Shown here: positions 1 through 64,000 of the stretch, piece after piece
Layout of the letters: the number at the start of each line of letters is the position of its first letter
How positions within the stretch are numbered: the first letter of the stretch is position 1
Assembly (NCBI GenBank): GCA_020891255.1
Contig: BQFW01000007.1
Coordinates: 62,001-126,000 of the forward strand
Direction of reading: 5' to 3'
DNA length: 64,000 nucleotides
Source of the DNA: Entomortierella parvispora E1425
Lineage: Eukaryota; Fungi; Mortierellomycota
Notes under the pieces: generated by a model
Seen by the model: only the letters and a program-made list of their open reading frames with translations
Database searches by the model: none
What the model was told of the DNA's origin: nothing
Made by a program: the position numbers and the translations under genes

Positions 1-4
1 GCCA

Positions 5-3000
5 ATGCCTCCTAAACAGGCTGCCCCTGCTCCCACCCCCCCCATGCGTTCAAGACCCACCCGAGCTTCTGCTCGGAATCAGTCCTCGGTCTCGGCCTCA
101 GGCACCCCCTCGACCGCAAGCAGCTCCGCAGCCACCCCTGCACTCGATGATAGTCAAATGAACTCGTCCTACTCTTCGCCCAACTCGAGCTTCTCCATGA
201 GTAAGTTTCACGTCAACGACCTCGATGGTATTGATAGCAACGACAGCAGCCTTGTTGATCAGTTGGATGAAGACGACGACGACGACGTCTCAAAAGTCAA
301 CGCCCTCTCCGAGAGTGAGGATGATGACTTCATGCCCTCGAAGGTCCTTCGACCCAGCGCCGTCGCCTTAGGAAAACGGCGGATGGTGGAGGTTCAAACC
401 CCTGTCAGTTCCTCTTCTGCCGTCAAGAGAGCTAGACCCAGTCGTCCTCCAGGAACCGTTACCGTTCCAGAGTCAGATCAAACGGAGGACGAGGGTGATC
501 TGTCCATGCCTTCCGCTTCGGAAGCGTCCATCCCCCCTTCACCGACCCCATCGTCGTCAACGAGGGGCGGCCGAAATAGACCGACTCGTTCTGCCGTCAC
601 CACTGCTGCCTCCAAGACTCGGCCTGCTAAAAGGGTGGCAATTGCTACCTCATCCAAGACTTCGACCTCTCGCGCCACCAACTCAAAAGCAGTCACCAAG
701 CCTACCCGAGCTGCTTCCAGAAAGGCTGCTGCTGCTGTGGCTGCCCAAGTGGCCGATAGTGACGCTGTGAGTGACGATTCTGGAAGTGAGGCTTCTCTAC
801 CGACCGATGATTCAGATGAGAACTCTGAAGAAGAGGACTCGGACGGTGATATGTCGAGTTCCTCATCTGAAGCCGTTGTCGTTACACCTGTCCGCCGCGC
901 ACGCCGCCCGCGCGCACAACGTCCTCGACCAACAATGACATGGGTATGTGCACCGCTGGGAGTTTTTTTTTTTTGTGTTTTCTAATCATATCGCCATATT
1001 GTTCCAAAATACCGTTTACTAGATGGAAAAGGTCAACAAGCAGCTTTTGGAGTTCCATCCGGAGCTGGCAACAGTGTGGGATGATCTTGACAAAATCTCT
1101 ATGGTGGTGCCCGAGTTGGCAGATCAGCCTAAAGGTTTGAGTCTATCTCTTTTACCCTTTCAACGTGAAGGGTTGGGTTGGATGCGAAAGCAAGAGAACA
1201 CTGAGGTAAGTCCTCGAAGAAACTGTTAGATCTATAGCACTGTCTATTTTGTTGTAAAGTGTATTATTTATCGTTTTCATTGACATGCTCTAACGCGCTC
1301 CATCATTTCGTCCGAACAGTTCAAGGGTGGCATTCTTGCTGTAGGTGAACGGATCACATCTATTCCATCTGATGTACTGTGTTTGCCCTGCAGATTATTA
1401 ATCCGTTCTTTTTTTTATATTTTTTTATTATCTCTCTTTCTCTTCTGAAATAGGACGAGATGGGAATGGGAAAGACTATCCAAATGATCTCTCTACTGCT
1501 TTCAGAACCTGGAAAGCCAAACTTGATTGTGGCTCCAACTGTGGCGATCGTGCAGTGGAGGAATGAAATTCAGGAACATGCTCCTTCACTCAAAGTGTTG
1601 ATCTACCACGGGCCTAATCGCACAGAAAGTATGAGTGAGCTCATGAGCCATGACGTCGTTTTGACTACCTGTAAGTGTTATCTTTTTGTGGTTTGCGACA
1701 GTATTCTATGATAAAATCATCCTCTAACCTCTCTTTATTAGATTCAATTATCGAGTCTGGATACAGAAAGCAAAAATACGGCTTTAAAAGACAGGGCAAT
1801 ACTGTTAAGGAAGATTCCTTGTTACATCGTATCAAGTGGCATCGAATTGTCCTGGATGAGGCACACAATATCAAAGAGCGTTCCTGTAATACTGCCAAAT
1901 CAGCTGTAAGTTTCTTATACACCTATCGTACGTCATGTAGTAGCGCGTCAATTGCTAGCCTGAACTAACCATCATTTATCGCAGTTCGAGCTTGTCTCTG
2001 ATCGGAAATGGTCATTGTCAGGAACACCGATGCAAAATCGAGTTGGAGAGCTGTACTCTCTGATTCGTTTTATGCAAGCAGATCCTTATGGGTATGTTTG
2101 TACTTGCTAGTTGTTGGTCGAGAGGGATTGTAAAGCATCGCTTCATTACTGACATGGTCCTTTGCGCCCTCTAGATACTATTACTGCAAGAAATGCCCAT
2201 GCAAATCTTTGCATTGGAAGTATTCCAACATGAGAGATTGTGATATTTGTGGACACAGACCCATGGAGTAAGTTTCTTCATTGGTTTGATTCGTATTCAA
2301 AAGAAGATCTGCCTGAACCATCGAACTTACACCTTTCATGTTTATTGATAGCCACGTTTGCTGGTGGAACAATGAAGTTCTTAGGCCAATTCAAAATTTT
2401 GGGACAGTCGGTGCTGGTGAGACGGCTTTTGCAAAGTTGCGAAAACTCTTAGACAGAATCATGCTTCGGCGAACCAAAGTCGAGCGTGCCGACGACCTTG
2501 GGTTGCCGCCTCGAAAGATGACCGTGGCTCGCTATTTGTTCAATGAGGAAGAGGAGGATCTGTATGAATCTCTTTTCTCGGACACAAAGAGAAAGTTCTC
2601 GACGTATGTGGAGCAGGGAACTGTCTTGAACAACTACGCAAACATTTTCGAGCTTTTGACAAAGATGAGACAAATGGTTGACCATCCAGATTTGGTGCTC
2701 AAGAAGGTCAAGCCAGGAGAAATTGGTCTTCCAGAGACATTTGTCTGCTCAATTTGTCAAGAGGAGGTAATGTGATCCTTTTTCGTTAGACAGCTTGATG
2801 TATATATATCTTATCGCCGACGTTTTTGGTCCCTAACGAGTTTGACTGTTCTTGATTTCTATATATCAGGCCGAAGATCCCATTGTTAGCAAATGTCACC
2901 ATTTGTTCTGTCGTGAGGATGCTGAGCAGTACATCAGCTCATCCGGAATCGAAGCGCCAGAATGCCCGGTCTGTCATATTCCTCTCTCAATTGACCTGCT

Positions 3001-3891
3001 CCAGCCAACCTACACAAAAGACGAAACTGAGATGGATGAAGAAGTGCGGCACAAGACTTTTGCTCGTACATCCATTGTGAACCGAATCAACATGGATACA
3101 TGGCGTAGCTCAACCAAAATCGAGGCTCTAGTGGAACAGCTGTACACACTGCAAAGGCAGGACCGATCGACCAAGTATGGCTTGCTATATTATCAATTGT
3201 TGGTTCTTGGAATTGACACCTATCTCTATCTAACTGAGTTTCATTTCGAACTCTGTAGGAGTATCTGCTTCTCGCAGTATGTTACATTCTTGGATCTGAT
3301 CAAGTGGCGCTTGGAAAAGGCCGGATTCAAGGTAATTCAAAAGAAAAAGAAACTGCCAATCTAATCACTTTTAGGCTCCCTTCACTCACTTACTCACTCA
3401 CACACGACCCAATGTTTTCAACTCATCCCGTAGTGTGTCAAACTTGATGGGCACATGACCCCGTTCCAGCGTGATGCATCTATCAAAAAGTTTTCTGACG
3501 ACCCCAACATCACCGTGTTCTTGATTTCACTCAAGGCCGGAGGTGTAGCGTTGAATCTGACTGCAGCCAGTCGTGTCTTCATCTGTGATCCCTGGTGGAA
3601 TCCGGCTGCTGAATTGCAGGCAATGGATCGCATCCATCGTATTGGTCAATATCGACCTATCTTGATTACACGCCTGATTATTGAGAACTCAATTGAGAGC
3701 AGAATCTTGCAATTACAAGAGAAGAAACAGGCCATGGTTGATAGTACCATTGGTAAGTTAGATGAATATTGGTTAGTTCAATCTGCGACTTGTGAAATGT
3801 ATCTAATGGTTCCGATATTTCTTTAGGCAAAGACCCTGCCGCTCTTGCTCGACTTACACCGGAGGATCTTCGGTTCTTGTTTGTCAATTAA
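5..3891 (+). CDS. RAD16: Rad16 nucleotide excision repair SNF2-family helicase with RING finger (multi-exon)
   Basis: Spliced exons give [19 protein letters not shown]|[10 protein letters not shown] (Walker A; 21-nt microexon 1320-1340), [27 protein letters not shown], the RING segment [22 protein letters not shown] and [36 protein letters not shown]. Ends DLRFLFVN* (TAA 3889-3891). N-terminus is long, acidic and Ser-rich. Confidence 0.95.
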
Positions 3892-4061
3892 CTGGGAATA
3901 AACCGACGAAAATGATCTCCAAGTGGAACTAAATTGGCACTTGGCGAGTTTGATGTTGCAATGCAAATGTTATTTATGCGATGTTCAGCAGAAAAAAAAA
4001 AGAGTGGGACTAGAATGGACCAGAGATAAAGACAAATAAGAGACGAAAAGAGAGAATCTTT

Positions 4062-5714
4062 TCACTGGTTCTTGGCAGCAGCGGCAGCCTCACGCTCTCT
4101 CTTGCGGAGGGCACGCTTGCGGATGTCGACCTGGATGTTGTAGTTCTGATTGACCCAGAAAGCACGGTTGAAGACATTATCAATCAACCAGTTGGCAATG
4201 GCGTGACTGTAGAAAGGAGTAGAGGTATAAGGGGTAGAAGCTCCTCCAGAGACACCGATCTGGCCCAAAACCGAGCGAACATAGGGCTTGGGCATGGGGA
4301 TCAACATGGTAGCACGACGGATCTTGGACATGGCAGAGACAACGAAGTAGGTGTTCACGTTCTGAACAACAACACCCTTGGGAGCCAACTCGGCTCCAAT
4401 GGCCTGAGACCAGCTCGAAAGGAAAGCCTTGGATCCAGAGTAGACAGAGAGGTAAGGGGTGGGGACCAATCCTGCGAACGATCCAAGGTTGATGATCAAT
4501 CCATTCTTGCGAGAGACCATTCCGGGAACAATAATCTTGGTCATCTTCATGGCGGCATTGATGTTGATCTCAACGATATCCTTGACAATCTTGTCCGATT
4601 CCTCCTCGAAGGGGGTAGGGATCTCGTGGTTGGTACCGACGTTGTTGACTAATTGGAAGAATGCGCAGAGAGTTACGTCCTCTGGTCAGTCCCTGCTTTG
4701 ATCGTTCAACGATGATTCCTATAGAATCACGGCTGAAAGGCAACATCAGGTTGGCACAGCAGTTTCCAACAAGACAATATCCTTACCGAGAACAGTGACC
4801 TCAACAGGGGTCAACAAGGTCTTAAGAGACTGGTAATCCTTGTCATCACCCTTGGCGAAATCCATGGCGAAAATCTTGGTCTGGACGCTGTATTTCTCCT
4901 CTGTTAACATCAATATTAATGGTGGTAATAAATATTAGCTTTCCTGGACCAATTGTTATCGCAAATGCGATCAGAAACGAAATAACACCACGACTTTTGT
5001 TGATTAAATGAGTATTTACCGATCTCCTGAGCCAAGGCCTTGAGCTTGCTCTCGGTACGAGAGACCAGGACAATGTTCATCTTCTTGGAAGCCAACTGGT
5101 AGGCAAACTCCTTGCCAATACCGTCCGAGGCACCAGTGATGACTAAATAGATATAAACAGCACAAAAAAAAAAAAAGGTGAGAAAATAAAGAATTACCAG
5201 TGCCGGTTTGCCACTTCACACGGACTGGCATCCCCGCGCCCCACAAGTCGAAGGGCGTTCAAAAAAACCCCTCAATCAGGGTGAAATCGTTGTATGTCCA
5301 TTTGAAAGACCCTTACCAGCCCAACCGCCACGACCAGCGCCGTACTTCTTGAGCTATGATTGATGAGGATTCAAAGCAAGTGAAAGCATGAGAACATAGT
5401 TCGTAGTTCGGTCCATCGATTGTTGTCCGTGCCCACTGAATGAGTGCGTGAAAATGGATCATACATTGACGCCGGAGCGGAAGAAGACGTCCACAAGGAC
5501 CTTGAAGAAGCTCAGGGCCTTGAAGGCAACCACGGCAGCGCCGATGGCACCAAAGACGGCCACGGTGGTGGCGTTACAGTTGGATTCTATGAAGGTAGGT
5601 AATGATGATTGGTCCAGTTAGCTAGGTCATGGATTTGCACCAAGAAGGTGGTCGCGGTTTGCATTGACTAGGAAGGAGACACTGACTCTGCACAAACTGG
5701 GCGATCTTGTCCAT
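4062..5714 (-). CDS. IFA38: Very-long-chain 3-oxoacyl-CoA reductase (KAR/IFA38-like short-chain dehydrogenase), multi-exon
   Basis: Exons read MDKIAQFVQ.., hydrophobic [29 protein letters not shown]|[14 protein letters not shown] (Rossmann TGxxxGxG), [10 protein letters not shown], catalytic YSGSK and [11 protein letters not shown]. Confidence 0.88.
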
Positions 5715-6279
5715 GATATAAATGAAGCGAAGGGTGGGAGGGGATGAGGAGTGAGAAAGAAAGGAAGAGAAGAGAACAGAATAAATGGAAAGGATGGCAG
5801 CCCAACCGAGCGGTGGGGGGACTCCTCCAAGTGAGGCGCTTCCAGGGGCCAGAAGGTCCGCTGGATGTCCCCAACAACGGTCGGTCTGGCGGAGCACTGG
5901 CCACTGATGTCCCATGGAAGGAAGAGGGACTGTCATCTCAATTGATAGCCTTTATTTCCACGCGGGGTTTACGTCTTCGATCGCTATTTCCTGCAACATA
6001 ACGCGATTTTTGTTTGATCGAAGACGCGAGCGCTCATCATCTTCGAAACGAAGGCAGCCGAGAGTCGTTTCCAGTTCTGGCACTCCACTGCATATGCACC
6101 CAACAAAATCCTTAGAGGGGACAACAAGATCGCGGCAACAATTACCCGGGAGTCCGGCAATGGCCGCAACAACGACGTCTCCCTTCTTCACAAGCCCTTT
6201 GATAGCAAGGCTCGAGGTCATATTGTGACATCAAGCAGATCGCCTTTTATTCCTAGTTTACTCGCCACTCTCAACGCGT

Positions 6280-7790
6280 TTGTTTGAGAGCAATGTTGCG
6301 GCTAGTCCTAGTTGCGGCCCATATGAGATCTGCAATCAGCGTCTCCAGCATCTCCTTACTTAGCGATTCTCTAACAACAAGCCGCATAGCCTGAACATGT
6401 TCCTTGGGACAACCCAGCATCGTGTGAGCATCAATTCAGAGACGGCGGAATGTCACACATAGGGATTTTCTTGAAGGAACTTTTCCGTCAACTTGAATGC
6501 TACGTAGGGTGAGCCTGGGTGGGACTTTGTCACGGCTGCGATGCTCATAGATTTCCTTGGACTGGTGAATATCAGAGATCGCATCAAAGTAGCCAGTATA
6601 TTCGAAAGCGTAGGAGAGTGCCCGGGCATTTGCAAAGTTTGTCTCCATGATCGAAGTGTAGACGTCTCTACCATGGCGCACAAAGTTGTAATAATATTGA
6701 CCAATCTACCAAGACAAAGAAGTGTTAAGAGCGCACCGAATGCCGATGACACGTATCACTTACATGTCACAGCATTGGCTCTTACCATAAAGCATGCTAG
6801 TCGTGTTGAGAGTGTAAGAGGTCCGCACTTCGGCTCCCATGTAGTCGATCGTGATGGCGAGCGCCTTCGGAAGGTATTCCTCGCCTCTCCACAAAATCCA
6901 TCCAATACCTGCGTACGCAAACTCGAGTTTATGACCAGAGGCGTCAATTGACTTCACTCAGTCAATTTCGAAGCTCCACTTCAAGCTTGGAAATACGAAC
7001 GGTGCAACAAACCCTCCACTGGCTGCATCGACATGTATTGGAGCGTCCCCAACCTTTTCCTCTTGGATTCGATCTAACTAATCCGACATGCCCTGGACAT
7101 CTTCAAAGTGACCTGTAAAGAGGCTGCCCAGAATGACATAGATCCCGATGGTGTTCTCATCGCAGGCATCTGCCGCCTTCTTGACGTCCAAGCAATAGCG
7201 ACTTTCCAGAGAAACAGGAATCATTCGTCATTCAACATCGAAATAGCGAGTGACCCATGACAGTATTAGCTTTAGACGCGTCTTTGCCTTCAGCCATTCT
7301 CTTTTGTTGCCAGCGTTTTCTCATCGCTAAACCTCCCAAATGAACGGCCTCTGAGTAGCTCACAGTAGCGGATCCAATGATTCGTTGCATTTCCAAAGAT
7401 CGCCAATGATGGAGAACACCTGCTTTGGATTTCTGCTGTAATTGGGTATTCTCCCTACCGCAAATTATATTTTAGTGATGTTAACCTCCTGCCTGCCACG
7501 TTCGATCTTTTCAACGCTCCCAGGGAAAATGGATAATTCCATGATGAGCCTGTCCGCCTCGGGCTCCATCGAAGTGTGGACTAGTCAAAAAGAATTATCA
7601 TGTCAGTGTGTTTACGGTGTCAAGATAATTGGTCACATCCTCAGTTTGTGGTTTACCATAAGATGCTATGTTCATGTTTGGTTTGCTCTCCATTTCTAGA
7701 TCATCATGGGTGAACTGGTAGGCGGCCTGTGAATATCTATAGAGCGTTATGCTAATCTAGTCTTAGACATTGGTTCAGTCGGACCTTGAG
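6280..7790 (-). pseudogene. GAD1: Glutamate decarboxylase (PLP-dependent group II) pseudogene
   Basis: Manual translation gives [127 protein letters not shown] (PLP lysine), YNFVRHG and MRLVVRESLSKEMLETLIADL. In-frame stops at 7228-7230, 7078-7080 and 6958-6960, plus frameshifts and deletions. Boundaries approximate. Confidence 0.9.
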
Positions 7791-8404
7791 GTTCCTGTTC
7801 CTCGACAAGAGCGTCGCGCGCGGGGGTTCTCCCACCTAAGCAGAGGCGTGCTTTCTTGTTACCGCGAATCTTGATGTTCCGAAGGTTTTTCATGACCAGC
7901 GAGAGGGGCTTACGGTTGGTCGATATTCTGAGCCATTAGGAGGAGCAAACTCGACGATGCGCTTGGGTAATGCAATGGTGGCATTCTCGCCCAGCACATT
8001 GTCCTTATTAGAGGACCTATTCAGGAGCATCATGGAGAAGGTATGGAGGTATGGAGTGACAGCTGGCAGGTGTGGACTTTAGCGCGTATGCATGTGTTAT
8101 GTGGGAACCAAAAAAGAGGGAGAGAGCACCCTGTGGAGCGTTACAACTAGCACTAGAGATGCAAAAAGGGGAAACTAAGAAGGATGGTTAGCTTTTGTGC
8201 CTTCTGGAAGAAACCACTGTTCTTATGTTGGTTCTTCTGGTGGACATGCAGGAAGCCCTTGCCTTCAACCTTCCGGATTTTTCTGCGAGATGTGCTGGGG
8301 TTTTATCTAACATTTGTACCTTTCACCGTTCCTTGATCACAGGTTTTCTCCACTCGATCGACACCGGCGCCCTCTGTTTGCTCTATTATTCTGTTTTACT
8401 GCTG

Positions 8405-8575
8405 ACCTGACCCTGACCCTGACCCTGATCAGCAACACTCGGCTGCACCCAACCAACGCCAGCAACACTCGGCCAACACCCAGCAAACCTCCAGCAACAC
8501 TCGGCCAAAACCCAGTAACACTCCGCTAACACCCAAGGCCAATACCCAGCTCACCCCAGAACACTCTGACCCGGC
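8405..8575. repeat. Degenerate tandem repeat island: (TGACCC)x4 followed by ~3 CAGCAACACTCGGC units and variants
   Basis: gacctgaccctgaccctgaccctga followed by cagcaacactcggc at three nearby positions and degenerate copies (cagtaacactccgc, cagaacactctg). Confidence 0.75.
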
Positions 8576-8924
8576 TAATTTCGTGTGTTCACCCAGGACG
8601 AATCGATTTTTCTTTGACCTAGCTATTGTGTCAATTTTATGTCCTGCATGCTCCCTCCTCTGATCCCGATCTCTTTCCCCTTGTTCTCACTGAATCGGTA
8701 GGCGGTGAGCGGCATGAGGTATTCCCACTGTCGCCGAGTTCAAGACTTGGGCCTGGAACATGCCTTACAGTCCTATTTATATGGCCGCACCGTTCACGCT
8801 GGACTTAGTCCAACTCGCCTCTCCCCGAAGTTACTCGGCTCATTTCTTCAGTTACTTGATTCTTCGACATCTGCAAACTCCGGCATCCAAGAAAATGATT
8901 CCTTAAGGCCAGCTTCGTATACAA

Positions 8925-10385
8925 GACTGGATTGGCTGTCAATTTGTTGTGCCTGCAGCCTCATCGTTTTCAAGCTCCACCACGCAGTACATCCCTGCGA
9001 CTAGCCCACATCCCCGTCTCCACCATCGAGGATGTTGAGGTGGCCGTTAATTCTTCCAAGAAAGCCTTTCTTGTTTGGGCAGGGTATTCCATTAAGGACC
9101 GAGCTGCCATCCGGATCGGTTTCACGTCCTAATAACTCAGCATATCAGTTCATTGGCGGATATGGTGGTCTTGGGGCACGGCAAGAACAAAGCCGAGGCG
9201 ATAACGAGTGTGCTGAAAAACCAGGGGCTCGTGGAGTACGCTCTGTCCTTGCCTCATGTCTCCCAAGGATGGAATCTAGAAGTCTCCAAGAGCAACACAT
9301 GCCACGATACTCGTGTCCGTGGGTTACCGACAATTTTTTTCTTCGCTCAAATTGTCTTTGCTCACAGTATCACCTCCTTTCTCACTCTTTGACATCGAAT
9401 AGCTGTCAATGCATTTATCGATCATCCAGATGTCGAAGTGGTGACATTTGCTGGAACCTCTAAAATTGCGGAGATCATTGCCCAAAGAAGATGTCATCGA
9501 CTCAACAAACGTCTTCCTGCGCTTAGGGGAGCAAAGGTGCAACCTCCTCTGTTCCCCCCCTTTCCTTTTTATTTACTAATCTATACCTCCCTCCCCTGCT
9601 TAAGACGCCCAACGTTTAACAACTAAAACCACTCTCCCTGCTTCTAGAACCACTACAGTGTCGGCGCCGGATTGAAGAAAGAGAAAAAACGAGATAAAAA
9701 AAAGAGAGATGTTCCAAACTTCGGTTATAGATTAATCGCGGGTGGAATTAGAGCGATGACTGACCTGAAGAATGGACCCGTAGGCTGATCTTGAAAGTAC
9801 TACTCGATTCATCCACGAATCCACGAGGCTGAGGCCTCTGGGGTTAAGATCTTGGTGGATGGACGTCAATAGACCCAAAATCTTTCGGAAGGGTGTTGGA
9901 TTGGACCGACTGTGATTCTTCATACGAATGAGGAGGATGCAGCGCTGCGCGAGGAAATCTTTGGATCCTGACGAGGCTATCGAGATGCAAACTGTCAGCC
10001 TTTATGGAAATGGGGCCGGTATCTACACTAACTCGGGTGCGACGGCCGATTTCTTTCTCCAGCGCTTCAATGCAGGAATGTGTGGCATCAAGTAAGACTC
10101 CAAAAAAAAAAAAAAAAGAGAGAGAGAGCTCGAGCTCCCGCACTATTTTTCAATTTGCGCTGTCATGCAATTTGTATACCTTCTTTTTGATGTATTTAGT
10201 GTTGGTTCTCCTGTGCCCAAGGAGCCGTTTTCCTTTGGGGGTTGGAACAAAAGTCGATTTGGCACTCACTGTGACATTACATGGGATAGTGGTGTGGAGT
10301 TCTTCACCTTCAGGAAAAAGGTGGCAACCAGGTGGGCACGCACAGAGAACACGCCTTGGATTAGTTCCAACTTTGAGAGACGTCG
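8925..10385 (+). pseudogene. mmsA: Methylmalonate/malonate-semialdehyde dehydrogenase (ALDH6-like) pseudogene
   Basis: Fragments: WIGCQFV, STIEDVEVAVNSSKKAFLVWA, GKNKAEAITSVLKNQGLVEYALSLP..GWNLEVSK, VNAFIDHPDVEVVTFAGTSKIAE..LRGAK, WIGPTVILH..LREEIFG, YGNGAGIYTNSGATADFFLQRFNAGMCGI and PVPKEPFSFGGWNKSRFG..DITWDSGVEFFT. Multiple stops and frameshifts; the central segment (NxP region) appears to be missing. Confidence 0.8.
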
Positions 10386-10519
10386 ATGTAATCTGAGTTG
10401 CTGACTACAAACAAAAGAAACAGATATCGTGTAAATGAAGATTTTTTATTGTACAATTTGGTTTACATGCCCAGTGTTGGGTCAAATGGATATAAAAGTT
10501 GAAGGGTGAGGGGGTTGTT

Positions 10520-12944
10520 CTAGGTTCGTACACCGTAGTCCCAAACAAAGACTACGCCGTCATCTGCACCACTGACAATTCGGGTATCTCCCAACCCAAC
10601 GCACGTCACTGGCCCTTCGTGTCCCGAAAGAGTGTAGAGGCAACGTCCACTCTCAGTGTCCCAGACCTTGATTGTCCTGTCCAATGATCCAGACACAATT
10701 CTCAACTTGTCAAAAGCCAAAGACCAGACACCTTCGACGTGTCCAAACAGCGTGTTCAGACACTCGCCCGTCTCAACATCCCAAATCTTGAGCATATTAT
10801 CGAGTCCTCCGGTGACAATGATAGGCATCATGGTCGGTGCTTCTGTGTCGGAATTAGGGTCGTACAAAGGCGAAGGTGGTCGAGCAGGTTCCACGACACC
10901 CGAGCGATTGATGCTACAAACATTGGTCGAGGTCGCTCCTACTGTCCCATTTTCATATGCCTTTTGTCGCATCCGATCTGCAATAATAGAAATTAAAGCA
11001 TCGCCCGACGTTTGCAAGCATTGTACTTGTCTAACATGTCCGTTGAATGTCCTAAGGCACGTCCTAGAGGCGATATCCCACAACTTGACCGTGGTATCAT
11101 CACTGGCCGAGACCAGTAACTTCTTCTTGTAAATCTGGACCTTGTTGACAAGATCGAGGTGTCCCTTCAACGTGGAGCATTCCCCTGTGGCAAAGTTCCA
11201 GATCTTGATTGTCGAGTCTACTGAACCTGAGGCGAGGATCCGAGAATCGAAATCCAGGGTGACAACACCATCTGTATGTCCCTGAAGCGTCCGGATACAT
11301 TGTCCAGTATGATAATTCCAGATCTTGAGCGTCCTATCCATCGAGCCCGAGATCAACTTTGCCTCATCGAAATGCAATGCTCGGACACAGAGGGCGTGTC
11401 CGGTCAAGGTCCTCAGACATTCAGCCGTCTCAATATTCCAGACCTTGATTGTGTTGTCATATCCTCCTGTGATCAAGAACGAGTCGTCGAATTGAAGACA
11501 CATTACACCATCTGTGTGGCCACGGAAGGTTTTGAGCTTGTAGTTTCGTTTCCGCCAATTGCGCTCCACGATCAATCGCTCCGAGTAAATCTCTTTCCAG
11601 GGTCTCTTGGTGGCCACTTCAGCTGGCTTGACTGGTGGTTCAGGTGACTGGAATAGAGGCGCTGCAGCTCGCTTCGATCCCGAACCATTGGCGGATTGCT
11701 GAGAGGAAGAGGGCTGAGGTGAGGGAGTGCGGGAACCATGGCGAGTTCTCTTGGCAGCACGGTCCTGGTCTATTTCATCTGAAGCACTGCGACGACGCGA
11801 GGGCCAGTCTGACCCAGCAGAGCCTTCTGTGGGGGAAAGCGAGGCAGTCGAGATGGGAGGTGAGGGGTGAGATGGTGCTCTAGCTGCTGCTGCCGCTGCC
11901 AACTGTTGCAAGTCATGATGATCAGCGTCCATTTTCAATTGCGGTGTCTGTCTTTGAAGCTGCTGCTGCTGTTGCTGTTGCTGTTGCTGTTGTTGTTCTA
12001 GCTGTCTCTTGGATCGGACCTTCTTCTTCTCCAGAAGGGGTAGACCCCAACCACACTTTGTGCACTTCAGTCCAATGTGTTGTTCGCACATCCTGTGCCA
12101 GACCACATCGTCGTCAGCAAGGCGCTTCCAGCTTTTGCAGACCTGAGCAGCATGGCAAAGTGAGGTGGCATCAAGGTAAGAGAGAATACGGAAGGCAATC
12201 TCGGGTGGAGTGATGGAGAGGAAATCGATTCTCAACAGGGGTTGCAAGTGGTTTGAGAGGAAGGAGAGTTGAGGAACGCAGCATTGGGTCAAGAGTCCGC
12301 TCAAAACCAGTTGCCGAACGCCGGCGGGCGCTGATCCAAAGAGAGACCAGATATGCGAGATGATCTGTTGATCCTGTTGCGGGAGTCGCTTGATATCCTG
12401 TTGGGTCAGGGAGAGCACGAGAGAACGAGAGAGAGAGAGAGAGGAACGGAATGTTAGCAAGGAGGTGCTTTGGTAAGCCGAGCCTGTTCGCTGAGTGGAT
12501 TTATGGTGGGGTGCAGCGTGGGACATGTTGCGGCAGACAAGTGCTGGTGGCCACAAAGGGCGCCGTCTGTCTGCCACTGTCCACCGTGCAATGGGAGCTG
12601 TGCCTGCAAGTGCAATTAAGCTCACAAAGGACCCGATCCCCCAACAAACACATGCAGAGTGGTGCCAATCATACCTGCTGCAGCTCATCGAGCTGGATCT
12701 CATCGGCTGCACGCTTGGATCGCAAATCGGGGCGATGACGGTAACAGAGTCGCTTCTCCGCCTTTGCGGCCCTAGAGTCCGCGGAGGATTTTTCTGACCA
12801 GGAGAGGGTGGGGAAGGAGGGTGGCAATAAGTTGTCTGCAGAAGGCTGGACAGGGGCCAGATCCTCAAGGGCATCTGGATTGAGGCAAAGCGATGGCGCC
12901 AACAGATCCGATGAGTCAACGGGCGAAGGCGAGTCGTAGGCCAT
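10520..12944 (-). CDS. sconB: F-box/WD40 sulfur controller SconB/Met30; two exons (12944-12675, 12397-10520)
   Basis: Exon 1 has the SconB-type LCYRHRPD motif and ends at a GTATGA donor; 277-nt intron ending CAG. Exon 2 has QQIISHIWSLF..QCCVPQLSFL, F-box DFLSITPPEIAFRILSYLDATSLCHAAQVCKSWKRLADDDVVWHRMCEQHI, CTKCGWGLPLL, RPWKEIYSER, then WD40 repeats (GHTDGVMCLQFD etc.). Confidence 0.92.
11962..11998 (-). repeat. CAG/CAA polyglutamine tract within SconB
   Basis: (CTG/TTG)n on the + strand encodes EQQQQQQQQQQQL. Confidence 0.9.
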
Positions 12945-13615
12945 AGCTGCAGTGTTCTGTTCTGGAGGAGGACGACTAATCCAGAAGGAAGGACGGAAGG
13001 AGGGAGGGGAGGGAGAAGAGAGAGGAGCACAGAGAGAGAGAGAGAAAGGGCAGAGAGTGGAGAGGAGTCTAGAGAAAGAAAAGAGAGGGGAGGGGAGGAG
13101 GGGCGCAAGGACTTGATTGAATGCAGAAATGAAGTCTGGAAGAAAGAAAGAGTGGAGAAAGGGGACCAGCTGAGAAGGAGTGTGAAAAATAGAGGTGTAT
13201 TATGAAATGAAAATAGAGCAAAGACGGGTTCTTGCTGTGTAATGAAATGCAGGCAGGACAAGGACAAGGAGAAGGAGAAGGAGAGGAGAGGAGATGGCCA
13301 AGAACCGTGGATGCGTCTAGGAAAAGGAGAGAGATGGAAGATGAAGAGAAGGAAACAGCCATGAAAAGACGCAATGAGACAGACCCACCCACCCTCTCTG
13401 GCGAGACACAGTCGAAGGCAGTCCACAGCACGCAAGAGAGGGAGGCAAGCGTGCAAACGGGCTTCTGTGCCGTGCAGGCGAGATTGAGCAGAAACAGCAG
13501 TCTCCCGCCCGCTGTGCGATGGCACCACCGTGCGATCCTGATGTCGCAATTTTTCTTGCCTCTTGCTTCGTGCCTCCGAGTGTGTTGCACCTTGTTGCAC
13601 CTTCTCTAAACACGC

Positions 13616-13670
13616 CTTGCTCTGCTCTGCTCTGCTCTGCTCTGCTCTGCTTGCTCACTTGCTTGCTTGC
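13616..13670. repeat. (CTCTG)n / (CTTG)n microsatellite upstream of sconB
   Basis: tctgctctgctctgctctgctctgctctgc followed by ttgctcacttgcttgcttgc. Confidence 0.85.
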
Positions 13671-15492
13671 TCATGTCTCTGCCCTGTCTGCCCTTCCTGT
13701 CCTGTTAGTCTATGCCCTGGATGCTGGTCGTATAGATTACACCCACACAAGTGCAAACTAAGCCCTTTCAAACGCTTGGTCCAGGCGGCATGGGTGGGAT
13801 GGTGACCAAAGATGCACCTTCCCCGCAATGATCTCCTCCCGCCCCAACCTTCCTCCACCCGTGTGTTCCGCTGTCCATGACAATCGACAGATACTTTGTC
13901 TCCCCGATTATCACCATCGCATCCCCACAGATATCATTTCCCGACCAACAGACAAGAACCCAAAAAAAAATAAAAAAATATCGAGCTAAACAAACACCAC
14001 CCTCGAGAACATCTTCATGAGTAAGAGATAAAAAGAGCATTGGCCTTCAACTTGACACATGCCTCTTTCCGTTATCCTCGACCCTCCATCCCCCTGACTG
14101 ATTGCTTGGCTTGCCTGCATTTTCCTGCAAGCTGCTTTATCAGCGGCCTTCCTCAACCGGCCCTCCTCAACCGGCCCAGATCGATCTACAAGCAAATACA
14201 ATCGCACGCGTCGTTAGACGGACCGAATGCTTGGGCTTGCTTGGCCCATGCTTTTTTCAGTTTATTCTTTTCCATCCCCTCCTTTCTGGTCACACAATTC
14301 CTTGGACCAAAGACGTGACATACCGCTGGTACTTTTTTTTTTGTTTGTTCCCTCTCAAACAATGGCCCTGTCAAAATTTAAGAAGACTAAAGGAAGCACG
14401 AGAATGGCGTGCTGAGAGCTGGCCAATGCACACACCCTCTTCCCCCTTCACGGCTTCGTTGACAGCCCAGGCACTTCATGTTTGTGCCCCCAGGATCCAG
14501 GTCCCCTTGAGTGTCTTGGGAAGGAAAGCACCCGGCCCGAACTTCAAGGTTTCATTTCTTCGCCTCTTTTACTTTTTTCCCAGCAAAGGCTTCCCCCTTC
14601 TCTCACTGGACGGGCTTAGTTCGAACAAGGCGCTAGAAGTGCACTGTGCAGAAAACAGCAAGCTCAATACTGAAATCGTTATCTTTGCCCAGGTTATTGC
14701 CGTGAAAAGTGAATATTTGTCTTGCAGGTCATGAACCATGCCCCCAACACCATTCCTAGGTCAGCTTCACCTTGCATGATAGTTCATTATCGACACCTGA
14801 CTGTTCAAGTGAGGTTGCGCTCGCTTCCAATGGCCTTTTCAGCAAGCAAAACCCCTGCTGGGAACCCTTCTCCCAACCATATGTACTTTTCTTTAAATAA
14901 AACCAGCTGAATAAAACAAAAATCCTGGCCGCCATTTCGCTCTTGAAGCACGCCACCCAACTCAACTTTCGGGCAAGAGTGACCCTACTGCTCTTCGTCT
15001 TTTTGGCTTGGTCAACTATTTCATAAAGGACTTGAGTGCTAAAAAACATGCACACACTTTCTTTGCAAGCTCCATTGAGCACATGGGTTTGCCGAGCCAT
15101 CGACTATTTTTTAATCTGAAAACAGGCAATGAGGCCATCTTGGCCTTTATTTGTCTCATTCACGGATTTTCAACCGCCAAAAGAAAGAGAAGAGCGCAAA
15201 AGTGCTGGGTTTGATCTTCCCAATGGGAGAGAAGGCCCTTTTCCTCTTCCTGCTGGTCAATTTATTTCATGCACTTTGACCGTTGGTCGGTACTGATCGA
15301 CCAGGTGTCAGACTGTTATTGTGGAACTGGACGGTCGGGTGGCGTAATCTCATTCTGTGTACCGGGAGCCTGTTACGATCTCGGTGAGGGTCGATAATGT
15401 GATAATGAAAACAAGGAGAGGACAACCAACGATCGCGACTTGTTGATATTCTACGGGAGCAGTCACTAAAGGTGAAAAATGACCCGCCTCTT

Positions 15493-16289
15493 TTAGACCT
15501 CAACCTTTGATACCTTGAAGTCGTTAAAGATAACTTGATCTCGTGTATCTTTGAGAACATGGTCCGATTCATCAAAGACAACGCCTTCATGATACAGCTT
15601 TGCTCTTTTGTTATCAATCTTCTCACCCTCACCCCATTGTCCCATGAAGCCTCCAATGTACAACTTCGAGTCCAAAACTCGATGACAGGGTACAGGGAGG
15701 GGAGCATAGGGGTTGATCTTGAGTGCTTGGCCGACAGCTCTTGACGAAGAGTTCAACGCGTCCGAGATGTGTTTGTAGGTGGATATTTGACCTTTGGGAA
15801 TCTATTCATTTGCCGTGCAAGGACATATATATTACCAGAGTCAGAACCTCAACAAAAACATTCGAATAGAAGTCAAGAGGTGTGTGCATCCTTACCTGGG
15901 CACAGAGATCGTAAACTTGAAACTGAAAGGGCGTCACCTTGCGTCCAGTGTGCCGGTTCACGGCTTTTGCTCTTGCTTCGGCAGATCTTGGATAGGGATG
16001 CACCGCTGTAAAATACAGAACGGTTTCTTAATAAGCAGTGACTTGTTTTTGACAGAAGGAGATCGTTATTCAAGAGAAATGCTTTAGGTGAAAACCAATA
16101 CTTACTGACAATGTCTTCATCCATGGCGACAGGGATCTTCTGAGGCTTGGAGTCGTTGTTTGAAGCCTGACTTATGGCTGCTACAACAATCGCTTTTTTG
16201 GTCTTGGGGGGTGCTGAGGTGATGAAAGGGCTTGAAACGGTAGCAGTAGCAGCGGTGGAAGCGGAGCGCTTGATTCTGGTAGCGGGCAT
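15493..16289 (-). CDS. MGT1: Methylated-DNA--protein-cysteine methyltransferase (MGMT/Mgt1), 3 exons
   Basis: Spliced reading MPATRIKRSAS..MDEDI | VHPYPRSAEARAKAVNRHTGRKVTPFQFQVYDLCAQ | IPKGQISTYKHISDALNSSSRAVGQALKINPYAPLPVPCHRV. Has the RAVG helix-turn-helix and the PCHRV active-site cysteine. Confidence 0.9.
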
Positions 16290-16454
16290 GACCAAAGTTG
16301 AATGAAGTGGAGGGAATGGAGTCAAGATTGAGGAAATGGGAATGGTTGAGAGGGGAAAGTTCGCTCGACGAGGGGGGCACTTTTTGTCTTTTTGACGCAG
16401 ACTGCGGGAGAGGAGTCGCTTGTTGGTGGCAACTGAGGTCAAAAATGTCAAATA

Positions 16455-16462
16455 GTCACGTG
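16455..16462. promoter_or_regulatory. GTCACGTG E-box (Cbf1/USF-type) in the 306-bp divergent MGT1/NUFIP1 promoter
   Basis: Exact GTCACGTG between two divergent start codons (16289 and 16596). Function is inferred. Confidence 0.45.
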
Positions 16463-16595
16463 TACTGTGCTCTTGGCCACGGCAGTCACAAAGCAACAAA
16501 AAAAAAAAGAAAGAAAACGTGGCATGGGTTGCATGCAATGCATTTGGTTTCTCTTCATTTACCTTAATACCCATCTCGACAATTCACAAGGCTTC

Positions 16596-18762
16596 ATGGA
16601 CCAATACTACCAACAGCAAGGCCAGAAGGGCCGACAGGGCCAGCAGCCTCAAGGGCAGCAGGCAGGACAAGGACCGCAAGGGCAGCAGTGGCAGTACCAA
16701 CAGCAACACCCAGGATACGCGCAACAGTACTATGGGCAACAGCTGCAACAGTACCCCCAGCAGTATAATGCTGCTGCACATCAAGCCTACTATGACCAAT
16801 ACCAGCAATATTACGCACAGCAACAATATCAACAGCATCAACCACAAGCGCATGCAGGGGCAACCTCGAACGCGACACTAGCTGCCCTGGCCTCAGCCCT
16901 GCCACCCTCCTATGACACGCCGTTGCCCACAGCTCGCTCGAAGCCTGGATCGAGTTCTGCAAATCAGGCCTCCAACAACCCCTTGGCTCAAATTCAAGCC
17001 CAATACCAATCCTCCATGCAGCTTGGAGCTGCTGCTGCATCTGCTGCGACAGCGGCGCTTTTCAAATCTGGATTTGCTACCCAGACTGACACGACCTCAG
17101 CCTCTGGTTCAGCAGCATCGACGACTCTACCTGGTATAGCCACATCAGATCCAGTACTTAATGATAAAAAGCGGAAAATCGACCCCGGTGCCTCTTCAGT
17201 GGAAACAGACACGGACTGGTACTCGACCTACAAAACTCCAAGCGCTCAGGAGCGAAAGGCTGCTTTGTCAGCTACACCGTCACACAGACCTGCATTACCC
17301 CCAAAACCACAGGTCACCATGAACGGCCCAAAGAACAATCGGAACCAGCGAGGAGGCAAGCAAGGAAACCACTGCGGTAGACAAGAAAAGCAGACAAAGA
17401 CCGCCGAAGTCCAGGAAGACTCTGACTCTGGATTTCATTGTGATGCTTGTGATGTGACTTTTCATGAGGAGGCTAAACTCAAAGTGCATATTGCGGCCCA
17501 CCGATCTTGTCCTGACTGTGCATACAAGGCATCTCCAAGTTTGGTCCGGGAACATCAAAAGCTGACCCATGGAGCCCAAAAGGATGAGGATGAAACAGAG
17601 GGTTCAACAGCAGCAACGGCAGTAGCAAGAAAATTAGATCCTGCACCAGCCCGCCAAGGTCCTCTAGGAGGAAAGAAACAACAGATGTCTAGCCAAAACT
17701 TGATTCATCCATTAGCACCAAAGTTGAACACACCAGAGGATATTGCCGCCTGGATCGCTCAACGGCGGAAACAATGGCCCACGGAAACGAATATTCAAAA
17801 AAAAGTAAATATTGGTGTGTCAATGCTCACAGGGAGATGCCAATGATCAGATGCTAATTGTTATTGATAAAACAGGAACAAGAGAGACAGGAAATGATCG
17901 CAAAGGGTCAAATCGTGGAGGATCCAACTAAAGGAAAGAATGCATTCGACAAGAAGGGCAAGGGCAACAACAACAGCAATAAGAAACTCTCCTGGAAGCA
18001 ACGACAAGAGGAGGCTAGAGCTCAAAAGAGGATCAAAATGGAGGCCGGGGAAACTGCAGAGGGCGCGGTGCCAAGTACTGTAGATGGCTCAATAGTCCCA
18101 GCACTGGGACCCAGCGAGATCGGTGATGGAGAAGAGGACGATGACGAGGACATGGATCCTGAGAAGGACGCTATCACTTCTAAGGACCCCACAGTCATGG
18201 GCAAAGTTTTGCTTCCTACTGAGCGCGCTACACGTCCCAAACGAGCGTGCCGATACTTTTTGAAGGGCACTTGTCATAAGGGCGACAAATGTTCTTGGTC
18301 GCACGATGCGGCTTTAGCAGTAAGTTTCCTTGTTGCTGTACTTTCAGTCAAAAAGTATACGCATGGGTGCATATATATGATGTCTAACTCTCTCTGTAAT
18401 ACCTCATTAACAATAGGCGAAAGTTCAAAAGAGCGTTCAGGCGTCAGTTAAGACGGAGGTTTTTCGCACTCGCTCGTCCTTATTGCAGATGGTAGGCCTC
18501 TATCTGACTGTTTTCCCATTTTTTACGCTTTATTGGCCTGCCACGGGATGTCCTCTCCTCGGGCAATCGCCGTTAGTGTGTCGATGATTAACCCGTTCTC
18601 GTCTTTTTGTAGCTTCTCTCTGGAGAGATCAAACAGGAGAAAAATGTTCTTCTCGAGGCTATACGGTTCATCGTTGACAATAACTTTTTTGAAAAGGAGG
18701 AGCCGACAGGTGCGCTTGTTCAGGAACTCGTAGCGGAGAATGGCATGGACCTTTCATCATAA
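16596..18762 (+). CDS. NUFIP1: NUFIP1/Rsa1-like snoRNP assembly factor with C2H2-type and CCCH zinc fingers (4 exons)
   Basis: Q/Y-rich N-terminus, CDACD..H..H and CPDC..H..H fingers, NUFIP1 motif KLNTPEDIAAWIAQRRKQWPT, CRYFLKGTCHKGDKCSWSHD (CCCH) and C-terminal SLLQM|LLSGEIKQEKNVLLEAIRFIVDNNFF. Stop TAA 18760-18762. Confidence 0.85.
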
Positions 18763-19363
18763 ACAGCCTCAACTCTAGATGAATCTTTTATTTTTTCTAT
18801 TTTTTTGGTCTGTGTGTGTGTTTCTTGATTGCCTGATTGACATGTCTTCCCCTGGCGATTTAGGCCACATCACTTGTTACTTTTGTAACCGACACGTTTT
18901 CGATTGATTTGGTTCTCAAAGTGGAGTGGTGCCACTTCGCGGATCAAATCAAGAAACGCGTCCTCGACGCGTTGTTGAATTGTGCCTCAGAACCAGACCA
19001 CTTGACAGGCAAAAGCACTGCCCAAATAGGTGTTGTGTCGTGGAGATTGAGAAGGGAGGATCAAAAGAGGAGTGCTCTCAGTGTTTGTTTGTCCGATCGC
19101 TAGACGTTGGCTGACCTTGTGTCCAGCAGCTTGTTCTTTTCCATTTCTTTGTCCCCATCCCCCACGCTGTCTCTCCCACCCGTCTTCAACTGCCATTTTT
19201 CTCATTCCCCCCTTTCAGGACGAGCACTCATCCATTCATGCCGTCCAATCTGTCCAGCTCAAACGCTAGACGACCTCGTAGGAATCTACTCGTCAAGCCA
19301 GAGTCCGCGTGATTGATTCGCCGCAGTCTTGACTCATTCCCTTTTCTCAATTGCACAATTGCC

Positions 19364-22300
19364 ATGTTCTGTTCTCCATTAGCCCTCACTCTGACTGCGC
19401 AGGAAAAACCCTACTATGACGAGCTTTGGGCAGAGGCTGACTCGACGCAAGAGGGCTTCCTCTCCCGTGATGCCGCCATGGTCTTTTTCAGAAGGAGTGG
19501 ACTCAACAACGCTACACTCGACACGGTACCTCTATTTTAGAGAAAGGCACAGAGCCACATGTCACCTTGCTTGTGCTAACACTCTAAACCATTTTGGGTG
19601 TCTGCTCCATGGTTAGGTTTGGGAGCTAGCCGACGTAGAGAAGCATGGGGTCCTCGGTAAGAATGGCTTCAACGTCGCACTGCGAGTGATTGGTCATAAT
19701 CAAGCTAGACCCTCGCCTACTTCCTTCACACCTATCTTGACGCGTAAGTATGAGCAAAGAGAAGCAAGTATCACTCAAGGCTCGAGAAAAAAAAAGGGAA
19801 GGAGCAATTAATATTTCCATGATCCCTTTGCTTGTCCATTTCAGCGGGTCCTTTGCCTCGGTTCGAAAACACGAAAGCAACGGACAAGACAATCCATGCG
19901 CGAGTGAATGACAATTGGTCCAACCAGGATTTGTTGCATTGTCAAGTTGCCTTTCAGAATCTAGGACCCAAGGATGGTAGGGTGCGTGCTGTCCTTGCTA
20001 AGGAAAGCTTCATCTCAACAGGATTATCGCATGATACCCTTGTTCATATCTGGTAGGAAGAGCGAAGAGAGAAGGCTTAAGCAACCGAACGTTTGGCGAA
20101 TGGACAAGGCAACGCAGGCTTTAACACGTGAACATGTTTTCTTCGACACTCAGGCGTCTTGCTGACCGTTCAAAGATTGACAAGATGAATCTTTTTGACT
20201 TCACGGTTGCACACTATTATATCAAGTTGGTCTTATACGGAGCAACTGAATTGCCAGAGAGTGTCCCAGAGGAGGTCTTGGAGGCTTGTAAGCATCCCCC
20301 TGGTGTTTCTGCCACAGAACTTCCAGAACCTTCATCCTCCTCATCCACACTTCCCGCCCACAACACTACGGATCTAATCGGTGCTTACAACACTACTTTC
20401 GGTAACGCCCAGGCCGATGAACAACGGCAACAAGACGAGCTCCTAAAAAAGGCCTTCAAAGAGGCGGAGAAACAGCAAGCCAAAGATGCCGAGCTTTTAA
20501 CAAATATCATCGAGAAATCGGGAAAAGAACAAGCTAAAGAGGCCGAGAGATTGAGAAATATCTACCAGGAGGCCCAGACGCAACAGGAGGAAGAGATTCT
20601 CAAATACTCTCAAGACACTCAGTCGTCTGAAAACGAATTGTGTGCAAAAATCGAAGCTTTTAAGAAAAACCAGGCACAAGTGGAGGACCAGTATATGATG
20701 CAATTCAAGGCGATCAAGAACCAGGCGCAGATGGCAATGCATAATAACCTGATGTTGTCGACACAGTTGTCAGGTGGTATCGGCGGAAATTTTGCGGCCG
20801 GCGCACTGATGATGCAAAGGAACAGCGTGCAACAGATGGCTTTTCAAGAACAAATGGCTTCTATCATCCAGGCCTGTGCAAACCAACAGCAGAAGGCCTA
20901 TGCTCAGCTTCTAAGTGATGTTGCGTCCTATCCAGAATCTCAATCAGACCATTACCAAAAGATCTTTCAGGAGATTCGCGACAACATGCACAAGCTCCTT
21001 TTTGGATCAGGTGACAGTACGACGGCCCCAGCTTCGGCCGCGGCTGCGCCAGACGTGGTAAAACTTGAACCGAAGCCTGAGCCTGATGTGATGAAGCCTG
21101 AGTCGAATGTGGTGAGGCCTGAACCATTGCCGCAGCCATTGACACCTGCGACCACGATCGTAGCACCAGAACCGTTGACCAGCGTTCCAGTGCCACCCAA
21201 TTCAAACCCAGAGGTACAGATAACATACCCTGGTGTCCCAAGTTACCAGCAGCAACAAGTAATGCAGCCCACGCACCAGCAGTTTTCAACTAATCCTGCG
21301 GACTATGTACAAAGACCTGTTCAGTACTCGGTTAATCCAGCAGAGTATATATTACCTCAGAATCAGCAACAAACATACTCAACCAATCCTGAGGATTACT
21401 TCAGGCCGCAACAGCAGCAACAACAGGCTTATATGGCCAACCTTGCATCCTACAGCCGGCCCCAAGTTCAACCATCATTTACGGCCGATCCGTTTGACTT
21501 GTTAAAGAAATACCTCAAGCCTCAGCTATACACCACGGATCCCAACAGGTACAATACTCAGTACTTGACAGACCCAAACCAGCACCTGGTTCGAACTCAG
21601 CCGCATCATCACTCAGTGGACCCCAATCAGTATGTGGTTCGACCTCAACCACTGCCCTCGCAGCAAGCTCCACAGCCAGTGTACCACCCCCAGTCGCCGC
21701 CGCTATCCCACCCATATCCAGGGCAACAACAGTCGCATCAACCCTTCCATTATTCCCCAACAGCTTACACGGCACAAACGATGTATGCTCCACAGCAGCA
21801 AGTTCAGCAACCTCCAACAGCGTCAGTCTACTCGCCACAGCCACAACCGCAGATGGCGTTCCCTCCCCAGAAGCCGCAGACGCAACCACAAGTTCAGCCT
21901 GTGTATCCTCCGCAGAAGCAACCCTCCCAGCCACAACCACAGCCACAGTCACAGCAGTTGTCACAACCTGTGTACCCGTCACAACAGCAGCAGCAGCACC
22001 AGCAGCAGCAATTCTACCCAGCACAGCCCACACCTTGTGCATCCCCTCCATCATCATCAACGACCTCTGCATATGTTCCTCCTTCGCCATTGACGTCTTT
22101 TGCGGGGCTTCCACCGCCACCTCAATATGAATTGATTGACAACAACAAGATTTGGAGGCCACAGGTCGTGGATCCAGGTCAGCCTTTACAATACCAAGCT
22201 CCCCCCCCTGCCACGGATGCAAAGGCACCAATGACACCGACTTCGCCAGCCAATGACCAGCAATTTTCACCCCAACAGCAGTTCCCACCCAGACTACTGA

Positions 22301-22650
22301 CTCGTCCAGGTAATCCACAAGACAGATATTCACAGGCATGTACGTCCTCGTCATCCGTGACCCCGTCTGCCTCGGTTGCTGGACTCGAAAACTCGTTTAG
22401 CGCTCTCGGCATCACCAAAGATAACTCCCAGGCATACACGCCTTTAACGGTAAGTGATGGCAGCGTAGGCTACAGTGGCTTCTAAAGGAGCAGAGTACTG
22501 ATGATAAGTGCACCAAACGTTCTAAACTAGACATCGATCCCCCCGCCCTTGCCTAGCAGGGCACCTCAATACCGCGAGCCAGTACATGTGGCTCCCGAAA
22601 GAGTACGTGCACCGCAACTATACCAACCGCAGTACTACCCAGACCCATAA
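19364..22650 (+). CDS. Derived EDE1 paralog: two EH domains, coiled-coil region, P/Q/Y-rich repeat tail; no third EH, no UBA (5 exons)
   Basis: LTAQEKPYYDELWAEAD..FFRRSGLNNATLDT|VWELADVEKHGVLGKNGFNVALRVI..|GPLPRFE..TLVHIW|RLAD..FDFTVAHYYI aligns by eye with EH1/EH2 of the EDE1 gene in this window. Last exon TSIPPPLPSRAP..YYPDP* (TAA 22648-22650). Confidence 0.8.
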
Positions 22651-23165
22651 GCTGTCCACAATAGAAACCAGTGCGTGTCATTCTTATTTTCTGCGAGCGT
22701 TAGAAATTTCGGAAGATGGAGGGTAGACGCTGGCTGTGGAGAAGTCCAGCGGGACTGTTGAACAATAAAGTGTGCAGGAACACAGAGACTCTGTTTGGAA
22801 TGTGGTTGTACACGTCGCACGACCCAAACAATCGCAACAGCGAACAGATGCGTGCGCATTGGCCCAAGACACCGCCCAAGTTTTGTGTCCAGATGTGAGC
22901 ATGGCACCAGACTGATGAAACAGGAAGCAGACCAGGCCAGGAGGACGTAGGCCGTTGTTTTCTGGCTGTTTTCTCGCATTTCTCGCTTTTTCCTTTTGCT
23001 TCCCTCCCGCCTCCCGTCCTTCCTTGTCACCTTATCAGGGCCCCTCACCTCACTCACCCCTCCTTCGGTTGCGAAGCTGACCTTCGCGTCCCCTTCCTCC
23101 CCTCTTCTCCTTCTCCCTCTCCAGTCTTCCCCATCCCTCTCTTTCCATCCATCATTTGCACTATA

Positions 23166-25744
23166 ATGACCTGCCCGTTCCGACGCACATTCATCAACTC
23201 TGTCACGCTTCTTTCTCTCCTACTCCTCCTCTCCCTAAGATTTTCTTCATCCGTCTCGGCAGTTGTTACGAGGCCTCAATATGCCACAGTAAACGGAACT
23301 TTCTATATCCAAGGAGGGTCTCCCGACGGTGGAAATGCGACCAATGCATTCTTCTCCTTGAGCTTGTCAATACCTTGGAACGACACAGCAACTCCATGGG
23401 TAGACCTTCCAGACAATACTTCTGGAATATTGGCCCCTAGCTTATGGGAAAGGACTATGTCACTGACAGCAGACAACAAGCAACTACTCATCTGGAACAT
23501 GAATGCCACCCAGTCGACAATGTACAACATCTCAAGTGGGTGTTGGACCTACAAGGATCTCCCACAGATTTCAAACAGCATCGTAGGCGTAACGGCCTTG
23601 ATTGACCCAACAAGCGCCGGTCTCGGGACATTCTATGTGCCCAATGGTTGCAGGCTTCAGGCAATATCAGTACCATCCGCCACCCAAACAGGAACACCAG
23701 GCCTACCTACACCTCCTTTCCCAACCACAACCCCAGCAATAACCTGGACCATGTGTAAATATGATATGAGCATCAGTAACAGTAGCGTCACCAATGTTCT
23801 GATGATTAGCAATTCGTCAGTGCCAGACGGCGTTCTATATTATTCATTTGTACACTGCTCCGCGCGCAATACGTTCTTACTTTACGGAGGTATTGGGAAT
23901 AACCGTGCGGCTAACCCCAACCTGATCGAGTTCAATACAACTCAGTTGTCGTGGAATCTTATTGTAGGTTGTTTTCGACAGAGTTCAAGGAAGTAGGGTT
24001 ACCGACATTCCCAAACTGATTTTTTTTTTTTTTTTTTTTCTTTTTCGGATAATCGATGTCGCCTAATGACTCCAAATGAAGTCAGCTAAAGGCGAATCCC
24101 CTGGAGACATCAATTCCCATTGCATGGTGCAGAGTAACGCCACATGTTAAAGTTAATTACAACGATAGTAAAGGCATTGCTTCTGACAGGTTCTAATAGC
24201 TTTCTTTGTCAATATGAATAGCTACGGACGGGACGAGGATGATTGTATTTGGCGGAGTCAGCACCACGAATGTAGTATCATCAAAACTCTACATACTTGA
24301 TGTGGCCAATCTAACTTGGACTGCAGGAGCCAATGCTGGGGATGGAAACGCGAGATACGGACACGCCTGCACCACCTACGGCGATAACTTCATCGTGTGG
24401 GGTGGTAAGGAGTTTTTCTTCGATTTTTTTTTTTACGATCATCAAAAAAATTGCGACTACGGATGACCAACTAAAACAACTCTGCTGTCATATTCATGGT
24501 TTTTAGGTCAAAACTTGACGGTGATGAATAACACACCACTAATATACAGCATCCCCGTCAACCAATGGGTTCACAACTATGTTATCCCTGGAATTCCACC
24601 TCCCCTCCCAACAACATCAGTAGAGTCACAAACGCCACTACCCGGATCAACGAATAGCAGTGCCACCCCAGCATTTCCAGGAAAACCGTTTGGTCTTGGC
24701 GGAATCATTGGTTGTGCTGTTGGTGGAGTTGTCATCATTTCAGCCACGGGATTTTTGTTCTACAGGCGACACAGAAAAGCAAAACTGGAGGACTATGACT
24801 TCCCGCCGCTTCCGGAACTGCAAGAGGAGGATAGAGAGCATTTTAGGGTCTTCAGGAAGAAAGGCCTTATAGGTTGGGACGACGACGACGACGACGACGA
24901 CGAGGACAACAACTCGGTGTACGACAGTGACAACAATGGCTTTACAGATAAAAATGCAGCTCTACACCAGAGAGCGAGCAGGAAAAGTCATTTCTCCCCC
25001 ACCCTCCTAGAGTCTTCATCCGCTTCCACACTCGTTGTGCACCAGCCACCACCACCATCTCGTAGAAAGAAGCCCAAAGAGTCGACAACTTCAGGATACC
25101 CATCAGTTGTCACTGTCACGCACCAACTCCTAAGGGAGAGCTCTGCAGAGAGTCCTGAGCCACGACGTAAGCCTATGTCTCAGAGCTCAAGTTTTTCAAC
25201 TGCCAGCACTCCATCCACGCTAAACAATTCGATCGCGACAGTGGTGACAGTGTCACCATTGCCTTCGCCAAGTAAAGTTACATTTAAAAAAGTAACCGAA
25301 ACGATATCGGAGCCACAGCCGTCATATCAGGTCCATTCGAAAGGCCGTGGGAGGACAACACCCTTGATAACCTCCCGGAGTAGCAGTCCAGTCGTGCCCT
25401 CAAGTCGTCATTCCCCTCAGTACGTTCCTGTGGGATACGAGGGACATGATATCTGGGGTAATTGCGGCCAAGAGGGAGTTCGAAGTCCGCAACTGCATAG
25501 TCCAGGGTACGAAACCAGCCCTGCGGCCTGGATGGCCATGATGAACACAATTCACGCAGCCAAAGAGAAGCCCCAATGCCTTAGTTACCATAGGGCGAGC
25601 TCACCCCAAGCCATACTACCAGTAGAACTACGGAATCTCAACAGTAGTGGGTGTGACGATAGCCACAGAGGGCATCGCCCAACTAAGCCTAGACGGAAAC
25701 CAGTCTGGTCAGAGATACCGGATCAGGAGCCAAAAATAAAATGA
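23166..25744 (+). CDS. K1: kelch-like beta-propeller single-pass membrane protein (exons 23166-23963, 24082-24133, 24222-24404, 24507-25744)
   Basis: Signal peptide, YIQGG, FFSLSLSIPW, LLYGG, MIVFGG, GHACTTYGDNFIVWGG, PLIY..NQWV, S/T stalk, TM GGIIGCAVGGVVIISATGFLFY followed by RRHRK, and a tail with SPQYVP and TSPAAWMAMMN. Exon phases join in frame. Confidence 0.85.
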
Positions 25745-26179
25745 ATGACATGACAACAGCTGGAGACTGGTTGGCAAAGTCCAGAGATCCAAACGGTCAT
25801 TGAGCTGTCGACAGACTGTGGACAGACAGACAGTGGATGTGGTTGTGGTTGTAATCAAAAAAGAAAAAAAAACAAAAACGCGTCGCACAGGTGCTCTTTT
25901 AAGATTCTCACTGTTGAAACAAAAAAGCGGCCAAAGGGACGATGGAGGATCCCCGGCAATCGTCCAATCCAAAGAATAGGACATTCAAGTCTTCTTTCGC
26001 TGATCATGCTTTTCTCATCTTTCTTTCGCTTTTTTTTCACATCTTCCTCCACCACCACCACCTTAATCGTTGTCTCCCCATTCGACTGTATAGCTTTGCA
26101 TTAGAACAAGAGACATCAAAGCCTCACAGGTAATCAACAATTCGCCGCTCCTTCACTTTCACCTTTTACGCCTTTAAAG

Positions 26180-26930
26180 ATGTCTCTGATCCACCGCACG
26201 GTTGCCCTTGCATTTTACATCCTACCTTTCATACTGGTCAGCATTCGCGCGGGAAACGGTCAGTCTGTGCTTGCAACCACCTCTGACGCAGTTTACAGGC
26301 CTCACGCTGAACCCTTTATATTCAAGGGGGCACACCTGACCCTACTAGCACCTTCAGATTTTTACTCTTTGAGCTTATTGCAACCCTGGAACGACTCAAC
26401 GCCGCTGCCGAGGATCCTGCTTACCTCTACCAGTGGCGCAGATGCTCCTCATACTACTTGGTGTCTATTGCTAACAGCGCTGACAGGAGCACTCTGATCG
26501 AGTTTGATTTCAGTAGCCCCGGCCTCTCGTACTCGTTCAATGTTCTCCGCAAGGCCTGGTATAAATCCCACCTTCTGGAAACATTAAAGGTGCAGCAGAT
26601 ATTTGGTCTAAATGCCATGGTAGACGCCAAGAGCGACGGTCTTGGGACATTCTATACTCCCAATGAATGTCCAGATATGACTATGAATTTTACGAATTGG
26701 CACCTGCGCAAATAGTACATTTGGCACATTCATATCAAGGTAGCAATCCTGAAGTGTTCACACACCACAATCCCCGCAGTACGTTCCTGTCGGACATAAT
26801 GGATACGGCGTTTGGGGGGGATTCCAATAGATAATACGATACCTGAAGTCCACAACTAGCCAGATCAACCTACGATTCTAGCCCTGCCGTTTGACTGTCG
26901 ATGATGAACGCCACCCGTTCTGGCAATGAA
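26180..26930 (+). pseudogene. K2: internally deleted, frameshifted array member (propeller N-terminus joined to tail motif)
   Basis: Signal peptide, FYSLSLLQPWND and LGTFYTPNEC, then ~100 bp later QSPQYVPVGHNGYGVWG and *SPQLARSTYDSSPAV*LSMMN (stops 26844-26846, 26892-26894). No TM exon remains. Confidence 0.8.
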
Positions 26931-27599
26931 ACCCTGCAGAAACGACAAGACTCCGGAATCTCTATCCACGCATGGATCGAGCTCCTTTGAGGTGGCAACG
27001 AATGACGCCAACAAACATCAAGCACACAGTCATTTAGGAGTCAGTTTACGAGCTGTGTCCCAAATGAAATGAAATCGGAACCAGGACAAATCTGACATAA
27101 AAAAAAACTTGTTTGCAGCTTCCGGATTTTCCAATGGATGGTAAATGTGGTTGGGGCGCATGAGCAAACAAACGACAAGAAAACGCGTCAGTGTCACCGG
27201 AATCGCAGACACACCTGCCTGTTCAGACAGATGAGAAAGTAGGCAGGGTCCCCCGAATATGAAACAGAAAGCATGCTCAACAAGGAGGATGGAATGATGC
27301 AAGTTATTCGGACCATCCGCCGTAGATTTTGCTCTTTTGTCCATCTCTCTTCCTTTCCGCCTTCCATGCTCTACCTCTCTACTCCCCTCTCTCTCTCTTT
27401 CTCTCGCCCATTCCAAATCTCCTTCCGCCCTTGTCAGGGACTGAACTCTCCTCCGCCTGCTCCTCAACTGACCCTGCATCCGTCAACGGGAACCTGTGCA
27501 GACACCGGATAGTATCATCTGTCGATATCTTTCCCATCCTTTTCGTCGCTCCATCCGTTTCCCCCTCATCATTCCTACTTCTTCCTCGTATGTACCACT

Positions 27600-30103
27600 A
27601 TGACTTCCCGCTTCCTGCACTGGCCCATCATTACTGCTTATCTCCTTCCTCTTTTCCTCGTCCTCGTCATTTCTGAGACAAACGCTCAACCATCTACGCC
27701 TGTCGCGGTTGTTAGACCGCAGTACGCGTCGGTTAATGGCACCCTCTATATCCAAGGAGGGGCACCTGATGCTGTTCACCCAGTATCTGCATTCTATTCC
27801 TTGAGCCTGACAAAGCCGTGGAATGACACCGCGCCACTATGGAAGACACTCCCTACCAACTCTTCTGGTGTATTGGCGCCTACCATCTGGATGCAAACCA
27901 TGTCAGCGACTGCAGACTTGAAGCATGTACTTATTTGGGACTTCAGCAGCCCAAATATGTCGCCTTTGTTCGACATCAAAAGCAAGACTTGGACCAACCT
28001 GAATCTGCCACAGGTACCATGGGCCATCATTCACGGTCTTTGGCCACTTATCGACCCAGCAAGCGCTGGTCTGGGGACATTTTATGTACCCAATGGCTGC
28101 CAAGACAGCATTACCTCATACCCACCAGTGTGGTATATGTGCAAGTTGGACTTGACCACTGGTGATATCAACAGAAACATACAAATGAGTACCCAGATAG
28201 CAGGCGTCCTCTATTATTCGTTTGTCTACTGCAGTGCGCGAAACTCAATGATGCTCTATGGAGGATTCAAAACAGACACAAGTAATGTTGCGTCCGCTAG
28301 CCCGAACTTGTACGAGTACAATATGGTTGCAAATACATGGTCGCTCCTTGTAGGTGTTACTTTGTGCCTTTAGCCGAAAATATGTTCTTGGGTAGCGCAT
28401 CTGTGCGGCATTCTGCTTCTTAGTATTAACGCCCAATGGTTTGATATAGACAACCACGGGAACTCCTCCTGGAGATATCAACTCCCACTGCATGGTGCAA
28501 AGTAATGTACCGAATGCATTTGAAGGATAAATGACCGTTGCTGATTGCTGCAGTTGCTAACCAATAGCTCTTGTCTATGTCCTTAGCGTCTGATAAATCC
28601 AAAATGATCGTTTTTGGCGGTGTCAGTATAGGAAACCTGGTCTCGTCAAGACTTTACATCCTTTATCTGGGCAACCTCACCTGGGTACAAGGGGCTGATG
28701 CAGGAACGGAAAACGCGCGATATGGACATGCGTGTAGTACCAATGGCGATAGCTTTGTTGCTTGGGGAGGTGAGGGAATACGCTTTTATTTTGCAGGGCA
28801 ACTAACCGCAATGAGTTGCTTTGTCAGGCTAACAACAATGTTCGCATATTTCATTCATTTAGGACAAAGCTCGGCAATAATGAATAACACTCCCTTGATC
28901 TACAACATCCCGATCAACCAGTGGGTCCATGATTTCGTTGTCTCGGGCCCATTGCCTACACCGATCACTTCAACGTCGATTTCGACGTTAGCACCCACAG
29001 CAACCACGACCACGACCACGACCACAACCATGACCCATACACCATCCTCCACCCCATCCACCGACGTCGCTTCATATCCAAGGTCAACTCTCAGCACAGC
29101 AGGGGTCATTGGTGGCGCTGCTGGCGCCGTTGGTGGCGTCGTCATGATTGTTGCAATTGGAATTTTTATACGCAAGCGGCACAAGAAGGCCAAGTGCAAT
29201 GCCTATCTTCTTCCTCTTCCTTGGCAAAATGAGTATATGAGTTTCCAAAAAAAGCGAGACTTCGATAGGCCAAGCTTAAGGGATGATGGGTATGACGATG
29301 GTGACCAAGACAATGTCAGTCAGCTCCAGAATGGGGACAGAAAAGACGAAGGCGAAACGGTGCCCTACCCTCCATCTTCCTATCTGGAGGCCACCTCTTC
29401 CTCATCCACGCTTGTATATGACCAGACTGTACCATCTTACCAACACCATGTATACGGCGATACAGATTCAGAATCGACAAGCATCTCTGGCGCCGTACCT
29501 CGGCTCTCGTCGACGTCAGGGCCTATTGTAACCCCGCGATTGCGACACCCCACCTTTTCAACCATCAGCGCACCCTCTACCTCATCCAACTCTATCATAT
29601 CCGGGGTACCATTATCGGCCTTATCTCTGCCCATCAACATCTACAACAGAGGGAGGGCTACACCAGGACCTTCGCCGCTAAAGCTGTCGCAGCCAATTGA
29701 CGTTTATAGCTGCGACAGTTCCGACTATTGCCTGTCATCGGCATACCGTCAAGGCAATCCTGAGGTGTTATCATTCTACCAATCTCCTCAATATGTTCCA
29801 ATCGGTTATAATGGTCCAGCTGTGTGGGGAAATGGCCGTCAAGACGAGACACGAAGCCCACAACAACTTGGTTCCAGACACGTCACTAGCCCTGCAGCAT
29901 GGATGTCCATGATGTATGCAGCAAGATCAACCGTCGACGCGCCATATACTCGGAGAAACGGCGGTCTCGATGTCTCTCTCTCAGTGCAATCTGCTAAGCC
30001 TGTTAGGACTGGTGAAAGCGCTTATTTACAACCTCGACAAAGAAGCAGAGAACGATCAACGAGAAAATCTAGACCATACAAGGACGGACACAAAGAAGGC
30101 TAG
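27600..30103 (+). CDS. K3: kelch-like single-pass membrane protein (exons 27600-28349, 28450-28501, 28587-28769, 28863-30103)
   Basis: Same architecture and intron phases as K1. Poly-Thr stalk, TM GVIGGAAGAVGGVVMIVAIGIFI followed by RKRHKK, tail QSPQYVPIG..RSPQQLG..TSPAAWMSMM. Confidence 0.87.
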
Positions 30104-30553
30104 AGATACGGGGGTCACACCTTGACTGTCGCTTTCCTTTCTGCACAGATAATGTGGTTCTTGAGAAATAAAGTGCAAAGAGACGCGTCGTACAAGGGGT
30201 GTCTTTGCTCTTCAAAATTTACAAGCACCGTTGTTTCGCTTTGTTGTGCCCGAACACAAACGAGAGCGTCAGCTCAAAGAGGCAGGTCCACTTCCTGCTC
30301 CTAAACTGAAAGAAGTTAACGGTCCAGCAGACGTCCAATTTGCTTGAAAGATCCAGCTCAACAATTGTGTTTCTGTGGTTCAAACGCCCGTGACTATTTG
30401 CTTTTGGTTCATCCAGTCCTTTCGCCATTCCTTTTTCTCTCACCTTCCCTTCCTTGCCAGCAGCTTCATCCATATCCCACCTCTTTCAAACTGAAGATCA
30501 CCCTTGAAATCCGTCTTCCTCCACCTCTTTTCCTACCTTGATTCAACCGCAGG

Positions 30554-33072
30554 ATGGTTATGTTTCATAGCAGGCTCAAAAGATCCGTCGGGTTCCTGAC
30601 AGCTCTCTTGGCCTCTCATATCACACAAAACATCCTTTTTATCTCAGCTTACAGCCCTACATTAGTTTACAACTCCCAATATGCAACGATGAATGGGATC
30701 CTGTATGTTCAAGGTGGCGCTCCGGAGTTGTCGATCAGCCCCAGTGCATACAATGAATTCTTTTCGCTGAGTTTGACAAAGCCATGGAACGACACGGCAC
30801 CCCCATGGCAGGCTCTTCCCATCAACACTTCTGGTGTAGTGGTTCCAGCTCTTGCGGGTGGAGGGATGACTCCGACCCCAAATAACAGTAGTTTGGCTCT
30901 TTGGAATCCAAGCCTAAACCCAATAACCTGGGTTTTTCATCCCAAGAATAATACTTGGACCACGATAACCTATACACTTGGCTCTCTGCAGCTCAACATG
31001 GGAGGCACGGCTGTGATCGATCCTGAATCTGTGGACAAGGATTATGGGGACCTCTACGCACCGAATGCTTGCCGAGCCGTCAACACAAGCTATAACGCCA
31101 TGTGTGACTTCAGGGCCCCCTATTTTTTCAACGTTCTTCCAATGCCACCCTCGCCAAACCCCACCGATACAGTTGGTTTTTCCTTTACGTATTGCACTGA
31201 GAGAAAATCAATTCTGTTCTATGGCGGTCAGGGATACACAGGCGTCATCAATCCATATTTGTACGAGTATGTACCATCAGAGCAAATGTGGTCATTTCTT
31301 GTAGGTACAAAGGCCTGTGGGTCTGATGAAATAGTCGATGACACCTGCGCAATGATGCCGGGTCATTTTGTCGAGATTATGGGCACTGTCGCCGTCTAAA
31401 GCTGACTCGCTTACCTGTTATTGTCTTTTTTATCTTTATGTGAGCACAGACCCCACCTGGCAATTCGCCTGGAGATGTGAGCTACCATTGCATGGTGCAG
31501 AGTATGATAGAAGACACGCTCATTCCGAAAAGCTGTTATCTGCGACAGTTAGGACCGAGCACTAATGAGTTTCATTCTCACCATAGCTACAGATGCCTCC
31601 AGAATGATCGTTTTTGGTGGTGTGAACGCCCAGAACCAGTTTTCTTCGCGATTGTTTTTCCTTAACATGGTTAACTTCACTTGGACTGAGGGTGCCGATG
31701 CTGGTGCCATCAACGCCAGGGCAGGCCATGTCTGCGCAACCAATGGAGACAGTCTTGTCGTTTGGGGAGGTAAAATATCAGTTGAATGCCAACTTTCCTA
31801 GAAAAAACAACATATTGGTAATCTATTGATTCCACTAAACAATCTCTGTACCATGTCATCTTCGATTTGGCTTAACGCAGGGAGGAACACTACCATCAAT
31901 GTAATCAAGGACAAAACACCATTAATTTATAACATCCCGACAAACCAGTGGGTCCACGACTTTGTTGTGTCGGGCCCACTGCCGACATCAACGACCAATG
32001 TAACATCGACAGTAGCCACAACGGCGTCTGCTCCGACAACGACATCCACCCCGCCTGTCGCTTCGCCCACTCCGCCAAAAACCTCCAATTTGGGTAGTGC
32101 CATTGGTGCTATTGGTGCCGTCAGCGTCGTCGCTGCTGCTGTTGGATTTCTCTTTTTCAGACGACACAGAAGAGCGAAGAGCTGCCCATCTCCTCGATCA
32201 GCTACACTATCACATCAAAGTATCTTTGGCAAAACAGGAAGGTTCTTTGGGAGGAGTGCCAAAGATGATGGTGGTTACAGGGACGAGGTTCAGTCACAAT
32301 TCACTTCGAGCAAAGGTGCCAGAGAAACACCCTATCTGTCTCGCACTTCATCTGCGCCGTTCATGAGCCAGTTCATATCGCCATCATATCGACTGTCTAA
32401 TGAACATGAACTCGAAGCAGGTGATTCATTTCACCCAAACAAGGGAGATCCTCAGGACTCGATATCTAGCGCGCGTGGTGAATCCTTGCCCTTCGGACCA
32501 GATTCCTCCCTCAGGACCATGGTACCACAGTACTCAATGGCCACCAGTCCCAGTAAGTCACCTCTTCCGTCCAAGTTCCCAATAGTCAATATTTACAGTG
32601 CCCTCATCTTCTAATGTTGTTTACTTCCATAGATCCACCGCATCAACTCGGATACTACTTAGTTGACAAGGATGGGTATCTGACCTATAGAACGGGTCGC
32701 GATGATAATTCTTTTTATACGCCGCATGGCCACTCACCTCAGTTTGTACCGGGGGGGTCCAGTGGATACAGTGTATGGTCTGAAGGCGACCGGTTTGATC
32801 CCCGGAGCCCACAGCAGCTTGGGCCTGGATATGGGACGAGTCCTGCAGCTTGGATGGTAAGTATGAACATGGCCAGCCCCAGGAATGACCCTCGGTTTTC
32901 TAGTCGGATTGCTAGCGCGATTCCCCTATCGAGTCACAGCTCATACAGCCCATCTCCAACTGGACAGCTGGCTGTTCAGACAGAGTCGGACTTCATGCTA
33001 AAGAAGATAAAGTTGTTGAGGGCACAGCATGAACTCGAGATGGAAAGAGTCCGGCTGGAGCAGGAGTCCTAG
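30554..33072 (+). CDS. K4: kelch-like single-pass membrane protein with an extra tail intron (exons 30554-31300, 31450-31501, 31587-31769, 31881-32552, 32633-33072)
   Basis: Same architecture. An 80-nt phase-1 intron at 32553-32632 (GTAAGT..CTAAT..CATAG) joins the two ORFs in frame. Tail has SPQFVP, RSPQQLGPGYGTSPAAWM and KKIKLLRAQHELEMERVRLEQES. Confidence 0.83.
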
Positions 33073-33542
33073 GCGCAAACAACCCCGCACGGCTGAAAAA
33101 TATTTGCAGTAAACGCTAAATGGTTGCGCCATTGTACCGGTTTCATCTGTGTGTTTTGAAAGATGTGTTGCAGAAAGCATTCTCTTTCCAATACGCCAAC
33201 GACCTCTTAAAGAATGACAAATATTAAAGCCTGCTCTGTTTTATTTCATTCCTATCGGTCACTCTCAGCTTTCCTATGATGATTCTCACGCAAACGATGC
33301 TTATCTCTGTATGAAGAGGGGTGGTGTTTTTTTTCTTTTAGAACTGACGAGGGCAGGAATTGCTGGCCGCGCACAATTCTTTGCGTCACCTACCTGGTAA
33401 TGGTAGACAAACGTTCCAAGGAGACACTGACCGGAAAATTCTTATTGCTCTTGTCATGTTCCCAGGTTTAACCGTGGAAGGCGATTTTGCTGGCTTACCA
33501 AGGTTTGTTCATATCAAATGAGAGGGTAATCCCGGAGAGCAG

Positions 33543-33608
33543 ATGTGGTTCGTTGCAGTTGAGAGGGCACAAGTCTTTTTTTTTGGTCTGCTCACTCGTC
33601 TGTGTTCA
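33543..33608 (+). promoter_or_regulatory. Conserved upstream block of K5 (core GCTCRYYCGTCWGTGTTCA)
   Basis: Core at 33590-33608, with homologous cores upstream of K6 (36772-36790), K7 (40078-40096) and K8 (43538-43556), all 260-295 bp from the ATG. Confidence 0.55.
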
Positions 33609-33880
33609 AGAGCACAAAAGCAAGAAAGCGAGGCATTGCATTGTGCGTGCACACGTTATCTCTTTTGGGGTGTTGACCATTGGAGGTACTTTGGTTTCCT
33701 CCAGCAGCCGACATCTTTCTCATTCACCAGTTTGCTTCTTTTCTTCCTTTTCCTCCCTTCCCCTCACTAATACTGCCTGTTTCCTCCAAACGCTTCTGTC
33801 TATCCCTCTGGGCACGAACTTTTCGACCCAGACAATTCACTTCACTGTTCTCAGCTTTCTTCTCCTGCCTCAACACTATC

Positions 33881-36400
33881 ATGGAGCGTCTACTCCATAG
33901 CATCTTCTTTGCTGTTGGCGCTGCTCACCTATTGTTGTTGATCTTTTCTGTCCAAAACACCCCTTTTGTGTCAGCAGCTCCGCCAATTGTTGTTACCGGC
34001 TCAAGATATATCACCGTAAACGGGACTCTCTATGTGCAGGGAGGGGGTTCACTCTACGCTCAAGGTGGGGCATTCACAGACACCGATGGGACTACAGCCT
34101 TCTCATCTTTGGACATGTCGGTACCCTGGAACCAAACATCGCCTCCATGGAAGGCCATCGTTGCCCCTGCTGGTTTTCTTACCCGAGATATCATATACCA
34201 GGGACTCGCAGTGACTCCAGACAAAACTCGACTGGTTTTCTGGGGATCCTTTAATGCGCCACCCGAAGCTGGATCCTTGAGTATACTCAATATCCCGAGC
34301 AATAGTTGGAGCAGCTTGACTGTCACACAGAACCCCAATCTGACGAGCTGGGGCATTTCCGCCGTAATCGACCCCACGAGCGGGGGCATGGGAGTTTTGT
34401 ATGCTCCAAGTGGTTGCACAGAGCAGATTACTGGCACAGAGAATGCCATTCCTGGATTATGCATGATTGGATTAGACAAGAAGACAACTACTTATCAAAC
34501 AATGTCCAGACTCCTCGTACCGAGTGGCATCGCTTATTATTCTTTCGTCTATTGCACGCTGAGGAAGACAATGCTTCTTTATGGGGGAGCGGGTGCGAAC
34601 AATGAGCCCAATCAGAGTTTGTACGAGTTCTCCCCTTCCAACTCGACTTGGTCGTTGCTTGTACGTTAGTGCTTCTCAACTCTTTGTCTTTTCGGTCCCC
34701 GATGCGCAAGAAATCGTTGCAAAAGAAAGAAGTCGTGGGATGAATAACTAATAGCTTCACTGATCTCCCACCATAGCAACCACAAGGGACTTCCCCCGGC
34801 GATATCCAGCGTCATTGCATGGTAGAGAGTATGTCGCAAGTCTGTTCCCAATTCACTTCTGTTAGACAGGCACCAAAAAAAAGTCGAACTCTAACCTTCC
34901 TTTCTTCGCTCCATAATAGCCACAGATGGCACCAAGATGATTGTGTTTGGTGGGATGAACGTCGGACTGCAGGTGTCGGCACGTCTTTCTATTTTCCATA
35001 TCAAGAACATGACCTGGACAGACGGGGCCGATGTGGGAGCAGCCAATGCCAGAATGGGTCATGTCTGTGCAACAAACGGCGACAGCTTCATTGTCTGGGG
35101 AGGTAAGGAACGCAATCGCATCGATCTTCTGACAAGATATCTTCTAACATCAATTGTGCTCGTCCTGATAGGACTGACACTGCAGAACGGCAAAGCTGTG
35201 GTGGTGAACAATGTCCCGTTGATCTATAACATCCCAAAGAATGAATGGGTCCACAACTTTGTAGTTACAAACCCTCCACCTCCAACCCTCTCAAATGCGA
35301 CATTGACGTCGACAATGACAGGACCCATGCCTTCTTCATCAGACAATGCCTCTTTATCCTCTCCCTCGGAAAAGTCCTCCAACGTGGGGGCCATTGTCGG
35401 TGGAGCTGCGGGAAGCATTATCGCTGTCGCCGCCATCGGATTTTTCATGTACAGACGACGCAAGGGAAACGGTCTATCTCACTCGAAAAGGTCTGGGGAT
35501 GGCAATCTAAGAAGATCGATGATTCTGAACGGCGGCGGAAATGACATTGAAGACGACAAGGATGCATGCGGCAACCATTCCGGCGCAAACGCAATTCAGC
35601 TCCAAAGTGAATCGGTCCAACGCTCAGTCGATTCATATTCTCACTCTCCACCTCATTCTGTGCAACAGTTCCAGTCATCCCCACTGCAGACTAAAAATTC
35701 GTTCGCGATGCATGGGGGTAACTCAAGGGAACTCAATCCGGAGATTGATATGAGAGGACACCACGGAAGGTCGTCAAGTGAGTTAGGGTCGCCGCGGTTT
35801 TCAGGATCCAAGTTTTCAAATCCACCACCCCCTTTTCAATCAACCTTGTCACTGTCTCCCGCCGGCAGTCCGCAGGCGTACCTTGGCCCCTTTCCAATGG
35901 ATCAACAAAACCATCCGTATTATTACGACAAAGGGAGGAGTGACTTCCCAAGTCCTTTCAGGGGTCTTGATCATACCAATATCCTGTACAGCGATTATCC
36001 TCAATTCACTCCAATTGGATTGGATTCACAGGGTAACCGATTTGATCTCCGAAGTCCTCAGCAGCCAGGACCAGGAGTGGAGACGAGCCCGGCAGCATGG
36101 ATGGCGGCGATGAACACACGCAACTCTTTTGGCAATTCCCATAGATTAATTAATCATGGATCGCACGTCAGTGGCCATATTGGTGGCCTTGGTTCATACT
36201 TCCCGCCTCCACCAGGACTACAGTCACCAGCAGAGCCAGAACCAGACCTGCTCCAAAAGAAGTTGATGCTGATGAAGGCACAACATGAGCTAGATGTGGA
36301 GAAGATGCGGCTAGAGCAAGAATCACAGCGACATTTAGTTGAGCGGCAGTTGGTGGAGAGGCAACTTGGTCCAGCAGCGGATAAGTGGAACCACATGTAG
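33881..36400 (+). CDS. K5: kelch-like single-pass membrane protein (exons 33881-34660, 34777-34828, 34920-35102, 35172-36400)
   Basis: Start MERLLHS; YVQGG, LDMSVPW, MIVFGG, TM VGAIVGGAAGSIIAVAAIGFFMY followed by RRRK; tail RSPQQPGPGVETSPAAWMAAMN, SYFPPPP and KKLMLMKAQHELDVEKMRLEQE. Confidence 0.88.
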
Positions 36401-37080
36401 TTTCTGCAGAGTGCTTCCTTCCATTATACTGTAGTTTTTTTTTTTTTTTTTTTTTTTTTTCAATTTTCAAACATATTGATAGCTTGATCTAAGTATCTAA
36501 GTATCGTCTGTTCAGGATCAACCTCGTTTTCCTGGAGACGATGGACAACTCATCGGAAGGGCGCAGATGACAAATAACCATGGAGATGTGTGACAGTCCC
36601 TTGAGTTTGGTCACAACATCGATATTCCTCATCTCCAGGAATTACATTACCGGGCTCAGTCGTGCAGGTGTTTGGCTACCTTACCAAGGTTTGATCATTT
36701 CGAAAGAAAGACAAGGAGTATGTGGTTTGTCGCAATTGAGAAAGGGCGCGTTGCACAAGGGTGTTTTTCTTGCTCGCTCGTCAGTGTTCAACGCCAAGAG
36801 GGCGTGCTAGACTGCATTGCAGGTCAGGATAGAGCATTGCTGTCTTTGAAGTTGAGCCACAGGAGGGACATGAATCCCCGGGTTGCTGTTTTTCTTTCTT
36901 TGATAAGTGATTTTTCTCTCTTCTTCGTTTTTTTCTTTTGCCTTCCTCTCTTTTCTTGATACAGCTGCCTGTCATCTCCACAAACCCATATGCACACATT
37001 GGACTTTCCCTTCAAACCTTCAATCTAAGACCATCCCATCCCCTCTCCTATATATTCTCTATCAACTTTCTACTCTCTCC

Positions 37081-39626
37081 ATGAACGCTCTCGTGGAGCG
37101 TCTGATTCATCGCATGGTGCTAATTGCAGCCAGCGTTGCTCCTTTGTTTCTGGCTATCATTTCGCTGCAACACGTGCCGTTTGTCAATGCAGCTCCACCT
37201 ATCGCGGTCGGTGGCGCTGCATACGCAACCGTGAATGGAACTCTCTATATACAGGGGGGAGGCATTTTCCGCAGTCAAGAACCTACGGATGTCGAGACTG
37301 ACTCAACAAACATGTCATCTCTAGACCTATCAATCCCCTGGAACGATACATCACCTCCATGGAAGCTCCTCAACGACGGTGTTTCTGGAAGGAGCCGCGC
37401 TCACACTCTATTCCATGGAATGGCCGTCTCTCCAGACAAAACCCAGTTGGTCTTGTGGGGTTTACAGCAGCTGAACCCGGACGATAGATTCCTGATTACA
37501 TACAATATCCCGGGAAATACTTGGAGCGACATCATTTTCGCACCTAGTCTGCAAACTCTTGGTTTTGTTTCGGTGGTCATCGATCCTACAAGTAGAGGCA
37601 TGGGGGTTATGTATGCTCCTGCTGGTTGTTATTCAGGTGCAACTATGTTGGGCATGTGTCTGAATAACTTGGACAAAAGATTGATGACTTATGAGTCCAT
37701 GCCCAAAAGCCTGATGCCCGATCGCATCAATTTTTTCTCCTTCGTTTATTGCACATTGCGCAAGACAATGTTGCTGTACGGAGGGGTGGGGGGGAACAAC
37801 AATGAGACCAATCCGAATCTGTACGAATACTCCCCCTCCAACTCGATCTGGTCATTGGTTGTAAGTCATCGCCTCTCCAATCCATTCACACATCACATAA
37901 TGGTGATGAAGAGAATTGTATGATTGTACAACTATGTGATGAGAAGCTAATAGATTTACCTCCATTCCGATACAGGTACCACAGGGTAATCCTCCTGGCG
38001 ACATCCAGCGTCATTGCATGGTAGAGAGTATGTCGCAAGTCTGTTCCCAATTCACTTCTGTTGGACAGGCACCTACAAGAATACGAGCTCTAATATTCCT
38101 TTCTCGCATTTGACCATAGCCACGGATGGCACCAAAATGATCGTGTTTGGTGGGATGAACCTCGGACAACAAGTCAAGTCACGTCTTTCCATTTTCCATG
38201 TTGAAAACATGACCTGGACAGAAGGAGCAGATGCGGGAGCAGCTAATGCCAGAATGGGTCATGTCTGTGCTACCAACGGTGACAGCTTTGTCGTCTGGGG
38301 AGGTAGGAATAATACTCACACCAACTTTTTGGTAAAATAACCTCTAACCTCAGCGTTGTTGCTCCATTAGGATTGACCCTTCAGAATGGTAAAGCTGTGA
38401 TGACAAACAATATCCCATTGATCTACAACATCCCCAAAAACAAATGGGTCCACACCTTTGTAGTCACAGATCCTCCTCCTCCTATCCTCTCCAACACGAC
38501 ATCAGCATCGACATTCACAAGACCAATGCCTTCTCCCTCAGACAATGCTTCTTTACCCTCCCCCTCGGTAACGTCGTCCAGTGTTGGAGCGGCTGTTGGT
38601 GGAGCTGTAGGAGGCATTGCAGCTGTCGCTGCCATCGGATTTTTTATTTTCAAACGACGCAGGCGAAGAGGAAACATTGCCCGTAGTTCGTCGCAATCAA
38701 AAGGATTAAACAGCGACCATCATATGAGATCCAAGGCTCAGAACGGTGGAGGCAACGCTTCAGACGACATAAATTCATATGACAACAATCCTGGCTCAGC
38801 TGTGCTTCAGCTCCCGAGCACATCGGTCCAACGCCCAGCTCATCCGTATTCTCACTCTCCGCCTCATTTTGTGCAACAGTTCCAGTCATCACCACTGCAG
38901 ACTGAACAGTCATTCCTTCTGCATGGAGGCAACTCATGGGAATTAAAGCCCGATAATATGAGAGGTCACGATGGGAAACAGGGCGAACCAGGGTCACCAG
39001 GGTCTTGGGGAATCAGTTCGTCTCTACATTCGCCTCCTTCCTTTCAATCAACGATATCACCGTCTATGACCGGAAGTCCACAGGGATTTATCAGATCCTT
39101 CCCTGTAGATCAACAACATTATTCGCATTTTTACGACGGAGCGAAGGCCGACTCCCAAGGTCCCTTCAGGAGTATCAATCATCACTCAACTGATATGCCG
39201 TACAGCGGATATCCCCAATACACTCCAATTGGATTGGATTCACAGGATAGCCGACTTGATCTCCGTAGCCCCCAGCAGCCAGGGCCAGGAGTGGAGATGA
39301 GTCCGGCAGCATGGATGGCGGCGATGAACACCCGCAGCTTTTTTGGCAATCCTCACGGTGCGATCGGTCATAGATCACACGTCAGTGGCGAGATTGGTGT
39401 CCTTGGGTCATACTTCCCGTCTCCACCACTTGGTTCATACTTCCCGTCTGCACCAGGACAACAGTCGCCAGCACAGCCAGAGCCGGATCTAATCCAAATG
39501 AAGTTGATGCTGATGAAAGCACAGCATGAACTGGAGTTAGAGAAGATACGTCGAGAACAAGAATCACAGCGCCAATTGGTTGGGCGGCAGTTGAATGAGC
39601 GGCAGTTTGCGTCCGGCAGTGAGTGA
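37081..39626 (+). CDS. K6: kelch-like single-pass membrane protein (exons 37081-37860, 37976-38027, 38120-38302, 38371-39626)
   Basis: Closest relative of K5. Same exon phases, tail motif, and coiled coil MKLMLMKAQHELELEKIRREQE. Confidence 0.88.
39402..39455 (+). repeat. 27-nt tandem duplication in the K6 tail (LGSYFPSPP LGSYFPSAP)
   Basis: cttgggtcatacttcccgtctccacca followed by cttggttcatacttcccgtctgcacca (2 mismatches). Confidence 0.9.
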
Positions 39627-39797
39627 GGCTATTTCAAACGATTTTTTCGTAGCGAGCTTCCATCATAATAATGCTTAATGTGTAATGACCAGAGGAGTGT
39701 GGGATGTTGTATCTATTGACTCTCTTCATGCAGCAAGAAAAAGAGAGCCAAGCCGTTGAAAGCTGAATCAATTTCGCCCTGCGTGACACAGAGAACA

Positions 39798-39820
39798 GCG
39801 CTGGCCAATCAACTCCGACA
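39798..39820 (+). promoter_or_regulatory. 23-bp element containing a CCAAT box (GGCCAATCA), identical upstream of K7 and K8
   Basis: gcgctggccaatcaactccgaca at 39798-39820 and 43251-43273. Confidence 0.5.
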
Positions 39821-40388
39821 AAAGTTGGGCTGAAAAACTTTGGATTGCAAGGAGGGGAGGGTTTCCCACAGAAGTTCTTGCTACAGGATCTGTGGTTCTT
39901 CAGACTCAGAAGGCAGGTCAATTACCGAGTTCTGCCATGGAGGGTTCTATGGTTCGAGGTATCCATGACGGTTGCTGGCACTCTCAAGATTTAACGAAAA
40001 AGATGATCCAGAGAGCGTGTGGTTTTGTTTTCCTATTTTGTTGAGGTGGCGGGTCGCACAAAGAGTTTTTTGTTATTGCTCATCCGTCTGTGTTCAGGCC
40101 AAAGGGAGAGAGGCGAGATTGGCTTGCATATCAACACGACAGAGCAGTGCCATTGTCGAAGTGAAGCCGTGAAGGAGGACGGTACATTTCTTTCAGCGGC
40201 CGTCTTCCCGCCTTTCCCCTCTTTGTTTCGTTCCATTTCCCTGTCAGGAACACTCCCTCCCCTTCAAAGCTCGGTGAGAGAGCTGGCCCGTCTCCTCGCC
40301 CCCTGTCCATTTTCCAGGACGACTCTCCTTTCCATCCAACAACACTGCCTACTCTTTTCAACGATTTTACTCCTGCCTCAACACCACC

Positions 40389-43015
40389 ATGGAGCGCCTA
40401 CTCCATCGCGCGCTCGTCTCTGCCTTGAGCATTGCTCCTTTGATCCTGTTTGTCTTATCAGTGCAAAACATTCCTCTTCTCTCGTCAGCTGCACCTCAGA
40501 CGGTCAACGGTGCTAGATATGCCACTGCGAATAACACTCTCTTTGTGCAAGGAGGATATTATGTCATTCCTACAATGCCAGCAACACCCTTTTCAGCCTT
40601 GGACTTGTCAATCCCTTGGAATGTCACGTCACCGCCATGGAGGACAATTGAGCTTGGGGATTCGGTCCAGCTTACAAATATACATCAAGGAATGGCTACT
40701 ACACCAGACCAAACACGGTTGGTCTTTTGGGGATCTTTCACTGGCCCTCTCAATAACTCTGTGGTCATTTACAATATACCAAACAATACTTGGAGTACTT
40801 TGACATTCACCGCGGCTTACGTAAATTCAGTGGTGTCCCCAATACCGATTCCACTTCTGGGTACAGGTATCTCGGCAGTGATCGATCCAGCATCTGCAGG
40901 AAAGGGCTTAGGGGATTTGTATGCCCCAGATGGCTGCTCCGAAGAAGCTCTTTCTCTCATGTGTCGAGCGACTCTGGGCACCAAAACATACGGTATCGCT
41001 CCAATGCCTGGTGGCTTGGTGCCCTCTGGCATCCAGTACTTTTCCTTTGCGTATTGCACAATAAGGAAGTCGATGCTTCTATATGGCGGAATGAGCCCGA
41101 TGAACGTGAGCAATCCGAATCTGTACGAGTTCATTCCGTCAACTTCCGCCTGGTCATTGCTTGTAAGGCATTGCTTGGAATCTTGTACCACGTGGAAAGT
41201 ATATCTCTGAGAAAACTGTAAGATGGGCAGCTAATAGGTGTACTTTCTCAATATAGCAACCGCAGGGCACCTCTCCTGGCGATGTATCGGGTCACTGCAT
41301 GGTCGAGAGTATGTTGCAAATGCGACTAGTTCACTTTTGGTTGCTGAAATGGATGCTAATCATCTTTTCCTTCGGAATCTCAGCCACAGATCGGTCCAAG
41401 ATGCTTGTATTTGGGGGTATGAACACAGCGATGCAAACCTCCTCACGTCTTTTTATTCTGAATCTCGATACTATGATCTGGACAGAAGGAGCCGATGTTG
41501 GAGCAGCCAGTGCTAGAGCATATCATGTCTGTGGAACCAACGGCGACAGTCTTGTAGTCTGGGGAGGTACAGAAATGTCGATAGTATTTGGTGGATTGGT
41601 TCCTATAGCTCCTAAATTTAACCCAACCCGCTGATATTGATTACTGGATGTTAGGCGCGATTGTTATTAATAACCAGCAAGTGGTGGTAAACAATATTCC
41701 CTTGGTTTACAATATACCAAACAACACTTGGGTCCAAACATTTGTTGTCTCGAACGCCCCTCCACCCACTACATCGGCATCGACATCGGTATCGGCAGGG
41801 CCCACTTCTACCCCTTCAGGAAATATCGCTCAGCCTTTCCCTGAAAAAAAATCGTCCGATGTAGGAGCTGTGGCAGGTGGCACTGTCGGATGTATTGCAG
41901 CCATTGCCGCCATCGGATTTTTTTTTTACAAATGGCACAAGAGAACAGGAAAGAGCGGTGATCGCCCATCACAAACGAAACGGTCAGGAAAAGACAGCAG
42001 CTCGCGATTCGGAATGAAAGGAGGATTCATAGGAAGAACAAGTAATAGGGACGATGACGACGAGGACGACACAGATCCTTACAGTGACTACCCTGAACCA
42101 CGTGCAATCCAGCTTCAGAATACATCGGGACAACACACAAGCGACCCGTACCTGTCTTCGTCCCCCCATTTTTCAAAGCAGTCCCAGTCATCCTCGGTAG
42201 CAATGTCGCCTCCACTTCTCCAGCTTCTGCCCTCTCGACCAGAGACTCAAACCAGAAACACATTATTATCTTATGGCAGCAATCCGGCAGATCCGAGGCT
42301 CAGTACGATGGACCACAGTGGAGTATCCTCTAGAAATATAGACTCATTGAGGTTCTCGGGAATCAATTCATCTCTGCCTGCTGCTTTCCCCTTCCTGCCA
42401 CTGCAATCGACATCACCGTTTCCTCTAAACGGTAGTCCACAGGGACAACAAGGATCTCTAAGCTTTATACCAGTGGATTCGCACGGGCATTCAATTTATT
42501 ACGATGCAAACAGGAATGCCTTCTCTGCCGGCAGTCAACAAGGGTCTTTTCCAACAGCATCACTAAGCCAGCCGAATTGCTACGATGGACGCAACAGTAA
42601 CTTGTCTGGATCTGTCAATAGTCCCGATTCACATTTAACCTGTACTCCGTACAGCAACTCTCCTCAGTACAGTCTCATTGGATCAGACAGACCGGGCATT
42701 CACGGCGATTATCGAAGCCCACAGCAGCCTGGGCCGGGAGTTGAGACCAGTCCGGCAGCATGGATGGCGGCGATGAACACACGCAACTCTGTTGGCAATC
42801 CTCATAGTATGATCAATCAAGGATCGTACCACAGTGGCAAGATTGGTGGTCACGGTTCATACTATCCACCTCCACCAGGACAACAGTCGGAGCCCGACCT
42901 GACAGAAAAAAAAAGGAAGTTGATAAAGGCACAGCATGAACTGGATGTGGAGAAGATGCGATTAGAACAAGAATCGCAGCAGCAATTGATCGGGTGGCAG
43001 TTGTTTGAGCGGTAG
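40389..43015 (+). CDS. K7: kelch-like single-pass membrane protein (exons 40389-41162, 41257-41308, 41384-41566, 41655-43015)
   Basis: Start MERLLHRAL; same exon structure; TM VGAVAGGTVGCIAAIAAIGFFFY; tail motif, SYYPPPP and coiled coil. Confidence 0.88.
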
Positions 43016-43818
43016 TCTGCTTTCTGGCGGCTGGTGAATAAGATCATGTATAGCTTCTGTGGTAGAAAACTTCCACCGTAGTAATATCCAGTAGTCCAGT
43101 AAAGTAAATAACGATATCCAAGAACATGGAGAGCGCCAATGGAGTCTATTCAATTTCATCCAACGGCTTGGCTCTCAGTGTTGCATGCTCCATTTCTTGC
43201 TGCTGGCCATGACTGAATCAATTTCATCTGGGGGGTGACACAGAAAACATGCGCTGGCCAATCAACTCCGACAATCACACTGGAACTAAGATACTTGTGC
43301 TGACGGGGGAAAGGGGTGAGGGCCAGAAGTTGTTGATACATCCATATTCCTTCAGTATGAGGACCAGGTCATGTTACCGAGAACAGTCATTTAGGGCCCG
43401 AGGGTTCGATGTATCCACGGTGGTTGATGACCTTTCAAGATGTGATGAGAAGATGATCCAGAAGTGCGTGTGGTTTGTTCTATTTTATTGTTGAGTGGAC
43501 ACGTCGCACAAAGATTTTTTTTTTTTTTTGTGTTATTGCTCACCCGTCTGTGTTCAGGCACAAAGAGAGATGCAAGATTGGTTTGCATATCAGCAGTGAA
43601 AGAGGACAGTGCATCTCTTTCAGCGGCCCTCTTCTCGATTTCTCCCATTTCTCCCCTCTTTGTTTCCTTCCTTTTCCTGTCAAGATCCCTCTTCCCCTTC
43701 AAAGCTCGGTGATAGAGCTGACCCGTCTCCTCGCTCCCTGTCCATTCACCAGGACTCTCTTGTCCGATCCAAGACTGTTCGCTCTTTTCAACGTCTTCAC
43801 TCCTGCCCCAACGCCACC

Positions 43819-46471
43819 ATGGAGTGTCTGCTCCATCGCGCGCTCATCTTCATTGCCAGCACTTTTCCTTTGTACCTGGTCCTTTTTGCCCTGCAAAATA
43901 TCCCTTTTACATCATCGCAATCACCTGTTGCGGTCGTCGGCCCCGGATATGCCACGGCAAGCGGCAAACTATATATCCAAGGCGGTCTGACGATTATTAA
44001 CGATCTAATTAATCCTTTAGCCGCAGAAACATCAGCTTTCTTTTCCTTGGACTTGACAATCCCCTGGAACGTCACGTCCCCTCCATGGAAGTCTATCAGT
44101 GTCGGCAATGAATTTCCCGTCGCAAACAGTTACCAGTCGATCGCTGTTACTCCGGATAAAACCCGGTTGGTCTTTTGGGGATCCTTTAGTCCCCCTCGCA
44201 ATACTTCTTTACTTGTATACAATATCCCGAACAATACTTGGAGCACTACGCCAATCATACCGCTCCTGAAGCCGGGCCAATTGACGGCAATACCTCTGGG
44301 CAACTATATGTCGTCAGTGATCGATCCAGCATCCACAGAAAAGGGTTTAGGGGTTCTGTATGCACCAAGTGGTTGCTCCGACACCACTGTCAGTTATCCC
44401 CCAGTTGAAGAAGGCCTCTGCCAGACGGATTTGGACAAGAAGACATTCGCCGTCGGCTATATGCCTGGAGGCCAGGTGCCTGCAAACGTCCAGTCCTATT
44501 CCTTCGTATACTGCTCAACACGGAAGTCGATGATGCTATACGGAGGTAACGGTGGAACCAACCTGATCAATCCAAGTTTGTACGAGTTCAATCCATCAAC
44601 TGTGTCTTGGACATTACTTGTAAGTCAGTCCTTTCTGCCTGGAGTCTTCTTCCCGGTAGATATTTAAAAGAATCTGTAGGACGGGAACTAATAGGTCTGC
44701 CTTTTTCTTGATACAGCAACCGCAGGGAGGAGCCGCTCCTGGAGATGTCTCGGGCCATTGCATGGTCGAGAGTACGTCGCCAATGTGCTCTAGTTTACTT
44801 TTTGTTTGTTGCAATGGATCCTAACCATATTTTCCTCATTTGCAACTGCAGCCACAGATGGTTCGAAGATGCTTCTGTTCGGGGGCATGGATATTACAGG
44901 GAAAACCTCATCACGTCTTTTTATTTTGAATCTCAACAACATGACCTGGACAGAAGGAGCCGATATTGGAGCGGCCAATGCCAGATCAGGTCATGCCTGC
45001 GCTACCAACGGTGACAGTCTTGTTGTCTGGGGGGGTAAAGAAAATATTCACTGTATTTCGGAAGTCCTGATCTTGTTTTCTTGCCAAAGCAACCACTAAC
45101 TTCGATCATGGTAAGCTAGGGATAATCACCGCGAACAACGCGGCCGTGGTGGTAAACAATATCCCATTGGTGTACAATATTCCAAACAACACTTGGGTCC
45201 AAAACTTTCTCGTCTCCAAAGCCCCTCCCTCTCCAACATCGGCATCGTTGGCGCCTACCTCCACCCCAACAAACACTATCACGCAGCCGCCTCCTCCTGA
45301 AGAAAAATCATCCAATGTGGGTGCTATTGCCGGTGGTGCTGTCGGATGTGTTGCAGCCATTACCGCCTTCGGATTTCTCGTCTACACATATCGCAAGAAC
45401 AGGAGAGATAGTGATGATCGCTCATCACAAATGAAACGGTCGGAAAAAGACAATAGCTCGCGATTCGGCAGAAGAAACAACAGAAACGATGACGATGAGG
45501 AGGATGACACAGATCCTTACAGTGACTACCTTGGTTCACGTGCGATCCAGCTTCAGAATGCGTCGACACAGCACACAGTCGACCCGTACTTTGCTTCGTC
45601 ACTCCACTTTTCGCAGCAGTTCCAGCCATCTTCATCAGCAATGTCGCCGCCACTTCACCAGCATCTGCCTCCCCAACCAGAGATGCAAGCCAGAAACACG
45701 CCGCTCTCTTACGGAGGTAGTCCTGCCGATATGAATCTTGGCACGATGAACCCAAGCGGAGTATCCTCGGGCGAGCTAGATTCACTCCGGTTCTCGGGGA
45801 TCAGTTCGTCTCCACCTCCCCCTTTCGCCTTCCCCCCACAGCCATCGTCTGTGTCATTGTCTTTGAGCGGTAGTCCACAAAGAGAGGAGGGTTTCGTCAA
45901 CTTCATACCAACAGATTCGCACGAGCAGCCAATTTATTACGATAAAGGAAAGAATGCCTTCTCTACCGGCAGTCCACAAGCATCTTTTCCAAACTTATCA
46001 GTAGGCCAGTCGACTTACTACGATGGACGCAACAGTGTTCTCTCTGGCTCCTTCAAGAGTCCTGATGCCCTTTTAACCAGTACTCCGTACAGCACCTCTC
46101 CTCAGTACATCCCCATTGGATCGGACGGACAGGGTCTCCGCGCGGACTATCGAAGTCCACAACAGCTCGGACCCGCAATTGAGACCAGTCCAGCGGCTTG
46201 GATGGCGGCCACAAGTGCGCGTAACTCTATCGGTAACCCTCACAGAGTAGTCAGCCATGTGTCGGATGTCAGTGGTCCAGTTACCAGCCGCGGTTCATAC
46301 TACCCTCCTCCACCAGGGCATCAATCGCCAGCGCCAGCAGAGTCGGACTTGATGCAGAAGAAGCTGAAGCTGATGAAAGCACAGCACGAACTGGATTTAG
46401 AAAAGATGCGATTGGAGCAGGAGGCACAATTGCAGATAGTCCAGAACCAGCTTTTTCAAAGCAGTGGATGA
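43819..46471 (+). CDS. K8: kelch-like single-pass membrane protein (exons 43819-44619, 44717-44771, 44852-45034, 45120-46471)
   Basis: Start MECLLHRAL; closest relative of K7; 55-nt microexon; tail RSPQQLGPAIETSPAAWMAA and KKLKLMKAQHELDLEKMRLEQE. Confidence 0.88.
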
Positions 46472-47389
46472 TTATCACACATTACAATGCCAATACCATA
46501 ATACAGAGTTGTACACCATATTGACAACCGTATATCCTCGTCCATTGGCTGCCCCTTGATGCAACTTGAATGAAAAACGAGAGAGGGTTTTGATGGGCCT
46601 TAACACCGTGATATAAATAAAAGCTGCGAAAGTTCTTATCCTTGTCAGTAAAGGTTACATCATTCCATATCCCTCAGCAACCAACATATCTGAAGTGCAA
46701 ATGATGTACAACATCGTGGTGATGGATCGAAAGACAATACAGAAGTCGTTGGGCACCCAGTAGCTGTTTAATTCCAAAGGATTTGAAGCCTGTAAAACGG
46801 AATTAAGTGCAGTGGCAGGGCAGACGCGACCCTCATGCAGAAGCAAAAAAAAAAAACAAAAAAAAAAAAAAAAAAGAAAACAAAGGATCCAGTGATCCAG
46901 GGAATGTAGGCGGGTGTCTGTCATGAGCAATTCAAGATTCCTAACGGTACTTTGGAGATCGAGATCAAGTGCAACCCCAAAAGGGCATGGTTTCTTGACA
47001 AGTCGACTAAACCGTCCATCGAGTCGATATCTGTTATTCTTGTGAGAGGATGGATTCTCGCTGGGAACAACTGGGAGTGAATTGCTGACAATCCACGGAA
47101 AAGAAAGAAGGAAAGTGGGCTGAAGAGAGAACCTAAAAGGTGTCGGCAAGACTGATCCCCGTGAGCAAAGCGCGACCGAGGGCGAGGGCAAGATTTGTGT
47201 GAGCATTGACCTTTGCCTTCCAGCACTGCCTTTGCAAACATTGCCTTTTGTTGTGTGGCCATTTGACTTTTTGGACTCTTTGTCAGTTAGTTTACCTTTT
47301 TCCTGCACCACCCATCCCCTGAGGTCTCGCTTGCGAGTTCAAATCAAGGAATCTCCTTAACAGACATTCATTACCACACCAAGATCGTT

Positions 47390-49851
47390 ATGCTGAAAAC
47401 GTTAGATTTGGATGTTCGAAGGAGACTCTCCAGAAGAATTCTCCATTTCGGGTTCGTTCTTATCCTCGTCTTCCTCTCTTCTACCAACGCCGGAACTATC
47501 TCCCCTCCCTCAACGTCTAGGGGTGAATATGCCACTGTGAACAACATCTTTTACGTCCATGGAGGATCGCGCTCCGCCGATGGCACCCAGTTCACCCCTG
47601 AGATCTTCTCCTTGGACCTGACTGTTCCCTGGAACGACCAAAGTCCGCCCTGGTCGGCTCTGCCCTCAGGTCTTGCACCCTCGCCTTTTCAGCAGTCCAT
47701 GGCTGTCATGGGGGACAAATCTGCTCTGGTTCTCTGGGATGCACAGCATTTTCAGATAACGACCTTTTTGCTCAGCAGCAATGTCTGGATGCCTCCGTAC
47801 ACGTACTCGACCAGCAATATCAATTGGGGCGGGCTAAAGGCGGTGATCCCCCCACCAGCTCCTCCTGGTGTCCTGGGTACCATATACATGGTAAACCCTC
47901 CAGAAAAGAAGATAGCAGAACTCTGTTCCAACTTTTTATCGTTCTGTGATACACAAAAATTGACCATGCGTTGTGTCTTCCTTTTTTTTTTGACAGCCAA
48001 ATGGTTGTTGGAACCTCAGCTCGACCGCCCCTTCGTCCTTGTGTTCTTATAATCTTGACACGCAGGCCTGGATACAAACCCCGATGCCCACCGGGTACCT
48101 GCCTACGGATATTAGCTACTACACCTTTGTGTATTCAAATTTAAGAAAGAGCATTGTGATGTACGGAGGATATAGCGTCAGTCAAAAAGAAGGACCGAGT
48201 CCCTATCTCTACGAATTTCTCCCAGCGACAAAAGTCTGGAATTTCCTTGTACGTTATCTTTCCCCCATTTCACCAAGAAAGGTCGTCTTGAGTGGATAAA
48301 AGTATACTCATGATTTGTCTTCCCTTCTCTTTTCTTCATTCTTGGTCATAGCAACCGCAGTCTAAAGGGACACAGCCTGGCGATATCTACTTCCACTGCA
48401 TGGTTGAAAGTAAGTTGACTCGATACTCCATTCTTTGATTTTCCTTCAGCTGCAATGAAAATCGTGCTTTTTTTTATTGTCTTGTCTTTCTCGCCCTCTA
48501 AAATCAAAGCCAGCATCCGATTTTAGCAAGATGATCATGTTTGGAGGTGCTACCGGGAATTTTTCTTCAATCACTTCGCACGGCAGCATTTACATATTGG
48601 ATCTGACCACCCTCACCTGGTCCCAAGGAGTGGATGCCCCTGCATCCGAATTCCGATTTGGACATTCGTGTGCAATCAACGGAGACAGTTTCATTGCCTG
48701 GGGAGGTAAGAAAGAGAGAAAAAAAGCCCTGATCATTTTCTTGTATGATTAATGCGCTAACGTGGAGAGTTTGGTTCACAGGTTCAACCTTGCAGACCAT
48801 GATGTCCAGTACCCCATTAATCTACAACATCCCTCTGAATCAATGGGTCCACGATTTTGTTGTTTCGGGGCCTCTTCCAACAAACGCCAACAGCACTGGT
48901 GCCTCTCCCTCAGGAGGCGCTGGATCGCAGCCATCAGGGAGTCCGAGTACCGGGCCGCCGTCTACAGAAAAGTCATCTGGAAAGGGCGGAATCATTGGAG
49001 GCGTTATCTGCGGTGTGATTGTCTTGGCTGCTGTAGGCTTCTTTTTCTACAAAAGAAGCCAGAAGCATCAACGCATTCCTCCATTGACAGAGGTGACCAA
49101 GGGACAGGACGGCAGAGAGTATGTCCCTCAAGTGGATGACGGCAGTCAGCCTCAAAAGACTCAATGGATCCCGCTTCAAGAAAGTGAGAGGAGCCCGCAG
49201 ATGCAGCCATCCGACTTTTCTTATGTTAAAGATGGCTCCCCCTTGACCTATTTGCAACCGCCCGTAATCCCTTCAGAGCCGCCCCAATCACCGACTACAA
49301 GTGCATTCTCCCCTTACCCTGACAGACCTACATATCAGGCAAATAGTCCGCACATGCCAACGTATCAAGCGACTGGCTCATATCCAGCGTCGCCGGTCTC
49401 TTCAGTACTCTCGCCAACGGTGTATGCGACCGCTTACTCGAAAGAGTCTCCCCCCTCTCCACCCAAGCTATCGCCTCGACCAGCACAAAATCCCCAAGGA
49501 GTCATGGGCGGTTATGGAAGCGCACCCCAAACTCTCTTAATCACAGGCAATAATATCAACAGTCCTACAATTGAGCTTCGAGGTCCACAACAAATGGATC
49601 CAATGTCAATATCGATGATGGACGGTCCGAGTGTCGCAGCCCCAAGCGGTAGAAACGTAGCTTATTTCCCCCCTCAACCCCATCCTCTATCACAGATATC
49701 TTTCCAAGCTATGCCAGAGCCCATTGTGGCAGCGAACGAAGAGATGATGGTCAAGAAGCTGGCACTGATGAAGGCCCAGTACGAGTTTGAGTTGTCGCGG
49801 ATCCGACTAGAGCAAGAGTCGTTGGTAGAAAGACAGCGAAGACAGGCATAA
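47390..49851 (+). CDS. K9: divergent kelch-like single-pass membrane protein with an extra propeller intron (exons 47390-47890, 47997-48248, 48352-48409, 48514-48705, 48782-49851)
   Basis: FYVHGG, FSLDLTVPW, IYM|PNGC, MIMFGG, TM GGIIGGVICGVIVLAAVGFFFY followed by KR. SPAAWM is lost, but NPQ/GPQ, YFPPQP and KKLALMKAQYEFELSRIRLEQE are retained. Confidence 0.82.
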
Positions 49852-50217
49852 AGAACAAACAGATCCACGCAGAAAAATAAACTAGAAAGCTCCACGGAGA
49901 AAAAGGAACTTTTGTCGACCCACTCCCTCGCCCTGCTTGTCTGGCATATGAAAAGAGCAACGACAACCGTGCACATGCAGACAGGTAATTTGGGAGAAAG
50001 TGCAAGAGGCGAAAGGGGGAGAAAGAAGTCAAGTTTTTCTTTCTTTTTTGATCTCCTCTTTTGTCTGTCTTTCTGTCGCTGTCTATCTCTGTCCATCCGT
50101 CTCCATCACAGCTAGCCGTTTGACAGGAGAATGGTCCTGCAGTTGATGTCTGACTCGACACGTCTTTAACAATAACAGCACTCATATCTAATCTATAACG
50201 GGGAAGTATTGGTAACT

Positions 50218-52425
50218 TCAACTCGATCTTTCACCTACTTCTCGTTTTCCTTCTACACGCCCCACCTCAGCAGACGAGAGGGCGTGCGGATCGGTGGAAG
50301 ATGCAGAAAAGTCCCCGAAAGGTATTACCACCTCATTCCCATCTCGCAATTGAGGATTTCTGTATTTTGTGGCGACAGAGGTGGTCGAGGATGCCGCGCC
50401 TTCCATATTGAATCCTGCAAGATGGCTGTCTCTATTACTGTCATTGTTGTTGTTAGTAGTGGTGGTGTTCCCACTGTCGCTCCCGTATTCTTGAGCATCA
50501 ATATCCATTGAAAACTCGTCAGGGATGTTGTGGAAAGACACTCGTTTCCGTAGCATGTTGTAAAACAAGACGTCATCCCGTACCTGAGGCGCTTTATAAA
50601 AGTTCGACAGGGCAGGGCCCTTGAATTAAAAGCTCCATCGTCCTCCCGGTTGGCAATATCCGGCTTTGTCTGTGCCGCCGTCTCTGGCTCTAGTGGAGTC
50701 ATTGAAAAGCGCTGGGGTTGATGTAGAGACCGCATCATCATCTGGGGGGGGATCTCTCCAACATACCAGAGAGGAGTGCCAATGCAGGTTTTGGCTTTGG
50801 CGGTGGTGGAGGGGGTGGCTGATGTAGCTCTGTTGACTTCAGCAGCCGAAGCCGCCTCTGCTGCCAGTGTCTTGTGGCGATTAAAGACATAAAAGATAAT
50901 GATGCCCAGCAGCAATGGCAATCCCAAAATAAGCCCCACGGTTGGATTTGAATGACTTTCTCCATAGTTGTTGTCATTCTCTCCACCCCCTCCTCCATCG
51001 TCAGGAATGGAACTGGGACTAGCCCGAGCAGTGGTGTTTGATGTGGAAGCAGGTGATGTGGGCGTAGAAGTGGATGCTGGGCTACTTGGAGTGAACTGAG
51101 TTACCCATTGTTGCGATTGTATATTGTAGATGATAGTGGATCCCAATAACGTCCCGTTGTTGTCTCCTGGAGCGGAGTGCGTTGGTCACAGAAAAGCAAG
51201 AGAAGGACATGTCAGTGAGACACCAGAAAAAAAAAAGGAGGTTCGTGTCGACATCGCGATTTTTTTCACCACCCGAAGCCACAAAGTGATCTCCCGATAC
51301 GGCGCATGCCATCCGAGCTCAAAACAGTGAGCTATCCACTGGGGCCCCAGATGTCCAGGCCAGAGAAGCTACGTCCAACGTGTAGATCCCTCCTGCTGCC
51401 ACTTGACCTCCCGTCGTGTAGCCACCAAAGACAACCATTTTGGTCCCGTTGTAGGCTAGACAAAAAAAAAGAAATATATATATATATAAAAAGTCAAGCC
51501 CTCGCTTCGCGTCACAGAGGCAATGCTTGTTTTAACTTCAAGAAAGCAAAGTTACCTGGAACCATGCAATGACCATGAACCGATCCGGGGTTCATGCCGG
51601 TGGCCATCTATTGAACAAGAAACAAAGAGGTGTGAATGACGGAGTGCGTGAGTGAAACGAATCTTTGATAGCCAGGAGGGGCAGAAGGAGGAGATCCACC
51701 CGCTCTTCATCGCTGTGATTTTACCGCTGTCAAGGTCGTCCATTGGTTCAAGCTGGGCATATACTCTGCGAGATTAGACTCGGTTTCTCCAACCACTTCG
51801 CCTCCAGAGACAAGAAGTGTTGACGGCACTGTGCTCCAGACAGCAGTGAAACCTGACATTGGCGCCCCAGCAGGACTGGGAACCGGTGCCCCGACAGCCC
51901 CCGTGAGTGCATCGATAGTCAGCATCGCCCCACCTGCATAGCCCTGAGGAATGAGAATCGTCCCATACACCGGATGCATGGCGCCTCCTAAAGGTACCGC
52001 CCCTTGGCCCAACAGAGTCATATTCAGCTTGAACAGGTTTATGGCCCATAGGTTTGCAGCAATGGCTTAAGCCATGATGGACGAGGACCCAAAGTCAACC
52101 AGGATGAGTTGTGTCTTGTCAACACTTGAAATTAAGAGCTGACTGGCGCTGGGAGGTCCGTTTTGGAGTTGTTTCCATGAAGGGTTGGAAGCCTGCCAGC
52201 TCGTTGTCAAGTCCAAAGCATAGAATTGGGATGAGACTGCAATGGGAGTGCCGCTCTGTGTTTGGATCAAAGTCCGCCTCCTTGGATATAGAGGGCCTTT
52301 TCATCCAAGGTAGTCCATTGAGGTGATGTGACTGGGGAGGGTGCCTGACCTGGGGTTTGAGCAAGTGTCAGGGCAAGGAGAGAGTAAAAGAGGAAAAGGA
52401 AGTAATGTATCGCAGCGGTGGTCAT
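50218..52425 (-). pseudogene. K10: inverted, pseudogenized kelch-TM family member (AYNGTK subfamily)
   Basis: MTTAAIHYFLFLFYSLLALTLAQ signal peptide, LYIQGG then a frameshift near 52270, in-frame TAA at 52067-52069, 52-nt microexon MATGMNPGSVHGHCMVP, AYNGTKMVVFGG exon with TGA at 51319-51321, TM VGLILGLPLLLGIIIFYVF, and a tail frameshift near 50620. Confidence 0.8.
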
Positions 52426-52911
52426 TAACACTGTGGCTGGTCCACTTGGGCCGTGTGATTAGGAATGAAAGGGGAGGTGGGCAAGGCAGAAGAGGATGAC
52501 AAGCTAGGGGAAGTGAAGGAGATCCAAGTCTTGACACTCGTGATGATCATCCGGGATACCAAGGGTGCACAGGCACCTCACCTAAAAATCAATTGGCAAA
52601 GTAGACGAAACGAGAATGGGAATCGACAAACGGAGCGCCGAATAGAAGCGTCCGATAGAAGTAAGAGAGATCGTCGAGCCGTTTCCTCCGTTCTTTTTTT
52701 TCTATTCTGTGGCGAAGTTGTTTGGCTTTGCCTGGCTAAGCATCCAAGCCTTAGCGTGCATGGCTGTTACAGGTTCCTTCGCCTGATTCTAAAGAATGTG
52801 TGGACATAGCGACAGGGGCAACGTCGTTGCGTGAGTGCAGGGAGACAAAAGGAGTCGATGCGTTGTTCTTTCCTTCCATGACACCGCCCTCTGTGGTCTG
52901 TACCGCCAAAA

Positions 52912-54537
52912 TTGAACCTTTCTCTTCACTTTAATTCCCTGTTTTTTGCTGTACTGCCTTGCATTGTGCACCGACTATTCGACACGCTCCAGGCCCCAAG
53001 ATTGGGGTTGACGCTTTCTTTCTTTGTCGTCCTTCTCCTCCTGGACCAACTTTTCTTGATCGCACCGTTTTCATACGCTTCAGTCCATTCAACATTTCCC
53101 GCACCGAGTTCCAATTTCCAGCGGGCCGTTCTTGAAGAGAGGACGCCCTATATCCAAGGCGGGGACTTTCTGGTTACCTTTTCGACTGCCTTCTATACCC
53201 TGGACTTGACCAAACCTTGAGCCGATTCGAGCCCAGCCTGGACCAGCTTGCCCAATGGGCCTGCAGTCTCTTCACAGTCAATGGTCATCAATCAAGCCCC
53301 GGCCTGTCTTGAGATTTTTGCGGGCGATCCTACACATCTGGCTGTGTTCAATCTTATGGCAGGCTCTTGGGACAACTGAGATGCCTTTCTAGACACGACC
53401 AATCAATTCTTGGCTGGTACCAGAGCGGTGCTTGACCCCACAACAGGCAACCTCATCTGCACGGAGGGGTCGTGTATTTTGACGGCAGCCCAGTCACTGG
53501 TCTATGGTGACGCGGTCTGGAGTACCCTTCGTGGGTCAGTGCTGCAGTTTGGAGGCCGTTCGATTGCTGGCAACGCCAGTGTGGAGACTTTTTCAGAGTT
53601 TAGACAGTCATTATCTTCAGGGGAAGGCGCGTGGTCAGATATCGCGACCACAGGCTCATCCCCTGGTCCGTCCGTAAACCATTGCATGGTCTTGGCTTAC
53701 AATGGTACGAAACTGGTCGTATTTGGGGGTTATGACTCGGCGTTCTTGGATCTCACCACCCTGGTGTGGACAGCCAGCCGATTCGTTTGGGGAGGTAATC
53801 CTTTTTTTTTTTTTTTTTTGCATCTCGTCTCGGACACGAGAGACTAAGCAATTCCTCCTCGTTTTGAAAAATCAAAAAAAAAAAAAAAAAAAAAAAAAGA
53901 AAAATAGGCGACAGCAGCCATGCCCGGGCTTCGAATGTGCCTCTCATCTACAACATGCAGACGGACGAATGGGTCCACCAGTTCAATCCAGTGTCCACGA
54001 CTGGATCCTATACTTCTAGACACGCGGCCATGATTACAGTTTTTTTACACGTTTGTGTTTATCTGCATCGTCCTCGATAGAACGCTCATCTGGCGCCAAA
54101 TGACTATTCCACAACAAACGTTGGCAGAAGACGGCGCAGAAGAAGAAGAAGTAGTAAGTCCCAGGCGATCCTGGCCAGGGTCGTTGAAGAGGCCAAAAGG
54201 AGGTGCAGCTAATCTCTATGCTTCAAAGATGAACCCTGCTAGACAGCTCTCGTCAGAGCCATCGGTCGCGATACCGTTACAACCTTGGTCAATTTCGACA
54301 GAGCCCCAGTCCTGGACACCTCGACCACCTCCAACATCAGAGCAGCAAGCACAATACGATTCACTTGATGGAGACAGCTTGCGTATCCCAGAGAATAGCC
54401 ACAACGTCGGGATGACAAAGACGCAGGCATTGTCGGCATCTGTTACTTTGACACCTTCCTCGATTAATTATAATAAAGGGGTTCTAAACCAGGCTGCTGT
54501 CAACTGTGCAGCCTTCGATAGAGTGAGTACCCCTTGA
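52912..54537 (+). pseudogene. K11: pseudogenized kelch-TM family member lacking the two introns that flank the microexon
   Basis: YIQGG, FYTLDLTKP* (W to TGA, 53218-53220), TGA at 53377-53379, contiguous WSDIATTGSSPGPSVNHCMVLAYNGTKLVVFGG, retained intron after VWGG, PLIYNMQTDEWVHQF, degenerate TM, and tail ORF 54055-54537. Confidence 0.75.
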
Positions 54538-54692
54538 TTTGAGGCTTCGGATCCATGGATCTCATACCCATTGTCTTCTTAGTTTACATCAGATACCCGT
54601 CCTCTCCTCCAAAAAGCACAGACGACTTGATAAAAATGGGCGACATTTTAAATCCATTGAACATATTTAATTTTCTCTTTCATTTTGGGATA

Positions 54693-57600
54693 TTAAAGTC
54701 CTCCCTCCAACAAAAAATTGGCCGCCCGTTCCACGGTGTCATAACGTGAGAGCGCATCGTTAGCCTGTTGGCGGGAGAATCCCATGTTGATCAACTCATC
54801 CACTCCCGGAAGATCTACTTTAGGGGGCACTGGGGCCGTTGAGGTGGTCTCTACTCCGCTGGTGGTGGTTGTCGCAGGCGCGGCAGTCGTTACGGGTGCA
54901 GCGGGCACCGGTCTAGGTGAAGCTTGAGGAGCAACGGCCGAAGATGAGACGGGTGGCTGAGATGAGAACTGAGCCTCAAACTCGCCAAATCCATTATCAT
55001 CGCCAAACGCATTCGTCGTCGTGGCTGTTCCTGCGTTTTGTTGAGTACCAGACCCAAATCCGCCAAAGGCCTCATCCAAATCCACAGCAGCAGCAGCAGT
55101 GGACGAAGGTGCCGCCACATGACTAGCAGCAGGAGTATTAAACTCCATATCTCCAAACGAATCCTGGTGGAAAGGTGCCGAAAAGCTTGCTCCAAATGTA
55201 GGTGCGGGTGCAGAGGATGATGAAGACGTAGGGGCTCCGACGGCAGCTGTGGATCCAAAGGGCGAAGGTCCTCCGAAAGCATCATCGAACGACGATGTGT
55301 TGAAATCAAATCCATCGTCAAATCCTGCCATCGAGCGGCTAGTCGCAGTGACCTTTGGAGCAGTCGACAGCTCTACACCCTTGAATGCAGAATCGAAATC
55401 ATCCTCGCCAGTAGAGCCTCCAAAGGAATTCTCAAACTCTCCAAAATCCGCGGCTGTCAACTTCTTGGACACCGGTGCTGTGGGAACAGGTGCAGCAACA
55501 GGGGGTGTCTCCGTGGAGGTAGCAGAAGAGCCAAAGATGTTCTCATCTTCAGACGAGGCAGCCACAGGGGCGCTGACGACAGGAGCAATGGAGGCTGTGA
55601 CGGTCGTCTCTGCAGTGGGCTCTGGTGAAGCAATGGAGCTCTTGGCCTGAACAAAAGCATCTTCGTTATCCGATTCATCAGTCGTATCTTCGTCTACAGG
55701 GGCAACTTCGACAATAGGGGGGAACTCTGAGTCCTCGTCCTTGCGAGAGTGGAAAGGCGAGTTGCCGGGAGCACTAAAGTCGTCATCGAATCCAAAGGCA
55801 CTCACACGCTTGGCCTTGCGAGCATCATCATCCTCTCCAGCAGCATTCTCAATATCAGGGAACTCTTGAGCAAAGGCCTCTGCTGATCTAACACCATCCC
55901 CAGTAGAGTTGGCGCCTTGGACGTTGCTGTTTGAGGAGGTGGGCTTGGCGGCAAAACCGGTGAAAGCAGAGTCAAAGTCCATCTTTGTGACGGGGGGAGT
56001 GTCCATGGAGGGGAAAGCCATGGCTGCGAAGGGATCTTGTGAAATTGGAGGCGAGGTGGGCAATGCCTGGCTGGCAGCCAAGGCTAGCGTCGCGGCACCA
56101 AGGGGCGTAGGGGGCGTTTCTGGCTCGGGCGACTTTGTGACCTCTGCTTGTCCTGCAAGAGTGGCGTGGGCAGCATGGGTCGAGGGAGACCAGAGGTCCT
56201 GAGCTCCAGCATCGGGTGTAGACAAGAAACCGTTGTTGTTCTGGTTGGCCTCTCCACCAACATTTTGAGTCGAGGGTGTGTTGGCGCTCATACCGGTGCC
56301 TTGACGAGGAATGGGCTCAAATGGAGACGATCCTGTACCTTGTCTAGAGATGGGTTCAAAGGGCGACGATCCTGTGGATTGACGGCTAATAATGGTCTGG
56401 GCGTTTCTTTGGGAGTTGACGCTGTGGAAGCTGCCGGTAGGACTGCGGAGAGCTGGTGGAATTCCGAACGCCTCCTCGGCTTCTGCCTCGGGTGAACGAG
56501 CAAACGAGGACATGGTCGATGCAGCAGTGCCACGGCTAGCGGGAGGAGGAGGGGGCTCCTTTCTAGATCCGCGAGGGGCAGGTGGTGGAGGTGCTACGGA
56601 GGAATGAGCAGGCGCGGGCGAGGAAGGCGCTGGAGAAGAGGACGAGAGGTTCTGAATGTCGTGGGCAGCCTGAGCGGCCTTCTCGGATTCGTTCTCAATC
56701 TCCTTGATGAGCTTTTGCTTGTCGGCATCACTGGTGGCCAATTGGCGTCGAGCAATCTCGAGCAGGCTCTTCTGGCGTCCAGTGTCCTTCTTCTTGGCCT
56801 CTAGTTCCTCTCTTAGCTTGACTGTTTCCTCATTGTTTTGACGCAGGCGAGTCTTGATCATGTTGTTTTCATCCTGGTCCTTGTTCAATGACAACAGATA
56901 TTCATCCCTGCTTGCACGGGCCACGGCCAGTTCTCTCTCCGAGACCACAAGTTCCTCGCGCAGCTTGACCAGTTGAGGTTGGATAGTTGAAAGAGCATTC
57001 TCCAGATCGGTAATTGACTTTCGCTCGTTCTCATGCAACGTCTTGATCTGGTTCAATCGGATGCTGATATCCTGCTTCTGGGCCGAGAGCATGGAGAGAT
57101 TGGTCTCCAGGATAGCTCTCTTGGCCTGCAAGTCTCCAGTGACTTTGCCCAGGTTGTTGATCTGGTTCTGCATCGAGGCCAGCTCGCCAGTTTCGGATGT
57201 AATCTTACTTGTCAAGTCCTCTGCACCCATCAAGTCCTTGTGGTCATGAGATACGCCAGTACTACTAAGAGACGTGGTCAATGAAGGTCCATCGCCCAAC
57301 AAGTCAAAGGATTGGCGTCTGAATTGCTGTGCTCCAGCAACGGAAGGCATGGTGGAGCCTGAAAACACAAGTAGATTCAGGGTTAGCAGGTGTGACACGA
57401 AGACAGCAAGAATCAAAGACAAACAAGAGGAGCCTACTTCGAATGGGTTCAGAGGCGAATGACAGGTTAGATGAGACACGGCTTCGAAGAGAAGGAGGGA
57501 CCAAGGTTGCAGGCAGGGTCTTGGGAATGGCTGCTCCAGTGGCATTCTTCCTGTTGATTAAGAACATTGCGACGGCAAACTCATCTCTGGACAGACTCCC

Positions 57601-59555
57601 TGTTCCAGTAATGTCAGAGAGATCCCAGATCTGCGCCAACACCGAAGCCGGCAGACGGGAGTTCATGAAAAATTGTCCTGCCTCCTCGCCTATGCGTTAT
57701 TGTTGAAAATAGTAATAAAAATTAGTGTCAATAGCCTCTCTGGTTTGGACCTGTTGTACCAGTTGCACTTCCTTGTTCTTACCTCCAATAAGGCCGTCTC
57801 GATCCGTATCCAGCTTGTCAAAGAACCGATCAAACTTTGCTTTTTCGTCTGCAGAGATATCCCAAGGCGCTTCGGTCGACAAAGAGGAAGCTCCGAAAAT
57901 GTTGGCTCCTCCTGTGTTCTGCTTAGCCAAAGGGCTAGATGTCATGCTGACAGAGCCCGTCATCTGGCGCACCACCATTGGGTTGTGAATACCCATGTTA
58001 TTGCCGGTGCTTTGGCGGGGAATGGGCTGAGAGCTCATGACTGGGGATGCCATCAGTGTAGACGCAGATCCTGGACCAGCACAAGCTTTCAAGATGGAAG
58101 GAGGGAGGGTTAAAGGCAAAGATTTGATAGATCCATCCATTGTGTGCTGGATGTAGTACATGGCGATGGTAAAGTCGGTGATGTCCAGCGATCCTCTCTG
58201 CTTGGTATCTGCCAATGACCTGCATGTGTGGAAAAAGCGCGTCGAGAGGAGTTTAGAATATGATAATTACCAATTATCGGGCTTTTGGGCTCTGCATCGT
58301 TGGAATGACTTACCAAATCTGGCTCAACTTGTCAACCGGAAGCTTGGACTTCAAGAAAACTTCACGAGCTTTGTCGCCGTCGAGGAGTCCATTGTTGGGT
58401 CCACACGCCATGAACATGCCGCCGTATTTGGTTCGGTCTTCGTTGGTAACCGCCGGCTCTGAACCTGTCAGGTGCGCTGTGACAGGAGCAGCAGAGCTGA
58501 TCACTGGCGAATCCGTTTGTGCGGGGCCAGTCAGACCTTCAAAGCGAGGGAGTGGAGCATCTAGGAGGAGAAGGAGAGATCAAACGAACCAAATTAGGTG
58601 CTGTGGGTTTAGACAAGGAGATCCATGCATATCCTCCAAGCTCTCGTTTCTAAGCGTTACCTGTGTTGATTAAGGAAAGCGAGGGTGTCTTTCCATTTTG
58701 AACATGGGCAATCAATTTGACGGCAATAGAGAATCCTTGCTGTCCTAAAACGCCCTTGTCCTCGCTGTCAGCAAGAAGCCAGATCTAGAAACGACAAAGA
58801 ATGCATGGAAGGGTCAGTAAGTTGGATATATGTCGATGATCCAGGAACAGATACTTCGGAGGTGTGTATAAATAAAGTGAAGGGATAACAAGAGCACAAA
58901 GACGACACCAAACGAGAGCAACGCAGGCGTTGTGTTTCTGGCTCATGAGCTCTGAAGGAAAACAGTGATGGGATTGATTGCGTTCTTGTACGATAAACTC
59001 AACAGCCGTGGGCATTTTTCTGTATCCAGTGTCGACAAGTTTGTTTGTCTGTTTCCATCTTTTTTTTTTTTTTTTTTTTTTTTTGATGGCTGCTACTGCT
59101 CTCCCCGTGCGGTGAAGATGATAGGATAAGTGTGCCAGTGAATAGCTCTGTCAAGACTGCAGTGTCGAGATGTCTTCTCCTGGACTGTACTACTGTTGTG
59201 TAGTTTGGTTATGGCTATTACCTGACCCAAGACTTGAGGAGACAGTCCACTCTTCGCAAGGAAAGGCACTGCGTCTGCGCCAGTAATGAAGCCACTGTTG
59301 TCCTTGTCAGCAGCAGCCCACAGCTGTCCATATACTTGCTTCTCACGAGCAGACAGTATGATGTCCACTGGCGCAGTTCGAGGAAAGTTATCATGTTAGC
59401 ATTCCCAAACTAAACCCCCTGAGTCTTCAATGTCAACCGCCGCAATGCAAGATGGAAAAGGAGGCAGTTAATGCCCACTTCAGGGCTAGCTGATTACCTC
59501 GACGACGGACAGTTCCGGTGCCGTCGCGGGAGATGGGACTTCCGAATGAAGCCAT
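54693..59555 (-). CDS. EDE1: Ede1/Eps15 endocytic scaffold: 3 EH domains, coiled coil, acidic/Pro-rich region, C-terminal UBA (multi-exon)
   Basis: Probable exon 1 MASFGSPISRDGTGTVRRR|VDIILSAREKQVYGQLW; EH cores LGQ|IWLLAD, LSQIW|..LAD and LAQIWDLSD..DEFAVAMFLI; long heptad region; UBA VDELINMGFSRQQANDALSRYDTVERAANFLL. Confidence 0.92.
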
Positions 59556-59929
59556 TTGTGCAAATGAGTTTGACCAAGGAAGACTGTGTGACGTGTGGAA
59601 TTAGAAGGGGGGGGAGGTGATGAGGCGCGTGGATGAAAGGAATGCGAGTAAAGGATGACGGGCGGGCTGGAGAGAGTGGCCAGGAAAAGAGAAGACGGAG
59701 GAGACGGGGGGGATAGGGAGAACAAGAGGGAGAAGGGGAGAAGAGGGGGAGCGGGTTGAATGATGTGAAGGGAGAGGAGGCGAATGAATGAAGAAAAAGA
59801 AAAAAAGACGAGAAAGGAACCCAAACCAAGGGACACAAAAAATGACGAACAAAGAAAAGAGCGTTCGCCCGTTTGTTTCGCCCGTTCATTTTCACTGAGG
59901 GCTGTTTCGTTTTGCCGGGCTCGCTGACG

Positions 59930-60076
59930 GGCTGGCTGGCTGGCTGGCTGGTGGCTGGCTTGGCTTTTGCGGGCAGGGACAGGGGGCGCGTCTGTGTCGG
60001 TCTGTCCAAGTTCCTGTTTCTGCTGCCAGTCTGTCCGTCTGTCCGTCTGTCCGTCTGTCCGTCTGTCCGTCTGTCA
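59930..60076. repeat. (GGCT)n and (CTGTCCGT)n simple repeats in the divergent EDE1/STE14 promoter
   Basis: gggctggctggctggctggctgg and gtctgtccgtctgtccgtctgtccgtctgtccgtctgtc. Confidence 0.85.
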
Positions 60077-60146
60077 GCAGGTTGAGTTGCTGGGAGGTCT
60101 TGCCCATGCCAGCCATGTGTTCATGGCATCAAGGCACAAGCGCACA

Positions 60147-60153
60147 TCACGTG
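60147..60153. promoter_or_regulatory. TCACGTG E-box in the divergent EDE1/STE14 promoter
   Basis: Exact TCACGTG about 95 bp upstream of the STE14 ATG. Function is inferred. Confidence 0.35.
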
Positions 60154-60246
60154 CAGTTGCCACCAACTCATTTCATCCTTTCTTTTCCGCCCTTCCTTTG
60201 CCTCCTCAGCCCTCTTCTCTTCTTCTCCTCACGCGCAACATCCATC

Positions 60247-61425
60247 ATGTCCACTGCACCAGACTCATCCTTTGCCACAGAGCCACTACTGAAACTGGAC
60301 CAGGAGGTGGATCAGGACACATCCACATCTACAACACGCTCATTTGAGCGATCATCCCTCTCGTCTGCTGCTCATGCTCATCTCCAGGGGATCAGCAGTA
60401 CTTCCCATGGTGGACCCAAGGTGCCAGAATCCATCACCGACATTCGACTCTTTGATGGCCAAAACTCACCCCAGAATATTGCTGTCTACGGGTTTGGACT
60501 TGGGGCCTTGTTTGGTGGGAGCATAGTGCTGGCCACTATAGTCAAAACGTCGATCCCCCAGTTCTGGTTGTTCCTGGCCGCACTTGGTGTGTTTCATGCT
60601 CTGGAATATATTGCGATTGCGCTTTTCAACCCCATGAAGCTAAAGCTCGACTGTAAGTCTCCATTTTTCTTGATTGTACAGCCAGCGATAAGAAGGGGGC
60701 GAGGGGTTGCCTTTTGATTGTTTCATTGCAGACCCTTCTGCGCATGTGGCTACGGCTGTGGAGGGAAAGGGACATGCATGGTTGTCCGTTTCGTGGTAAT
60801 TTGTCATTTCTGGCTCTCCATTGCATGAAATTAACGTGTTTATTTTTGCTTTCTAGCTTTTCTACTGAACCATAGCCCGGAATACACTATTGCGACGGCA
60901 AGTGGCATTACAGAGTTCTTGATCGAGCTCTACTTTTTCCCTCAGCTTAAATCTTGGAGTTGGATCAACAAGATTGGTCTGGTCATGGTCATTGTTGGCC
61001 AGATTGCCAGGACTCTGGCCATGTTCTCTGCAAAGTCAAACTTCTCGCACCATGTCGAGTATTATAAGGAGGAGCACCATGTCCTTGTAACAGGCGGGAT
61101 CTATAGGTATGTCTGAAGATGGAATGCCCTTGTCCAATTCTCCTTGGATCTTGCTGTCTAACAGAAATGGTGTTTCTCTGCACAATGACAACATGACAAC
61201 ATTAGTGTGCTGAGACACCCCTCGTACTTTGGATTCTACTACTGGGCATTGGGATCGCAATTGATGATGATGAACCCCGTGTGCTTGATTGGATTTGCTG
61301 GGGCGCTTCACCACTTTTTCTCAGATCGGATCGTATATGAAGAGAAGCTACTGGTGCGTTTCTTTGGCCAGGACTATCGCGATTATCAAGCAAGAACGAG
61401 GACAGGGCTGCCTCTTATCAAATGA
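60247..61425 (+). CDS. STE14: Protein-S-isoprenylcysteine O-methyltransferase (3 exons)
   Basis: LFDGQNSPQNIAVYGFGLG, FHALEYIAIALFNP, GQIARTLAMFSAKSNFSHHV..HVLVTGGIY|..RHPSYFGFYYWALGSQ..RIVYEEKLLVRFFGQDYRDYQARTRTGLPLIK*. Confidence 0.93.
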
Positions 61426-61785
61426 AGGGCTTTTCAATAACAGACAGTTTCTTTCATTTGCTCTGATTTTTGTTCTTCCCAATGGCAATCTGTTAAGGGT
61501 GCAAATTACATTCCGAAGGCGCCTCCTTCTGCCGAGACGACCGCTGGAAGGCAGGAGCACAGAAGAGAGGAGTGAGAAAGAGTGAGAAAATGTTCACCGT
61601 CATTCACCGCCAATCGTTTCCCTCTTGTCTCTTCATTCCGCTGGACAATTCGCATGTGCCCATCCTCCCACCCTTGCAGGTCCCTCTAGTCCACTCTTTT
61701 CTCTCGCTTCCACTTTTCCTTTATTTTTATTCCTTACAGCCCATTTGAATCTTAATTTCCTTCTCTGCTCCCATCCAAACCCATC

Positions 61786-64000
61786 ATGGTGCTTCGTCTC
61801 ACCGCACGCGCCTTGGCCATCACGGCCCTCGTTTCGCCCTTCATCCTCTCTGCTGTTCAGGGCTTTTACCTCCCCGGTGTTGCTCCCACAGAGTACCAGA
61901 AGGGCGATGATGTCAAATTGATGGTCAACGCCCTTACGCCCGGATACAGCCAAGGAACCGTCAAGTCCGTCGTCCCTTATGATTACTACGACAAGGACTT
62001 TAACTTTTGTGAACCCCTCGAGGGTGAAAAGTCCCAGGCAGAATCCCTGGGAAGCATCCTCTTTGGCGACAGAATCTGGACCTCGCCCTTCAAGGTAAGG
62101 ATGTCTGCCCCTCTCCATCTTGTCGAGATGAAGTTTTCATTTCAAACTTGCTCGCTCAATCTTTTGGTTTCTCTGTCGCATGATCATTCCACCTGATTCA
62201 CCAACTTTTCCCACCCCTTCCAATATGTTGTTATTGATAGCTCTCCATGCTCGAGCCAGTAAAGTGTAGGCGTCTTTGCAACAAGAGTATCGAGAAGAAC
62301 CAAGCTAAATTTATCAATGCCAGGATCAAGGAGAACTACATGGTCAACTGGCTGGTGGACGGTTTGCCTGTTGGTAATGTGATCCCCAGAGAGAATGGCG
62401 TCGATGAGTACACGATCGGCTTCCCGTTGGGCCGTGATGAGGTCAATGTCGGACAGGTCTTGAACAACCATTACAACATCAAGGTCGACTATCACTACAA
62501 CGAAAACAAGCAGTCTTTCCGAGTCGTTGGAATCGAGGTCTCCGCTGAAAGGTATGTGCTTTTTCCTTTTCTCTGGGTGAAGAACGCCCATTTCTTGTTT
62601 AGGTCGCACAAAAAAATACCAAAAAAAAAAAAAAAATCAGGGCTGGAAAACCGTTCTTCCTACCTCTAAAGAGCACAGCCGCGCCCGCATGTTCGACGAC
62701 AGGACTAAATGTCAAGGGCGCGGACCCTGCGCTATTTATGGACAATCTACGACAGCAGAGATTCTGGCGACCAATTTTTGAGTGTATGCCAGAGGACCCT
62801 TCACTCACGTTTTATTCTGGCCAATAGTATCTCGCGCCAAGTGTTTGACCAAGAGGAGTGTGGCACTTTGGAGCAGGATCAAACGACCGCCGTGGTCCTG
62901 AATGAGAATGCTGCCACCCCAGTTGATTACTCGTACTCTGTCAGCTGGAGTGTAAGTAGTCCTTGCTCGTTTGAATGGTATTTTAGCGATGTTCAGGTTC
63001 TGATGCATAGTTTTTATACGATATTAGGAGGTTCCCACGGCCTGGGCTACCCGCTGGGATAAGTACTTGCTTGTGGGTGAACCCAGAATTCACTGGTTCT
63101 CTCTGGTGAACTCGATCATCATTGTTCTCTTCTTGACCGGCATGGTAGCTATGATCCTCCTCAGAGCTCTTCACAAGGACATTTCGCGCTACAACCAATT
63201 GGATGCTCAGGAAGACATTCAGGAGGATTTCGGCTGGAAGTTGGTTCACGGCGATGTTTTCAGAACTCCTGCCTACCCCATGTTGTTGTCCATCATTGTC
63301 GGAAATGGAGCCCAGATGTTCCTCATGGCTGCTGTCACCATTGTCTTTGCTGCTTTGGGATTCCTCTCTCCTTCCAACCGCGGTTCTTTGGCGACTGTGA
63401 TGATTGTCTTTTACATGTTCTTTGGCATCGTGGCAGGATTCATCTCGGCTCGTATGTACAAGATGTTTGGCGGAGAGGCCTGGAAGTTGAATGTTTTTGG
63501 AACTGCCTTCTTGTTCCCTTCGTAAGTTGTGGTAGAAAGGATAATGAGCTGGTTGACGATTTTGTTTTTAGATATGTTGAATCTAACCGCAGATTTTTTT
63601 CACTGGTAAAACTATAGGATTATCTTTGGCACATTCTTGGCGCTCAACTTTTTCTTGATCAGTGCCGAGTCTTCGGGTGCGGTTCCCTTTGGAACGATGC
63701 TCGGCGTTGTCGCTCTGTGGTTCTTGGTATCGACTCCTCTGTCCGTGATTGGATCCTACATGGGATTCCAGCGTCCCAAGATTGAGCACCCTGTTCGTGC
63801 CAACCAGATCCCTCGCCAGATCCCTGATCAGGTCTTTTACCTCCGTCCTTTCCCCTCCATGTTGATTGGAGGAATCTTGCCTTTTGGCGCGATTTTTATC
63901 GAGCTTTACTTTATCCTTAGCTCGATCTGGTTCCACAAGATTTACTATGTCTTTGGTTTCCTGTTCCTGGTCTTTGGCATCTTGATCATGACCTGCGCTG
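61786..64000 (+). CDS. TMN1: Nonaspanin TM9SF/EMP70 family protein, 3' end outside the window
   Basis: FYLPGVAPTEY, ESLGSILFGDRI, NWLVDGLP, IHWFSLVNS, LRALHKDISRYN..EDFGWKLVHGDVFR, PSNRGSL and PVRANQIPRQIP..GGILPFGAIFIELYFI. Confidence 0.93.

Follow-up and report, generated by a model that had tools for sequence, protein, structure and literature searches.

A tandem cluster of kelch-propeller proteins, predicted to be type I membrane glycoproteins and plausibly receptor-like, in Entomortierella parvispora

Background

In attractin and MEGF8, metazoan type I proteins with a single membrane pass, the extracellular part contains a six-bladed kelch propeller, and the same arrangement is predicted for the Entomortierella parvispora proteins described here (the K proteins). 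Attractin has additional CUB, EGF, PSI, C-type lectin and laminin-EGF domains. In these added domains and in its different tail it is unlike the K proteins. The Attractin/LZTR1 beta-propeller family of Pfam (PF24981) was matched above cut-off by K7, and attractin itself was recovered by Foldseek with TM 0.61. As the identity between K proteins and attractin is about 19%, the likeness reflects a shared fold and not orthology.

Among fungal sensors, Wsc1-3, Mid2 and Msb2/Hkr1 follow a comparable logic, with a signal peptide, a head that senses a ligand or force, an O-glycosylated S/T stalk, a single transmembrane segment and a cytoplasmic tail that is not enzymatic but serves to recruit partners (PMC9024836, PMC6685044). 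The K tails also lack an enzyme domain. However, the K head is a kelch propeller and not the Cys-rich WSC domain or mucin of the yeast sensors, there is no sequence homology, and the K tail exceeds theirs three- to fourfold in length and bears unrelated motifs. No match to the WSC, Mid2 or SKG6 families of Pfam was found even at E<=10, either with the transmembrane region or with the whole protein.

Plant LRR-RLPs lack a kinase, cross the membrane once and have an ectodomain built of repeats; they are encoded in tandem clusters that include pseudogenes, as in the K array. Their ectodomain consists of LRRs and their tail is very short, whereas the K proteins have a kelch ectodomain and a long tail. 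The cytoplasmic fungal kelch proteins Kel1, Kel2 and Tea1 share the propeller fold, but possess neither a signal peptide nor a transmembrane segment.

Organisation of the array

The window (the whole stretch of E. parvispora DNA analysed, 64,000 nucleotides) contains the array at positions 23166-54537, with eight intact, co-oriented genes and three decayed copies, K2, K10 and K11. The sequence-only reading had described nine regularly spaced co-oriented units followed by a divergent pseudogene pair, and this layout was recovered. The units start at 23166, about 26186 (the K2 remnant), 27600, 30554, 33881, 37081, 40389, 43819 and 47390, with start-to-start distances of 2.95-3.57 kb, or 1.4 kb following K2. 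Splice models were chosen by junction-wise scoring. Eight units gave complete ORFs of 687-796 aa with canonical GT..AG introns:

K1, 23166..25744, + strand: intact, 756 aa, four exons; introns 23964-24081, 24134-24221, 24405-24506
K2, 26186..26939, + strand: remnant of a K1/K3-type copy
K3, 27600..30103, + strand: intact, 741 aa, four exons; introns 28350-28449, 28502-28586, 28770-28862
K4, 30554..33072, + strand: intact, 697 aa, five exons; introns 31301-31449, 31502-31586, 31770-31880, 32553-32632
K5, 33881..36400, + strand: intact, 747 aa, letter-identical to EMPS_04828 (P0001); introns 34661-34776, 34829-34919, 35103-35171
K6, 37081..39626, + strand: intact, 756 aa including the signal peptide; introns 37861-37975, 38028-38119, 38303-38370
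K7, 40389..43015, + strand: intact, 789 aa, letter-identical to EMPS_04830 (P0004); introns 41163-41256, 41309-41383, 41567-41654
K8, 43819..46471, + strand: intact, 796 aa, letter-identical to EMPS_04831 (P0003); introns 44620-44716, 44772-44851, 45035-45119
K9, 47390..49851, + strand: intact, 687 aa, five exons; introns 47891-47996 (putative), 48249-48360, 48410-48513, 48706-48781
K10, 50325..52458, - strand: pseudogene; frameshift after blade 1, in-frame stops in blades 2 and 5
K11, 53050..54537, + strand: pseudogene in head-to-head orientation to K10; two or more in-frame stops, blade 5 shortened

The public models EMPS_04827-04831 correspond to K4-K8. In K4, the 52-nt exon 2 was missed by EMPS_04827, which shares with our model the junction of an extra intron at 32553-32632 (GTAAGT..TAG). 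The public K6 model (EMPS_04829, P0002, 643 aa) begins at an internal Met. K9 appears to have an extra intron of its own (GTAAAC..CAG).

The decayed copies differ in what they retain. In K2 the signal peptide and the first three blades are still present and are followed directly by the SPQYVPVG tail block; it has stops, frameshifts and an internal deletion of about 1.6 kb. In K10 as in K11 the reading frame is broken by two or more stops and by a frameshift or deletion, and both fall in a different family clade from K1-K9. K11 contains an A/T homopolymer tract at about 53790-53900, has no recognisable transmembrane segment and lacks intron 1.

A search for a shared promoter motif gave CT-rich tracts only, with nothing clearly beyond shuffled controls. 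The flanking genes showed no synteny with loci L001 and L002. An EH-domain (endocytic-type) gene adjoins the array, and another adjoins a family member in a different genome (L003); the similarity of these two genes is at the domain level only.

Protein architecture

All eight intact proteins have a hydrophobic N-terminal signal, a G/A-rich transmembrane helix at about residues 402-435 (by hydropathy) and a basic patch after it. The ectodomains contain 3-13 sequons (N-x-S/T) per protein and 4-6 Cys at five aligned positions, one of which is missing in K9, while K1 has one extra. The stalk (40-62% S/T/P) and the helix come directly after blade 6, and the tails are 267-362 aa long. The sequons and conserved Cys thus lie N-terminal of the helix and the basic cluster beyond it, as expected of a type I single-pass topology, which would place the propeller on the lumenal or outer side and the tail in the cytoplasm. 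These features support K1 and K3-K9 as predicted type I membrane glycoproteins of the secretory pathway, with a signal that is predicted to be cleavable and without catalytic domains. The stalk is probably O-glycosylated. The layout proposed earlier for eight complete spliced proteins (signal, Cys- and sequon-containing propeller, S/T stalk, transmembrane helix, basic patch, long tail) is therefore confirmed. The helix is rich in small-xxx-small motifs and weakly resembles the transmembrane segments of syndecan, ErbB1 and EphA2; it could permit dimerisation.

Such proteins might be surface adhesins or wall-associated glycoproteins, whose propeller attaches to polymers of the wall or substrate, or to partner cells (other hyphae, mating partners, bacteria). 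They would then be mainly structural or adhesive, with a tail that merely anchors or recycles them. Fungal glycoproteins that span the wall typically have a signal peptide, many sequons and an S/T/P stalk, tandem expansion is common among adhesins, and the feature neighbours in the ESM Atlas include an Ascomycota cluster automatically named ‘Cell wall anchored protein’. However, the K proteins have a transmembrane helix instead of a GPI signal, and a tail of 267-362 aa under purifying selection, with motifs shared across genera and a terminal helix, exceeds what an anchor needs. We regard an adhesive role as unlikely, if worth keeping in view.

The kelch propeller

K7 matched PF24681 with 91.7 bits and PF24981 with 63.5 bits (cut-off 50 for both). 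The AlphaFold2 model of its ectodomain is a six-bladed kelch propeller (pLDDT 87.8, pTM 0.87). The best Foldseek matches were the six-bladed KLHDC2, LZTR1 and NS1-BP (TM 0.64-0.70), and matches to the six-bladed KLHDC2, LZTR1 and Keap1 had a probability of 1.00 with TM 0.6-0.7. The kelch propellers at the top of the fold search bind peptides. Within Swiss-Prot the best fold match was D4AYG1 (ARB_01230) of Trichophyton benhamiae (E 9e-16, TM 0.71), a Kelch repeat-containing protein of 668 residues with its propeller at residues 50-433. It shares 17% identity and is likewise functionally uncharacterised.

Relatives of the K proteins bear automatic names such as ‘Galactose oxidase’, and the kelch Pfam families themselves carry the label ‘Galactose oxidase, central domain’. 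The proteins might accordingly be taken for galactose/glyoxal oxidases (AA5), either secreted or bound to the membrane. Galactose oxidase is a seven-bladed kelch protein with a copper site and DUF1929, whereas the K propeller has six blades in the model and the best 50 Foldseek matches in the PDB were all six-bladed non-oxidase kelch domains. Pfam gave no match to DUF1929 (PF09118) or Glyoxal_oxid_N (PF07250), and galactose oxidase was absent among 63 PDB profile matches. An alignment of 51 sequences showed no conserved His pair; its near-invariant columns were scaffold residues of the kelch fold (G, D, L, W, P, Y, F, R and C). With the copper-ligand pattern and a DUF1929-type domain missing, the oxidase reading was rejected and is effectively refuted; a catalytic site of this kind, named beforehand as the finding that would overturn a receptor interpretation, did not appear.

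Variability and indels cluster in blades 1-3; the other half of the propeller, blades 4-6, is conserved. Judging from this variability, blades 1-3 would be the part that binds an external ligand, a protein or a glycan.

The cytoplasmic tail

The motifs SPQ[YF]xPxG, RSPQQxGPGxETSPAAWM and SY[YF]PPPPG recur in the tails and are conserved in homologues from Gryganskiella, E. lignicola, Mortierella sp. and soil metagenomes. The tails of K4-K9 end in an amphipathic helix of 37 residues (KKLxLxKAQHELDLEKxRLEQE), which is lacking in K1 and K3. K9, the most divergent intact copy, has the helix, with a degenerate RSPQQ/AAWM block. In the K7 tail model the C-terminal helix reached a pLDDT of 88-98 and the remainder about 50. 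Outside the helix the tail is mostly disordered.

As the sequence-only reading had it, the tail is devoid of enzyme domains: a Pfam search of the tail matched none. No kinase domain was found in the tails of K1-K9, in 96 tails from the family or in 26 long relatives. Other enzyme domains were likewise absent from these 96 tails and 26 long relatives, and the 96 tails contained no recognised signalling domain. Most of the long relatives examined proved to be tandem models fused together, with two propellers, and in one a neighbouring EH-domain gene was fused on. A PDB profile search with the tail gave nothing significant, and a word-based search with its last 150 residues matched this family alone.

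A lumenal beta-propeller, a single transmembrane segment and a tail make up the layout of sortilin, and the K proteins share it. They could thus be endomembrane cargo or sorting receptors of the sortilin/Vps10 kind, with a lumenal propeller that binds cargo and with trafficking signals in the tail that drive cycling between Golgi, endosome and plasma membrane. Acidic clusters occur 50-70 residues past the transmembrane helix in K1, K7 and K8 (K3 and K5 have shorter acidic stretches), and the SPQ[YF]xP[IV]G block fits Yxx-hydrophobic, as a pattern match, in K1, K3, K6, K7 and K8 only. The reading of the [FY]PPPP-type motif is likewise a pattern match. The EH-domain genes beside the array and beside a family member in another genome would also suit a trafficking role, but the adjacency may be coincidence and the tails contain no NPF motif. 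Moreover, sorting receptors are usually few and conserved, whereas here there are hundreds of diverged paralogues with variable blades. A sorting function consequently seems quite improbable to us.

Duplication history and selection

Ectodomain identity is 53% between K1 and K3, 63% between K5 and K6 and 60% between K7 and K8. The tree, (K1,K3),(K4,((K5,K6),(K7,K8))), has SH-aLRT values of 90-99 and mirrors the chromosomal order. Both lines of evidence uphold the expectation that neighbours are closest relatives for these three pairs, but the pairing of K10 with K11 was not demonstrable. The locus is shown to be an old, sequentially duplicated tandem cluster.

dN/dS was 0.10-0.31 in the propeller, 0.19-0.35 (about 0.3) in the tail and 0.2-0.35 gene-wide. 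Selection across the genes is purifying, not diversifying. With dS between duplicates ranging from about 0.7 to over 1, the copies are old, and on present evidence this is not a fast-turnover recognition locus. The array is nevertheless a birth-and-death tandem family with slow turnover, in which gene order mirrors phylogeny and K2, K10 and K11 are pseudogenes. Thus the proposal of a birth-and-death array stands as regards duplication, decay and the variability of blades 1-3, but the age of the duplicates and the purifying selection do not fit the rest of it. The listing of sequencing runs showed none for RNA, and four other runs carrying the same species label yielded almost only short fragments, mostly below 90% identity.

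Three of the 11 units are decayed and RNA runs were absent from the listing, and the array might be largely non-functional or silent DNA, a set of remnants rarely or never expressed. Eight long multi-exon ORFs are intact, however, with conserved splice sites; dN/dS is well under 1 in every region and motifs are conserved across genera. Silent DNA is thus a very unlikely explanation.

The wider family

The array is one branch of a huge family, members of which public protein sets already list as hypothetical proteins or under the name ‘galactose oxidase’. Family representatives numbered 545 at E<=1e-30, 2384 at 1e-10 and 8783 at 1e-3. A transmembrane segment followed the propeller in 129 of the top 154 members, and the organism belonged to Mortierellomycota in all ten members looked up. 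G. cystojenkinii KAG0043238 and KAG0043239 and E. lignicola KAF8971992 are homologous over propeller, stalk and transmembrane segment, and co-oriented tandem arrays with the same exon order are found in both species. Linnemannia and Mortierella entries named ‘hypothetical protein’, ‘Galactose oxidase’ or ‘MEGF8’ are homologous uncharacterised kelch-transmembrane proteins; public records of the family also use the misnomer ‘LZTR1’. Some of these Mortierellomycota relatives share the K tail motifs and the C-terminal helix, but their ectodomains are just 25-37% identical to that of K7 and tails vary widely across the family.

Some fold-level relatives with the database name ‘Protein kinase domain-containing protein’ bear an N-terminal kelch propeller.

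The sequence-only reading had proposed an undescribed system. No functional study of fungal kelch-ectodomain transmembrane proteins was found in the searchable literature, and a 2008 paper goes no further than listing, as unknown, kelch proteins that ascomycete pathogens secrete (PMC2409186). The proposal holds to that extent, but not as one isolated to this locus, which is one cluster of a very large family.

Implications

We suggest that the locus is best explained as an old tandem cluster of type I glycoproteins that may serve as kinase-less, receptor- or sensor-like scaffolds at the cell surface, to which we give a rough probability of 0.45. Applied to the K proteins, ‘receptor-like’ is a plausible label on predicted features. 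Tail motifs and the terminal helix would recruit cytoplasmic partners, either signalling or endocytic/actin machinery, in a logic that would be comparable to that of the yeast Wsc/Mid2 sensors or the plant receptor-like proteins.

A bolder extension is that Mortierellomycota, and perhaps Mucoromycota more widely, possess a massively expanded, undescribed class of kelch-ectodomain cell-surface receptors that sense microbes, hosts or self, with K1-K9 as RLP-like members and possibly with kelch-TM-kinase relatives. We hold this to be unlikely. Hundreds of diverged clusters, tandem arrays, a half-variable propeller and conserved tail motifs nonetheless mark the family out as a candidate for surface recognition that can be put to the test; the lineage is noted for intimate bacterial, algal and plant associations. 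Fungi are thought to depend on GPCRs, histidine kinases and a few Wsc, Mid2 and mucin sensors, and large single-pass receptor families are, to our knowledge, outside the textbook picture. Should the proteins turn out to serve in adhesion or as receptors in trafficking, these fungi would still have in this family a major, uncharacterised share of their secretory proteome; if they do form a receptor class, the plant RLP/RLK system would have its counterpart in fungi.

Array structure and gene models

A 487-aa ORF (window 34937-36400) matched five adjacent public proteins of E. parvispora, EMPS_04827 to EMPS_04831, which were placed on the window with 94-100% identity per aligned piece and correspond to units K4 to K8 of the kelch gene array (23166-54537). 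Querying the window by tblastn with EMPS_04830 (K7) recovered nine co-oriented units and two decayed ones. Units were spaced 2.95-3.57 kb apart, and 1.4 kb after K2. Their common layout comprised exon 1 (about residues 1-258), a mini-exon of 52-55 nt, an exon of 183-192 nt and a long last exon.

For the gene models, GT..AG pairs were scored junction by junction, which yielded complete ORFs for K1 (756 aa), K3 (741 aa), K5 (747 aa), K6 (756 aa), K7 (789 aa) and K8 (796 aa). The K5, K7 and K8 models were identical to the public proteins. K4 (697 aa) required a fourth intron, located in the tail (32553-32632, GTAAGT..TAG), and this junction is also in the public model. For K9 (687 aa) the ORF was complete only with one more, inferred intron inside exon 1 (47891-47996), whose CAG follows a polypyrimidine tract. 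The array proposed in the sequence-only reading is real and was accurately described, with eight complete spliced ORFs, co-oriented units and decayed copies. Two public models appear incomplete: EMPS_04829, which begins at an internal Met, is missing residues 1-113 of the K6 model and with them the signal peptide and blade 1 (37081-37419), and EMPS_04827 omits the 52-nt exon 2 of K4 (31450-31501). Word-based searches of public proteins did not bring up K1, K3 or K9, which may therefore be unannotated or otherwise modelled.

Decayed copies in the array (window positions)
26186-26939: K2; signal peptide and blades 1-3 of K1/K3 type, running straight into the SPQYVPVG tail block; stops and frameshifts
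about 52458-50325, minus strand: K10; frameshift past blade 1, in-frame stops in blade 2 and, around the conserved Arg, in blade 5
about 53050-54537, plus strand: K11; at least two in-frame stops, shortened blade 5, homopolymer tract, intron 1 lacking

The head-to-head copies K10 and K11 are the divergent pseudogene pair already recognised. They had also been taken for closest relatives, for which no support was found. Their fragments were closer to members of the family's other large clade than to K1-K9, and they shared a single inverted match of 50 nt (74%). The interior of K11 (53790-53900) contained long A/T homopolymer tracts, translating to F and K runs.

Protein architecture

The array encodes type I membrane glycoproteins that have a non-catalytic kelch propeller and a tail that is constrained and carries motifs. 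All eight intact proteins had an N-terminal hydrophobic signal, a stalk with 40-62% S/T/P and a Gly/Ala-rich TM segment (about residues 402-435), followed by a basic cluster and a tail of 267-362 aa. Each carried 3-13 sequons, with PWNxT among them in K1-K8, and 4-6 ectodomain Cys at five aligned positions (one fewer in K9, one extra in K1). Full-length EMPS_04830 matched kelch-propeller profiles of Pfam above their cut-offs; no Pfam domain was found in its tail.

AlphaFold2 modelling of residues 30-395 with 51 homologues gave a pLDDT of 87.8 and a pTM of 0.87, and the best PDB fold matches of this ectodomain model were the six-bladed KLHDC2, LZTR1, NS1-BP and Keap1. A sequence profile search of the PDB returned 63 matches, including KLHDC3/2, specifier proteins and LZTR1, and galactose oxidase was absent among them. 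Near-invariant alignment columns were scaffold residues; a conserved galactose/glyoxal oxidase site, named beforehand as evidence against a receptor, was therefore not found. The oxidase reading is very unlikely.

In the cytoplasmic tail, the K1-K9 alignment showed a juxtamembrane basic patch and an acidic run (K1, K7 and K8; those of K3 and K5 were shorter). The sequence blocks in it were SPQ[YF]xPxG, RSPQQxGPGxETSPAAWM (seven of the eight copies), SY[YF]PPPPG and a C-terminal segment, KKLxLxKAQHELDLEKxRLEQE, in K4-K9 only. The division of the tails into two classes by a coiled coil was confirmed here. These sequence blocks were found again in Gryganskiella, E. lignicola and Mortierella sp. 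homologues and in others from soil metagenomes, and a K1-type tail end was shared by a metagenomic protein. AlphaFold2 predicted a disordered tail with two exceptions, AAWMAAMN, modelled as a short helix (pLDDT about 67), and a terminal helix of 37 residues (pLDDT 88-98). As pattern matches to established motifs only, the [FY]PPPP core fits the class-I EVH1 ligand consensus and the Y-x-P-[IV] block fits Yxx-hydrophobic in five copies. NPF and PPxY motifs were absent from the aligned K1-K9 tails.

Duplication history and selection

Neighbouring units had been proposed to be closest relatives, which holds for K1/K3, K5/K6 and K7/K8, with ectodomain identities of 53%, 63% and 60% and pairing in the maximum-likelihood tree, (K1,K3),(K4,((K5,K6),(K7,K8))). 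K9 and the Gryganskiella array fell within the same strongly supported clade. The array therefore grew via sequential local duplication. Between duplicates dS was about 0.7 to >1, and dN/dS ranged over 0.10-0.31 for the propeller and 0.19-0.35 for the tail. These are thus old duplicates that purifying selection has retained. Variation and indels were mostly in the part encoded by exon 1, blades 1-3, and blades 4-6 were highly conserved.

The sequencing runs listed included none of RNA; DNA runs of the source sample contain the gene. Four other runs under the same species label gave almost only short K7/K8 fragments (40300-46290), mostly below 90% identity, for example of the mini-exon, the NIPLxYNIP region and the terminal helix. 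Two readings fit: strong divergence of the strains under this label, or an array that differs between them.

Flanking genes

Upstream of the array lies an EH-domain gene (19313-22650, plus strand), of which several stretches at 19313-19700 matched the EH region at a locus in another Mortierellaceae genome (L003; GCA_015847195.1). There, a family member is followed directly by an EH/EF-hand gene (L003:9009-15031), repeating the kelch/EH neighbourhood of the window. Its public model (P0125) joins the kelch-TM gene to the EH domain (residues 570-646), probably by gene-model fusion. The downstream flank, on the opposite strand (54693-57545, minus strand), is a 950-aa ORF with a terminal UBA domain. 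EH and UBA domains both occur in endocytic scaffolds of the Ede1 type. Elsewhere in the window were a 1026-aa ORF in which WD40 repeats come after an F-box-like domain, a Cdc4/Met30-type architecture (10520-13600, minus strand), and an ORF with a NUFIP1 domain close to its C-terminus (16467-17846, plus strand).

The wider family and possible roles

A profile search over 1.84 billion representatives found 545 proteins at E<=1e-30, a number that rose to 2384 at E<=1e-10 and to 8783 at E<=1e-3. Organisms were looked up for ten members, which belonged to Gryganskiella, Mortierella, Linnemannia, Podila, Entomortierella and Haplosporangium. A TM segment followed the propeller in 129 of the 154 top members (median tail 197 aa), and no Pfam domain recurred across 96 family tails. 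Most of the long relatives examined had two propellers and look like fused tandem gene models. Co-oriented arrays of E. lignicola and G. cystojenkinii shared the exon order, and the closest non-self ectodomains were only 32-35% identical.

Several matches serve as leads only: AlphaFold DB cluster fold neighbours including 'Protein kinase domain-containing protein' entries with an N-terminal propeller, the uncharacterised ARB_01230 of Trichophyton (best Swiss-Prot match), and ESM Atlas feature neighbours in Ascomycota, Basidiomycota and Zoopagomycota. A literature search found no functional work on fungal kelch-ectodomain TM proteins; ascomycete secreted kelch proteins are merely listed as unknown (PMC2409186).

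This locus forms one cluster within a very large family that is present in public data without a described function and whose sampled members are all Mortierellomycota. That the array proteins are adhesins is unlikely, and that they are sorting receptors somewhat more so. Of the roles considered, that of a receptor or sensor fits them best, at a probability of roughly 0.45.

Follow-up and report, generated by a model that had tools for sequence, protein, structure and literature searches.

In yeast, the kinase-less single-pass sensors Wsc1/Mid2 (cell-wall integrity) and Opy2/Msb2/Hkr1 (HOG) each carry a glycosylated ectodomain, a Ser/Thr-rich stalk, one transmembrane helix and a disordered tail, in which short conserved patches recruit Rom2 or Ste50 and are modulated by phosphorylation of Ser residues. 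Among animal type-I proteins, attractin and attractin-like combine an extracellular Kelch propeller with one transmembrane helix, and the tail of attractin, otherwise plain, contains a short conserved cytoplasmic motif. A signal peptide, a Kelch propeller, one transmembrane helix and a tail are also found in ARB_01230 of Trichophyton benhamiae (UniProt D4AYG1), on which the literature holds nothing functional, only a passing mention in one paper. Nothing functional was found either in the literature on Kelch transmembrane proteins in fungi or Mortierella.

Here we analyse a window of 64,000 nucleotides from Entomortierella parvispora, a soil fungus of the Mortierellomycota known as a host of endobacteria. 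The window carries a tandem array of genes, K1-K9, whose products are likened here to the yeast sensors. They are not members of those families: there is no sequence similarity, the ectodomain is Kelch rather than WSC or mucin, and the docking patches of the yeast sensors are unlike SPQY/RSPQQ/SPAAWM, the pieces of the tail block studied here. Attractin shares the extracellular propeller and the single transmembrane helix with K5, but it also contains CUB, EGF, C-type lectin and PSI domains and an unrelated tail motif, with no sign of orthology. ARB_01230 is the best Swiss-Prot structural match (query 33-515, E 5e-15), the alignment spanning propeller, stalk and membrane helix, and has the same layout as the K proteins; however, the identity is 18%, and from our profile search of proteins the SPAAWM block is not expected there.

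The Kelch gene array and its products

The gene models of the E. parvispora assembly were built with RNA-seq hints (genome paper). The features of the array, all on the forward strand, are as follows.

23166..49851, + : tandem array K1-K9 of type-I Kelch-propeller membrane protein genes carrying the motif copies
25412..25546, + : K1 block, SPQY..W..RSPQL..TSPAAWMAMMN; tail ends shortly downstream; no coiled coil; ortholog in L003/L004
26180 (start), + : K2 exon-1 remnant
26771..26915, + : K2 pseudogene remnant of the block, SPQYVPVGHNGYGVWGG and SPQL..SSPAV*LSMMNAT in different frames
29783..29917, + : K3 block, SPQY..W..RSPQQ..TSPAAWMSMMY; no coiled coil
about 32552-32634, + : K4 tail intron (GTAAGT..AG), upstream of the block
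32734..32868, + : K4 (EMPS_04827) block, SPQF..W..RSPQQ..TSPAAWMVSMN
33001-33066, + : K4 coiled coil
35384-35464, + : K5 transmembrane helix
35996..36115, + : K5 (EMPS_04828) block, YPQF..RSPQQ..TSPAAWMAAMN
36197-36214, + : K5 YFPPPP
36257-36322, + : K5 coiled coil
39210..39329, + : K6 (EMPS_04829) block, YPQY..RSPQQ..MSPAAWMAAMN
42659..42778, + : K7 (EMPS_04830) block, SPQY..RSPQQ..TSPAAWMAAMN
46097..46216, + : K8 (EMPS_04831) block, SPQY..RSPQQ..TSPAAWMAATS
49579..49668, + : K9 decayed remnant LRGPQQMDPMSISMMDG, without the Trp helix; profile score 5.8 bits, N-half only
49753-49824, + : K9 C-terminal coiled coil, retained

The array is flanked by two Ede1-like endocytic scaffold genes. Each K-gene product runs from a signal peptide through a six-bladed Kelch propeller, a Ser/Thr/Pro stalk and one membrane helix into a disordered tail of about 300 aa. 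K5 matches the Pfam families PF24681 (82.2 bits) and PF24981 (Attractin/LZTR1 beta-propeller, 61.4 bits), with a cut-off of 50 for both, and the Kelch scores of K4 and of the relatives P0019 and P0011 are similar. The Pfam scan of the K proteins returned Kelch and nothing else, neither a kinase nor any other enzyme domain. In the AF2 model of K5, the propeller (residues about 40-370) has a pLDDT of mostly 70-96, and its Foldseek matches are solved six-blade Kelch domains (TM by target 0.70-0.77). The same model has a signal-like helix at 2-25 and a transmembrane helix at 413-436 followed by YRRRK, and N-x-S/T sequons number 5-9 in the ectodomain versus 0-4 in the tail. Because of the modelled membrane helix, the YRRRK after it and the bias of sequons to the ectodomain, a predicted type-I single-pass topology with the block on the cytoplasmic side is supported, in agreement with the preliminary description of a cytoplasmic motif in a kinase-less membrane protein.

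The tails are long and Ser/Pro-rich, with acidic patches, and in the K5 model the tail has a pLDDT under 50 outside the motif helix. A C-terminal coiled coil is present in K4-K9 and absent from K1-K3. It is a separate module from the motif, since K1-K3 have the motif without the coil, and K9, P0009 and P0011 have the coil without the motif.

The conserved tail block

A six-frame scan of the window found SPAAW seven times, on the forward strand only, with Ser codons starting at 25517 (K1), 29888 (K3), 32839 (K4), 36086 (K5), 39300 (K6), 42749 (K7) and 46187 (K8); these coordinates agree with the positions given earlier. SPAAWM is invariant in all seven intact copies. The longer TSPAAWM, which had been called invariant as well, holds in six of them, K6 having MSPAAWM. 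The whole is a composite block of [SY]PQ[YF]xPxG, then RSPQ, then a helix S-P-A-A-W-[MIVT]-x-x-M-N; the order of the pieces is fixed and their spacing hardly varies, with RSPQ exactly eight residues ahead of the last piece. The middle part proved looser than the pattern RSPQ[QL]xGPGxE first proposed for it (RSPQLHSPGYE in K1, RSPQQLGSRHV in K3, RSPQQLGPAIE in K8). In K8 and three relatives, the motif Trp is the sole Trp of tails of 350-390 aa.

In an alignment of 14 tails scored in 12-column windows, conservation peaks at GPGYETSPAAWM (0.84) and SPQYVPIGSDGQ (0.70), the median being 0.375; this bears out the earlier remark that the flanks are barely alignable. Across 18 sequences, which represent at least two species, Q, G, R and P-A-x-W never vary. 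The block lies in predicted disorder, as had been proposed, and no other stretch of the tail is as conserved. Being a short conserved island in predicted disorder with faster-evolving flanks, it has the character of a short linear motif, as judged from sequence and model.

The preliminary description had also proposed a short amphipathic helix. A helix is indeed predicted, at 645-655 in the disordered tail of K5 and, with modest confidence (pLDDT about 70), at 44-58 of the isolated K1 module, beginning in both at the Pro of SPAAW; but the amphipathic part does not hold, as the Eisenberg moment over PAAWMxxMNxx is low (0.07-0.25). An amphipathic membrane-binding helix was rejected on the same value. 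A mini-domain of hairpin plus helix was rejected too, as the AF2 model of the isolated module contains a helix and no hairpin.

Three S-P sites had been reported for the block. They are present in K1, K3, K4, K7 and K8, whereas K5 and K6 have YPQ[FY] at the first site, where Y-P also occurs in the relatives M2a and P0012 and S-S in P0007. The second site is S-P in 16 of the 18 sequences, the exceptions being D-P (RDPQQ, phosphomimetic) in the K3 ortholog and S-S (RSSQQ) in M2b. The third is S-P in 17 of 18, with N-P (TNPAAWT) in M2b, and doubles as the helix N-cap; as the Ser would be the N-cap and the Pro the N1 residue, its conservation can be explained without phosphorylation. Support for the suggested gating by phosphorylation is therefore mixed: S-P is mostly kept, yet Tyr, Asp or lost sites occur in some copies.

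Selection on the peptide and its distribution

Since the repeats are homologous copies, chance is not at issue, and the question is one of selection versus recent copying. The invariant residues with degenerate codons are each encoded by two to four codons among the paralogs. In deep paralog pairs, motif pS is 0.60-0.86 (mostly saturated), while motif pN is 0.22-0.30 versus 0.39-0.60 in the rest of the exon. Three syntenic ortholog pairs between E. parvispora and a related metagenomic species gave a pN of 0.133 in the motif versus 0.254 in the rest of the tail (Fisher p = 1.4e-6) and a pS of 0.566 versus 0.536 (p = 0.64). With pS equal and pN halved, the synonymous-site comparison, which the preliminary description had put forward as a way to tell recent conversion from selection, did not overturn its claim. 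Thus, at the level of codons and residues, purifying selection on the encoded peptide is shown to keep the block while the remaining tail drifts. Among the closest paralogs, motif pS is below that of the flanks (0.25 vs 0.50 in K5/K6, 0.19 vs 0.38 in M1a/M2b), and local gene conversion may have added to motif identity there.

Two copies of the array have decayed. K2, earlier called degenerate, does have an altered motif, but the change goes further: the gene is a pseudogene, disrupted by frameshifts and an internal deletion, and has a TGA at 26892 in the position of the Trp codon. An intact K2-like ortholog is present in L008. In K9 and P0009 the helix is lost, and the N-half of the motif is decayed or reshaped.

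The wider search proposed for the motif found no new family: among 1.84 billion proteins, the motif profile matched only this array and metagenome relatives. Therefore, the idea of a common effector is limited to this array. The relatives are too diverged at synonymous sites to be contaminant copies of this genome, and the second species keeps the K1-K4 order and the motif at a pS of about 0.45-0.66. On these sequence matches, the K family with the motif is specific to Entomortierella and close relatives.

Other searches added little. A word-indexed region search with the K5 motif returned three paralogs from its own window only and missed K8, and so is insensitive; a metagenome locus search with the K5 tail gave no match. 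The degenerate DNA pattern RSPQ(N24)SPAAW hit eight loci, of which two are real (L013 and L014, from an already known relative) and six are chance matches in GC-rich ORFs. Paralogs in Gryganskiella cystojenkinii look similar by eye (SPQY..GWG..RSRSPQV..QPWMMAMNNN and ..THSWMMAN) and are possibly remote kin of the motif, but they score about 0 bits with the motif profile and E = 0.02 in pairwise BLASTP. Look-alikes of the tail in the ESM Atlas reached a best score of 0.73, under the useful range. Weak language-model matches to the tail include an Opy2-family cluster (score 0.53), which is a lead only.

Possible functions of the block

The block fits no known motif class among those whose sequence patterns were checked. 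The LC3-interacting region [WFY]-x-x-[LIV] was rejected because the Trp is followed by M-A-A, M-A-M, M-S-M or M-V-S. Our best guess, towards which we lean, is that its pieces form a composite short linear motif within a disordered cytoplasmic tail, predicted to dock a shared cytosolic partner. The Trp-Met helix would fold on contact, placing its Trp and Met side chains in a pocket of a cytosolic partner common to all paralogs. The upstream PQ[YF] and RSPQ pieces would add contacts or regulation, possibly through phosphorylation of the RSPQ serine, and the diversified ectodomains would feed one intracellular output.

It is unlikely, but deserves first mention among the alternatives, that the block serves trafficking or turnover rather than signalling, with the surface level of the receptors set by sorting, endocytic or ubiquitin-ligase machinery that recognises [YF]xP[IV]G and the Trp helix. 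Long, Ser/Pro-rich tails with acidic patches resemble many regulated cargo tails, Y-x-x-I/V occurs in five of the seven copies, and the Ede1-like genes adjoin the array, although in a fungus adjacent genes are weak evidence. However, K4, K5 and R4 have Phe in place of the Tyr, and the relatives M2a and P0012 have His, substitutions that canonical YxxPhi does not tolerate; K4 has Gly at the Phi position, so that this class was rejected. Moreover, the tails of the window lack NPF, DPF/W, PPxY and a consistent di-leucine; among relatives there is one NPF in one relative and one PPxY in P0011.

The docking reading has a fuller version, which we regard as improbable in all its parts together: a lineage-specific receptor system with birth-and-death Kelch ectodomains for varied external ligands, one effector reached via the Trp-anchored helix, and a phospho-switch at the RSPQ serine. 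The S-to-D change at this serine in one ortholog would fit such a switch.

Improbable as well is a structural or self-interacting helix that binds the inner leaflet, its own tail or a neighbour's tail and needs no outside partner. The S-P at the start fits an N-cap/N1 signature just where the AF2 helix begins, and Trp favours membrane interfaces; yet the hydrophobic moment is low, no basic cluster flanks the helix, the K5 model does not pack it on the coiled coil or any other part, and K1-K3 keep it without a coiled coil. This would also leave PQ[YF]xPxG and RSPQ, 12-35 residues upstream, unexplained.

Finally, that recent duplication, gene conversion or a nucleotide-level element produced the identity, without peptide selection, is very improbable and is rejected for the between-subfamily and between-species comparisons: the tandem arrangement and the low motif pS of the closest pairs would suit it, but core residues remain identical between subfamilies at saturated pS, orthologs halve pN at equal pS, and gene order and motif persist in the second species.

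Few surface receptors have been characterised in early-diverging fungi, where single-pass membrane proteins labelled "hypothetical" abound. A selected peptide of 45 residues amid diverging ectodomains could serve as bait for an intracellular partner of the whole receptor-like family. As the motif is limited to a narrow clade, any result would be lineage-specific rather than a general fungal rule. The profile matches the motif in no other protein family, so that a docking code of general use gains no separate backing from it. In concept only, the docking reading recalls the ITAM/ITIM immunoreceptors and plant receptor-like proteins, where diversifying ectodomains share a tail motif or co-receptor as output. 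Unlike ITAM/ITIM, the K motif has no YxxL/I pair, there is no sequence relation, and to our knowledge fungi have no SH2-type reader. If true, the shared output would be the fungal equivalent of the tail motifs of immunoreceptors, or of the receptor-like proteins of plants.

The Kelch array and its predicted products

Entomortierella parvispora is a soil fungus of the Mortierellomycota, neither an ascomycete nor a basidiomycete; its genome paper appeared in 2022 (PMC8759367). The window carries a tandem array of genes for Kelch-propeller membrane proteins.

Kelch array and flanking reading frames in the window
19364-22650, + strand: long low-complexity ORF of Ede1-like character, upstream of the array
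23166-49851, + strand: nine tandem paralogs, K1-K9
50325-51146, - strand: a more divergent family member, with ..IIYNIQSQQWVTQF.., a stalk and a TM helix
54693-57545, - strand: long low-complexity ORF of Ede1-like character, downstream of the array, with a coiled-coil stretch and, at its C terminus, a UBA domain (PF00627, 22.7 bits)

K4-K8 match the annotated E. parvispora proteins EMPS_04827-EMPS_04831. Each gene has four exons, with a large exon 1 and a small exon 2. The entire tail is encoded by the last exon, as are the stalk, the membrane helix and the final strand of the propeller. An extra intron, with canonical GTAAGT..AG ends, lies within the K4 tail. Unrelated to the array, another long ORF (10520-13600, - strand) combines an F-box-like segment with WD40 repeats; by eye it resembles Cdc4/Fbw7.

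The only Pfam matches of the K proteins are Kelch models (PF24681, 82 bits; PF24981, 61 bits), both above cut-off. In an AlphaFold2 model of K5, built with 18 homologs, the propeller is confident at about residues 40-370, and a membrane helix (413-436) is followed by YRRRK. Most of the tail has pLDDT below 50; the exceptions are a short helix (645-655) and a long C-terminal helix (696-744, pLDDT about 90). The propeller resembles solved six-bladed Kelch domains (TM by target 0.70-0.77), the top reviewed-protein match is ARB_01230, an uncharacterised type-I Kelch membrane protein of Trichophyton, and glycosylation sequons cluster in the ectodomain. On this evidence the K proteins are predicted to be type-I surface proteins with a cytoplasmic tail and without a kinase or other enzyme domain.

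A conserved motif in the tail

The tail motif is a block of about 45 aa consisting of [SY]PQ[YF]xPxG, then RSPQ, then SPAAWM. SPAAW occurs in seven copies (K1 and K3-K8), all on the + strand and located where the preliminary description had placed them. That description gave TSPAAWM as invariant, which holds for SPAAWM, K6 having MSPAAWM; of its three S-P sites, the first is Y-P in K5 and K6, and the middle piece is present, yet looser than the pattern as written. In all 18 collected sequences RSPQ and SPAAW are separated by exactly eight residues, and Q, G, R and P-A-x-W do not vary. The Trp is followed by M, I, V or T, and a Met at +4 from the Trp is retained in most copies. K1, K3, K4 and their orthologs have five additional linker residues including a second Trp; in K8 and three relatives the motif Trp is the sole Trp of the entire tail. 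Among 14 aligned tails, the top 12-column windows by conservation are motif pieces (0.84 and 0.70), followed by the C-terminal coiled coil (0.60), against a median of 0.375.

As proposed in the preliminary description, a profile of the block (50 positions) was searched, here against 1.84 billion representative proteins. Of the 13 matches at E <= 0.001, three are E. parvispora proteins, nine are fragments of family members from metagenomes, and one is a spurious repeat peptide. In JGI metagenomes, a DNA pattern scan picked up the motif only in the relative already known. The motif is thus confined to this array and to its orthologs within a narrow clade. Gryganskiella cystojenkinii, of another Mortierellaceae genus, likewise carries Kelch-TM genes with the coiled coil in tandem, and therefore such arrays are not peculiar to Entomortierella; its tails resemble the motif by eye (RSPQV..QPWMMAMNNN), a likeness that is statistically marginal.

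Tandem genes in Gryganskiella cystojenkinii
JAAAIG010000911.1, 2410-12879: three tandem Kelch-TM genes

The halves of the motif are separable. One homologous protein, P0009, has three tandem YSNSPQYVP units and RRPQQ, but MSPAANL; in K9 and its ortholog the helix is gone and a weak R[GN]PQQ is left. The C-terminal helix, probably an oligomerising coiled coil, has the pattern KKLxLMKAQ[HY]ELxxExxRLEQE and is preceded by [YF][YF]P[PS]PP in K5-K8.

C-terminal coiled coils in the array
33001-33066: K4
36257-36322: K5
39498-39563: K6
42908-42973: K7
46358-46423: K8
49753-49824: K9

This coiled coil is a module independent of the motif: K1-K3 have the motif without it, K9, P0009 and the homolog P0011 have it without the motif, and the divergent minus-strand member has neither. 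It is present twice in Mortierella sp. GBA30, where the motif is absent, and also in Gryganskiella, and is therefore older than the SPAAWM block.

Selection, copying and decay

The same array is found in the same order on metagenome contigs of a related species.

Array genes on metagenome contigs
L003 and L004: K1-like gene
L008: intact K2-like, K3-like and K4-like genes on one contig
L001: K8-like gene, then K9-like gene

The preliminary description had named recent conversion as the alternative to selection, to be recognised by synonymous sites as conserved as non-synonymous ones. The opposite was found. Among the seven paralogs, each invariant residue that can be encoded in more than one way is written with two to four different codons. 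Between subfamilies, synonymous change in the block is saturated or nearly so (pS 0.60-0.86), and pN is 0.22-0.30 there versus 0.39-0.60 over the remainder of the exon. In the three clean ortholog pairs (K1, K3 and K4), pN is 0.133 in the block versus 0.254 in the rest of the cytoplasmic tail (Fisher p = 1.4e-6), and pS is 0.566 versus 0.536 (p = 0.64). The block is conserved as a peptide, not as DNA. Selection on a short, disordered, cytoplasmic peptide is shown by the between-subfamily and between-species comparisons, on which the inference rests. Neutral copying was rejected. In the closest pairs, K5/K6 and the relatives M1a/M2b, the motif has a lower pS than its flanks (about 41 codons), and some local conversion may have occurred within that subfamily.

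K2 had been called degenerate; its block is indeed degraded, but the gene (26180-27500) is a pseudogene with a frameshifted exon 1. The end of the propeller, the TM helix and most of the tail are deleted; what remains of the block is split between two frames, and its Trp codon is replaced by TGA at 26892. In the related species the K2-like gene is still intact (L008:1601-2677), whereas K2 in the window has decayed. The array is undergoing birth and death.

Possible function and known analogues

For the motif peptide, AlphaFold2 predicts no structure other than a helix that begins with the Pro of SPAAW. The block could be a docking site, as first suggested, and one that folds on binding, in which the Trp and the Mets would anchor the docking helix and PQ[YF]xPxG and RSPQ would make accessory or regulatory contacts. 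Evidence on the proposed gating by phosphorylation is mixed. Two points count for it: the RSPQ Ser is nearly invariant, and in one ortholog it is replaced by Asp, a phosphomimetic change. Against it, four sequences have Tyr at site 1, one relative has lost sites 2 and 3, and conservation of the third S-P is explained without a kinase, since the two residues make a textbook N-cap/N1 pair for the helix. Ser codons of RSPQ and SPAAW are AGY in every copy and ortholog examined (the window and L001-L008), and the observed replacements (Asn AAC, Asp GAT) each require a single nucleotide change from an AGY codon.

Of the known motif classes, NPF, DP[FW], PPxY, YxxPhi and LIR were checked and none fits. 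A sorting or turnover signal is less probable than docking. As the Kelch tails are without NPF, they have no obvious EH-domain link to the flanking Ede1-like ORFs. A structural or membrane-binding helix also ranks below docking. The helix, described earlier as amphipathic, is not so, its hydrophobic moment being 0.07-0.25.

The motif is chiefly of value as a ready bait to find the partner of an uncharacterised receptor-like family, and its interest is real but local. The block is a conserved tail SLiM, new and lineage-restricted, of a kind itself familiar. By function, the nearest analogues are found in yeast: Wsc1/Mid2 and Opy2/Msb2, single-pass sensors that lack a kinase and bear short patches for effector docking in their disordered tails. 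By architecture, type-I Kelch membrane proteins of fungi, ARB_01230 among them, come closest, and attractin is more remotely alike; the motif itself is shared with none of these, and the likeness lies in function for the former and in architecture for the latter.
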